Shown here: piece after piece, positions 1 to 64,000 of the stretch
Layout of the letters: the number at the start of each line of letters is the position of its first letter
How positions within the stretch are numbered: the first letter of the stretch is position 1
From: Octopus sinensis
Lineage: Eukaryota
Length of the DNA: 64,000 bases
NCBI RefSeq assembly: GCF_006345805.1
Contig: NC_043010.1
Coordinates: 55,738,001-55,802,000 of the forward strand
Reading direction: 5' to 3'
Program-made: the position numbers and the translations under genes
The notes under the pieces: model-generated
What the model was told of the DNA's origin: nothing
What the model saw: the letters and a program-made list of their open reading frames with translations, nothing else
Database searches by the model: none

Positions 1-245
1 CGTATAGGTTCCCCACCTGGACAGGACACCCGTCCGTCGCAGGTGAGCTGCAAGATGCAGGAGGAAAGAGTGAGAGAAAGTTGTGGCGAAAGAGTCAGGA
101 GAAGTTCGCCATTACCTTCTGTCGGAGCCGTGTGGAGCTTAGGTGTTTCGCTCATAAACACACACATCGTCCGGTCTGAGATTCGAACCCCGCGATCCCT
201 CGACCGCGAGTCCGCTGCTCTAACCACTAGGCCATGTAACTCCAC
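1..245 (-). mobile_element. tRNA-derived SINE (OR-type head), 3' end cut by the window edge
   Basis: Minus-strand head GTGGAG..TGGCCTAGTGGTTAGAGCAGCGGACTCGCGGTC..GGTTCGAATC has Pol III A/B boxes; the same head recurs at 8283 and 25190. Confidence 0.85.
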
Positions 246-246
246 C

Positions 247-495
247 ATGCACCCTTTTAAAGCCTAGCCAGGCTCATGGGCCCGGTTTCCCGGTTTCAAT
301 GGCGTATGTGTTCCCCAGCTGGACGGGACGCCAGTCCAGCGCAACGTTACCCATTTTTGCCAGCTGAGTGGACTGGAGCAACGTGAAATGAAGTGTTTTG
401 CTCAAGAACACAACGCATCGTCCGGTCCAGGAATCGAAACCACAATCTTACGATCGGGTTGCTGACACCTTAACCACTTGGCCACGCGCCTCCAC
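247..495 (-). mobile_element. tRNA-derived SINE with Meta-like central domain
   Basis: A/B-box head followed by TGTGTTCTTGAGCAAAACACTTCATTTCACGTTGCTCCAGTCCACTCAGCTG; near-identical copy at 3994-4463. Confidence 0.8.
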
Positions 496-647
496 AATAG
501 ATTGGATTTGGAGAATATGAGTCAGTCCCTTTTGCTCATTTTCTTTGAAACCAAATATGTCTAGGTTTTTGTCCAAATTTGTTGGTACATAACTTAATTC
601 ACCAATGATGATAGGTACAAATGAAATTCATAGTCGGAGTTCAAGGG

Positions 648-913
648 CTATGTATGTATGTATGCATTTATGCATGTATGTATGCATGTATGCACGCATA
701 TATGTATGTATGTACGCATGTATGCATGGTAAATATATGTGTATGTACACAAACACACACGTATATTTCTCAACACGATCTTTAAAGATATTAAGCTATA
801 CTTCCTTGAAAAGAAGTAAGTTAACTTCAAAATGGATCGAAAATGTTGATTCTCCCTTCTTTAAATTTCTGTTACACTTTAATAGTTACTCTCTTCAGAA
901 TAAGAAATGACAT

Positions 914-1005
<92 letters not shown>

Positions 1006-1087
1006 CTGTCTGTCTGTCTGTCTGTCTATCATTCTATCTATCTATCTGGATATATGTGTGTATGTATGCGCGCGTATATATATATAT

Positions 1088-1119
<32 letters not shown>

Positions 1120-1149
1120 GTATATGTGTGTGTATATATATACATGTGT

Positions 1150-1189
<40 letters not shown>

Positions 1190-1414
1190 TGTGTGTGTGT
1201 GTGTGTTCGTGTGTATAGTGAGAATTTACAAAAAAAAAAGAACAGATGTATTAATTTAACGCTTGAGAAGTGAAAATGTCTTTTACGTTTCGAGCCAACG
1301 ATCTTCAATAGAAAGGAATACAGAAATAAAGAGAGAGAGAAAATATATACATACACACATATATATATATACACATATACATATATACATATAGATATAT
1401 ATACATACATGTAT

Positions 1415-1510
<96 letters not shown>
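648..1510. repeat. Compound microsatellites (TATG)n, (TATC)n, (TA)n, (TG)n
   Basis: Directly visible; source of the spurious YIYI/VCVC ORFs. Confidence 0.95.
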
Positions 1511-1512
<2 letters not shown>

Positions 1513-1524
1513 GAAAATAAAAAA

Positions 1525-1843
1525 ATGACCCCCTTCGGTCAGACACTGACCATGGGTTTGCACCTAGAGAGTTACCCTCTGAGGCACAAGTCTGGGCAAG
1601 GTTGTTTTATGGAAGACCAGCAGTCGCCTATGCATACCGGCCTCCCCTCTGCACGTCACCGATGTTGTCCAAGGGAAAGGCAAGGGCCGATACAGCTTAG
1701 CACCAGTGACGTCGCAACTCATTTCTACAGCTGAGTGAACTGGAGCAACGTGAAATAAAGTGTCTTGCTCAAGAACACAACACGCAGCCCGGTCCGGGAT
1801 TCGAGCTCACAACCTCACGATTGTAAGCTCGACGCTCTAACCA
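1525..1843 (-). mobile_element. SINE with Meta-like core and an alternative 3' tail
   Basis: Shares CAGCTGAGTGAACTGGAGCAACGTGAAATAAAGTGTCTTGCTCAAGAACACAAC and the B-box region with 247-495, but has a different 3' region (1525-1715). Confidence 0.75.
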
Positions 1844-2542
1844 ATATATATATATATATGTCACTGTTTTTACTTTAACCTCTTCCCCTACAAACGTGTC
1901 CTTCGTACATAGTTAGTCGTCTGCTGCTCTGAATAGGATTGGAAATGCATCAGACGTGAAGAATATTCGCTGGTCAACGTCAATTCATTATTCCAAGAGA
2001 ATTCCAACTTGAAAATATCAAATTCCCCAAAACCATTGTATACGCGGACATTGATTAATTGTCAAAATTTCCAGTCTGTAATTTGTTGGATGTATTCTGT
2101 CTTTAAGAAACAAAAACAATAAAAATCTAATATGTATTCTTATCTCTAAAACTCTTCTTTTATTCCAGTATTATTTTATCTTCTTGTGCTTAATTTTTTT
2201 CTTGAATTTATTTCTGTCAAGGACAGCTGAACAGAGCTCAGTGTGAATACGGGCAAAGGAAGCGAATGCTAGACCAGAAAAGCAATATTGCAAACTGTTA
2301 AACAGCACACTAGGAGGGAATCCCAGATTAAAGTAGTTCCACGAGGTAACTTCTTACCGTGGTTTTCATTTCCGAACGATATACGCCACAGTTGAGGAAA
2401 ATAAGATTACCACAAGGCTCCGGGTTCAAACCCCCAAAAAAGCATCATTTTACAAACGTAGCCGAACTGGCCCCTCTTAGAGCGTCAGGAACTAACGAGA
2501 TAAAATGCTTGCTTGAGGAGAGTTCTTCCTCTGAATTTTTCT

Positions 2543-3128
2543 CTGAGTTCAAATTCCGCCGAGGTCGACTTTACCTTTCATCCTTTCGGGGTCGATAAAT
2601 TAAGTACCAGTTACGAACTGGGGTCGATGTAATCGACTTAATACCTATGTCTGTCCTTGTTTGTCCTCTCTGTGTTTAGCCCCTTGTGGGTAATAAAGAA
2701 ATAGGTTAACAACTAACTGTTGAAATTTAATACTTTTATACTCTAGGGCTGGCAGAAACGTTAGCACGCCGGGCGAAATGCTTCGCGGCATTTCGCCTGC
2801 CGTTACGTTCTGAGTTCAAATTCCGCCGAGGTCGACTTTGCCTTTCATTCTTTCGGGGTGGTTTTAAAAATAAATACCAGTTACGCACTGTCCTTGTTTA
2901 TCCTCTGTGTTTAGCCCCTTGTGGGTAGTAAAGAAATAGAAATAGGTATTTCGTCTGCCGTTACGTTCTGAGTTCAAATTCCGCCGAGGTCGACTTTGCT
3001 TTTAATCCTTCCGTGGTCGATTAAACAAGTACCATTACGCACTGGGGTTGATGTAATCGACTTAAAACCTTTGTCTGTTCTTGTTTGTATCCTCTATGTT
3101 TAGCCCCTTGTGGGCAATAAGAAATAAA
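2543..3128 (+). mobile_element. Three tandem copies of a SINE with Nin/Deu-like core
   Basis: TGAGTTCAAATTCCGCCGAGGTCGACTTT.CCTTTCATCCTTTCGGGGTCGATAAATTAAGTACCAG..TTTAGCCCCTTGTGGG repeated at about 2543, 2811 and 2969. Confidence 0.75.
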
Positions 3129-3993
3129 TATTTTTCTCTTCATTATACTTGCCTTATATTTAATTTTCTTCCAACTATAATTTCCTCATTTTATATATTT
3201 ATTTTCTTCTCTCGGTTCATTCACCTCTTTGTTTCTATTATATTACATCTATCGACTTTCAATCATTTAACACTGCCAACATATATATTTATCTGTTACA
3301 TATATTTTTATAATTTATATTTAGTTTATTTTATTCCTTCCTATTGGCGCAAGCATGGATGTGTAGTTAAAAAGCTTGCAGTGTAATCAAGTGGTTTCGT
3401 GTTCAGGCCGACTGCACGGCAGCGTGGACAAGTGTCGTCTACTATAGCCCCGGTCAGACGTAAGCCTTGTGTATGAATGTGGAAGTCGAAACCTGAAGGA
3501 AGCCTGCTATATGTGTGTGTGTGTGTGTGTGTGTATGTGTGTGTGCGTGTGTGTGTATTTGACCACGTGTGTCTGTGTGGGAGTGGAGGTGTTGGGGTAG
3601 AGTTGAGGTGGTGTGGGATGGTGTGTGTGGGCGTGTCTGTGCGTGTACGGTGTGTGTGTGGGGTGCGTGTGCCCGTGTATAGGAGTGTGGATTGTGGTGG
3701 GTGTCTGTGCGTGTATGTGCGTGTGTGCGTGTGTGTGTGTCTGTATGTCGGTGTTTGTAGGAGACTGCGTATGTCTGTGGAGGAGTTAGAGTGGAGCAGA
3801 AGTGCGGCGTGTTGTGGGATGCGTGTGCCTGTGTGTGGGAGTGGAGGTTGGGTTGGGGGTGGGGTTGAGGTGTCTGAGCGTGTGTTTTCGTGTGTGTATG
3901 TGAGTGCGTGTGCGATAGGGAGAGCGAAAGGGAGATAGAGTTTTGGTGTTTGACTTTGTCCCCTACTCCCGCTACTTGACAATCAGTGTTGGC

Positions 3994-4463
3994 ATGCTTG
4001 AAAATAAATGCGCCCTTTTAAAGGCTAGCCAGTCTCTTGGGCTCGGTTTCCCAGTTTCTATGGCGTATGTGTTCCCCAGCTGGACGGGACGCCAGTCCAT
4101 CGCAGCGTTACTCATTTTTGCCAGCTGAGTGGACTGGAGCAACGTGAAATGAAGTGTTCTGCTCAGGAACACAACGCGTCGCCCGGTCCAGGAATCGAAA
4201 CCACAATCTTACGATCATGGTACTGACACGCTAACCCAGTGCTTTTCAACCTTTTTGCTGGAGCGGAACCCCCAAGAAAACATTTCACTGGCTCGAGGAA
4301 CCCCTGTGCAATAATTTAATTGTCTTATGCACACATATCTGCACAGGAGAATTAAAAATTACTGTCGATTTTAGCATTTTTGTAACTTCTTACGGAACCC
4401 CTAAGGTTCCGCAGAACCCTGGTTGAAAACCACTGCGCTAACCACTAAGCCACGCGCCTCCAC
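3994..4463 (-). mobile_element. Meta-core SINE inserted into the 3346-4665 SINE
   Basis: Near-identical to 247-495; flanked by direct repeat TGTTGGC (3987-3993 and 4464-4470). Confidence 0.8.
4237..4435. mobile_element. hAT (Charlie-like) MITE
   Basis: TIRs CAGTGCTTTTCAACC / GGTTGAAAACCACTG (14/15 match); perfect 8-bp TSD CGCTAACC at 4229-4236 and 4436-4443. Confidence 0.9.
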
Positions 4464-5079
4464 TGTTGGCTTACTTATATACGAAAAAAATCAGCACTTC
4501 GCTTTGCAGAAAGATAGACCAAGTACCAAGCCTAAAAATAAATAAATATATAAATAAATAAATAAATAAATAAATAAATACCGATGTCAATTTGTACGAC
4601 TAAAACCCTTCAAGGCACTGCCCCACCATGGCCACAGTCAAATAACTGAAAAAAAGTAAAAAATACAAAACCACAATCAACAGTTTCAACGTAGCTCTTT
4701 CTATTGAATTAACAAGTCCGATTGCTCCCTTGGCAGTTTTAACTCAAATTAGCCATTCTGCTTATGTTTTATTTTCTATACAACAAACACCACCAGCGTT
4801 TTTCATTGTTATATTTTTCATTCATTTCAAATCTTCTGTTCTTAGAGATTATAAATAATTCATTCAGCCTGTGTTATTTTTCACCCTTTCTTTTTTATAT
4901 AGGCGATGTTTGTTTTTCTATTAATCAATTGCTTCTTTCTATAAATTTCATCTACGTTTTCCTCCGCTACCTTTCTTCTCCCGCGTGTATTTACGGGGTG
5001 TTCATAAATTATATTTACGTCGTCCACTATTTTCTGTATCTACTAAAGGTGAGATTCGAAGAAGCTCAGGTAGAAACGA

Positions 5080-5506
5080 TCTCTTTACTCTTTACTCTCT
5101 TTTACTTGTTTCAGTCATTTGACTGTGGCCATGCTGGAGCACCGGCTTTTTTTTAGTCGAGCAAATCGACCCCCAGGACTCATTCTTTGTAAGCCTAGTA
5201 CTTATTCTATCGGTCTCTCTTGCCGAACCGCTAGGTTACGCGGACGTAAACACACCACCATTGGTTGTCAAGCGATGTTGAGGGGACAAACACAGACACA
5301 CAAACAAACAAACAAACAAACACAAACACACACACATATATACGACGGGCTTCTTTCAGTTTCCATCTACGAAATCCACTCACAAGGCTTTAATCGGCCC
5401 GAGGCTGTAGTAGAAGACACTTGCCCAAGGTGCCACGCAGTGGGACTGAACCCGGAACCATGTGGTTGGTAAGCAAGCTACTTGCCTCACAACTACTCCT
5501 ACGCCT
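5080..5506 (-). mobile_element. SINE with internal microsatellite (CORE-like CCTTGGGCAAGTG)
   Basis: Minus-strand head AGGCGTAGGAGT..GTAGCTTGCTTACCAACCACATGGTTCCGGGTTCAGTCCCACTGCGTGGCACCTTGGGCAAGTGTCTTC; copies at 10998, 22340 and 3346. Confidence 0.8.
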
Positions 5507-5544
5507 AGAAGTGATATTTTTTTAATATAACTTCGTTTGTCAAT

Positions 5545-5777
5545 ATTTCGTTTTTGGATTTGGTTTGCAAGATTCTTTATATGAGTTCGTGTGTTGGAGC
5601 ATATTCTACTGTGTTTGGGGAGAGTCATTTTCTTGTTGTGCCTTATTATGAAAAGGTTGCAAGAAGCAACGAAAATTTTAGGACAATAAAAATAAGGAAA
5701 ATGTAGAAATTTTAACCGGTGAGTGTGTTACATAATAAGGCACAAAAAGAAAATGACTCTCCCCATACAAAATAGAA
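5545..5777. mobile_element. Internally inverted retroelement fragment (Penelope pLTR-like) with 13-bp TSD
   Basis: 5545-5648 is the reverse complement of the 3' half, and 5649-5777 the forward 5' half, of the repeat seen colinear at 32176-32360; flanking TTCGTTTGTCAAT at 5532-5544 and 5778-5790. Confidence 0.65.
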
Positions 5778-6303
5778 TTCGTTTGTCAATGTTTTCCAAT
5801 AAACACTCTTTCCTGAATATTTCAATTTCTAAAGGTAACTTATGGACGCCCTATATATTTATTGACCCGTTCGTGATCGTCTCAATGTTTTCTAATTTAA
5901 CCCTTGGTGGACTGACATAGTTTTAAAATCTACCGCATTCTGATTAATAAGTATTTCCACTAAGCCACAATCGCTCTCTCTCTCTCTCGTTACCATTTGA
6001 ACACCAATCTTCTTCATCAATTTGTTTTCATCAGCTTTTGAATTCCTTTATTTTTGGCACCACTGTTAACTTCCTTAATATTTCTTTTACTATTGATCAT
6101 CCCCTTCCTCAGCTTCACCACACCCAACTTCTAAATCTTACGGCTCCCACTTCTACCTCGGCTTCATCACCTCCACACCCTACTGTCAATTTCTTCACCA
6201 TGGCCATCTCAGTAGTGGCGACAAGGATTTCGAAATAAATTCTCAATATAGAGCCCAACACTTCAGTTGAAACGGATATCAACCACCCTAGTTAGGCTCT
6301 AGT

Positions 6304-6400
<97 letters not shown>
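6304..6400. repeat. (GATA)n microsatellite
   Basis: Perfect tetranucleotide array. Confidence 0.95.
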
Positions 6401-7803
6401 GACGCAGCCGTTATTTTGACTATATCTTCACCCTCATCACACGCGCCCTTCCCACCAACAACTGCCTTCATTTCCCTCTATATACTCCGCCCCACCTCCA
6501 TACCACTCGGTCGGTCCACTTTAACATTAAACTGACCATGTTCTACGCGTTTTATGTTCAAACCAGGTAGATCCAGCCTCTCCCATCCACCCTTACAATA
6601 TCATTCTAAATTAACAAAATCATCGAAAACATGAAGCTACAAAAGGATGCATGATTAATTCAAAATAATGCGAATAAATAAGCATTAGATTTGAGTAACC
6701 TGAATGCTAAAGGGGGATTAGTACACGTGTTTCTGGAATACTCAGCCACTTATATGCGAATCCGATAAGCTTCACAGTTCAGTTGATTGAACAACTGCAA
6801 TCTCAAAATTGTAAATTTTGACTTAAATCTTTGTCAATATATTAATGTCGTGATGAAGATTGTAATAAATGAGAAGATATAACAATAAAGATCATAACAT
6901 ATGCATATTTCTGAACCTCTAATATGAACCCACGAATTCCCCCACTTTCTAGAACCCCATCCTTCATCCCCTTTACGTTTCTTGTAACCTACGTTGCATA
7001 CACGTCAGCGAGTACTTCCCATCCGTCGTACCCTACTATAATTTTTTTTCACTTTCCCTTGCAGTGACACCTTATCTTCTTCTTCACCACCAACCATTCA
7101 TTCCAAATAGAAAGTTCCTTCATTTGCACTTCTACCAATCTTATCGTCTGCTTTAAGTACTTCTGCAGCTCAATATATCAGACTGATTGGTCGACACACT
7201 CGTCTCAAAGTTTTATCCCACAACTTAGCGACATCCGTCCAAGTAAGTATTTTCCCGCTGTTCACTATTTCCAAAAATTGGATCCCTTTGTGTTCAGCGT
7301 AATCTAGTGCAGCGCTTCACTGTTCTCTCGTCTCCTGCTCAAATGGGAACTCACTATCAGTTTTCAAATATATACACATGATACCTAATAAATCAACGAC
7401 TTTGCTTTAAGACGTACATCATCAACTAACTTCACTTCTCTCTCGCGCGCACTCATACACACAGTAACAACAACGTGTATCTAAGTTCACAAACAAAATA
7501 GGAAATTTTAAAGAAGATTTATAAAACTAGTTTTTAAATATCGAATGGCTCTGGAGGTCTACCAGAATAAAATAATAATCAAAGGGTTACGCAGATGAAA
7601 GAAATTGTTGTAAACCCCTCTACTAGATTATGTGTTCGATTTTGCTTCGTAGTTTAAAAGTATAACATAATTGTTATATATTTCGATTTCCATTTCATTC
7701 TACAGTTAAAGTGTTACACAGAACAAAGAAGAATATTGCTAAATAAAACGATTATAAAATGTGTAGAAATAATAAACAGCAAAACGAACGCGTTTACTAC
7801 ACT

Positions 7804-7809
7804 TTTAAT
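7804..7809 (-). promoter_or_regulatory. Putative polyadenylation signal (ATTAAA) of the ferritin gene
   Basis: ATTAAA about 40 nt downstream of the stop codon, followed on the minus strand by a GU/U-rich tract (GTTCGTTTTGCTGTTTATTATTT). Confidence 0.4.
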
Positions 7810-7847
7810 CCTTGAATACCATATATTGTAAATATTTATAAGTGGAA

Positions 7848-8039
7848 TTAATATTGCTTGGTCATATCTTCTTTATCTTTTCCATGTTTTAAAGATTTTA
7901 ATAAATTCTTGTCAAATATGTATTGACCCAGAGTATATTGATCATCGGAAAACATTTCCAGCTGCCGGACATAGTCACCAAGGATTTTAATGGTATCAAC
8001 TTGCTCGTCCAGATATTCGTTTTCAATGAAGTGGTTCAA
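7848..8039 (-). CDS. Ferritin (yolk/secreted-like), last coding exon (helices D-E)
   Basis: tttaaag|LNHFIENEYLDEQVDTIKILGDYVRQLEMFSDDQYTLGQYIFDKNLL..QY*. Matches ferritin 'FLExEYLxEQVxxIKxLGDx..LGEYxFDK'; the EQ (Q141-equivalent) is retained. Confidence 0.9.
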   Translation of the reverse strand: MNHFIENEYLDEQVDTIKILGDYVRQLEMFSDDQYTLGQYIFDKNLLKSLKHGKDKEDMTKQY

Positions 8040-8282
8040 CTTTAAATAAAGAATAAATAGGAAAATTTAAAATTGAAAGACAAAAAAAACAGCCATCTTT
8101 TATCTATTTACATGAAAACTGGTCGATCGATTTATGAATTGTATTTTTCTTCTTATGATAGCCTCCATTCAACGAGTAATGAATGCTCGAGGCGGTAGCT
8201 AGTCTCACAAACCAGCGTGAAGCGTCCGTATTTACGTCGGCATACAACAAACACGGTGCTGTATAAATGTCTATTGTTCATC

Positions 8283-8664
8283 GTGGAGGCGCAATGGCCC
8301 AGTGGTTAGGGCAGCGGACTCGCGGTCGGAGGATCGCGGTTTCGATTCCCAGACCGGGCATTGTGAGTGTTTATTGAGCGAAAACACCTAAAAGCTCCAC
8401 GAGGTTCCGGCAGGAGATGGTGGTGATCCCTGCTGTACTCTTTCACCACAACTTTCTCTCGCTCTTTCTTCCTGTTTCTCTTGTACCTGTATTTCAAAGG
8501 GCCAGCCTTGTCACACTCTGTGTCACGCTGAATCTCCTCGAGAACTACGTTAAGGGTACACGTGTCTGTGGAGTGCTCAGCCACTTGCACGTTAATACCA
8601 CGAGCAAGCTGTTCCGTTGATCGTATCAGCTGGGACCCTCATCGTCGCAACCGACGGAGTGCTC
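8283..8664 (+). mobile_element. Full-length OR-type tRNA-derived SINE in the ferritin intron
   Basis: A/B-box head; 12-bp TSD CTATTGTTCATC at 8271-8282 and 8665-8676. Confidence 0.9.
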
Positions 8665-9281
8665 CTATTGTTCATCAAATGTGTTGACTTTAATTACAAA
8701 ACCGCTAGAGCATCGAACAGGAAGTATTAGCACTGTGAGTTCAAATTGCACCGAGGCCAAAATAGATATCGTTTCAGTAACAGATGAAAAGCATCCAGTA
8801 GTAAAGGTAGAATTGCTTGATCATGATTTCCGTGTCTCTGAACATAGTCAGTAGCGTGCATCCATTATCAACCGCATTATCAACCGAATTTATTAAATAA
8901 ATTCGGCTTCTACTGGTATGGAAAAACAGTAATTAACAAATCACTGGTGACGCAAATAGTTGGCGGGTTGAGTAAAAATTTATTATTAGCGATGGAAGCA
9001 AGATTTGTCCAGACCAGATTGCAGGAAATCCTATTCAACTTGAATATAATGTAGAAATTCAGACACCGGCAATATATTTCTTGAAAAAGCTTCTCATACG
9101 CACTTATAGCGCTAAAATGCATCAGCGGATGGTTGCTAGTAATGACGTGAAAATAACACCTCGTCGTAATTTAGAAATTCTACCACCATTGCAGGACGAC
9201 TTTTCTCTACTATCGATCGATACACTTCGGTGCTTTTAAGTGCATATGTGGAAATCAGATACTATACATGTATATATACAC

Positions 9282-9336
<55 letters not shown>

Positions 9337-9384
9337 TATATACACAAATATATCATACATACATCACACACACACACATACATA

Positions 9385-9415
<31 letters not shown>

Positions 9416-9605
9416 ATGTATGGTGAATTTATGAATTGAAGTCCCATAAATTTTGGTAAAATGGAAGAGACAAGTTATTAAATTATAAGAAGTTTAAGTC
9501 TTATTATATGTATATAAATATATGTATATATATATATATGCATGTAGTATATATGTATGTATGTATGTATATGTATGTATGTATGTATATATGTATATAT
9601 GTATG

Positions 9606-9684
9606 TATGCTCTTGCCCTACTCAGCGGATGAGCGTGCACCTATGTGAGAAGCCATTACTTATCTATCTATCTATCTATCTATC

Positions 9685-9715
<31 letters not shown>

Positions 9716-9728
9716 ATCTATCTATCTA

Positions 9729-9768
<40 letters not shown>

Positions 9769-9942
9769 AGATATATAATATATATATATATATATATTAA
9801 TATATATAAGAGAGAGAGAGAGAGAGAGATAGATAGTAGATAATAGATAGATAGATAGATAGATTATAGATAGATAGATAGATAGATAAGTAATGGCTTC
9901 TCACATAGGTGCAAGCTATCCCTGAGTAGGGCAAAGAGCATA
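9606..9942. repeat. ~340-bp palindrome with microsatellite-containing arms
   Basis: TATGCTCTTGCCCTACTCAG..GCACCTATGTGAGAAGCCATTACTTATC(TATC)n(TC)n is mirrored by (GA)n(GATA)nAGTAATGGCTTCTCACATAGGTGC..CTGAGTAGGGCAAAGAGCATA around a (TA)n centre. Confidence 0.85.
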
Positions 9943-10119
9943 GGCGTTTAATACAGAATCCTATACACGCCTATCTCTAATTTCATTGGTTGAGAGGGGA
10001 GTAATGATTACAATATTCAACACGTAAAGGGACATATTTAAATTTGAATGAAATTTTTACTTAACAATCTACTGTTACATACACACACTAACAAATGCAC
10101 TCATATGATAACAATTATG

Positions 10120-10161
<42 letters not shown>

Positions 10162-10334
10162 ATATATATATAAACATACATATTCGAATCTCCCAAACCG
10201 AGCTGACCATTGCACAAAGTAGCGTCTTTAACATATCATAAGACTACTATACGAACTATTATAAGGGTGAATATTATACACGATATTTTAATGTAAACTA
10301 AAAGGAAATAGAAAAGGGGAAAAGGATGGTTCAC

Positions 10335-10427
10335 CTGAAAGTCATCTTCTGCGATAATTCCTTCCAGACTTTGACTCACGATCTTCTCCAAAGCTAAAGC
10401 ATCTTGAAAAGCTAATAACCCATGTTT
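10335..10427 (-). CDS. Ferritin, penultimate exon (helix C)
   Basis: ttcacag|KHGLLAFQDALALEKIVSQSLEGIIAEDDFQ|gtgaac; 93 nt, phase 0/0, splices in frame to 8039. Matches 'GLxAxxxALxLEKxVNQSL' with the E107-equivalent retained. Not in the ORF track. Confidence 0.88.
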
Positions 10428-10727
10428 CTGTGAAATATAAGAGTATAATACAATACAAATATCGGTGTATCTTTCCTCTGAATGTCACCATTAGAGTCAA
10501 AAAAATGTATGACACATCGTAAAATTTGTCTCTCGTGAAGAAGAGTTTTATAACATCATAAAACTCCTAAGTTCTTTCTTCAAATTAATTCATTTTCACT
10601 TTTTTATAAATTCCCACAGGAATCAGTGTTGCAGCTATAAATTTCATACAAAGTATCGCGAAATTATTAATATGTAATTATTATTTGATTTTGATGTTCA
10701 CCGTGTTTTCTAAAGAGTTTATTTAAA

Positions 10728-10842
10728 ATTGGACAAAAAGTCGTTGGACAGAAATATCGTCTGGCGTAAAGACGTCCGACCAAATGGCGTGGATGAAGTG
10801 ACGTTGGACAAAGTGACATGAGGACGAAAAAATTGGGTCATG
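10728..10842. repeat. Degenerate ~15-bp tandem repeat (GGACAAANNGTCGTT-like), probably a DNA-transposon subterminal array
   Basis: ggacaaaaagtcgtt ggacagaaatatcgt .. cgaccaaatggcgt ggatgaagtgacgtt ggacaaagtgacatg aggacgaaa. Confidence 0.45.
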
Positions 10843-10933
10843 ATATAATATATATATATATATATATATATAGTATATATATATATATATATATATAACA
10901 TACACACACACACAACATACACACACACACACA

Positions 10934-10980
<47 letters not shown>

Positions 10981-10997
10981 CATACATATATATTAAT

Positions 10998-11107
10998 AGG
11001 CGTAGGAGTGGCTGTGTGGTAAGTAGCTTGCTTACCAACCACATGGTCTCGGGTCGACCAAAGCCTTCTGAGTGAATTTGGTAGACGGAAACTGAAAGAA
11101 GCCTGTC

Positions 11108-11175
<68 letters not shown>

Positions 11176-11375
11176 TGTCTTTGTGTGTCTGTGTTTGTCC
11201 CCCCAACATCGCTTTACCACCGATGCTGGTGTGTTTACGTCCCCGTAACTTAGCGGTTCGGCAAAAGACACTGATAGAATAAGTACTAGGCTTACAAAGA
11301 TTATGTCCTGGGGTCGATTTGCTTGACTAAAGGCGGTGCTCCAGCATAACCACAGTCAAATGACTGAAATAAGCA
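10998..11375 (+). mobile_element. SINE with internal (TA)n(TG)n, internally deleted head
   Basis: Reverse-complement homologue of 5080-5506. Confidence 0.8.
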
Positions 11376-11619
11376 GAAGATGTTGGGATGTTGGTGGGGT
11401 GGATGTTGATGTGGGTGTGGGATGGAGGAATGGGCTAGAGTTGTGGGTGTGTGGTGTGGGTGGGGATGGTATCAGTGAAGAGAGAAGGTGGCTAAGAGTG
11501 AAGAGACGTGTATTTTAAGGGTCCCTGAAAAGAAAATTTGATTTAGATGTTTGCATTGGTATATATTGCAAAACACAGCTGGGTTTCTTTCTCTAACATT
11601 TTACATATATCAACCTTCA

Positions 11620-11764
11620 CAATCTAATGCGTGAAAAAACGATGAAAATTCGATAAAGTTTCTATAAAGCTAGTTTTTAAACATCGAATGTCAATGGGGG
11701 TCCATTAGAATAAAATGGTAATCAAAGGGTCCACAGATAAAAATAAATGGTTGAGAACCCCTTG
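11620..11764 (+). mobile_element. Old hAT-like element terminus (second copy at ~7480-7620)
   Basis: CTAGTTTTTAAA.ATCGAATG..AGAATAAAAT..TAATCAAAGGG..CAGAT..GTTG.GAACCCC is shared by both loci; the end resembles a Charlie-type TIR. Confidence 0.45.
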
Positions 11765-11974
11765 TTTAGTTAGTTGATTAGTTTGTTTGTTTGTTTCTTT
11801 CTTTCTTTCTTTCTTTCTTTCCTTCTTTCTTTCTTTCTTTCTTTGCTGGTTGGTTGGTTTGTTGGTTGGTTGTTTTAGGTCTTTTCTGTCAGACTCAATA
11901 ACAAAATAAGATAGCGTTATGTCACGTGATAAATAGAAAGTAAATACATGGTTATTTATCACCTAGTTTGATAT

Positions 11975-12074
11975 NNNNNNNNNNNNNNNNNNNNNNNNNN
12001 NNNNNNNNNNNNNNNNNNNNNNNNNNNNNNNNNNNNNNNNNNNNNNNNNNNNNNNNNNNNNNNNNNNNNNNNNN
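11975..12074. other. Assembly gap (100 N)
   Basis: Run of exactly 100 N, the usual placeholder for a gap of unknown size. Confidence 0.99.
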
Positions 12075-13524
12075 GTCCGATCTCACTCACCTCTCCATAT
12101 CATCAACGGTATTTGAGAGGGTGGTGAGATCTCGAATAACCCAATTTCTGGATAGCAACAGACGGCTGATCTCTAACCAACATGGGTTCCGTAATGGAAG
12201 GGACTGCCTAACGCAGCTCCTCATCACTTTGATGACATTTTGAGAGCTTTGGGAGAGGGCTCCAACACCGATGTCATCTACCTTGATTTCAGTAGGCCTT
12301 CGACGACAGGGTTGATCACAAGATCCTATTGAAAAACTATCCAACATGGTGTCTCTCGAAAGTACTGAAATGGATTAAGTGTTTCCTGACAGACAGATCT
12401 CAACATGTTGTAGTTGAAGGGGGGGTTAAAATCAAGCCCAGCCAAAGTCAGTAGTGGCGTTCCGCAAGGCACGTGCTGGGCCCACTTCTTTTTCATCATT
12501 TACATTAATGACATTAATGACATCATCAAGCACCGCAACAAATAAACATCTTTGCAGATGATTCCAAGCTACAGAAGGTCATAAATGAGGCGAGTGACGG
12601 ACATGCCTTCAGTCAGATCTACTGGCTGTATCCAATGGGCAGAAAAAAACAATATGCTGCTGAACGGGATAAATTTGAGTTAATCCACTTTGGAAAAGAG
12701 GATGCCCTGAAACTCCCATACTCCCTTCCTTCAGGTGAAACTCTTGTGGCATCAAACAACATCAGAGACTTGGGAGTAATTGTGGGACAAACAACGTAAG
12801 CTGGGCCACTCATATAACACCAAAGTTGACATGGCCCGCAGAATGTGTTCCTGGATTCTCAGAACTTTCCAGTCGAGAGATATCCACACCATTATCCTTT
12901 CTCTCCACTTTTGCCTGACCCCACCTTGAATACTGTTGTCCACTGTGGTCTCCCCCCACAATACAAGGTATCATAAAAGTTGAAGCACCTCAAAGGGCAA
13001 TCACAAAAAAGATAGATGGCATGACAGGCCTCGACTATTGGGATCGACTAGAAAAGCTAAAAAACTCTATCTCTCAACGTCGTCGTGAGTGCTACATCAT
13101 CTGCATGATGTGGAAAATATTCCATCAGCATTGCCAAATGATGTTGGCATCACTTTAAGGTACATCCAAGGCTTGGGCCCCGTGCCATCCGCCCAAAACA
13201 AAAAAATCGCACTCTCATCTCATAACAACAATACGGCACAATTATTTCACCTCAATTGGCCCCGCTCTCTTTAAATTACACCAAAACACATTAAAACAGA
13301 AACTGACCTATAGGGTTCAAGAAGTCTTTGGAAGATTCCTTCAAGGAATCCCGGATAAACCCCTACAACCGGGATATGTCTCTGTGTAAACATAAACTCT
13401 CTACTTCAGTGGGCCATAGTGCCCAAATTCTGACTGAAAGACTTCACCAGTGGTGTGCTATTAGTTAGACATGGCCTGGGCCAATAATGGCCGAAACCTA
13501 TCAAAGTATCAAAGTATCAAAGTA
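12075..13524 (+). mobile_element. CR1/L2-group LINE, RT region and 3' end
   Basis: Frameshifted RT motifs FERVV..NQHGFR.GR.CLTQLL, YLDFS, SGVPQG, LLFIIYIND, FADDSK; ends in an 8-bp tandem tail (TATCAAAG)x3. Confidence 0.85.
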
Positions 13525-13750
13525 TATATATATATATATACACATAATATATATATATATACACATACATATATATTATATATATATATATACACTATAT
13601 AGATATATATATATACCCATACATTATATATATTATATATATATACACATACAATATATATATATATTATTATTATATATATTACACATACATATATATA
13701 TATATATATAACACATACATATATAATATATATATATATATATTATATAT

Positions 13751-13784
<34 letters not shown>

Positions 13785-13905
13785 GACACATACATATATA
13801 TTATAATATATATAACACTACATTATATATATTAGATAGATATATATCTACACATAATATAGATAGTATATATATATATCTATATATATATATACACTCA
13901 TATAT

Positions 13906-13937
<32 letters not shown>

Positions 13938-13987
13938 CACATACAGATATATATATAATATTATATATATATAACCACATACATAAG

Positions 13988-14029
<42 letters not shown>

Positions 14030-14041
14030 ATATATACATAC

Positions 14042-14079
<38 letters not shown>

Positions 14080-14081
14080 CA

Positions 14082-14114
<33 letters not shown>

Positions 14115-14117
14115 CAT

Positions 14118-14156
<39 letters not shown>

Positions 14157-14188
14157 CATATATATATATATATATACATACATATATA

Positions 14189-14275
<87 letters not shown>

Positions 14276-14315
14276 CATTATATATATATATATACATATA
14301 TATAGATATATAATA

Positions 14316-14349
<34 letters not shown>

Positions 14350-14680
14350 CTATATAATATATATATACATATACTAGATATATATATACATACTAGATAT
14401 ATAATATATCATATATATACATATTATAATACATATATATATATATAATATATAATATATATACATATATATATATATATATCACATATATATATCATAT
14501 ATATATACATAATATATAATATGATTACATATATATATACATATATATATTACATATATAATACATATATATACATAGACATATATATACTATAATATAC
14601 ATATACATATATATATATATATATATACATATTATAATAGATATATATATAACATATATATATACATATATATATATAAC

Positions 14681-14716
<36 letters not shown>

Positions 14717-14956
14717 AATTATATATCAATATATATATATATACATATATATAGATATACATATATATATATATACATATATATATAATTATAATATATA
14801 TAATATATATATATATATATACAATTATATATATATTATATATAATATTATAGATATATTATATATATAGAGAATATATATCTATATATACATACATATT
14901 ATATATAATGTATATATATCTTATACATAACATAGAATATATATATTATATATATT

Positions 14957-14995
<39 letters not shown>

Positions 14996-15707
14996 ACCAT
15001 ATATATATATCATATACATATAGATATATATATATATATACATACCTATTATATATATACATATATATACATATATATATTATTATGTATAATATATATC
15101 ATATATATACACCTACACCTATATATATATATATAATACTATATATATAACTATTATATTATATATATATATTATATAGACATACATATATATATATATA
15201 TATATTAATATACATATAATATATATATACTATATATTACATATATATATATATATATACATACAATATATATATATATATATATAACATATATACATAT
15301 ATATATATTATATATATTATATACATACATACATATATAATATCTATATACAATACATACCTATATATATATATATAATATACATACATCTATTTATATA
15401 TACATAATATATATATATATAACATACTATATATATTATATATACATACATATATATATATATATATTATATACTACATATCTATATATATATATATACA
15501 TACATATCTTATATATATAATTACATACATATATATATATATATATATACTATATAATATATATAATACATATATATATATATTATACATATATATATAT
15601 ATATACTATAATTATATATATCTATATATCTATACTAACATAATACATATATATATATAATATATATATATTATTATACATACATATGTATATATATATA
15701 TATATAT

Positions 15708-15740
<33 letters not shown>

Positions 15741-15823
15741 GTATTAGTTATATATATATATATACAACATACTATATATATATATATAGATATATACATA
15801 TAATATAGATATTATATATATCC

Positions 15824-15854
<31 letters not shown>

Positions 15855-16245
15855 CATACATATATATATATATAATATATATATATATTATACATACATA
15901 ATACATATATATATATATATATTATATATATATTATATACATACATACTACTATATAATAATATATATATATCTATATTATACATCATAGATATTAGATA
16001 TATATATATATTACTATATATATATATCATACATATATATATAATATATATACATAATATATAAATAATATATATATTATATATATACATACATATATAA
16101 TATTATACATAATATATATATATAGATATATTATATACCATATATATATAGATATCTAATATATACATATATATATATTATACTTATTATATCCATACAT
16201 ACATATATATATATATATATACATACATATATATATATATATAAT

Positions 16246-16285
<40 letters not shown>

Positions 16286-16788
16286 TTATTATATATATAT
16301 ATATCATATATATATCTATATATATATATATATATACATACATACATATCTATATATATATATTATATATTAATTATATACATACACATATATATATATT
16401 ATATATATATATATAACACATACTATATATATATATATTATATATATATACATACATAATATATATATATATATATGATATATATATAACCATCCATATA
16501 TGAATATATATTATATATATACATTAACATATATATATATATATATATTATATCCATATATATAATATATATATATATATATACATACATATATATATAT
16601 TATATATTATATATATATATACATACTACATACATTCTATATAAGATCATATATTATATATATATATATACATACATTACATATATCTATATAATATATA
16701 TATATTATATATATACATATATATAGATATATATATATATACCTATATATATATCTACATACTCTATTATATATATATATATATATAC

Positions 16789-16822
<34 letters not shown>

Positions 16823-17358
16823 CTATATATATATATATATATATATATACAATACATATAGTATATAACATACATATAAAATATATATATACATCTATAT
16901 ATATATATATACATACATATATATATAATATAATATATACATATATATATATATATATACTCATATATATATATATATATATACATACATATATATTATC
17001 TATATTATTATATCATACATAATATATATATATATATATACATACTATATATATATATATATCTATACATACATACAGTATATATATATATATATATATA
17101 TATATAATGTATATATATATATATATATAAGATATATATACATACATATAAGATATATCATATATATACATACATATATATATATATATATAATACATAC
17201 TATATATATAGATATATATTAGACATATATATATATATATATAATTACATTACATCATATATATATATATCAACATATAGATATATATAATACATATATA
17301 TATATAATATATATATATACATAATATATATATATATATCTATATTATATATATATAT

Positions 17359-17402
<44 letters not shown>

Positions 17403-17590
17403 TACATATATATATATATATATACATACATATATATATATAATATATACATACATATATATATATAATATACATACATCTTATATATATATATATAATA
17501 TACATACAGATATATAATATTTATATAAAGATATATATATATATATATACATACATATATATATATGTATATAATATAATATATATACAT

Positions 17591-17627
<37 letters not shown>

Positions 17628-17880
17628 TATAGTATTACATACATATATCTATATATATATATATATACATACATATACTATATATATATATATTATTACA
17701 TACATATTATATATACTATATATATATATACATACCATATATAGCTATATATATATATACATACATATATATATATTATATATATATATACATACATATA
17801 TATATATATATTATATATATATACATAACATATATATATATATATATACATACATATATATATATATTATATATATATAT

Positions 17881-17955
<75 letters not shown>

Positions 17956-19324
17956 CATATATTATATATTATACATACATATATATATATACATATATAT
18001 ATACATACAATATATATTATATATACATACATATAATATATACATATATATATACATACATATATATATATAGATACAATACATATATACATACATATAT
18101 ATATATATATACATACAATATATATATATATACATACATATATACATACATATATATATATATTACATACATATATAATATATATATACATAAATTATAT
18201 ATAATATACATACATATATATATATATATATATCTGACATACATATATATATATATATATAAATATATATATACATACATATATATTATATATATACATT
18301 ATATATACATACATATATTATATATATATATATACATATATATATATTATATATATATATACACATATATATATATATATATACATATATATATACATAC
18401 ATATATATTATATATATATATATTAGATATTATATATATACCTACATATTATATATATATATAATAGTATATATATATAGATATATATATATATATAGAC
18501 ATAGATATATACATACATATATATATATATATATCTATTAACATACATATATATATATATATATATACATACATACTATATATATATATATATATACATA
18601 CTACTATATATATATATTATATAGATATATACAATACATATCTATATATATATATATATACACATATATATATATATTTATATATACATACAATATATAT
18701 ATATATAATACATACATATATTATATATATAGATATATTATATACATATATATATAAGACTATATATATATACATATATATATATATCATATTATATAAA
18801 TATACATATATTATATTATATCATATAATATATACATATATATTACATATATATATATACATACATCATATAATATATACATACATATATATATCACATA
18901 TAATTATATATATATACATTCTATATATATAAATACATATATATATTATACCATACATATATATATACATATATATATATATCAACATACATATATATAT
19001 ACTACATATATATATATATATATAATATATATACATAATATATATACATATTATATACATATACATCTATATATACCTATATATGATCTATACATATATA
19101 TATTTAATATATAACATATTATATATCTATACATACATATATATACATAATATATATAACAATTATAAATACATATATATACATATATATATATATACAT
19201 ACATATATACATATTATATATATACATACATCTATAACATATATATACATACAATATATATATACATAAACTATATCTACATATATATACATACATATAT
19301 ATATATACATACATATTAACATAC

Positions 19325-19355
<31 letters not shown>

Positions 19356-19486
19356 CATATATATATAATATTATATATACACATATATAATACACATATA
19401 TATACACATATATATATACACATATATATATACATATATTATATTACACATTATATATACATATATATATACACATATATATATAC

Positions 19487-19517
<31 letters not shown>

Positions 19518-19544
19518 CATATATATATATACATATATATATAC

Positions 19545-19580
<36 letters not shown>
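13525..19580. repeat. ~6-kb (TA)n/(TACA)n simple-sequence array
   Basis: Continuous TA-dominated tract with periodic CATA/TACA interruptions and many irregular single-base indels. Confidence 0.95.
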
Positions 19581-20368
19581 GTATAGAGACGCTGCTAGTA
19601 AGGTGAGGGTTGGCAACGAGTACAGTGAAGAATTCCGGGTAGAGGTTGGGGTCCACCAAGGTCAGTCCTCAGCCCCCTTTATTTATCATAGTCCTCCAGG
19701 CAATAACGGAAGAATTTCAAGACAGGATGCCCCTGGGAGCTCCTCTATTCTGATGACCTTGCTCTAATTGCTGAGTCACTATCAGAACTGGAGGAGAAGT
19801 TTCAGGTGTGGAAACAGGAATAGAATCGAAGGGCCTTAGAATCAACGTAGCTAAACCCAAAGTCCTAATAAGTAGGAAGGTGGACCAACACAAACGACTT
19901 CAGGTAGATGGCCCTGCTCGATCTGTAAAAAGGTGTAGGTAGAAACTCTATAAGGTGCACCAAGTGTAAGCTATGGACACATAAGAGGTGCAGCAATGTC
20001 AAAGGTAGGCTAACTGGGAAGATAGTTTTCGTATGTGGCAGATGCTCAGGAGAAATAAACACTGGAAATGTGCAGAGACCAACTTCTACCACGTTCCAGG
20101 GAGACAAACTAGAAGTAGTTGATAGCTTCCGCTACCTAGGAGACCAAGTCAGCAGCGGGTGTGGGTGTGCTAAAGTGTAACTGCTAAAGTAAGAATAGCC
20201 TGGGCAAAGTTTAGAGAGCTCTTACCCCTGCTGGTGACAAAAGGCCTCTCGCTCAGAGTAAAAGGCAGACTGTATGATGCATGTGTACGTACAGCCATGC
20301 TACATGGTAGTGAAACATGGGCCATGACTGCTGAGGATATGCGTAAGCTCGCAAGAAATGATGATGAT
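19581..20368 (+). mobile_element. RTE-clade LINE internal fragment
   Basis: [38 protein letters not shown]-like region..[20 protein letters not shown]; homologous to the 50418-52657 copy. Confidence 0.9.
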
Positions 20369-20429
20369 CTATATATATATATACATACACACACACATAT
20401 ATACACACACACACATGCATAGATGTAAT

Positions 20430-20471
<42 letters not shown>

Positions 20472-20739
20472 CTGTGTGTATGTTTGTGTAATATGTATGT
20501 GTATAGTTACATACATGTTAATATGTATATAATGAGACAAAACGTGACACTTTCAAAACAATGATTAAAACAAAACTGACATCTTGAATTGTCTTTAACT
20601 TCAACAGCTACATAGCAACTGACTTTAAGAATACAAACCCCTGTTCTTTCTTTCCTGTCTTAACTTTTTCTTCTTTTTCTTTCTGTAATGAAGCCTTCAA
20701 AAGTTCATCAGATACACACGCACCTGTGCGCACACGTGT

Positions 20740-20780
<41 letters not shown>

Positions 20781-21555
20781 ACACACACCACACACATACA
20801 TCAGTACACACACATACAGATAACAAAAGTACGTTGTCTTCCCCACTCAACTCTAGGTTTTTTTCAACTAACACTCATGTACATACTCAAGACATAAATT
20901 CTCTGTAAAATTAGTTCTGCTGATCTTCCGAAATGAGATGGGTTTGTCAAAGAAAGTAAAGCTACAGGAAACCAAAAGACAAATGATCACAATAAGCAGT
21001 CAGCTATTCTCTCCAATGTAGGATTCCTCACCTTACAAGTGACAGGCACAGCCATAAGATGCACTACTGATCTATAGCAATTGGAAAGGCATGACCCAAC
21101 TCAAATAAACATTAACAACTGTATGACATGAGGACTAAGGGGAAATGAAAATATTACCTCTGGAGTTTGCCAATGATCACTATGTCAATAGGTAACTGGA
21201 CAGAATAAGTTTGCAATCTATAAATCTCTTAGAATGACCAGTAACTCATCTGGGAAGGCCCTGAAATCAATGTTACCATCTGGGGACTATCTGTGACCCA
21301 GTGGTAATAAAAAGACTCAAAGGAGGTCTGCAACCAAATAACTTTGCTCAACACATTGCAACTGAATCAGTGGAGGCAAAGATGCTTCTCCTTTACTTGA
21401 CAATTTATGCACGACATTGCAGAAATCACAATCTAAGTATATCTCAAAGCAAAGTCTTACACTGTTGTACCATTGAATGACAATGCTCATCTTTTATGCT
21501 CAGGTGACCCTACAACTTCCAAGAGTACAATTGTATTAATCTTTGCTTAAGAAAT

Positions 21556-22211
21556 GACTAAATTGTGGGTGTTAAGTCCCCATTAAGTTGAAATTTTAGA
21601 AATATTACATCATTTGTGTCTAATATCTATGGTTAAAATTTCATCAACAGAAAAAGTTTACGAATTTTCGTGGGCGTTATGTCCTCATTTATGCTCCCTC
21701 ACTTTCAAAAATATACTGCATTAACATCTGCCCTTATACATAGAATATACATAGAATATACATAATTTCATACATAATTTCCAAATTTCATAAAGATCTA
21801 TTCAGTACTTTTGACCTAATTTTGGATCATAAAAAGTGACTAAAATTTGGGAGTTAAGGCCCCCATTAGGGGATCTTAGAATCATCAAGAGAAGTGGGAA
21901 CTTTAGGAATACTTCTTGATGTGTGCCAATTACTCATGGTTGGAATTTCATCAACATCGAAAATTTATGAATTTTCATGGTGTGGTTCTGCCCCCCTTTA
22001 AGCCATCTCACCACCCTTATGCATTGAATCTAAGTTCCAAATATTATAAGGATCCATTCAGTAATTTTGGTCCATGAAATTGTATGAAAGATACAGCATT
22101 ACCCTTCTCCTTAGGCTTGGATTTTGGGTTCCAAATTTCATTAGGATCGGTGCAGCAGTTTTCGAATGTATAAGTAACAGACATAAAGACATTGAATTTT
22201 ATATAACAGAT
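21556..22211 (-). mobile_element. Non-autonomous Helitron/HINE-like element with an internal ~280-bp tandem duplication
   Basis: Minus-strand start ATCTGTTATATAAAATTCAATGTCTTTATGTCTG; recurring CCAAATTTCAT..GATC motif; 21556-21835 is similar to 21838-22080. Confidence 0.5.
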
Positions 22212-22339
22212 ATGAATATGTACATATACATCCATGTATATGTGTGTGTGTGTATTATATATATATATACATATACACACAAAAAAATAGATTGACAGAT
22301 ACAATTGAATGGGCAAACAAAAATATGAGACACTGCCTA

Positions 22340-22491
22340 GTGCTTTTGTTATCTTGATAAACCTGGCACTTATTCTATCAGTTTCTTTTTGTCAAACCAG
22401 TAAGCTATGGGGATGTAAATAAACCAACAGCAGTTGTTAAGCAGTGATGAGGGACAAACACAGACACAATGACATGCACATACACTTACAT

Positions 22492-22540
<49 letters not shown>

Positions 22541-22700
22541 ATTGATTTCTTTCAGTTTTTGTCTATAAAATCTACTGACAAGGCATTGGCTGGTCTGAGG
22601 CTACAGCAGAAGACACATGCTAAGTCATCACACAGTGGGACTGAACCCAGGACCATGTGTTTTGGAACCAAGTTTCTTACTACACAGCCACACCTGCACC
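22340..22700 (-). mobile_element. Older copy of the microsatellite-bearing SINE
   Basis: Diverged homologue of 5080-5506. Confidence 0.7.
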
Positions 22701-23223
22701 TATATATACAGGTGTGTGTGTGTATATATGTATATGTATACATATGTATATATATGTGTACATGGAAAAGGATGCGTGGCATTCGATCATTTGATAATAT
22801 AAATAATATATAAATATATGCATATATACATATATGTACATACCTACATATATATGTATATATACATGCATATATGGGTACAGGACATAAAAAAAAACGT
22901 TGAACACAATGAGAAATGAAAACATAAAAACAAAAACATAGAAACAAATTTTTTTCGAACAACAAAAAAAAAACAAACAGAGAAACATGACATACAACAT
23001 AAAGAATATTCCCCTTTTTCAGTTGTCCCTGTTTCATCTACTCCACATTCTGAAGGCAAGGGCAAGACGCAACTTTGTTGAAACAGTCCTTCCCGCAAAG
23101 CAAATTAAATAAAATTTGGAATTTATAATCATATTGATTAGAATTCCCATGGAAAAATGTCTGATAGTCTGACAACATAACATTTCATACCAAAATTTAT
23201 CATTCCATTTACTTCTACTACAG

Positions 23224-23404
23224 GATCCATTGGCTGTTGATGTAAGAACAAAACCTTTAGATTCTCCCCATTCTACAGACTCCCTTTCTGGAGATATTCT
23301 GAATATTGCAGAAAATTTTAATCAGCCAGAAAAGAAAATTTTGTCAACATCAAAGGTCATTTTTCCAGAAAATTCTAAGATGGAATTTAACCAAATGCAA
23401 AACA
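23224..23404 (+). CDS. Exon 1 (first seen): low-complexity N-terminal region
   Basis: ctactacag|[20 protein letters not shown]|gtaagt; phase-1 donor fits the next exon. First in-frame ATG at 23380. Confidence 0.6.
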
Positions 23405-25199
23405 GTAAGTAGAAATGTCTTGGGTAATCAAAAATAATGAATCAATGGCTAAGATTTTAATGTAATATTAGAGATGATAAATATATGAATTTAGAGTTTG
23501 ACTAATAAAATTTAAACACAGACAGAAAAGGAAAAGACATATTGGACAATGCAATTGAAGGTTACTACTGACTTAGAAACATTCATGGCTGGAATGACTC
23601 TGATCAAATATTTGCTCAGTCAGAGCTGACACACAGCTAAATAACACCAGATGACACATCATCTGATTAGTGTGACCTAGCATTTTGTGACCTGACCTCC
23701 TTCCTTATTGTCCATGATCATCTGTCATAAGTACTTCCCACAGTCAAAGCACTAAGCAATTTACAACTTCAGAATATTTTAACATTAAAAACAATTATTT
23801 GAGGCAGAGATAAGAACAGCAGTATCACAGATAAGATAAGAACTCAGTATTTATTAGTTGCTATGTTACCTGTTTGCATTACAGAGCACATTTAGCCATC
23901 ATTACATCTTCTAAAACCAGATGAAATAAACTGTTGATGTTCTGTAATTACCTGAGTATCTGACAGAGACAGAAAGTTGCATGTGCTCTGTACTTTAACA
24001 GAGGTTGTGAAATGTTTACAAAATATCTTTCATCAAAATATAATTTTAAAAAATAAGGCAGGAACCTCTTAGATCACAGCTTGGCTGTGTCAGGGTTAAG
24101 CAAGATTAAATAACAACAACAATTACAACACCCAATACTAATTACAATATTAGACATTAGATAATGTTGTCTTTGATATACTATTGGAATAAAAATGGAA
24201 CTTAATCTATTGGCTCATAAGGTCCACTGGATTGGAACTGGCCTCAACAATAATCATAATGTCAAATATATTAGATAGTGTAGTCCTAGATACACTATGA
24301 ATGAATAAAAGATAAGATAATCACCACAGGAATCCCTTTGATTATAGACCATCATCATGGTAATCATTTAATGCCTATATTGCATGCTGATATGGATTGG
24401 AGGGTTGGACAGGTGCTGGCTAGCTAGAGAGCTTCACACTGTTTTTGTATGGTTTCTATGGCTGGATGCCCTTCCTAATGTCAAGCACTTTATGGGGTGC
24501 TTTTTACAGGGTGCACTGTTATGGGTACTTGCTATGTGACACTGGCATAAATGCTTAATTACATGGTACCAATATAAGTGCTTTTTATGTGGCATCAGCA
24601 CGAGTGCTTATCTACACGGCACCAACACTGGTGTCTATATGTCTGTGGCACAGGCACTGGGGATTTTCATGTAATGCCGAAATGGGTGCTCCTCAGTGTT
24701 AGATGCATGCACTTCGTGAAAAGAAGAAGACCCCTATAAAATATGTGCCTAACGATGCAATTCTTAACCTGCTAGAAATTGCAGCCAAATCAATCTCTCA
24801 CAAATCATATTTTACCATCTTAAACAAAGCAGGACACACTGGATAATGTGTGTATGTCTGTATGTATATACATATATATTACCGTGATCACCGTGACCGA
24901 CCAGGCTATCAGATGTTGCTACACATCGCTGGTCACAATACACTTCACATTGTTCTAGCCTTCAAATGACGCCACCCCGCTGGCTAAGCGAGAAGGCCAA
25001 GCAGAAGAAAGAGTGAGAGAAAGTTGTGGCAAAAGGGTACAGCAGGGATCGCCACCACCCCCTGCCAGAGCCTTGTGGAGCTTTAGGTGTTTTCACTCAA
25101 TAAACACACACAACGCCCGGTCTGGGGATCGAAACGGCGATCCTCCGACCGCGAGTCTGCTGCCCTAACCACTGGGCCATTGCGCCTCCACACACACAC

Positions 25200-25267
<68 letters not shown>

Positions 25268-28200
25268 CATGTCTGGAAAATAAGAGTGGATGCATTTGAG
25301 CAATTTATTTCAGTCAAGTAAAATGTACCATTTTTCATGCCTACTCTTATAGACTATTGTACACTTAATTAGTGATTCTCTAATCACTAGATGATAGTTA
25401 ACATCATATTTTCCTTACTGCATAACTAATGGTGTTTTATACATATAACTTGATAATTTTTCTTGTAGATGGCATCCCCTAGTAATTTATTCTTTATCTA
25501 TCTTTAGTACAATATAGCTGCCTGTGGTCATCAGCCCAAAGCAAATGGCCCATACGTTGCTATGCTCCATTGAAGTTCAATATTAATAGCCATTATGGTG
25601 GCTGTTGCTCTCTTGTCTTCATATCAAATGCTTATGGCTCAGAAGGGTCCAACACCACAGCACAGATGTTTCTGCTGCGTTCTGGCTTCAATTGCAATCA
25701 TTTTGCAGTAGTCTCAATAGTTCAAAGTTATCAAGGTAAGTTTACTTCAAACACTATAATTATCAACTACATAATTAAGTACATTACTTACATTCGATGG
25801 ATATTTGTCCTCATCTTGTTTGTTGTTAACACGTTTCAGCTGATATACCCTCCAGCCTTCTTCAGGTGTCTTGGGAAATTTCAAACCTGCATTCTCATTC
25901 ATGTTATTATTACTATTATTATTATTGTTCAGGTCACTTCTTGGAATCAAACTCGAAATCTTGAGGTTAGTAGCCCATGCTTTTAACCACTATGCCATAG
26001 GCTGTGGGCAATTATGGAATGAATTTTAGGGCTTATAAATGTAATATTTTTCAATCCTTCCTTAATACTGGTTCTCATATGCTGCTCATATCTGCACTCA
26101 GTCTGCTTAGGAGGTTGTTGTGTCCTAGCATATGTGCTGCTTCTTTTAGCTTTCATATTTTCCAGTGGTGTTCTCTGTCTATTATTTTAACTTCATCCCA
26201 AAGGGGGAGGTGGTCTCCATTTTCCCATACATGATCAGCTATACCCGATTTATGAATATCTCCTTGTGTCACAACTTTGCAATGTTTGTCTTCCCTTATT
26301 TTGAGGGGGTGGCATATTTTGCCTTTGTATAACCTACCACAGCTGCATGGGATGGAGTACATGCAGTTCTTAATCATATTCTCCTCTATTGGTGGTTTTA
26401 CTCGAAGGAGATATTTGCAAAGTGTTGTATTACTCTTGAATACTGACCTGATGTCATATGGGCCACATATCTTTTGTATCTTTTCAGAGAGGCCATTCAC
26501 ATAGGGTAGACAGACTGTGGACAGTTTATTGGCCTCATCCTCTCTCTTCTTCATAATTAGAATGGATAATATACTTTTGGAGTAGTTGTTGCTTAACAGA
26601 TCATTATTGAGCTTGATCATTTCTTCATAGAAAGAAATAATGATCTGTTAAGCAATAACAACAACAATAATAATAATAATAATAATAACCTCAAAAATTA
26701 CCTTTGGAATGAGAACCCAGGTTTGAAATTTCCCCAAGACACCTGAAGAAGGCTGGAGGGTATATCAGCTGAAAAAACAAGATGAGGACAAATATCTGTC
26801 GAATGTATATAATTCCTCATCTCTTAAATATAGAACTGTACATAATTAAGGTTATCTTATCTTATACATATATAAAAGCAAGTTGTCTGTTTGTGTCAAA
26901 GTTGCCATATACATCCATTAGTAAATTTTCGTGAAACTTTACAAACATTCTAAAGTAACATCCAGTTTGTTACTAAACTCATTGAAGTTTAATAAAAATC
27001 TATAATTGGATGGCCACAGCCTCTGGAAAGGATCCTTATATATAACTAAAGTATTTTATTTTAACAGCCAAGGGAAATAATCCATTCCTTTTCTTATATT
27101 ATTTGGTAGAAACCAAGCTATGTTTATTTTTTAGTATTTGAACTGCTACAGTTATTTTCGCAATTTATCAACTACAACCCTTTAACAAGTAAATAGTATT
27201 TTCCTAAACAATAGATCCACTTACTTTGGTTAGTGACTTATTCACGAATATACCATGAATGACGATGCAGTTGTGGTTCTATAAAAGGCAAAGTTCTGAG
27301 TGATTGCAGGTTCATCATCTGGGATGAAGCAGCAAAATTTCCCTTGAGACATAAAGTTTCCTTTGAAGCTCTTGACATGGCCCTTCAGGATCTGAAACAG
27401 AACACCAGGCTCATGGGAGGTTCCACAATCTTGCTTGCTGGAGACTTTAGGCAAACCGTTCCTGTGGTTCCAAAGGGGACAAGATCTAATGAAGTAAATG
27501 CCAGCATAAAGTCGTCCCTACCTATGGAGCAGTGTGCGAAAGATGAGACTCACAACCAACATGAGAGTGCAGCTCAGTGGTGATGATGCAGACAGAATCT
27601 TTTCAAAGCAACTATTGCACTTTGGTAATGGCACTTCAGTTGGTGAAAAGGATGGCTGGGTAAGCTTGCCTTTTGGACACATGGTATCTGATTTAAAGGA
27701 ACTAATGAATAAGGTGTTTCTTAACCTGAGGAATCAGTTTACAGACCATAACTGACTGAAAACCCGTGCCATTTTAGCTCCAAAAACTGTGGCAGTTGAT
27801 GATTTGAGCTTTAAATTTCTGGAACAGTTGCCAGGTGAGTATCACATCTACAATTCCATTGATGCAGTACTCAACATTGATGAAGCTGTGAATTATCTAG
27901 TTAAACTTTTGAATAGTCTAACACCACCTGGCCTCCCATCTCACAACTTGCACCTCAACATTGGGGCACTAATTATGCTGCTTCGAAACCTCAATCCACC
28001 AAAGTTTTGCCATGGCACATGACTGTTGGCATAAAGAAGATGATGTCAACAGTCTTTGACTGGTAAAGCAAGCGGTGAGCCTGCATTCATTCCTAGAATT
28101 CTACTTATTCCCTTGGATATGCCTTTCCAGTACAATTCCCATTGAAACTGAGCATTGCAATGAGCATTAACAAGGCCCAGGGGCAGTCCTTGAATGTGGT

Positions 28201-30864
28201 AGGTCTGAACCTTGTCAAACCAGTTTTCCCCCATGGCCAACTTTATGTGAGATGCTCAAGAGTCGGCAATCCTAATCATTTGTTTATTTATGCCCCACAA
28301 GGAAAGATCAAATATGTTGTTTATCAAGAAGCTCTGCAAACTTAATAAAATTCACCAAACCATGAGGTGTTTATTATTTAACTGTAATATTTGTAAGTGT
28401 TGTAAATGTATTGATAATCTACGTGTTATTTTATGCAAATTTATTTGTATGTCTGCTGTAAAACTAAATGTCAGTCTGTTTCTACATTCGTTGTAAATCT
28501 ATTTCAACACTAGCACCCCTAAGGGTTATATTCTCTGGGAATGCACAAAAGCCCTTTTCAGAGTTATTTACTTTGAATTGTTATTATCTCATATCTGATT
28601 AGCCTGTTATTACATAACATGCTTCATGATTTTGGTATACATACTTTATTAGTATTTCCACCTAAGTTCTGTATACCCTGGGAACACATTAAAGACCTTT
28701 ACGGGATTACTTTATTTGAATTCTTACTATCAGGTAACTAATTCCATGTTATTACATAACTGACTTCACAATTTGCCTATTCATAACTTATTCGGAATTC
28801 CTAAAAACAAGATCCTGTGAAAGACAGTTCGGTATTCTCTGTAAATGCATAAAAACCATTTTAAGGGCTACATACTTTGTATTTATGTTATTGGATTAGC
28901 AAAACAATTAAGAGAACTAAACCAAGGGATAAGCCCCACTTTTTCGGAAATTACTGGATATGTCAGCTAGTTATTTATGTAATTATCACAATTAACATTA
29001 CATTGTTTGAATAATTAATAAATTAACAAACATATTATTATTTAATATGATTAACCACATAATTACAAAAGGAATATAGTGAAGTTTTGGCACAAATTTA
29101 TCTGTAGAAGAACTGAATGAGTTTAATTGCCATAAAGACTATAATGGTTCAAAGTTTTTGTAAGAGAGATAGATGCTGACGTTTGGGTTGTGGGTTAGAA
29201 ATTGATGAATTGTAGAATGAGTAGGCAGTTGATTGAGTGGTCTGAGTTCAATAGAAGATTATGCTCAATAGAAGGCTGAAGAAATTATGTGGAAGGAAAT
29301 GTGTTGTTTTATAATAAAGTGAGATTGAATGCAATGGATGGAGTTGACACGGTCAAAATGTCTAGGGAGTTGATGGTGGCAGGGAATTACAGTGTTGGGT
29401 TAAAACTATTAACAAAAATGTTAGCTCAGTGATTGTTCAATTCAGCATACTGGGTATAAATTTGGGCTTTTGTGTGACCTATAAACAACTTAGCACAATT
29501 GTAGTCAATGTAGAGTATTTTGGTTACTTGACTCTACTTTTGAATCAGAGTGAAAGTAGTTTACAATAAAGGTAATTTCAGAAATGCAAAGAAGTATATA
29601 TGTGCTAGGTTCAAAAAATGATGTGAAACATGGTGAAAGAGCTTGAGGGCCAAGATGTCATCATGTTGTTTTACTTCGTTATTGTTGTAGTTGTCATCAC
29701 AGCTATTAATTAATCATTATTGCCAATTATTGTATCATATACTTTTTTTTTTTTTACCTCTAATACAGGTCATTTAATCCCAGCTAGTAGTTTTATAACT
29801 AATGAGAATGGAGAACTCATTGTTGACTGCTTTTCTGGCTCAAATCATGTGATGCTAATGTCAAACTGGAAGGTCAACGGACATTGTGGACATGGCTTGG
29901 TGTTTAAAGGAAGTGATGATTGTGAGGAATATACTAATTGCCCACTCAATGTAAATGGTTGTTATGATAAGATTCATGGAAGTGGCTGCAGCCTCATTAT
30001 CTGCAGTGCCCTTCAGGAAAACACAGTTGTCAGTGCATGTTACCTCATCCGCAGTGGGCACAAAGGAAATACATTTCAGAAGTCATTTATTAAAGGTGAA
30101 GATCAGTGGGAGTTTTCTGTTAATTCAAGTGGTCAATTGTTGGTGAAAGGCTGTGCACACTCTGTTTATAGTTTATATCATAACCGAGAAAATCTTAACA
30201 ACAATAAGAAGAAAGCAAAAACCATTTTTGTATCAAACCATGATGGCTCTTTGCATTCCAAACTGATTGAATTTTCATACTGTCTCCCTCATGCATCCTT
30301 AATTGCACTCTGTTCTCATTCTTGTGGCCAGCAAGATGCAACTTCAGCATCTGCATATTTAATAACATTGTCCAAAGGAACCACTCAGGTGTTACTTTTG
30401 TCTGAGAGTTTTGGAGAGGGTTGCATTCATCGCAGTGAATGGAAATTTGAAGTGGATAAAGTCACTAAATTTCTTCAGGTGTGTGGTCCACCAGGTCCAG
30501 CCAGATTTGCTCTGATAACAAATATCGAAGAAGAGACATCAAATTTGACTGAACTCCAATCAAAAGATATTTGTGTTGTTACTGGTGGTAGTGATGAGGG
30601 TTTGTTTATGGGATGTGTGGAGTTTGGAGAAGATAGAATCAACGGCATTCTGAACAGAAGATGTGACATATATATTTCAGTGAATAGTTTGATTGTAGCA
30701 CAGATACAAACAGAAGAGTTGGTAGCAACTGGCTCAAATTGGATCTTTAACAGACAGTGGGCAGAAAATGAAATCCTGCTTGGTCTGAATCTTGTGCAAG
30801 TTTTTGCTAATCTCATCACTGACCAAACACAAAGTAAGTTTCTTCAAATGTTGTTGTTGTTTTT

Positions 30865-30895
<31 letters not shown>

Positions 30896-33800
30896 TTATT
30901 ATTATTATTATATTATTATTATTATTATCATCATTATTATTATTATCATTATCATCATCATTATTATTCTATGTTTGACTTTTGCTTTACATTTGTTCAA
31001 GTTGGCTCCAAGTCTCATCCAGAGACCTCAAGAGACAAAAAATTGGAAGTTCATGTTGGTGTTAATGCCTAGGGTGCCATATATTTGGTTTTGTACATAG
31101 TGTTGTTCTAGAGAATGTTTAAGAAACCATAAGAAAAATATAAGTTTGTTTTAAAACTTGAGATTACATAGAAAGTATTTTACGTAGGATATGGGTAGTT
31201 CCCATGAGCCCTATCTTTTGAATTTCTGCCATTTTGGGGTTTCCTGGTATCTGAGCTAGGTAGCAATCAGCCCCTTTTGCTATGATTCCTAGAGCACATA
31301 TGACAAGTATTGTTTTAGTCTTCAGGTTCCACATTTTGCCAATTTCTATTTCAAGATCTTTATAGTTGCTCAGTTTTTGGTAGATCTTGACAGATACATT
31401 TATGTTGATTGGGACAGTCATATCAATGAGGAGGCATGATTTTTGTCTGAAGTCTTTCAATATAATATCTGGCCTATTCATATCTATTTTTCTGTCAGTT
31501 TGAATTCACATACAGAAATAAAAAATAAAAAATATAAAAAATAAGAAATAAAAAATATAAGAAAAAAAATTATGATGATAAAAAGGGGGGGGGGGCATAC
31601 ACACACACACACATACATAAATTTATCTACCTAACAGTCCACTAACTATTCTACTCTACCTGTGTAAACTGTTTTATTTCTTATTTTTTATATTTTTTAT
31701 TTCTGTATGTAAGCATTTAGATATGTAAATAAACAGATCAACATACAGACGGATAGGTACATTGGTTACAAGAACAGACACATATGGAGACACGGATCCA
31801 CACATATAAAGATGCACATCTATACATACAAACATAGTACATAGTTACATAACATACACACACACAGATATGCACACACAAGGAGACAGAGGTGTATACA
31901 CATACAAACACATACACAGGAAATACACAAACACGGACAGGCAAGCACATAAATATGCAGGATACGTACATACAGTTGCACACACATACATACATACATA
32001 CATACATATGCATGCATACACATATATACATACATACACATGCAAACACACACACACACACACACATACATACGTACATGTATACATGTATAGGCACACA
32101 CACACTGACCCACACACATGGGCACAAACAAACAAAAAGGAACACAGTGTAAATAACGGACAGAGTCAAGACTATTGAAAAGGTTGCAAGACGCAACGAA
32201 AATTTTAGGAAAATAAAAATAAGAAAAAAGTGGAAATTTTACCGGTGAGTGTGTTAAATAATAAGGTACTAAAAGAGAATGACTCTCCCCAGACACAACA
32301 TAATATGCTTCAACACACGAACTCATATAAAGAATCTTGCAAACCAAATCCAAAAACGATTTATCTTCAGTTAAGGTTGGAAAAAATGGGATCCAAATTA
32401 AATCACGGATTTGTACAAATAAAGTTGTTTTGAAATGTCGGCGACATTTAAATCACTTTGGTTACAAAGGTGACACCCTCTTAGAAAAAAATCATCACTA
32501 GTTTTGATTTATAAAAGTTTAGAGTGGATAATTAATGAATTCCCTTGGTATATAATGCAACATTATTGGATATTTACTGGAGGGGACATAGAAAGTTTTA
32601 GCAAGATAGACATTATTAAAAATACACACAGAATGACATTATTGAAATTATACTGAGGAATGTTTACTGGAAAATTTATTTCTTTTCTCTGTAGAAATTG
32701 AACTTCAGGGATCACCATGTCAGTTGATCAAACAACCAGTTGGAGTGGTTGTTGCCATTAACTGTGGAGGACCTTCTTACCAATCACTGGTTGACAATAT
32801 TGTTTATGTAAGCGAACACTCTCAGTTTGCCAACTACTCTTATTCCTATATATTCGGTAAGTCAATGTTGTTTAGTCTCAAATTACCTCTCCTTCAACAA
32901 AACTAAGATCTATGACCATTCTCACTTATAGTCAGATATATCTTGGGTCACATTATCTAAAGTATACTTTCTTTATTTGAACAGTATAATATAGTTTGAA
33001 GGACAGTGAGCTATTATTTCTAACTGTTGTTTAAGCATTTAAGGTGGTGTTAGGGATATATAGCATAGAGGACAACTGGGAGTTTCTACAGGACAAACTA
33101 TAGACTAAATCTGTGGCTGGTGCAAAGTACTTGCCAAAAAAGGAATCATGTGGCCAGAACAAAGGGTCATCAGTGAAATAGACAGAGATATAAAAGCAAA
33201 AAGACTGTCTTGGAAAGACTGAAAATTATATCAGGCAGTCAGAAGAGAAGCTAGGGAAAACGTTTACATAGCAATGGTGAAGCAAAAAATATTCTACAAC
33301 ACGAGGATCAGAGACATGAAATGTTCTGGATTGCAAGACAGTGGATCAGAGAAAATTAAGATTTTGTGGAAAAGCGGTGTGCATAGGTGGTTAATGGTGT
33401 ACTTGCACTTAGTAATGCTGATAAGAAAGAAGCATGGAAGTGCAATGGTGGAAAGCTATTCATCAGAAAAAATCACAAGAGAAAAAAGAATTTTCCAACA
33501 TGGGGCCAGCTATCCTAGTTGATAGCAGTATGATAATGTAATTACAAATATGAGGGCAGGGAAACCTGTGGTCAATCAAGAATCACTGCTGAGATGCTTA
33601 AAGTATCTGGTGAAGTAGAATATAACCTAGTCACTTGAATAGTTTATCAAGTGTACAGGAAGGTACCACACCCAATGACTGGTACAATTAGCTGTTACAA
33701 GATTAAAGGAGATGCATTAGATAGAAGTAATTACAGAGGAATCAAATTATGGGACAAGGACATGGAAGATACTGAATTAGTTATAGCTCAAAAAATTAGG

Positions 33801-36800
33801 AACAAAATCAAACTATATGAGATACAGCATGGTTTTGTGCTAGAGAGAAGTACTACTGATACCAATTTTGTAGTCAGAGAAATGCAAAAGTACTTAGCTA
33901 AAAGTAAACCACTGTACTTGGTTATTGGTGATCCGGAGAAAGTTTTAAACAGAGTCCCTCCCTCTGTGATTTGTGGTCTCTGAGGAATCCTGGGTAGATG
34001 AATAGCTTGTGAGAGCTATTTACTGTAGTATTGTCAATAAGAATTAGTTATAAATAGTGAGAAATTTAGAGTACAAGCAGTTTATAAGAGCTTGGTTCTT
34101 AGTCCCTTCCTATTCATCAGAGCCCTCTAGGTCATAGCAGACGAATTCGAAGTCAGATGCTACTAGATGTTGATGACCTCATACGCATAGTAGCATCTGT
34201 AGTAGAACAAGAAATGGAATTCCAGACATGGAAGCGAAACCTAGGATCAAAGAGTTTTGAAATTACCTTACAAAGACTAAAGTTCTAGTAAAGAGGAAAA
34301 CAAAAAGTACTCTATTCCAAACAGGTAAATAGAACCGCTAGATATGTCAGCAGAAACTCCATACAGTTTATCTAGTGCAAGTAAAAGACAAACAATAGGT
34401 GTAGTGGAATAAAAGGGAGGCTAACAGAGAAATAGATTTTCTTGAATGTCCAGGAGACTCCCCAGTGGTTGTAGATGGTTGACTTATTTAGCAGTGGATG
34501 AGGATGTTCTGAAAGTAGAGTTGCAAGGTTAAGAATAGGATGGAGTAAGTTGGGAGAGTTATTACCTCTGTTGGCAACAAAAAAATCTCTCCCAGAGAAA
34601 AAATTTGATTGTATGATGCTCATGTACAAACATACATGCCAAATGGGAGTGAGATGTGGCAGGACGTGCATTGATTAGAGTGAAATGAAGCTAGTATGCT
34701 CTGTTAGATGTGTAATGTTATGTGTATTTATGACAAAGAGTAAATGTGCTCAGAAAAAATTTAGGTGGAATCAGATGTAGCATGTAAGAATAAAGACGTG
34801 GCTTGACCATGAGATGTTTAAGGATTAGAAAGTGCTGGTTGTTTAAAGCAGATGGAACTTGTGGAAGGTAGACTCAAGAAGATACAAGACAAAGTAGTCA
34901 AGATTGATTTCAAGATTCTGAGTCTCAAGGAGGAGGTGAAAAAGAACCAAAATGCTTGGTGATTTCATGTACTGAAGAAGACCCGTCTATCACAAAGAAA
35001 ATATCTAGACATGCTAGACTCTACTCTGTCTTCTCTGTCATGCATTGTCCAGTTGACATTGTCTGCATCACTCTTGTAAGTATAGCATTACTCAGCAGCT
35101 GTAATCACTTGAGATCAGAATTGGTACATCACCCCACAGTTTTTGAGCAACCAATTATCTCCCTCCACACCTGAAATTACTACCTATTAACATCTGTCTC
35201 ATTCTTATCCCTTTTCACGTGATTCTTTTTCACCAATAACCCACTTTTAATGCCTTTAGTTATCTCTCCCTATTCTCTGAGCAACATCTAACACTTAACA
35301 TACCTTGTCTTTAGCACCACTCATGTCTGCCAGCAATGCCCCCATCCCCATTGCCATCCTTAACTACCTCTCATCTGTACATCTATGTCACTATACATCA
35401 CCTTGCACATCATTCCCCAACTTTCTCATCTATCACTTCCTGAACCACTTCTATCTCTCTCACTTCACCTTACCCCCCTCCATACTGACATTTCTTATCA
35501 ATCGTATCTCCATCTTTGTTCATCACTCACTACATTCACTTCTAAGTATGTTACCCTCCTCTCATGCTCTCATGAAATTACCCACTCATCCTCCCACTGA
35601 TCTATTCTATTCTCTCTTATCCGCACCTTCTTGCATCTTGAGATGCTCTACCAACTCATCACCACAATTTCTATCTCCTTTCCAGCCATTGCTATTTAAT
35701 CTTATATAATACAGGGTAGACATGTACCTCTTTTGTATCAAGAGACCAGTGCTTGTCTTTCTATCATATTTAGCATAAAGCTATTCCCTCCCCCTCTCTC
35801 AAATACATCCTCCATTCAGTCAAATGGATTTTTTTTCCCCTTCTACTCATCTTCTAAGTTACTTGGTGACCTCACTAATGCTGGTGTCCCCAAAAAAGCA
35901 GCCAGTATACAAGTGGCTGGCATTAGGAAAGGCATCTAGCCATAAAAACCATGCCAAAGCTGACACTGGCATGCAACAATATCTTGTGGCTCATTGGATC
36001 CTGTCGAACTCTCCAGTCCATGCCATCATGGAAAACAGAGATTAAATGTTGATAATGAAACATATATGCATGAAAGCTAATAACGGCTGAGTGTTTATTG
36101 CATTGAAAAGTGAATTAGCTGTGAAGACATTTAAATGGGAATACTCCCCTGATATTTACCAATTGTACTGTTGAGTTTCTGTTACTTTCAGGAGATTACA
36201 TAAGCTATCTATTGCAGTGTCTAAATCATTTATAATATGTTTATTACTTGCAAGCTGTATAATGTTTCTTTCTTTCTTTTTTTTTTTCTTTTTTTTGCCT
36301 AAAATCTATGTCTGCTTGTGAGAGTGTATATGACTTGGTGCATACAAAATTACTTATTTATTGGAACATTCCAATGGTACTCAGAGTTCCTTTTTTCTAC
36401 TTTACATTATGGTTGTTCTTATTCTTGTCAAATAATGCTCAATATCATCCATAAAAATGTTTTGATGTCTTTGATATTTTCAGGAAGCCGATGGAAATGT
36501 CTTGGAGGTATCAAAACAAATGTTTCAGTTACACAACAAATCACAGGAACTGAAGATAACTTTCTGTACCTTACATCGCGAAGCCCTGATGTTGAGGCTG
36601 CTGATGAACAAGATGTCATATATACAGTATGTGTGTGTGTATATATATATCATCATCATTATCATCATAATTTAATGTCTGCTTTCCATGCTAGCATGGG
36701 TTAGACTGCTTGACTGAACTGGTAAACCAGAGAGCTGCACCAGGCTCCAGTCTTATTTTGGCTTGGTTTCTACAGCTGGATGACCAATTTGAGAGTGTAG

Positions 36801-37156
36801 TGGGTGCCTCTGTGTTACTGGCATGGGTGCTTTTATGTGTCACCAGCATGGATACAGTTATATGTCACTGGCTCTGGCCACAACTACGATTTCACTTGAC
36901 TTGACAAGTCTTCTCTAGCATAGAAAATTGCCAAAGGTCATGATCACTTCTCATCACTTCTGTGAGACCCCATATTCAAAAATCATGCTTCACCACCTCG
37001 TTCCATGTCTTCCTGGGCCTACCTCTTCCACAAGTTCCCTCCACAGTTAGAAATCAGCACTTCTTTATGCAGCTGTCCTCATCCATAGGCATCACATGAC
37101 CATACCAGCGCAAACATCTCTCTTATTTGAGATGCCTCTTGTACCCAATGCTTATG

Positions 37157-37187
<31 letters not shown>

Positions 37188-40100
37188 GTATATATAGTCT
37201 ATAAGTTTGATATATATATGTGTGTGTGTGCATATATATCAGTTTATGCAGTATGGTCTAAAAGTCACAAAGATGTTTCAATATTTAATAAATTCTTAAT
37301 TTTTTGTTTTAAATTTCCAATAGCTTAGCATCATTTACAATATATGCAATTAACCTGTGATTTACCTGTGATTTTTCATGTCTAAATCACAAGGAAAGTA
37401 ATCAAAATTTCATACCTTTTCATTACTTTTGGCCCACCCTGTGTATATATATAGAAACAATTTGACAGTAAACTAAAGGATTACTCGATACTTTTCAACA
37501 GAGCAATGCAGACCTACAATGTCTGCTTTGCCATACAACCAACATCAGGCTGTCCTTCCTAATGCCAACTGCTTCACAAGTGTAAATGGTGCTTTTCTGT
37601 GGCATTAACATGCATATATAGTACACATAGCCCAAATTTAAGCAATCAGTTCATTGATCTCATTCATTGTTCCTGTGTTTGAAATTAAGGAAATGTAATT
37701 GAGTGATTGATTTTATGAGGAGAGGGCTGTCAATTATTAAGGGAATTCAAAGAGATAGGTCAAACAAAGAAGAAGGCCTTAAAAGTTGGACAGAAAGTCA
37801 GGGATAAATCTCTCAAATAACTGCAAAAGTAAATACAGTTAAGATGGCAGGTTAGAACAAAGTATTGTACAAAGTTTAGGGGCCTTAAAGTTTCACTAGG
37901 CAGTTGAATTAGCCATATGGCATAATTTTTAATTCCAAATACTCAAATTTTGATGTAAATTTAGCTTTACTCTCAGTATTGAATACACAGTCAATAAATG
38001 TCCTGTTGTTATTCTTTAACATGCTTTAAAATAACCTTAATTAAATACAAACATGCACATCTATGTGTATAATGTTGAGTATATAATGTTGTTTTTTTTT
38101 ATCGTGAAAATAATTGTTATCTAGATGTCAAACTCTATAACAAGCAGTTAAAAATATTCCATATCACTTTTTAGATACAGGAAAAGTAACTGCATAATTC
38201 CTTTTGTCATCATAATCTAATGTCCAAGTTCCATGTTGGCACAAGTTGGACAGTTTGATAGGATCTAATGTGTCCAAGGACTACATTATGTACCAGTGTT
38301 TTTTGTTTGGGCATGGTTTCTATGGCTGAATGCCCTTACTAAGGCCAACCACTTTACAACATAGACTGGGTGCCTTTTATGTGCCACCTGTACTATTTTG
38401 AGGTTGCCATGCAGTTTACAGGACTACAAAGCCTGGAGGTGGAGAGTCAGTTTCATGATAGTGGACAAGGAAATTGAAATATGAGAAGTGGGAGGAGGCA
38501 GTACAAGTTTTTGTAAAGGATCTGCATTGTTACTCATATCTATTAGGGGAAGGAGAGAGAAAGAGAAAATGAACTGTTTTAAGCTGCAAGAAATAGATAA
38601 TGACAATGAAATTTCTAGACTGCTCCACAAGGCATGAGGTGAGTTGAAAAATCTGTTTGTATGATTGCACAGAAAGGAGAATGAGGGGATGGGGAGGCAG
38701 ACTGCCAGAATAGATAGGGTTGACGGGTAGATGAGCAAAGATCCATGAGTCAGGAGAGAGAGAGAGAGAAGGGTGAGCAGTAGGAGAAGTAAAGATGATA
38801 CAGTTGTCTGCAGGAGGACAAGAGAGTAGGTTAGTAGTCTGCAAGAGCCAGTGGGAGGGAGAAGAAAATGGGTCACAGTAACACAGGTGAAAAAATGTAA
38901 TAAATAATACTTCCAGAACTCAGCTTCACTGGTGAAGGCAGCTCTTTTAGAGAATCTGATATCACCAGAGATCACAGGCGTTTGTCATCTTCTCCATCAG
39001 GTTCAGGGTTTTGAAGTCAGACTTTATTGCCTACAAGTTTCACTTCTAAAATATGATAATCATTGTGATGAATGTGTGGCACACTTTAATAGAAGGCTAG
39101 CAGTCAAGTCATTACATATGCACAGTAAGATGCTTATCCTTTTTTAGAAATGAAACTGATAGGTAATAATTTGATTAATTACAATACCAAAGGAATTGTG
39201 CATTTTCTCCTTTTTATAATCTTCTTTGTGTCTTACTCTCTTAGTATACATATACATGCATATATGGCATACTTTATGATTGTGATTGTATTTTAAATAA
39301 AAAATGAAGTGTGATGTAAACTATTCTCTTATATTTTGACACTCAAATATTATTAATGTTGATGTTGTGGCTTTAATCTTCTTCTTCAGTTTGATGATGT
39401 TTCTAATGGCAACTTTATTCTTCGGTTGCACTGCCTAGTAGTCAATTGTGGCCGGATAACTGTCAATGGAGAAAATATTTCACAGAAGGTAAGAAATAGC
39501 TATAATATTATCATTATTATCACCCCTGATATTGTAACCTGCCTTTTTCTCATCATGAATGTCATTTACTCTCCACTTAAGATGCAAGGCCATAAGTGTC
39601 ATGCTCCTTCTGTCATGTTTATAAACTTTGTCTCATGATCACCATCACAGTTTTACCTGCATATCTCATGTCCTTTCAGTATAAAATAGTCAGAGAGAGA
39701 GAGAGAGTATGCCTTTAAATCTTGCAAGACCTCCCACACTGCTGAGACTGAATGCAACAAATACTTAGCTTAAAACATTCTATTGGTCAATTTCTGCAAG
39801 ATAGATGCTAGTGGAATTGTTACTCTACTAAAGTTACTTAGCATATGTATGTACTTTAATAAATGATTAGGAAATCCACAGGAGGATTCATCTTTACAAT
39901 TGCATTTCTTAAGGGGATCGGCACCATGCTTAATATCAATCAGATTCCTATTATGCTGGCTAATGTAAGAGGCGAAATTCCTGCAACAAGAATAGCTAAT
40001 CTTAAGGGTTCTTCTATATTCTATAGAATTTATGGTCCTGCTTAAAATGCTTAGAGACTAATTTCAAGAATTCCTTACCTATATTAGTTTTTACGGCCAA

Positions 40101-40995
40101 ATTGAAAGCCAGGTTGAACCACAAAACTTTCCTGGTCCTAGTTCTGTGCGCAGCATTACTACCAGCATTAAGCTGGTTGTACTGGATCTTCTCAGAGAAT
40201 CCACTATTCCTTAATGTGCTATCGTAATAAGGTGCAGCATTATGGAATGCTGCCTCATCTGAAGAAATTGACGATATTCTTCTACCTACATTGCTGACTA
40301 AGTTCCTAAGGATAACTGGTGGATGGTTCGAATCTTTGCTAATATACGATAGCTTGTCATTGGGCTTACGGTAAGGTTTAAATCTATCTGACCTTATATC
40401 AAAATTTACATCTAAAAAATCTACACTTTTCAGGTTAGTATCTATTGTAACCCGTAAGCCCATCCTTTGGAAGAAAGCAATAAGGTCCTTCCTAAGTCTA
40501 TCTGATTCATGGCCGTTTAAATTATGGGTGGCTATAAGGCCGTCATCCCTATATAAACCTGCATCTATAAATGGGAATTCTATGAAGAATAAAGGCTCCT
40601 GTAACTTTACGCCCCCCTCTCCCTCCCTTACTTATGTCTTTAGCTTTATGTTGTAAATAAGAACGCCCCTTCCCCATCCATGAATTTAGCTTATAGTCTA
40701 TATGGATTCAGTGATTTTGCATGCGAGCTAGATTGCGTATTCATATGTGTACATGCATTTGTGTGCATATTTTAGCTTTGTATTTATATGTCTGTATATG
40801 TATGTGGTCTGCATGCATCTATCTGTGTATGTTGATGTATATATGTATAGTTTAGTATGAGTATGTACTGTTGTGTAATATTTTAATGCATTTTAACATT
40901 TTAATTTCAATTTCCATGTATTAATTATATTTCCTTTATTAATGATAATATGTATTTTAACCAAAGATTCGATGTAAGGTTTTTTCCTCGGATTT

Positions 40996-41035
<40 letters not shown>

Positions 41036-43600
41036 TGAGCTTATTTTTGTTTATCGCTCGAAAATTGACCGTTATTTGTAAAGGACCAATCAAACAAGTC
41101 TATTTTTAAAGGTGTAGCGTTTATATTAGTCTTGATAGAATTGACATATCAGTTCTATTCTAGCAAAAACTGTCCGACGAACGGGAACGTGAAACTCAGA
41201 GTAACAGGTTTTGTTGAATTTTCTGCTGCTTTAAATAAAGCATATTACTCAACCACTGGTATTTGAGTACTCTTTTTTCCACCTTGTTTCACATTTATGT
41301 GTTTACTCCGGTATATATATATGTATGTATATATACACGCAATATGAATGATTCAAAGAAATGAGGTACTTAAATGATAGGCAACATGTAGGATCAGAAT
41401 TAACAGGTAAACAGCATCTTTAATTGAATAAAACTCATGGGTGCCGAAGTACATCCAGTGAAAAATTCAGGTTATGTACACAAATAATTGAATCCTTGTG
41501 AGTATTTTAATAGCCTATGGGCTAATCCAAAAGTTTATGTTGTATTAGTCATATGTTATTTGGTATAGAATATCGATGGGATGGGTCAGGATTACAGTTA
41601 GGAGTATTATGAACAAATAAATATATAACTGAACGGTGGGTATGTGTCACTTCAATACAGCTGTTTCCAGTGGGTTTCTTTAATAGATTAATGAGTACTT
41701 TACCGTATAACTTTAAAAACCACTTTCATCAGGTGATACATAACATTTAAAAACAATGTAAGAAGAGCACTTTACCATAGTGGGACAGTCAAACTTGATT
41801 CCTGTTGAAGCTGACTTGAAATGAAGGAAGCAGCAAAACTTGGATGACATTAAGAGGTCAGGGTTATACTAGAGAGTGGTGACAATGATGAGAGTGGAAG
41901 ATAATGAATTAGTATTACTTCAATAATGATATTTTCATAATTTATATAATCTCACCAATACCGTTTAGTTAATATTATCTCCCACTCTTGTCATTGTCAA
42001 CACTCTCACTAATTATAACCCTGAACCCCTAATTAAGTTCCTTCGTTTTCTATTCACTTTTAAATAAGCTCTTGGTAAAGTCTTATTAATCGCTGTATAT
42101 ACCCGTTATCTTAATTCCATCCCCAACTGGGGTCCAAGTGTAATAAAGCTGTCATAAAATGAAATCTCATAGAATGAATGGTAGTGAGATATACATCTAT
42201 TGTTAACCCAGATATTATCTTACAGAGTGAAATAGACTACTTAGCTCTTTTACTCTCTCCTGCCACCAACATGCCCACTAACTGCCCTGTAGCTGTAAAA
42301 CCTTTGAGCACTCTGTCCACTATTGTCCCCTTAATGCCATCCAAGCTTTGCTGTTTCTCTCATTCCAAGGCAGCTTCAGCTGGAATCAAGTTCAACTGTC
42401 CCACTGTGCTAAAGTGCTCTTCTTATATTGTTTTGAAATGTTATGTATTATCTGATGAAAGTAATTTGTTTTAGTTATGATGTAATGTACTCCTTAATCT
42501 AATAAAGAAATCCACTGGAAACAGCTGCGATGAAGTGACACACATCCATCATTTTGTTATGTATATATATATATATATCATCATCATTTAACGTCTGTTG
42601 TCCATGCTGGGATGGGTTGGATGGTTTGAGCAAAGCTGACAAGCCAGAGTGCTGCACGAGACTCCAGTATTATTTGGTATGGTTTCTACAGCTGGATGTC
42701 CTTTACAATGCCAACCACTTTAGAGAGTGTGCTGTGCGTTTTTGCATGGCACCACAGAGATGCATTTATGTGGGGTCACATGGATGCTTTTACATGATAC
42801 TCCACAAGCACTTCTACATGGCACCACCAGAAGAATCAGTCTTAGCACTTCTGCAGTGGAGTATGGGTTTTCTTGCATACAGCAAGGTACCAGGTCCTTT
42901 GTCATCTCACAAGGCATCTTCGTCCTTTGTCATCTCGCCTGGAAGGTTCAGCATCCTGAGGACATTCTTCAGTACTTCATCCCATGTCTTCATATATTTA
43001 TATATACATACACACACTTCCAAGAGGCTTCCATGCAGTTTCTGCTATTACAAAACTCAAATGGGAGGTGTTGATCAAGCCTATGGGAGAAGATAAATGT
43101 TGAACTGGCCACACATTGACATTGAACATGGAATAACATGCAGCTGTGAAGCAAACTCCTGGTAATACTGGTGAATGTATCAAAATATATTGAAGAGATC
43201 TGAAGCCAGAATGCCTTGTCATTGCTAAAGGCCATTTGTAGTTTCAGAACAAACCAACTGATTGATTAATTCATCAAAAGACGAGTGAAACAATCGATTA
43301 GTTGACTGGTTGATTAGTTAAATAGTTGAACAAGAATGGTTTGAAATTTTTGCACAAGACCAGGGGTGGTCAGCTAATTACATTGACCCTGGTGCATATT
43401 TTGTTGACTTCAAAAGGACAAAAAGTAAAAAATGCTTTGTTGAATTTTCTGCTGCTTTGAATAAAGTGTGTATATATATATATATATTCTTTCTTTCGTG
43501 ACCGACCAGACCATCAAATGTTGCTACACATCGCTGGTCACAATGCGTTCACATTGTTTTAGCCTTCGATTGACGCCACCCCGCTGGCTAAGCAAGCAGG

Positions 43601-43645
<45 letters not shown>

Positions 43646-46600
43646 GGGTGATGGGTGATGGAAAGAGTAGTGATTTGAACATAAGATATCTTGTATTGTT
43701 AAGTTCCTTTGCTTTATTATTACATTTCCTTTATGTACTTTAAAAATGTACCAGAAAACGTACTGGAATAGATATATTTAGTTAAACTCTTCAAAACAAC
43801 AATGCTCCAGCTTGGACAGTGTAATGACTGAGATCTGACAGAGAAAGCAGAACCCACTAAAATGCTGATCTTGTTTTGTTATTTCAGGTTCAATCCCAGT
43901 TTCACCAACAGTATGAGATATCTCCTGGATGTCATGCTCATACAGCAGACATACATGTAACAATAACTGACCACCACTTGAGAATATGTTCCAAAGATAC
44001 AGCTCTTTGTGCTTTTGTCCTTTTTAACCCAACTCTTATGAAGAAACACTTGCCAGACAAACAACAGGTGCTTCGAGACAGTTCGTACTTGGTAGAATCT
44101 TTTAAACCAATTCTACATAGCTTACTGAAAAAGGAAGTCAAAATTGTTGGTTGGTCACAGAATCTACTTCAAAATGCAAGTGGAGAGGTAAGAGATTGGT
44201 CATTCACTCTAGTTCTGTTCAAAGTGACTCAAGTTAGATTCAGATATAGTATAATTAGAGCATCATATGATATATATAGTATAGTAATCAGTATTAAACT
44301 TGACATTATCTAGACTCAGGTCACCAGACTGATCCACTCGACTCATGACCAAAGATGCTCCTGTAATCACCATTTCATATTTTTTCCCGGTTAATGTTTG
44401 TAGGATTTCTTTTAGCCCATGTATCCTTTTTCTTTAAGGTAGTAGGATGTGATATGATGGATTTGGTTGTAAATTCTTATAGTTTGAGCAACCATATAGG
44501 CATACCTTCTTGGGTCATTTGATATGTGGATATAAATATTTATATGAATGTCTGTATAAGTTTTACATGTGTGTAAGCATTTGAGGATGTGTAGGTATGT
44601 ATGTGGATGCATTTGTACTTAGATGAGTATATATCAGTATTATATTTGTGTATATAAGTGTGACCAATGGAAATATCATGCATGCTCTAATGAGCCACAA
44701 TGTGTGGGTTGGGTATTAAAGTGGATTTGGGTTACTGCCAATATATTAACTTAATTACATATTTTCTACTTATATCAAAGCAGCCTCTTCCAAGTTGGCA
44801 GAAAGGAAAAATATGTACAAAGCAACTATTGTTTACTGGACAATACAAGCATGTAGAATATTATGAAGTAGAATTGTAGTATTCAAAAGTCAATCAAATT
44901 AGACATGTTCTTATTGTTAAGTAATATTCTATTCAATTATCAGAGCTTTTTCACTTAAAACGTTCATTGTCACATATATTTGTTTTGCAAGATTCCTGAT
45001 GTGAAATCTTGTGTTGAAACAGATATTGTAATATTTCTGGATAGTCACTTTTTCTTCTGCCTTGCAAAATAAACACACACTATTTATTAGTTCTTCCCTT
45101 CAGATTTATAATTGTTCTTATTTTATGTCCTAAAATAAGAACAACGATAAATCTGAAGTGAAAAACGAAAACTGCATATGTTTATTTGGCAAGAAAAATT
45201 ACCATCTCAAAATATTACAATAAATTCTTTGTCAATTTCAATTTTCTCTAAAATTTATGAAAGCTTAAGATGTTAATAATCAGAAAGTCCTTGATAGTAA
45301 CTTCTGCAATAATGACCTCTTTAGACCTCTCTTTATCTATTACAGAAATCTTTACCTATTGCACAAATTCGAGAAAAGAAAATGAGTCTACTATAGAACA
45401 AAACCTTTTTTTTACTAATATGTGTCTTTCTTTGAAACAAGCAAAACAAATTTTATCGCTTTTCCTCATACTTAAAATTTTGTGCTGCATAAACTTCTGC
45501 CTCAGAAACCAAAAAGTTCTTCATAATAACAACCCTATTAAATAATTTATCAATGTTTACTACTTGCTTTCAATGTTTACTACTTGCTTTCAAATCATTT
45601 GTTTGATAACAACTATCGGTTTCCCTCCAGATATGTTGGCAGAATTAACCCAATTAAACTTGTCCTAAGTTCTATGTTCATAGAGCTACTTATGAAAGCC
45701 CTTTTTCTCAAAAGCTTTTGAAATCTTTCTTCACTTTTTGATGCTGTCTCTATTTTCTCCAAGTCTTCTTGGTAAGGTCTTTTGAGATATAATTCAGTGT
45801 TTTCCTTGTTCTATAATTGTAAGTAAGCTACATGCCTATTGTCTTTCTTTGTGGTCAGAATCAATGTGTTTAAAAGGTTGAGCTGTCCATATATAATCCA
45901 AAAATATATTTCTTTAAGAGTAGTTTTAGCAGTTTGGGGCAGTGTTCGTGGGAACAAAATTGAGTACAATGCTGTAATAGTTCTTTTGTATTCCACCATT
46001 GCAAAGCTTTTTTCAATTGGAAATGAATTAACAGCTGTTTGAAGATGATTGCAACAGTGTATAATGTCAAAGCAGCAGTTCTAAGTATGGAAAAGATCCT
46101 CACCTCAAATGTCCAAGTGGCTATAAGATAGATACTTGAATTAAGTCTACAGACAATGTGCCACAAGTCACTACCCTAAACCATTCTAACAAGAAGCGTA
46201 AAGGGGAAGAGAGCAAGAGGCCAATCAAAGGCATTTGTGGACTAACCGATGATGAATTCTTTTGTAATTGTATACACACTTATTGACATTATAAAATGTA
46301 TTTTTACAATGAATGACTGTCAAAGTGATATGAAATATATTTGGCAATTTGTTCATTCACTAACTTGTAAAACTTGGACATGATATCTGCAGGATAAATT
46401 TACACACTCTAACAAAAAATATGTAATTAATATCAAATTGTCTGTTTATGAATCACCAAAAAAGTTCATTGCTACTCAGTTGCAAAATCAATGTTTATGT
46501 GTGTGTGTGTTAAAGAAATGTAAGTAGCTTGCCTTAGGAGAGCATATTTATGCAGAAAAGAGAAATTGAGTTTGGTTATTACAAAACAAGCAGTTCTCCA

Positions 46601-49600
46601 TGGCTAGTTTACAAAGTAAATGATAAAGGTATAAAAAAAAAATAGCAAGGATAACAGTGATCAAAAATGTCTCAGTTAGTTGCCAGTGGTGTCTCTTTTC
46701 AGACACTACTCTAGCAGTTTTGGTGAGTAGTATGTGAGACAAGATGAACCATGAAGCTCTGTTGTCTCCATTTTTTAAATAGAAAATATGTTATATAAGA
46801 CCTAATTTTAACAGTCATTAAATATGCAAACAAGTTGAAGATTCTATCTCCTATTCTTTACATTTTCTTTTAGATCATCAGCTTTCTCAGTTGTAGCAAC
46901 AATTCTGAATGTTGTGGGTTCAACAAGTTCAGAGTGCTTGCATGGCACTGTGCTGAATATGTGACCTCTTTTGTTTTGTAGTCCTTTCCCCACCATTTGC
47001 ATTTCTTAAGTTAAACTGCTGGTCATCTAAATATAAAACAGTATTTAATCATTGTCTAACTATGTAGTTATCAAGTGGTTTATGCTTATTTTTGGATATG
47101 TGCATAGTACTAGACTGGATACAAAACAGTAACCTTTATTTCTTAACTAAAGATAATTATGCTCTAATACATTATAAAACTGATGGGAACCAATAGGAGA
47201 CAATCTATGTGGTTTAACCAGTGGTTACCATATAATTTAGCATGAAATAAAATTTTGATTATCCTCTGCTTAATTATGTGATCTACACTGTGGCAAAATT
47301 GTTATTATCCTGTAAGTATTATATTGCCAGCAAAACAGTATGGTACACTGGAATGCCTATGGTGACTGGACAATAGATGAAAGTGGTTATGGCACTAAAA
47401 GGGCTTTCATTACGTCCCACATGAGATGTACCAAACAACAGGAAGTAGACCTCACTGAATTCTTCTGTGTTGACTATTTAGATACATCACCTGACATCCA
47501 GGTAAATACTTCAGCATGTCTCCTCTTTGTTTCTTTTCTCTCTTTTATTTAACTTGGATTCTTTTAGCTGTCAGTCATGGCCATATTGACCCTACCATCT
47601 TAAAAAGAATTTGATCACTTGTCAAGTCCAGCAGTTTTTCTGGTACTTTATGTCAACTGATAATCCAGGCATTTTCCTTGGGAAGCATTTCTACTGAAAG
47701 TGTCTATCTGTAAATTGCAAAGGGGAAATCCCTTTATAAAACCAAAGTTCCAAATAAGCAGAAAATCCACAAATTACAGAGTATAAGAAACAAAAATTGA
47801 AGATTGAAGTTTGCAGTATTATTTTGTATTTCATAGTTTACAATTGTTTCAACAATTCTGTGGTGATTAATCTTGCATGATGTTTTATAGTCTTGTATGT
47901 AATTAATGATCAAGTTATATATGTTGTGCAGTTTATCTTCACAGCATCCATGGAATTATTTTTTTAGAATGTTTCATTAAAACGATGTATTGGAAACAGA
48001 CTGTGTATATGACTAGATCATTAATAATGTACAAGTTTACAAATAATATGCAAGATTAATCCTCTTGGAATTGAAACAATTATTAACTATGAAATAAAAA
48101 TGATATCCCAAACTCAAACTTTTATTTTGTATACAATCACTAGAGAGAAAGAAGGTTGTAATAATTATTGCCTCGAAACATCAACTTGAACAGAAAGCCT
48201 GATATGAATATCTAATATGATAAAACCTTAACCAACTACAGGAATTGCCCAATCCCTTAATGATCCTAACAATCCACCCCTTGGACAGCAAAAAAGCCCC
48301 AATTTTTTAGTCCATAGGATGGAATTTCTGGTGTTTATGTGAGATTGTAATTTAAGATTCAGTGTCTCTGTAAATAATTTACACTGTTATTATCCCTAAC
48401 AACAGGTCTCTGAGTGGTACCGAGAAGGAGTGTGTGGTGGAGGATTCTATTCCATGACAGCTTCTTTAATGGATGAAAATGGAACGGTTTGTCCTTTTTT
48501 GAAATCTTCTTATTTACTATCAACATGTACTCAAGAGCAACACATAATTTGTTAATTTGACTGATTAAACAAAAATTTATTGAAATTTTGTATATCTGTG
48601 TTTCTAAACTGGTCAACATCCTTAGGTATAACCGACAAGGTAACCTTTCCAAAATAGGTTCTCTCATTTCTTTTCCCTTTTCAGGAGTTAAATTGTAACT
48701 CATCATTGCCTTTCTATCTTTTATTCATGCAATGCTTCTGGGCATACATTAATATTTCCTTTCTTGTTGTTGCTGTTGTTATTCAAATACAGGTCAACCT
48801 TGCTTTAGAAACCTTTTATGAAAGGCTCAACCGTGACCATCTCATGCATTATTCATGTCTTTTTATTAAGATATTATTTGAGGGTGACTACATAAAGTGA
48901 CTACATAATGGCTTCCTTAATGGGGCAAGCCAACTTTAGGCTTACTATTCTGTACCTGTAATTCTGAGGTCAAATATTTCAATATTTTCAGATCATGAAA
49001 CAATTCACAACTGGAGAAATTGGAAAAATTTATAAAAACAATGAGTGGCAGGAAGTAAGCGTCACATTTTCAGACTATGGCCCTGGGGTTCGAGGTGTTG
49101 CAATTGAATCATATGGTAAGAGACATACATTTAAAATTTCTCTTTCTCTGACACACGTCAATGTGATATTTAAGTTTTAGTGTTAAGATATGTTGCTCAA
49201 GGAAGCAGTAAATACTTATCTATTAATTACTCAGGGGCGCTATCTGCATGAAAAACTATAGTTAAAATAGGTCTCTTTCAGAGATTATTGAAAGCTAATT
49301 AGAAAGAACAATACAGTGTGGAATAGTATAATTAGCCCAATGGCTATTATAATGATTTAATATGGTAGCTTATACGTGGTGGCTAAATATGCCAGAAATA
49401 GAAGCCAAATCTTCTAGAAACCATATTGTATGTGACAATGGTACAACTGGAAGTATTTTATACCCTTAAAAAGACGAGTCAGTTATGTGTGGGATAGCTT
49501 TGATCTTAGGTCTGCAAGATCAGGGCTGACTTGGAGCCAATCAATAACAAATGTTTCCAATACTAAAATAATTATATGAAGAGGACAAAGAATTAATTGT

Positions 49601-52600
49601 TGTTTGTTGAGGCAAAGCTGGAAATATCTAAATATAAATGATGTATGGAGTTTCCTGCTTGTCTGTTGACTTAGGCCACCATAATAAAACAATTCCCATT
49701 AAGTGAAATATACATAAATATCTAACCCAAGGAATGTTGGTGGAACATTCCCATTAAAACTTCTACTAAGTGCCAAAAACAGGCTGAATATCATTGTTTA
49801 GGATTGACAAGAAAAAATATGCACTGTTGTAGCGGTCAGCTGCCCTGCTGATGTGAATATCTCTTTGATTTTAATGTTCTTTTGACTTTCAAGTTAATTT
49901 CATTATTGAAGATTACAAGATATATTTCAATTACAAAACTAATTTTTATTTACTATGAGATGTCTTTTGTAAAATCTCCATTTATACTTCTGGAAATAGA
50001 AAGGTTACCTAATATTTGCAGTGCAACTTTCTTCAGCTATATCAGTGAAAACATTTCTTCAAATAATAAATTTAATTTAGCTAAATTATGTTGATTCCAA
50101 TATCCTTTCATAATTGTTTGGTGTTGGTGAAGACGTAGAGACCTGGATATGAAAAGTGGTTTCAATTTACTTATATCAACTGAACCAAATATAAAAATGT
50201 CTCATTTTTGATCAACTAAAGTATTTATAGTGTTTCTCTAATTGGAATGCAAAGGTACAAAATCTTCATCCGATGGTGGTTGATGCCAGCCCCCTCTGGC
50301 CCCTGTGCAGGTGGCACATAAAAAGCACACACAGTGGGTGGTGTTACGAAGGAAATCCAGCTGTAGAAATATTCCCAGATCAGACTGGAGTCTGGTGCAG
50401 CCTCATATATATATATATCATCATCATCATCATCGTTTAACGTCCGTTTTCCACGCTAGCACGGGTTGGACGGTTCGACCGGGGTCTGGGAAGCCAGGGG
50501 CTGCTCCAGGCTCCAGTCTGATCTGGCAGAGTTTCTACGGCTGGATGCCCTTCCTAACGCCAACCACTCCGTGAGTGTAGTGGGTGCTTTTTACGTGCCA
50601 CCTGCACAGGTGCCAGGGGGTGTTTGGCATCGGTCACGATCAGTTGGAGCTTTTAACATGCCAGCAGCACGGAAGCCAGCCAAGGCGGCGCTGGCAACGT
50701 TCGGATGGTCTTTTTATGTGCCACCGGCACAGGAGCCAGTCGGGGCGGTGCTGGCATCGGCCACGTTTGGATGGTGCTTTTTATGTGCCACCGGCACAGG
50801 CATCACAACTACTATTTCCATTGATATTTATTTCGACGTTCATGTTCATGTACTTGACTCAACAGGTCTCCTCAAGCACAGCGGGACGTTCTGGGATCCG
50901 GGGTACTTTGAATGGGCAGGGGCTATGCGGAACTGATGCAGGAAGCAGCCCGGGTCTTTGCAGTCACAACATTTCTCCAGAGATCTCGGTCCTTCGCCAT
51001 TGCTCAGTGAGGCCCATCGCTCTGAGGTCATGCTTGACTACCTCATCCCATGTCTTCCTGGGTCTACCTCTTCCCCTGATACCTTCAACTGTTTGGGAGT
51101 AGCACTTCTTCGCACATCTCTCCTCATCCATCCACAGCACATGACCATACCATCGCAAGCGTCGCTCTTGCACACCACATCTGATGCTTCTTATACCCAG
51201 CATTTCTCTCAGGGTGCTTACACTCTGTCGTGCGTGCACACTGACATTACACATCAAGCGGATCATGCTAGCTTCATTTCTTTCAAGTCTACGCATGTCC
51301 TCTGCAGTCACAGCCCATGTTTCACTACCGTGAAGCATGGCAGTTCGCACACATGCATCATACAATCTACCTTTCACTCTGAGCGAGAGACCCTTTGTCG
51401 CCAGTAGGGGTAGGAGCTTTCTAAACTTTGCCCAGGCTATTCGTATTCTAGTGGTGATACTCTCTGTGCATCCACCTCCACTACTAACTTGGTCACCCAG
51501 GTAGCGGAAACTATCAACTACTTCTAGTTTCTCTCCCTGGAGTGTGATGGAATCTGTTTTCTGAGTGTCTGTGGTGTCTATTGTCCCTGTGCATCTGCCG
51601 CACATGAAAGCTATCTTATCTGTTAATTTCCCTTTAATGTTGCTGCACCTCTTGTGCGTCCATAGCTTACATTGGGTGCATCTTATGGAGTTTCTACCTA
51701 CACCTTGCCTACAGATTGAGCAGGGCCACCTGCCCGAGGGGGTGTGTGCTGAGTTTGCCTTTCTGCTTACTATAACTTTGGTCTTTGCTACATTTACTCT
51801 AAGGCCCTTTGATTCTAACCCTTGCTTCCACACCCGAAATTTCTTTTCTAGTTCCGGAAGTGATTCTGCTATGAGAGCCAGGTCATCAGCATAGAGGAGC
51901 TCCCAGGGGCATCCTGTTTTGAATTCCTCTGTTATTGCCTGGAGGACTATGATGAATAAAAGGGGACTGAGGGCTGAGCCTTGGTGCACACCTACTTCTA
52001 CCCGGAATTCTTCACTATATTCGTTGCCAATCCTAACCTTGCTGACAGCCTCTCTGTATAGAGCCTGTACAGCCCTTATTAGCCATTCGTCAATCTCCAG
52101 TTTCCGCATCGACCACCAGATAAGGGAACGGGGAACCCTGTCAAAGGCTTTCTCCAAGTCCACAAAAGCTATGTAGAGGGGTTTATCTTTAGCTAGGTAC
52201 TTCTCCTGCAGTTGTCGGACCAGGAATATAGCATCAGTGGTGCTTCTACCCGGCACAAAACCGAACTGCATCTCATCTAAGCAAATTCTCTCCCTAATGA
52301 GATGGGTTATGACCCTCTCTGTGACCTTCATCACCTGATCCAACTGTTTGATACCCCTGTAGTTATTTCTATCTAGAGCATCACCCTTACCCTTGTAGCA
52401 GTTGACTATGGTGCTGCTACGCCAGTCATTGGGTATGACTCCATTATGAACTACCTGGTTTACAATGCGGGTGACTAGGCCATAGCCCACATAGCCAGCT
52501 GTTTTAAGCAACTCAGCAGTGATTCCTGTTGGGCCGGGGGCTTTACCTGGTTTCATATCATTAATTGCCTTAACTACAAGGGAGCTGTCTATTCGGGTAG

Positions 52601-55600
52601 CTGGTCCCTCTACTGGGTCAACATTTGGCAGGCTCTCCTCCTCCCATTCATTCTCCTCACACACACATATATATATATATGTACACACACATATATATAC
52701 ACACATATATATACACATATATAACATACATATATATATATACACATATATAACATCTATAAATATATACATACATATATATATACACATATATAACATC
52801 TATATATATATACATACATATATATATACACATATATAACATCTATATATATATACATACATATATATATACACATATATAACATCTATATATATATACA
52901 TATATATATACACATATATACACACATATATATACACATGTATATATGCATATATATATATACATAAATATATACAGATTTATATATACATATATATATA
53001 TATACACACATATGTATTCATATATATATATACACATATATACATATACGCATATATATACACATATATACACATATATATACACACATATATATACACA
53101 TATCTACATACATATATACACACACACATATATATAAGAGGTAATGGTGTTATTGAGACCCGAAGGTGTCAGTTAATGCTGAATAAGTGCTATAGACAGA
53201 CCATAGTTAAGTTCCAGGCTCGGTAATTTTGTGAATAAGGGGTTCCACATTGGTCATATGACAGCGTGTGTATATAAGAATTCTTTTGCGTAATGTCTTC
53301 CTGGGTCTACCTCTACCCTGGATTCCTTCAACTGTTTGGGAGTGGCACTTCTTCACACATCTCTCCTCATCTATCTGTAGTATATGACCATACAAGCTCA
53401 AACGTCTCTCTTGCACGCCACATCCGATGCTTCTTATGTCCAATATTTCTCTAAGGGCGTTTACACACTATCGTGTGTGCACACTGACATTACACATCCA
53501 GCTGATCATGCTAGCTTCATTTCTTTCAAGCCTATGCATGTCCTCCACAGTCGCAGCCCATGTTTCACTGCCGTGGAGCATGGCAGTTCGCACAGATGCG
53601 TCGTACATTCTACCTTTCACTCTGAGCGAGAGACCCTTTGTCACCAGTAGGGGTAGAAGCTTTCTAAACTTTGCCCAGGCTATTCTTATTCTAGTGGTGA
53701 CACTCTCTGAGCATCCACCTCAACTACTAAATTGGTCACCTAGGTAGCGGAAGCTATCAACTACTTCTAGTTTCTCCCCCTGGAGTGTAATGGAATCTGT
53801 TTTCTGAGTATCTGTGGTGTCTATTGCCCCTATGCATCTGCTGCACACGAAAGCTATCTTCTTGGTTAATTTTCCTTTGATGATGCTGCACCCATTATGT
53901 GTCCATAGCTTACACTGGGTACATCTTATGGAGTTTCTACCTAAACCTTTTCTACAGATTGAGCAGGGCCACCTACCTGAGGGTGTGTGTGATGAGTTTG
54001 CCTTCCTGCTTACTAGAACTTTGGTCTTTGCTACATTGACTCTAAGGCCTTTTGATTCTAAACCTTGCTTCCACACCCGAAATTTCTTTTCTAGTTCTGG
54101 TAGTGATTCTGCTATGAAGGCCAGGTCATCAGCATAGAGGAGCTCCCAGGGGCAACCCATCTTAAACTCCTCTGTTATTGCCTGGAGGACTATGATCAAT
54201 AAAGGGGACTGAGGTGTGAACCTTGATGGACCCCTACTTCTACCCATAATTCTTCATTATACTCATTACCAATCCTAACCTTATTAACAGCCTCTCTGTA
54301 TAGGGCTTGTACAGCCCTTATTAACCATTTGTCAATCTCCAGTTTCTGCATTGCCCACCAGATAAGGGATTGGGGGACCTTGTCAAAGGCTTTCTCCAAG
54401 TCCAAGACATGACAGAAGTAAATAGACACCCTTATAATCATTAAAATTTCTTTAAATCTGAAATAATACGTTCAAATTATTTATATTTATTGATTGTTAT
54501 AATCTGAATATGTAGCAGACATGCCCTTTGCATTTTTCAATGCAAGTACCCTATTAGGCATGTTACTGATCAGATGATAAATATTCTCTTGGGGAATTTT
54601 TTTGCCAAGTCTCATGCAGTAATCTCAAAAGATCTGCCTTTGAAGATTCTTGCTCTTTTTATGGCGTTTCCTATCCATTATGTCCCAGAAGTGATCAATA
54701 GGATTCATATCTGGTGACTTGAGAAGATTCATCAAGCTCAGTAAAATTGCTATCACCCATACACGCAGGCTTCTTCTCCTTGGCAGGTGCCCATATCACA
54801 TAAAATGCACTCATGCTAGTGTTGCATAAATGCATCTATGCTGGTGGAATGTAAAAAGCACCCAACACATTCTGTAAAGGGTTTAGGAAAAAGGAAGGGC
54901 ATCCAGTTGTGGAAATCATGCAACAACTGACAATTGGAGTCTGGACATTTCTTCAACTGGCCCACTTCTGTGAAACCATCCAACCCATGCCAGCATGGAA
55001 AACAGATAATGATGATGAACACATTTCTTTGCTTTTCTCTCCTCTTTTTAATTTCAGGCAAAGATGACAAATACCGGGATGGTCACTATGGCACACTTAT
55101 GTCTGCTGCTATGGTCAGAGTGAAACGCGAGTCTCGTCCAGCTGAAAATGATGTCTATGACGATATAAACCTGGTGTGGACCTTTCTTATGACTCACTGT
55201 TCTAGTTGCATGCTTTTTAATGTTAATATGGACTACGAGGGTGTGTGCTTGATATATCTAGAGATTATATCTCTGTAATACTGAAGAAAACAAGATTGAC
55301 ATGACCCCATTAGAGAATGTTCTGAGATCTTTGTTCCCGAAAGCAGTACAGATTTAGAGTGAAGTGTCTACGTTTCATGAAGATGATACTTGGGTACAGA
55401 AAACTATGAAAGAGTGAAAAGTGGTATCGTTTGTATAAAAGTAGGTATTATTAGAGATGATGGCAAATAGTTCATGATTCTGTTATATGAATGTGGTAAG
55501 TAGACACTTTACAGAGAGCAAATCATTTCACTGGAAGCCTTTGCTGTCTGCAACATATCTTTGAGATCCTTTGGAAAGGCAAACTTAAATTTCCAGGCAT

Positions 55601-58600
55601 GCTCATCCCATCAGGATGAAGCAATGATCATGAAGTGGTACTAGTGAGCTAACAGAAAGCTCTTGTCACTGTAGTAGCCCTCAGAAGTATTAGAAAGACA
55701 AGTTGGAGTGCATCCTCACTCCTGTACAACGCCTGCTGAAGATCTCGAAGGACTTACTGCAAATCGAGGGATGTAACAAAGAGTTACTGATGATGGTGTA
55801 CAACAGTTTGAAGCTGAATACACCAGAACTAACAAAAGACATCCTCTCATCTTCGTCAAATTCGTTCATTAATCTCAACAATGTAGTTCTTCATCCATGT
55901 TCAACTTGTCCTCAGATCCATAATTATGCCATTGTGCCATTAGTATGTTCAGAAAATGCAAGTGTTTTATAATCTGCATATTGCAATGTCTGTGTTTTTT
56001 GTGGTAGATAGGAAGATTGTTGATACAGATTGTTGTGATGAGAGTAACAATATCCCCTTGTGAGAAATGGACTGGACCAAGTGATTAGCAATAGTAGCAG
56101 TCAGAGTGAAGTTTGTTGTGTTAGTTCAAGTTGAGTTTGCAGTGAAGTCAGAAGGTGTTGGCTGGTTAGTTAATTTGGAATATTGCCTGTTGGTTTGTGA
56201 AGAGATTGTTGGATCATCACATTGTTATTATGGGTGCATCATTATATGGGTGAGAAGTGAGAAATTGAGCAAAACGCTTATGTTGATGATAGAATGGTGC
56301 AGATGGGAAAGATTTTTGCTGTGGAAACTGTCATGTATTTCCTTTGTTAGGATTGTGAGTGATGTGGTAACTGAGTGGAGCAGTTTGAATCAATGTTGCA
56401 ATTTACAACTGTGTGTGTGGGGGGGTTCATTAAATCAATAGCTTTTTATGGTGAGAATTGAAAGGTACAACTTTATTTGTAGTTTTGTTGGGCTTTAGCA
56501 TTGTTATGATTGTTGCTCAGCACCCAAATTTTGAAAATTTTACAATAGTTGTAGATGTGTGGTGCACTGATTCTCTCAGGTTCTATGTGTTTTGGGAGTA
56601 CGTCAGCCATTTTGTTTGATTTTCTGTTGCTTTTTAAAGAAGTTTTTGAAAAGAACTCGTTAAAATCAAAGTGTATTTGGATCTTGCTTAGTTTTTGTTC
56701 AAATGTTCACGCTGTGACCATCTCGTCTTTGTTTCTATTAAATACAGAATTCATTTATCTTCTTTCATTGATTCTTTTAAGACGTTAGGGCAATATTTGA
56801 GCAAGAGGTTTGTGTTGTTAGTGGTTTGGGATTGTGGTTGTAGGACATATGTAATGAATAACTACAGATATATTTCTGTCTAGATTTAGCTCTGTACCCT
56901 CTGACATGCAGTGTTTATTATATGTGATGTTGTGAGGGTGTCTGGAGATAATGTATTTTCTATACTGTATGTCTGTTACCATTGCTGTTGTTGATTCACT
57001 TCAGATCATTTTCATTCAAGAAGACTTATGATGGAAGGTATTCTAGCAGCAGACATCCTGACTTCTAGGCATAGCATATCTCAAGCCATTTCCTTGATGT
57101 ACACATCCTTTCTTTTCTAAAGAGTTAGGTGTGATTTGAAGGAGAATTGGTTGCTATTTCTGACAAGTTCAGCAATGTTATGGTAGTCATTATTGTTTAA
57201 AATTATTTCTTATAATGTTTTTAAACAGTGAAAAAAACTGATTGTTTTTTGCTTTAATTTCTTCTCTTTTAAATTTTATTTTTAAGAGTTCCTGGTTGAC
57301 CGATGGTCAGTTTCAGATATCAGAACTGGACAAAATACTGGCTAAACTGTTGAAGGACAATCATAAGTTGATGGTAGATAACTTTGTCAAGGATATACGT
57401 AGAGGTAAGGCTCTGTTTCTTCTTTAAATGTCATAGTGATGAGAAGTATTAAACAAATACAAAAGAGATATAGAGCTGTTGTCAGTGAGATCAGCAGAAT
57501 GGTGTGTGTTGTCTAATGCACCCAGATGATGCAGACTGATGTGGTGTTTAGAGCGGTGTGTTTAGTCTCAGGTCTGGAGCTGAAGTCAATACAGTGAGTG
57601 ATCTGATTAAGGTTAATATCTGAGGTTGGTTCAGGTAAAAAGAAGACCAGTGTATTTTGTATAAGGAGTGTATCCTGTCTAAACTGTAAAACTGATGTTG
57701 AGATAACAAATCGAGCGATCTGTGTTGTGTAATGTTGTTGTCATTGTTTAACCTTCAGGCTGACACTGAATGAAAAGCTCCATGATAAAAGGAATTCAAA
57801 ACTTCACCCATTGTATTTTTCTCTATCTAAGACTACATTGCTCAATGTGACCTTCCCTCCAAGATGGCATTTTGTGATTTAAGATAGTCTGACTGCTATT
57901 GCTTGCAACTTGGGTGACTAGGTACAGCTTTCCCCATTTGCTCATCTTGCTTAAGGTTTATTTCTGAGGTTGTCTACTGTAAGTAGAATGACATATCTGC
58001 TCCAAGTGAACAAGTAAAGACTTACCTAATGCAATCATTATGTTGCGTAAAGCAGTAAAGTGTACTTGTACATAATTGCTCTTATTTACAACTGTGTGGA
58101 ATGGGTGCATGGAAGGCAGGTGTTGTAGCCAAGGGTACAGTACATGACTATTGAGCATATTTAATCTACTGACTATTTGAACAGAGTGTAAAGGAAGATT
58201 TTCCAATCTCTGTGTTTCAGAAACAGAAGAGGAAGAAAATAGAAATATCAAATGGAAAGCAATGAAAGAAAAGTTTAAATTCCATGAGGTGAAGAAACAA
58301 AGAGAGGTTCGGCTGTTTGTGTCAAGTACTTTCAAAGATTTCACAAAGGAAAGAGAAGAATTAATCAAAAAGACATTCCAAGAGGTAATTTTACTATTAC
58401 ACCTACTACTAGTCAGCAAAGGACAGTCAATGTACTCATGGGATCTGCTAGAAATGGCACCCAATTCTTTGCGAAAATTTTATTCTACCTTCTTTTATGG
58501 TCAATAGCAAATGGAATGACATGGTCTGGGATGCAGATAGTGATGTCATAGCTTATTTAAACTTGGTCGAAGTTTTGATGGGAATGTATGCATGTATGTA

Positions 58601-60121
58601 TGTATTATGTTTCAGGCTTAACTACGTAATGAAGAAGTTCATTTCACAACTATATGATACTATGTTCAATCAGGCATCTTTTGTCATAGCCATGAGATGA
58701 CCAAAACTTTATGGAAACAATTGGGTTGACAGAAACTGCATGATAGCTGTTGTATAGAATAAGGAATAATGTAGGGTTAGGGTTAGAATAGTGTAGTGGA
58801 TATCCAACTCTTAACTTTCCTGTGTCAAATAGTTATAACACTTACTTCTAAAGACCAAAACCCAGTCTGAACTGGAGCTTAAAACCAACCAAGCACAAAC
58901 CAGGATTGGTCATTTAGCATCTTGGATATTGCCTGGTACCAATCACTGGGATTGATGGAAAGTCAACCCTTGCATGCTATAGAGGGTTAGTGGAGAATTT
59001 GAGCAACAATGGTCAGGAAGTAATTCAGAGCATTAAAAATGATATTCTAGTAGTCTCTATTGGAGGATTATGAGTAATTTCCACAAGTTCTGGCTTGGTA
59101 GTGTTGTAAGTATGTTTGGGATAAACTTTACAGATATGATCATGTCAGATCCTCTAGCAACTCATAATTTTAGAGATGGGTGCAGATGATGAAGCCATTC
59201 TACACAAAATAATCCTGCCAAAAATTCAGTGAAACAATATATTATTTTGCTTCAGGCTATTCTGTGCTAACACCAAATGAATATAAAGATTGCCACAATA
59301 TAGTAGGGTTGCATTTACACTGAAAAATATGTAGGCACTATCAAATTGATACATCCTAACTGATGTGAACTTCATCTCAACCTAAAATGTCACAATTTTC
59401 TGGGAAATTCCTCTCAACATCACAGAACGAGCCAGGATAATTGACAAGACATAATCATTAAAGACAGTAAAGAATATACTTATAAACTGATAAATATCTG
59501 AATCTCCACTGGTAAGAATTTGACAAGCTCAATAAATACAAGCTAGAAACTGAAATACAAAAGATGTGGCATCTTAAAAAGAAAACCATCCCTGCTGTTG
59601 TAGGTGCCATCGGTATGATAAAAATGGATGTCAGAAATGGCTGGATAACATCTCAGGAAACCCATCTCTCACAGAAATCCAAAAGATTGTGCTGACAAGT
59701 CCTGCCTACATCCTTAGAAAAAAACCTATCAGCTTAAATATTTTATTCTGTGGGATTCATATGTTTTTATGCTGTCCTCCCCACATTTTCTCCTCAGACT
59801 TTCAATTACATTTAAGCAACTCAAAAATGACTAACGAAGAACATTACAAGTGTGTGTCGTAAAATAGTCGGATGATGTTTACACTGAATGGAAAACAGTT
59901 CAGAAAAAAGTGCATAAATAAGATGAAAAGAAAATGTATAAAAAAATATATAAAGTTTTGTCAAAAAGGTAGAATCCAAGCAAATGATGCTTTATTCTGT
60001 TTTCCAGCTCAACCAAGAATGTATGGATCGAAGAATTTTTTTCTCTTATGTCGATCTAAGATGGGGAATAAGCCAAGAACAGAATCAGCATGAAAAGACT
60101 ATTGCAAATTGTCTTCAAGAA
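23224..60121 (+). CDS. Multi-exon gene (14 exons seen, 1022 codons, incomplete at both ends): 3x beta-repeat + Ig-like + malectin-like + FBA + DUF4062 protein (DUF4062/NPHP3-TTC41-like N-terminal extension)
   Basis: Exons 23224-23404, 25508-25735, 29769-30833, 32695-32856, 36484-36626, 39390-39488, 43888-44187, 47331-47501, 48406-48486, 48992-49115, 55058-55173, 57287-57404, 58221-58384, 60008-60121. All GT-AG; intron phases 1,1,1,1,0,0,0,0,0,1,0,1,0 join with no stop codon; domain motifs continue across junctions. Confidence 0.85.
24881..25190 (-). mobile_element. OR-type SINE with a third type of 3' tail
   Basis: Head as at 8283; tail ..AGCCAGCGGGGTGGCGTC..GACCAGCGATGTGTAGCAACATCTG..GGTCGGTCACGGTGA (fragment also at 43497-43604). 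Confidence 0.85.
25508..25735 (+). CDS. Exon 2: first beta-rich repeat
   Basis: tctttag|(I)[52 protein letters not shown]|gtaag. Confidence 0.8.
25780..26838 (-). mobile_element. Penelope/Poseidon-type element, 5'-truncated, with inverted pLTR
   Basis: ORF 26153-26620: [34 protein letters not shown] (GIY-YIG region). The pLTR is on minus at ~25780-25990 and inverted at ~26640-26838; 12-bp TSD TACATAATTAAG at 25768-25779 and 26839-26850. Confidence 0.88.
26855..28970 (+). mobile_element. Internally deleted Helitron with PIF1-helicase pseudogene
   Basis: 5' TC..TATATAAAAG..TGTCTG, 3' CTAG, A|T target. 27340-28345 encodes [50 protein letters not shown] with stops and frameshifts; degenerate ~145-bp subterminal repeats at 28520-28900. 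Confidence 0.88.
29769..30833 (+). CDS. Exon 3: beta-repeats 2-3 and Ig-like segment
   Basis: 1065-nt open frame between taatacag and gtaagt; core of ORF 29720-31072. Confidence 0.9.
30895..31505 (-). mobile_element. R4/Dong-clade LINE 3' fragment (restriction-like endonuclease)
   Basis: [32 protein letters not shown]-like..IQKI..GT.HILRK; ends in a (TAA)n tract. Confidence 0.85.
31506..32365. mobile_element. Penelope pLTR-like repeat with short inverted segment and (CA/TA) microsatellite
   Basis: Inverted repeat 31508-31553 vs 31672-31710; 32176-32360 is homologous to the 5545-5777 element. Confidence 0.5.
32695..32856 (+). CDS. Exon 4: start of malectin-like domain
   Basis: [30 protein letters not shown] matches malectin 'xxINxGGxxyxdxxGxxyxxD'. 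Confidence 0.85.
33040..34990 (+). mobile_element. Old, degenerate RTE LINE
   Basis: [41 protein letters not shown]...RVP with many stops; same family as 50418-52657. Confidence 0.85.
36484..36626 (+). CDS. Exon 5: malectin-like domain
   Basis: ttttcag|..[19 protein letters not shown]|gtatgt; matches malectin 'IxgTxdxxLYqteR'. Confidence 0.85.
36650..37140 (-). mobile_element. RTE 3'-end fragment with (GAT)n tail
   Basis: Plus strand CATCATCAT..TTTAATGTCTGCTTTCCATGCTAGCATGGGTT..CATGCTTCACCACCTCGTTCCATGTCTTCC. Similar short 3' ends at ~24350-24690, 35860-36055, 38200-38400, 42578-42990 and 54820-55018. Confidence 0.75.
37249..37441. mobile_element. Degenerate Tc1/mariner-like MITE
   Basis: Left CAGTATGGTCTAAAAGTCA vs right (reverse complement) CAGGGTGGGCCAAAAGTAA. 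Confidence 0.4.
39390..39488 (+). CDS. Exon 6: malectin-like domain
   Basis: cttcag|[33 protein letters not shown]|gtaaga; matches 'vxnGxYxvrLHF..vxvNG'. Confidence 0.85.
39860..41310 (-). mobile_element. Penelope-like element (YRDD / WFN..KTNIG type) with inverted pLTR
   Basis: Minus strand: [56 protein letters not shown] (39880-40580, one frameshift). The plus-strand 40580-41310 segment carries a hammerhead motif. Confidence 0.85.
41165..41212 (+). ncRNA. Minimal type I hammerhead ribozyme motif (one core substitution)
   Basis: CTGT-CCGACGA-ACG GGAA CGT-GAAA-CTCAGAG-TA^ACAG: stems I, II and a near-palindromic stem III pair; core CUGANGA has U4->C. Confidence 0.7.
41630..42552. repeat. Nested long inverted repeats (Penelope pLTR-like)
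   Basis: 41635-41860 is inverted vs 42325-42550; 41856-41900 is inverted vs 41972-42030. Confidence 0.75.
41641..41743 (-). ncRNA. Hammerhead-like motif with long stem II and palindromic stem III
   Basis: Minus strand TATGTATCAC CTGATGA AAGTGG..CCACTG GAAA CAGCTG TA TTGAA GTGACACATA; inverted degenerate copy at 42442-42545. Confidence 0.55.
43888..44187 (+). CDS. Exon 7: end of malectin-like domain, linker, start of FBA domain
   Basis: ..[32 protein letters not shown]|gtaaga; NLLxNxxGE is the FBA start motif. Confidence 0.85.
47331..47501 (+). CDS. Exon 8: FBA domain
   Basis: ..[42 protein letters not shown]; matches FBA 'FxtSxxwCxKxQxiDL..LDxxqPxI'. Confidence 0.9.
48406..48486 (+). CDS. 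Exon 9: FBA domain
   Basis: aacag|[27 protein letters not shown]|gtttgt; matches 'VsdWy..cG..Y.l.v.Lld'. Not in the ORF track. Confidence 0.85.
48992..49115 (+). CDS. Exon 10: FBA domain
   Basis: ..[25 protein letters not shown](G); signature 'W..[13 protein letters not shown]'. Confidence 0.92.
50418..52657 (-). mobile_element. Young RTE-clade LINE, 5'-truncated, near-intact RT ORF with embedded PHD finger
   Basis: Long open frame: [80 protein letters not shown]; 3' UTR with ~64-bp tandem units and a (GAT)n tail at 50418. Confidence 0.95.
52658..53135. repeat. (TA/CA)n array with a ~38-bp higher-order unit
   Basis: Repeated ATATATACACATATATAACATCTATATATATATACATAC. Confidence 0.85.
53292..54406 (-). 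mobile_element. RTE LINE fragment (second copy)
   Basis: [36 protein letters not shown]; colinear with 51050-52160. Confidence 0.92.
55058..55173 (+). CDS. Exon 11: end of FBA domain
   Basis: (G)[21 protein letters not shown]; matches 'GkDxxfWxGhYG..t.ssVrv'. Confidence 0.88.
57287..57404 (+). CDS. Exon 12: helical linker
   Basis: tttttaag|[39 protein letters not shown]|gtaagg; phases 0/1 bridge exons 11 and 13. Confidence 0.75.
58221..58384 (+). CDS. Exon 13: start of DUF4062
   Basis: ..[28 protein letters not shown]; signature 'rvFiSSTFxDxxxERxxL..fpel'. Confidence 0.92.
58940..59740 (+). mobile_element. Degenerate R4/Dong-clade LINE 3' region
   Basis: [45 protein letters not shown] aligns with the 31164-31481 endonuclease. 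Confidence 0.7.
60008..60121 (+). CDS. Exon 14: DUF4062 continued (gene continues beyond the window)
   Basis: tttccag|[38 protein letters not shown]|gtaagt; signature 'vDLRWG..CLxEi'. Confidence 0.92.
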
Positions 60122-60364
60122 GTAAGTTGAAACTCTTAGAGGAAATTTGTTTCAGAAACTTTCATTGTGGTTACTACCAAAGCTGATACTTTATTTATGT
60201 ATGTATATGAATGTGTGTGTATATATGTAAGTACATCTAAGCATGCATGTATGCATATGAATTTAAGTGTTGTATACATGTGTGTGTCTACACCATCACT
60301 TTTTTTATTTCTTCATTGCATATCCTGCAGAGGATGGTAGCTTCTTTTCTTTCAAGCCTTTGCA

Positions 60365-61920
60365 TGTTTGGATGGTGCTTTTTACGTGCCACTGGCACAG
60401 GAACCAGTTAGGGGGTACTGGCATCGGTCACGATTGGTTGGTACTTTTTACATGCCACTGGTCCAGGAGCCAGTCAGGCGAATCTGGCATCAACCACATT
60501 CAGATGGTGCTTTTTATGTGCCACCGGTATGGGAGCTAGTCAGGAGGCACCGGCCCCAGCTATGATATTTATTTTACTTGACTCAACAAGTTTTCTCGAG
60601 CATATCATATCGCCCAACACATCAAGAGTATTCTTAATAGAGCCAGACATGCATAGTTGCCATCTCACTTTAGTTGCTGGGTCTTCTCAATCACAGCATA
60701 TCTCCAAAGGTCCTGGTCTCCTGTCATTGCCTCTGTGAAGCCCAATGTTTGAAGGTCATGCTTCACCACCTCATCCCATGTCTTCCTGAGTCTACCTCTT
60801 CTACAGGTTCCTTCTACAGTTAGGGAGTGGCACTTCCTCACACAGCTGTCTTCATTCATATGTAACACATGGTCATTCCAGTGCAGTCGTCTCTCTTCCA
60901 CACCACATCTGATGCTTCTTATGTCAATCTTTTCTCGCAGGATGCTTACACTCGGTTGTGTATACACAGACATTATACACCCAGTAGATTATACTGGCTT
61001 CATTTCTTTCAAGCCTACGCATATCCTCAGCATTCACAGCCTATGTTTTCCTGCCATGTAGCATGGCAAGTCACACACATGAATCATACAGTCTACCTTA
61101 CACTCTGAGTGAGAGGCCCTTAGTTGCCAGCAGAGGTAGGAGCTCCCTGAACTTTGCCCAGGCTATTCCTACTCTAGTCACTACTCTCTCAGAGCAACCA
61201 CCCTCACTACAGACTTGGTCAACTAGGTAGCAGAAGCTATTAACTACTTCTAGTTTCTTCCCCTGGCATGTGGTGGAATCTGTTTTCTGTACTTCTTCAG
61301 TGTTTATTGCCCCAGTGCCTCTGCCACACACAAAAATTTTTTTCCTGATTAACCTTCCTTTGATGTTGCTGCACCCTTTATGAGTCCATAGCTTACACCA
61401 GGTACATCATATGGAGTTTCTACCCACACCTTTTCTACAGATTGAGCAGGGCCATCTACATGAAGTGGGTTGTGATTTGATAGCCTTCCTACTTACTAAG
61501 ACTTTGGTTTTGGCTAGGCCATTTGATTCTAGACTTTGCTTCCAGACCCTAAACTTTGTCTCCAGTTCTGGCAGTGACTCGGCTATAAGCATAGGGGAGA
61601 TCCCAGGGGCAGCCTGTCTTGAATTCCTCTGTTATTGCCTGGAGGACTATAATGAATTAGAGAGGGCTGAGGACTGATCCTTGGTGAACCCCTATTTCTA
61701 CTTGGAATTCTTCACTATACTCATTGCCAACCCTCACCTTACTGACAGCATCCCTGTAAAGGGCTTGTACAGCTCTTACCAGCCACTTGTCTATCCCTAG
61801 TTTCTGCACTGGCCATCAGCTAAGGGATTGGGAGGACCCTGCCAAAGGCTTTCTCCAAGTCAGCAAAAGCCATGTACAAAGGTTTATCTTTGGCTACATA
61901 TTTCTCCTGCAGTTGTCAGC
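60365..61920 (-). mobile_element. RTE LINE fragment (older copy) with 3' UTR tandem repeats
   Basis: ..[56 protein letters not shown]; ~64-bp units at 60370-60560. Confidence 0.9.
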
Positions 61921-63800
61921 CATAGGAATGAGAATAGGCCCCAACTATGTGAACCTGTTCGTTGGCTACGTTGAGGCCCAAATATTCTCAAGTTTCACTG
62001 GTCCCACTCCCGAACTATATGGCCGTTATATTGATGACTGTATTGGTGCAACCTCACTCTCCCACGAACATCTAGGCTCCTTCCTCTCTTTTGTCAAATC
62101 TTTCCATCCCACCCTCCACTTCTCCTGCACTATCTCTGACACCTCTGTCTCCTTTCTTGACATTTCGGTCAGCATTCATCACTCCACTCTTACCACCTCC
62201 ATCCACTACAAATACACAGACTCACACTCATACATCAACTTCTCCTCCCACCCTAAACACACCAGGATTTCCATCTATTTCCAATTCCTTCGTCTACACA
62301 GGCTCTGTAGTGATGACCATGACTTTGAAACTTAGTCTCAACTCAGGGCTCGCCTCTTCATCCTGCATGGATATCCCCTCACCACTATCCACACTACCCT
62401 TGCTAGAGCACGTTCCATGGATCATGCTTCTGCTCTCTCCCCTTGCACCTACCCTACCATCTCCCATCTCCCCTCACCTACCACCCCACCTCTCCAACGC
62501 ACCATTCTCTGAGCCTTCCAGCGACTCCAGTCCGACCCCTCCACTGCACACATCTTCCCTAACTGAATCCTCCCCTCCTTCAAGCTAGCCCACAAGCTAC
62601 GAGACTTCTTGGTCCACAGCTTCTTCCCTAACCCAACCTTCCAACCTGGCTCGCTCCCCTGCTCCCACCCATGCTGCTGCACTTGCCCCTACCTCTCCAA
62701 CACCACCCTCCTCACTGGCACCCATCATCGACCCTATTACATCACCGACTCCTTCAACCGACACTGCACTTCTACCAATGTCATCTACTGCATCTCCTGC
62801 TCTCTCTGCCCTTCTCTATACATCAGGAAAATGGGACATCGCTTGACTGACAAGTTCATGAAACACCTCCGAGACATCTGACTCAGCAATGACAACCTGG
62901 TCTCGCACTATTTCTGTGCTCGGATTGTCCTTGCACAGGGGCCATCTGGACTCCTGTTTGTGCTGTGAACAGGGATTAATCTTCTCTCTTTGCTCCTTTG
63001 CACCACATGGGCTCAACTGTCCTCCCCTCTCCTCTCTCCTCCTCACACCTACTTCCTCCCACCCACCTTTCGTTTCTTGCTCTGACTCCTACTTCTTCTC
63101 TTCACTCCTACTTTCCTTCTCTCTTCTCTTCACTCCTACCCACCTTCTCCCTTCTCCTTCATCGTCACCCCCTCTTGTAACCCAACCCACCCCTACACAA
63201 TCCAACCCCACCTTCCCTATCCATTCCATCCCACCCCACTCCATCTCTTACACCCACTCCCACATACCCCAACTCTACTACACCCTCAACCTAACCCACA
63301 CCCCACCCTTGCTTTCCCCACTCTCGTCTCCCCACCTCCCAACACCATTACACCACACCATACACCACTACACCACCTTACCACACACCACTTCACATTA
63401 CCACGCACACACTAGCACTGACCACTTCCCAGCCCCACATCCACACACCGACACATACACACACACGTCAAGGTCACCAGCCCTCTTCCACATGTGCATA
63501 CTCTCTTATACACACGCATGCGCATCTTCGTTTTGGGATCACCACTACTTTATTATCTCCCTTTCTTCCTAGCTCTCCTGTGTGATCCTTATGTCCGGCA
63601 TTCACCATGATAGATCGCTAGCCACTACACATTCTTTATTTTCTCTCCTTGTTTCTTTCTGTGTTCCTTTCTGTGGAAGACCATAGGTTCAAAACGTTAA
63701 AGACTTTTTCATTTCCTGAGCATTATACTAATACATCTGTTTGTTGTCTGCACCACTTGTCTTCGTCTTTTGGCTTTTTTTTTGTGAATTCTCTTTTTTG
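61921..63800 (+). mobile_element. Neptune-type Penelope-like element, 5'-truncated
   Basis: GPNYVNLFVG..YGRYIDDC..SFLDI..TDSHSY..SSHP..QFLRLHRLCS (RT and thumb); PCSHPCCCTC..CTSTNVIYCISC..LYI (Zn linker and GIY-YIG); pLTR ~63600-63800 with an inverted copy from ~63810. Confidence 0.88.
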
Positions 63801-64000
63801 AAAACAGTTGTAGGAACAACAAGCAGGTGTATTAGTTGAACACTTGGGAAAAATGGAAAAGTCTTTTATGTTTTGAGTCAAAGTTCTTTGACAGAAAGGA
63901 TTGAGAGGAAAAAATGGAGAGAGAAAAACTGTGTAGAGTCCAACATGGTGAGATGACTGGAAAAAAGAGCTTGAATGAACTGGAAATAATAATAATAATG

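Follow-up and report, generated by a model that had tools for sequence, protein, structure and literature searches.

A 33-exon gene for a multidomain protein

The analysed window, a stretch of 64,000 nucleotides from Octopus sinensis, holds 14 AG/GT-bounded coding exons of one gene, all on the + strand (23224–60121), which together give 3066 nt, or 1022 codons, with 0 stops. This exactly reproduces the figure of the original prediction, and the motifs quoted there were all found at their places on the same strand. The window exons agree with the public model P0008 at 970/970 overlapping residues; P0008 begins at an internal Met (23380) in coding exon 2 (23224–23404), which encodes a low-complexity linker. 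At the second exon junction the acceptor 25469 was rejected because two stops result, and 25508 is the correct acceptor. The open frame runs across 33 exons: the 14 in the window, 18 downstream of it (G000:C14:55806710-55854708) past an intron that runs out of the window (60122–64000), and a first exon on an unplaced scaffold (G000:C10098:11805-11701). This coding exon 1 (105 nt, MGCSPSS start, phase-0 donor) agrees with the N-terminus of P0007 and is absent from the 123 kb upstream on the gene's own scaffold; lying outside that scaffold, it was overlooked in the earlier gene model, the 14 exons of which stood. As read from the 33 exons, the gene product is larger than previously stated, at about 1955 aa. 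A division of the lectin and DUF4062 parts into two genes was ruled out by the continuous phase-matched frame and by full-length relatives.

Conservation of the full architecture extends to cephalopods, bivalves, a nemertean, hemichordates, echinoderms and amphioxus, and an annelid has a partial model. Malectin and FBA domains occur together in long proteins of 31 relatives, 29 of which also carry DUF4062. Five relatives of 1874–2000 aa are encoded on contigs of only 5.9–6.4 kb and, because these are so short, we infer that they are spliced mRNAs. The gene is single-copy in the Octopus sinensis genome, and the family tree follows the animal tree. Our literature search found no paper on the family, and it is unmentioned in the main texts searched of the DUF4062 preprints, although supplementary material on bioRxiv, such as Table S5 of 2026.09.04.749371, may list members.

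The protein had been described as cytosolic and, consistently, neither a signal peptide nor a membrane helix is predicted. The first exon encodes MGCSPS, a myristoylation motif. An MG start is found in 29/51 family models, 28 of these 29 reading MGxxxS/T, and in 0/72 non-family NIR-NACHT-TPR proteins.

Three tandem copies of one N-terminal domain

By sequence comparison, the N-terminal region, which had no annotation, consists of one domain repeated three times in tandem, a feature new to this analysis and overlooked in the original prediction. Most of repeat 1, including its conserved R-S-G-F-x-x-N-H loop, lies in the exon at 25508–25735; a 1065-nt exon (29769–30833) carries the rest of repeat 1, then repeats 2 and 3 (29903–30532), the latter with a Cys-Ser-x-Ser motif, and a following all-beta domain of ~105 aa. 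Elsewhere the unit was found singly, as the C-terminal domain of tailspikes and fibres of phages, and comparison with these phage-type C-terminal domains by hhalign gave 99.1% (E 7e-19). The top structural matches were likewise tailspike C-terminal domains (Z 6.1–7.2, rmsd 3.6–4.2, only 6–12% identity), at a level where VIA Z < 8 can be chance and with weak Foldseek E-values (best phage chain 2.5e-3); a gp9-like match reached Z 9.9 with rmsd 2.4. The fold likeness extends to phage tail C-terminal beta-sandwich domains of the AM24 tailspike, APK09 gp48, ApiP_P1 and T4 gp9 type. Unlike these, the octopus unit is present in three copies per chain, at the N-terminus, and in an intron-rich animal gene. 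Structure prediction scored a trimer of the single unit at 0.54 (best control, 0.00), making the unit a candidate trimer, and gave the triple repeat pTM 0.90.

The repeats escape simpler searches. They were undetected by plain self-BLAST; Pfam gave no match under E 0.03 to the triple repeat in 13 members; the single unit had none in PHROGs or Pfam, and the triple repeat none among PDB sequences. The unit was not found by tblastn over 50,697 cultured phage records. Viral loci fetched by the unit's motif carry it in 9/9 cases, and those fetched through the P0106 N-terminus in 0/16. ESM Atlas provided only leads (0.86–0.91).

Malectin-like, FBA and DUF4062-NACHT domains

The malectin-like domain starts in the exon at 32695–32856 (AINCGG), continues through 36484–36626 and 39390–39488 (NGNFILRLH), and ends in 43888–44187, where it is followed by a helix and the start of the FBA domain (NLLQNASGE). 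The proposed malectin assignment holds for the fold and motifs: the window's own domain scores 31.7 bits against a Pfam cut-off of 23, 9/10 family members have the Pfam match, and the fold superposes on 2k46 with Z 11.2. It does not hold for the glucose-binding residues. Malectin E87 and Y89 are Ser/Ser here, the Tyr116-Phe117 loop is missing, and Y67 and D186 are not aligned. The octopus domain differs from malectin also in being cytosolic rather than ER-lumenal.

The FBA domain extends over 47331–47501, 48406–48486, 48992–49115 (FSDYGPGVR) and 55058–55173. The FBA assignment was borne out by the Pfam match in the 95%-identical orthologue P0002 (E 3e-30) and by superposition on Fbs1 (Z 22.3, rmsd 1.5, 35% identity), and it is the most conserved domain in 7/8 non-octopus comparisons (49–73% identity). 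Likewise, no F-box was matched in any of nine family proteins (5 + 4) scanned with Pfam, and because of this we do not regard the family as an SCF ligase. It shares with Fbs1/2/3 (FBXO2, FBXO6, FBXO27) the FBA fold and, in most members, the Tyr-Trp loop, and with FBXO27 the combination of FBA and a myristoyl anchor, which in the octopus protein is predicted from the motif; it differs from them in its proposed output, a STAND-coupled NADase.

Also overlooked earlier was that a Trp of the FBA sugar loop is replaced by Arg. The chitobiose pocket of Fbs1 (Phe177/Tyr279/Trp280) is not kept in the Octopus sinensis assembly, where these positions are His704 (47418), Tyr805 and Arg806 (CGG, 55075–55077). 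Most family members have His, Phe or Tyr at the first of these positions, Tyr or Phe at the second and Trp at the third; Phe177 is His in 20/33, and the Trp280 position is Trp in 42/44 sequences, the Arg occurring in Octopus sinensis and an O. vulgaris model. Trp280 is essential in the Fbs1 sugar site, and FBXO44, with Tyr/Tyr/Trp at the three positions, nevertheless binds no glycan. With Arg in place of Trp, canonical chitobiose binding has likely been lost at the Octopus sinensis FBA site. Closely related octopuses that differ here, with Trp in O. bimaculoides and Arg in Octopus sinensis, amount to a natural pair of mutants on which glycan binding could be tested.

A helical linker (57287–57404, with a possible alternative in-frame acceptor 30 nt further on) leads to DUF4062, which had been read as a nucleotide-processing effector. 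Pfam supports the domain in relatives (E 1e-8 to 1e-12), and 2026 preprints have since shown DUF4062 to be a TIR-like NADase (NIR/TeTIR; bioRxiv 10.64898/2026.05.01.722283, 2026.09.04.749371, 2026.09.21.753143), so that the effector assignment has gained a published enzyme family, with the catalytic residues kept here. In TEP1, loss of any of F902, R914, R942, C959, R976 or E1008 abolishes activity. Aligned with the TEP1 domain 11gz (E 1.7e-14), the octopus protein has identical residues at F910 and R922 (exon 58221–58384, domain start), R950 and C967 (60008–60121, RWG loop) and E1029 (SVTQLEI, downstream of the window); the R976 equivalent is K985, Lys in two octopus rows and Arg in 28/30 ungapped rows. 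In the family alignment (33 rows, ungapped counted) E1008 is kept in 30/30, C959 in 32/32, R914 in 32/32 and R942 in 32/32. These residues make the octopus DUF4062 a likely NAD-cleaving enzyme. However, activity varies within the family: NWD1, NWD2, TTC41 and three prokaryotic homologues retain this glutamate but had little NADase activity, or none, when assayed in vitro.

The expected STAND core follows in the 18 downstream exons. Besides Glu1029, these code for the NACHT ATPase, with GESGCGKS as Walker A and VFDALN as Walker B, and then for helical domains and TPRs, up to the stop codon. The Walker A Lys is kept in 29/30 family rows and the Walker B Asp in 30/30. DUF4062 with its RWG loop, Cys and catalytic Glu directly before NACHT is the arrangement of human TEP1 and of the bacterial proteins PsAvs2 and Swarozyc, and the DUF4062-NACHT-TPR order is that of NPHP3/TTC41/Dictyostelium DDB_G0287407-type proteins. 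As in TEP1 there is an N-terminal extension, here in place of TROVE-vWA; unlike TEP1, the octopus protein has TPRs rather than WD40, gives no TROVE/vWA Pfam match, and adds the myristoylation motif, the triple phage-tip repeat and the malectin-like and FBA domains. The genome has its own TEP1-like gene on another contig (C3).

Candidate function and alternatives

The interpretation originally offered, a cytosolic glycan-sensing STAND protein, is partly supported as a whole. The reading we favour, at somewhat less than an even chance, is a membrane-anchored, glycan-triggered STAND NADase predicted to cleave NAD+ when glycans become exposed to the cytosol. N-myristoylation at the observed motif would keep the protein at the cytosolic face of membranes. 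On rupture of an endosome, lysosome or phagosome, lumenal N-glycans would reach the FBA domain, the fold of which is evident and the binding of which is suggested by Fbs1/Fbs3; the N-terminal array, standing where TEP1 has TROVE-vWA, may serve in targeting or in coincidence detection. The clustering that follows, perhaps helped by the TPRs binding a second ligand, would then lead to nucleotide exchange and oligomerisation of the NACHT domain, as its motifs and the mechanism of STAND proteins suggest. Glycan sensing and activation are proposed by analogy; myristoylated Fbs3/FBXO27 finds ruptured lysosomes through exposed glycoproteins (PMC6389600). Because of the FBA Trp-to-Arg change, the family as a whole suits the model better than the Octopus sinensis copy does, and single copy with vertical descent, unlike fast-evolving immune receptor families, counts against an alarm. 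A further point against it is that the sensor of a STAND protein usually sits at the C-terminus.

The same vertical descent would suit an NPHP3-like scaffold of cilia or membranes. Such a scaffold would be myristoylated and carried by UNC119, would bind proteins through its lectin-like folds and TPRs, and would have no NADase output under regulation. NPHP3 itself begins with MG, as does the octopus protein, and is myristoylated and transported by UNC119; it has the same myristoyl-DUF4062-NACHT-TPR plan, weak Pfam matches to TPR_NPHP3 and NPHP3_hel were obtained, and the named carriers are aquatic invertebrates with abundant motile cilia. We nevertheless consider this scaffold unlikely. NPHP3 lacks the catalytic glutamate and the octopus family keeps the whole site; the TPR_NPHP3 matches (82–85 bits) fall below the cut-off of 100; and a separate, far better NPHP3-type locus (154 bits) lies on C1. 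The ~830-residue beta-rich N-terminal array is a further difference from NPHP3-type proteins. A locus on C4 was rejected as NPHP3, being NWD-like.

A direct microbe sensor, in which the phage-derived pseudo-trimer binds cytosolic bacterial surface polysaccharide (or a phage-like ligand) and fires the NADase, would make use of the homology to tailspike and fibre tips. In 12/13 aligned animals repeat 1 retains the R-x-G-F/Y-x-x-N loop that characterises the phage-type domain. NIR-NACHT-TPR is the plan of the anti-phage protein PsAvs2, and outside the family the core has its closest relatives among NIR-NACHT-TPR proteins of bacteria and amoebae. However, tail C-terminal domains can serve trimerisation only, that of KP32gp38 not binding capsule alone (PMC13082707); repeats 2 and 3 (21–54% identity) are less conserved than FBA; and neither expansion nor rapid diversification is seen in the octopus genome, which together make such a sensor improbable.

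Equally doubtful is a non-enzymatic or weakly active glycoprotein quality-control adaptor, whose FBA would take retro-translocated or free N-glycans while DUF4062-NACHT-TPR recruits partners: FBA conservation, the role of Fbs1/Fbs2 in ERAD and the inactivity of several glutamate-bearing DUF4062 proteins speak for it, but the family has no F-box, and catalysis better accounts for the strict retention of all NAD-site residues. That conservation spans > 500 million years.

Returning to the glycan-triggered NADase, the preprints consulted here, which only in 2026 showed animal DUF4062 STAND proteins to be NADases, do not give an activating ligand for a single one. The present family, with recognisable ligand-binding-type modules beside an intact active site, makes it possible to test directly what triggers proteins of this kind and whether exposed glycans lead to NAD+ destruction in invertebrates. 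As a domain without annotation, the triple repeat connects phage tail tips with an ancient animal gene. A bolder origin, to which we give little weight, is that a tail-tip domain was taken up from a phage by an early bilaterian, in which triplication turned it into a one-chain imitation of the phage trimer and this was joined, together with an FBA lectin, onto a NADase STAND of the Avs type; the product, retained from octopus to amphioxus, would be an intracellular immune receptor in which the phage's bacterium-recognising tip detects cytosolic bacteria or ruptured vacuoles, with NAD+ destroyed in response. Family members carry the database labels 'NPHP3', 'TEP1' or 'DDB_G0287407-like'.

Gene structure and domain order

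The window (G000:C14) is AT-rich animal DNA, and every motif quoted in the original prediction was found on its plus strand. The rest of the public protein model (P0008), up to the stop, is encoded by 18 more GT-AG exons within the next 53 kb past the window; the NACHT domain and TPRs expected downstream are indeed encoded there, C-terminal to DUF4062. The first coding exon (MGCSPSS...) was located on an unplaced scaffold (L062, G000:C10098:11805-11701), where 34 of 35 residues match the O. bimaculoides orthologue P0007 and a phase-0 donor ends the exon. The exon's true place is probably upstream of 23224, possibly close to the gap at window 11975-12074. Because of this displacement, the P0008 model begins with an internal Met and is missing the myristoylation motif. 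We infer a full protein of 1955 residues from 33 coding exons; by the searches run, the gene is single-copy in the O. sinensis genome.

The order from the N-terminus is myristoylation motif, disordered linker, three beta repeats (P0008 22-339), a beta domain matching no assigned family (345-450), malectin-like domain (452-625), FBA (665-825), helical linker, DUF4062 (905-1120), NACHT, helical domains and TPRs. As originally stated for the octopus protein, no F-box was found when one was looked for in proteins sharing this plan (the family). In five members hydrophobicity never rose above 1.46 over a 19-residue window, so the protein is taken to be cytosolic.

Several minor features were observed. 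A 6-kb (TA)n array (window 13523-19585, ~3100 copies, 75% matches) lies upstream of coding exon 2. A LINE-type retrotransposon occupies the minus strand of an FBA-region intron (50964-52799; 611-codon frame with RVT_1 and PHD-like matches), with similar fragments at ~33200-34900, ~53400-54400 and ~60700-61800, and an intronic PIF1 helicase fragment (27263-27583, E 8e-19) is likely a decayed Helitron. Models P0002 and P0011 read through a weak donor at 55173 (GTGTGG here) and stop after FBA, giving a lectin-only protein that is either an annotation artefact or a real short isoform.

The DUF4062 site and the lectin-like folds

DUF4062 (NIR, TeTIR) has been shown to be a TIR-like NADase in three 2026 preprints (10.64898/2026.05.01.722283, 10.64898/2026.09.04.749371, 10.64898/2026.09.21.753143). 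The P0008 domain matched TEP1 crystal chain 11gz at E 1.7e-14. In a residue alignment made through the near-identical P0009, the equivalents of TEP1 F902, R914, R942, C959 and E1008, each reported as essential in the 2026 preprints, are all kept; of 30 rows at the R976 position, 28 have Arg and the two from octopus have Lys. The glutamate is also present in NWD1, NWD2, TTC41 and some prokaryotic homologues, yet their activity is described there as weak or absent.

As the most likely reading we tentatively favor a membrane-anchored STAND protein that exposed glycans would cluster and that, once clustered, would cleave NAD+. An NPHP3-like ciliary scaffold is unlikely, since a distinct NPHP3-type TPR locus exists on C1 (71.61-71.64 Mb) and NPHP3 lacks the catalytic glutamate. 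The same genome also carries a TEP1-like DUF4062/NACHT gene (G000:C3:23.23 Mb), NWD-like genes with WD40-like tails (C17:23.66 Mb and C249) and another NWD-like gene (C4:164.25 Mb).

The predicted FBA fold was borne out: it matched Fbs1 (E 3.5e-19; Z 22.3, rmsd 1.5 on superposition) and is the best-conserved domain in 7/8 comparisons outside Octopus. Fbs1 is reported to require Phe177, Tyr279 and Trp280 (PMC4603797). The first position is His in 20/33 family sequences, Phe in 6/33 and Tyr in 5/33, and the second Tyr/Phe in 26/33; the third is Trp in 42/44, with Arg in O. sinensis and an O. vulgaris model only. Since the Arg recurs in two species, a sequencing error is an improbable cause. FBXO44 retains such residues but is reported to bind nothing (PMC4603797), so their conservation does not prove glycan binding. 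The malectin prediction held for the fold (above the Pfam cut-off, Z 11.2), whereas malectin's Glu87, Tyr89, Tyr116 and Phe117 (PMC13335976) are not kept. A role as a non-enzymatic glycoprotein adaptor seems improbable to us.

The putative lipid anchor is suggested by an MG start in 29/51 family models (Ser/Thr at position 6 in 28, Cys3 in 13) and 0/72 controls; many models without it look N-terminally incomplete. The family shares this combination of myristoyl motif and FBA with Fbs3/FBXO27, which is reported to locate ruptured lysosomes by these two elements (PMC6389600).

Distribution of the family

From 1493 candidates, a search with the malectin and FBA region recovered 31 proteins between 1027 and 3269 aa long, with FBA in 31/31, DUF4062 in 29/31 and NACHT in 27/31. 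Named carriers are cephalopods, bivalves, one nemertean, hemichordates, echinoderms and amphioxus, with Capitella as a partial model. Among the best 120 of 1378 matches to the DUF4062-NACHT core, the top 48 are family members; the remaining 72, at 35-39% identity, come from bacteria, amoebae or unnamed sources and contain neither the repeats nor a malectin-like domain (0/72). The proposed survey of orthologues found lophotrochozoan carriers; none of the named sources among the best 120 of 1378 matches is a cnidarian, gastropod, arthropod or vertebrate, which does not imply absence from those groups, since many unnamed fragments lie outside the matches covered. In a core tree built from 24 family members and 34 others, a single clade (support 1.0) unites the family, with branching that roughly matches animal phylogeny.

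Five members of 1874-2000 aa (P0003, P0013, P0004, P0038, P0204) are encoded on contigs of only 5.9-6.4 kb, presumably spliced transcripts, which supports a one-transcript gene in relatives. A second sea-urchin paralogue (P0072, P0200, P0204, P0206) keeps the repeats, malectin-like domain and NADase site and gave no Pfam FBA match. Family proteins exist in databases as uncharacterised or mislabelled models. No study of them was found in the literature, including accessible text of PMC11788884, PMC8298618 and PMC11890989 and the preprint main texts; "FBA" is absent from all three of the latter, "malectin" from two, and "lectin" as a word start from the third.

A phage-type unit in the triple repeat

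Searched as a profile against 1.84 billion representatives, the N-terminal 330 residues matched 166 sequences, 150 of which were listed. Excluding 8 family fragments, all 73 proteins among P0106-P0186 carry one ~95-residue copy at most 15 residues from the C-terminus, many with a pectate-lyase-type beta-helix; PHROGs scanning of 27 single-copy proteins found a tail-category match elsewhere in the chain in 17. The unit occurs in nine viral contigs (among L047-L055), and scanned proteins of L047, L050 and L052 matched tail, portal, terminase or endolysin families. A profile from 26 single units found three tandem copies in 26/26 family members (28-51 bits for the best copy and 4-25 for the weakest ones, against a maximum of 4.0 in 520 shuffles), a match that is reciprocal, not independent, because the units were chosen with the family profile. 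Profile-profile comparison of animal repeat and phage-type unit gave 99.1%, E 7e-19.

AlphaFold2 (13 sequences; pLDDT 87.6, pTM 0.90) predicted the triple repeat as what would be one rigid body. Its top structural matches are, modestly, phage tailspike C-terminal domains (5w5p Z 7.2, 8oq0 Z 6.6, 6e1r Z 6.1), and it aligned, again modestly, with baseplate protein 9f4a (Z 9.9, rmsd 2.4), which from a 1qex hit we take to be gp9-type. For the single unit P0120, prediction as a homotrimer scored 0.54 against 0.00 for the best control, with a pLDDT of 63 or more and at least 70% of contacts shared between runs; the mark applied, calibrated on two copies only, was reached by 21/30 solved pairs and 0/23 single chains. 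We infer that the animal domain is a single-chain pseudo-trimer of a phage tip domain. The loop face meeting in the predicted trimer is best kept in repeat 1 and the Ser/Thr face in repeat 3, which, speculatively, would preserve a single complete site between repeats. According to PMC13082707, tip domains of this kind may either bind sugar or serve trimerisation alone; direct sensing of microbes by the phage-type trimer is a rather improbable account of the protein. Transfer from phage or prophage to animal is favored, because single copies occur in many phage-type proteins and the triplicate in one animal family. The ~95-residue domain (motif N..G-G..L.L.S ... R.G[YF].GN), widespread at the C-terminus of phage-type tail proteins (L047-L055; P0106-P0186), corresponds to no Pfam or PHROG family and also occurs as small stand-alone ORFs.
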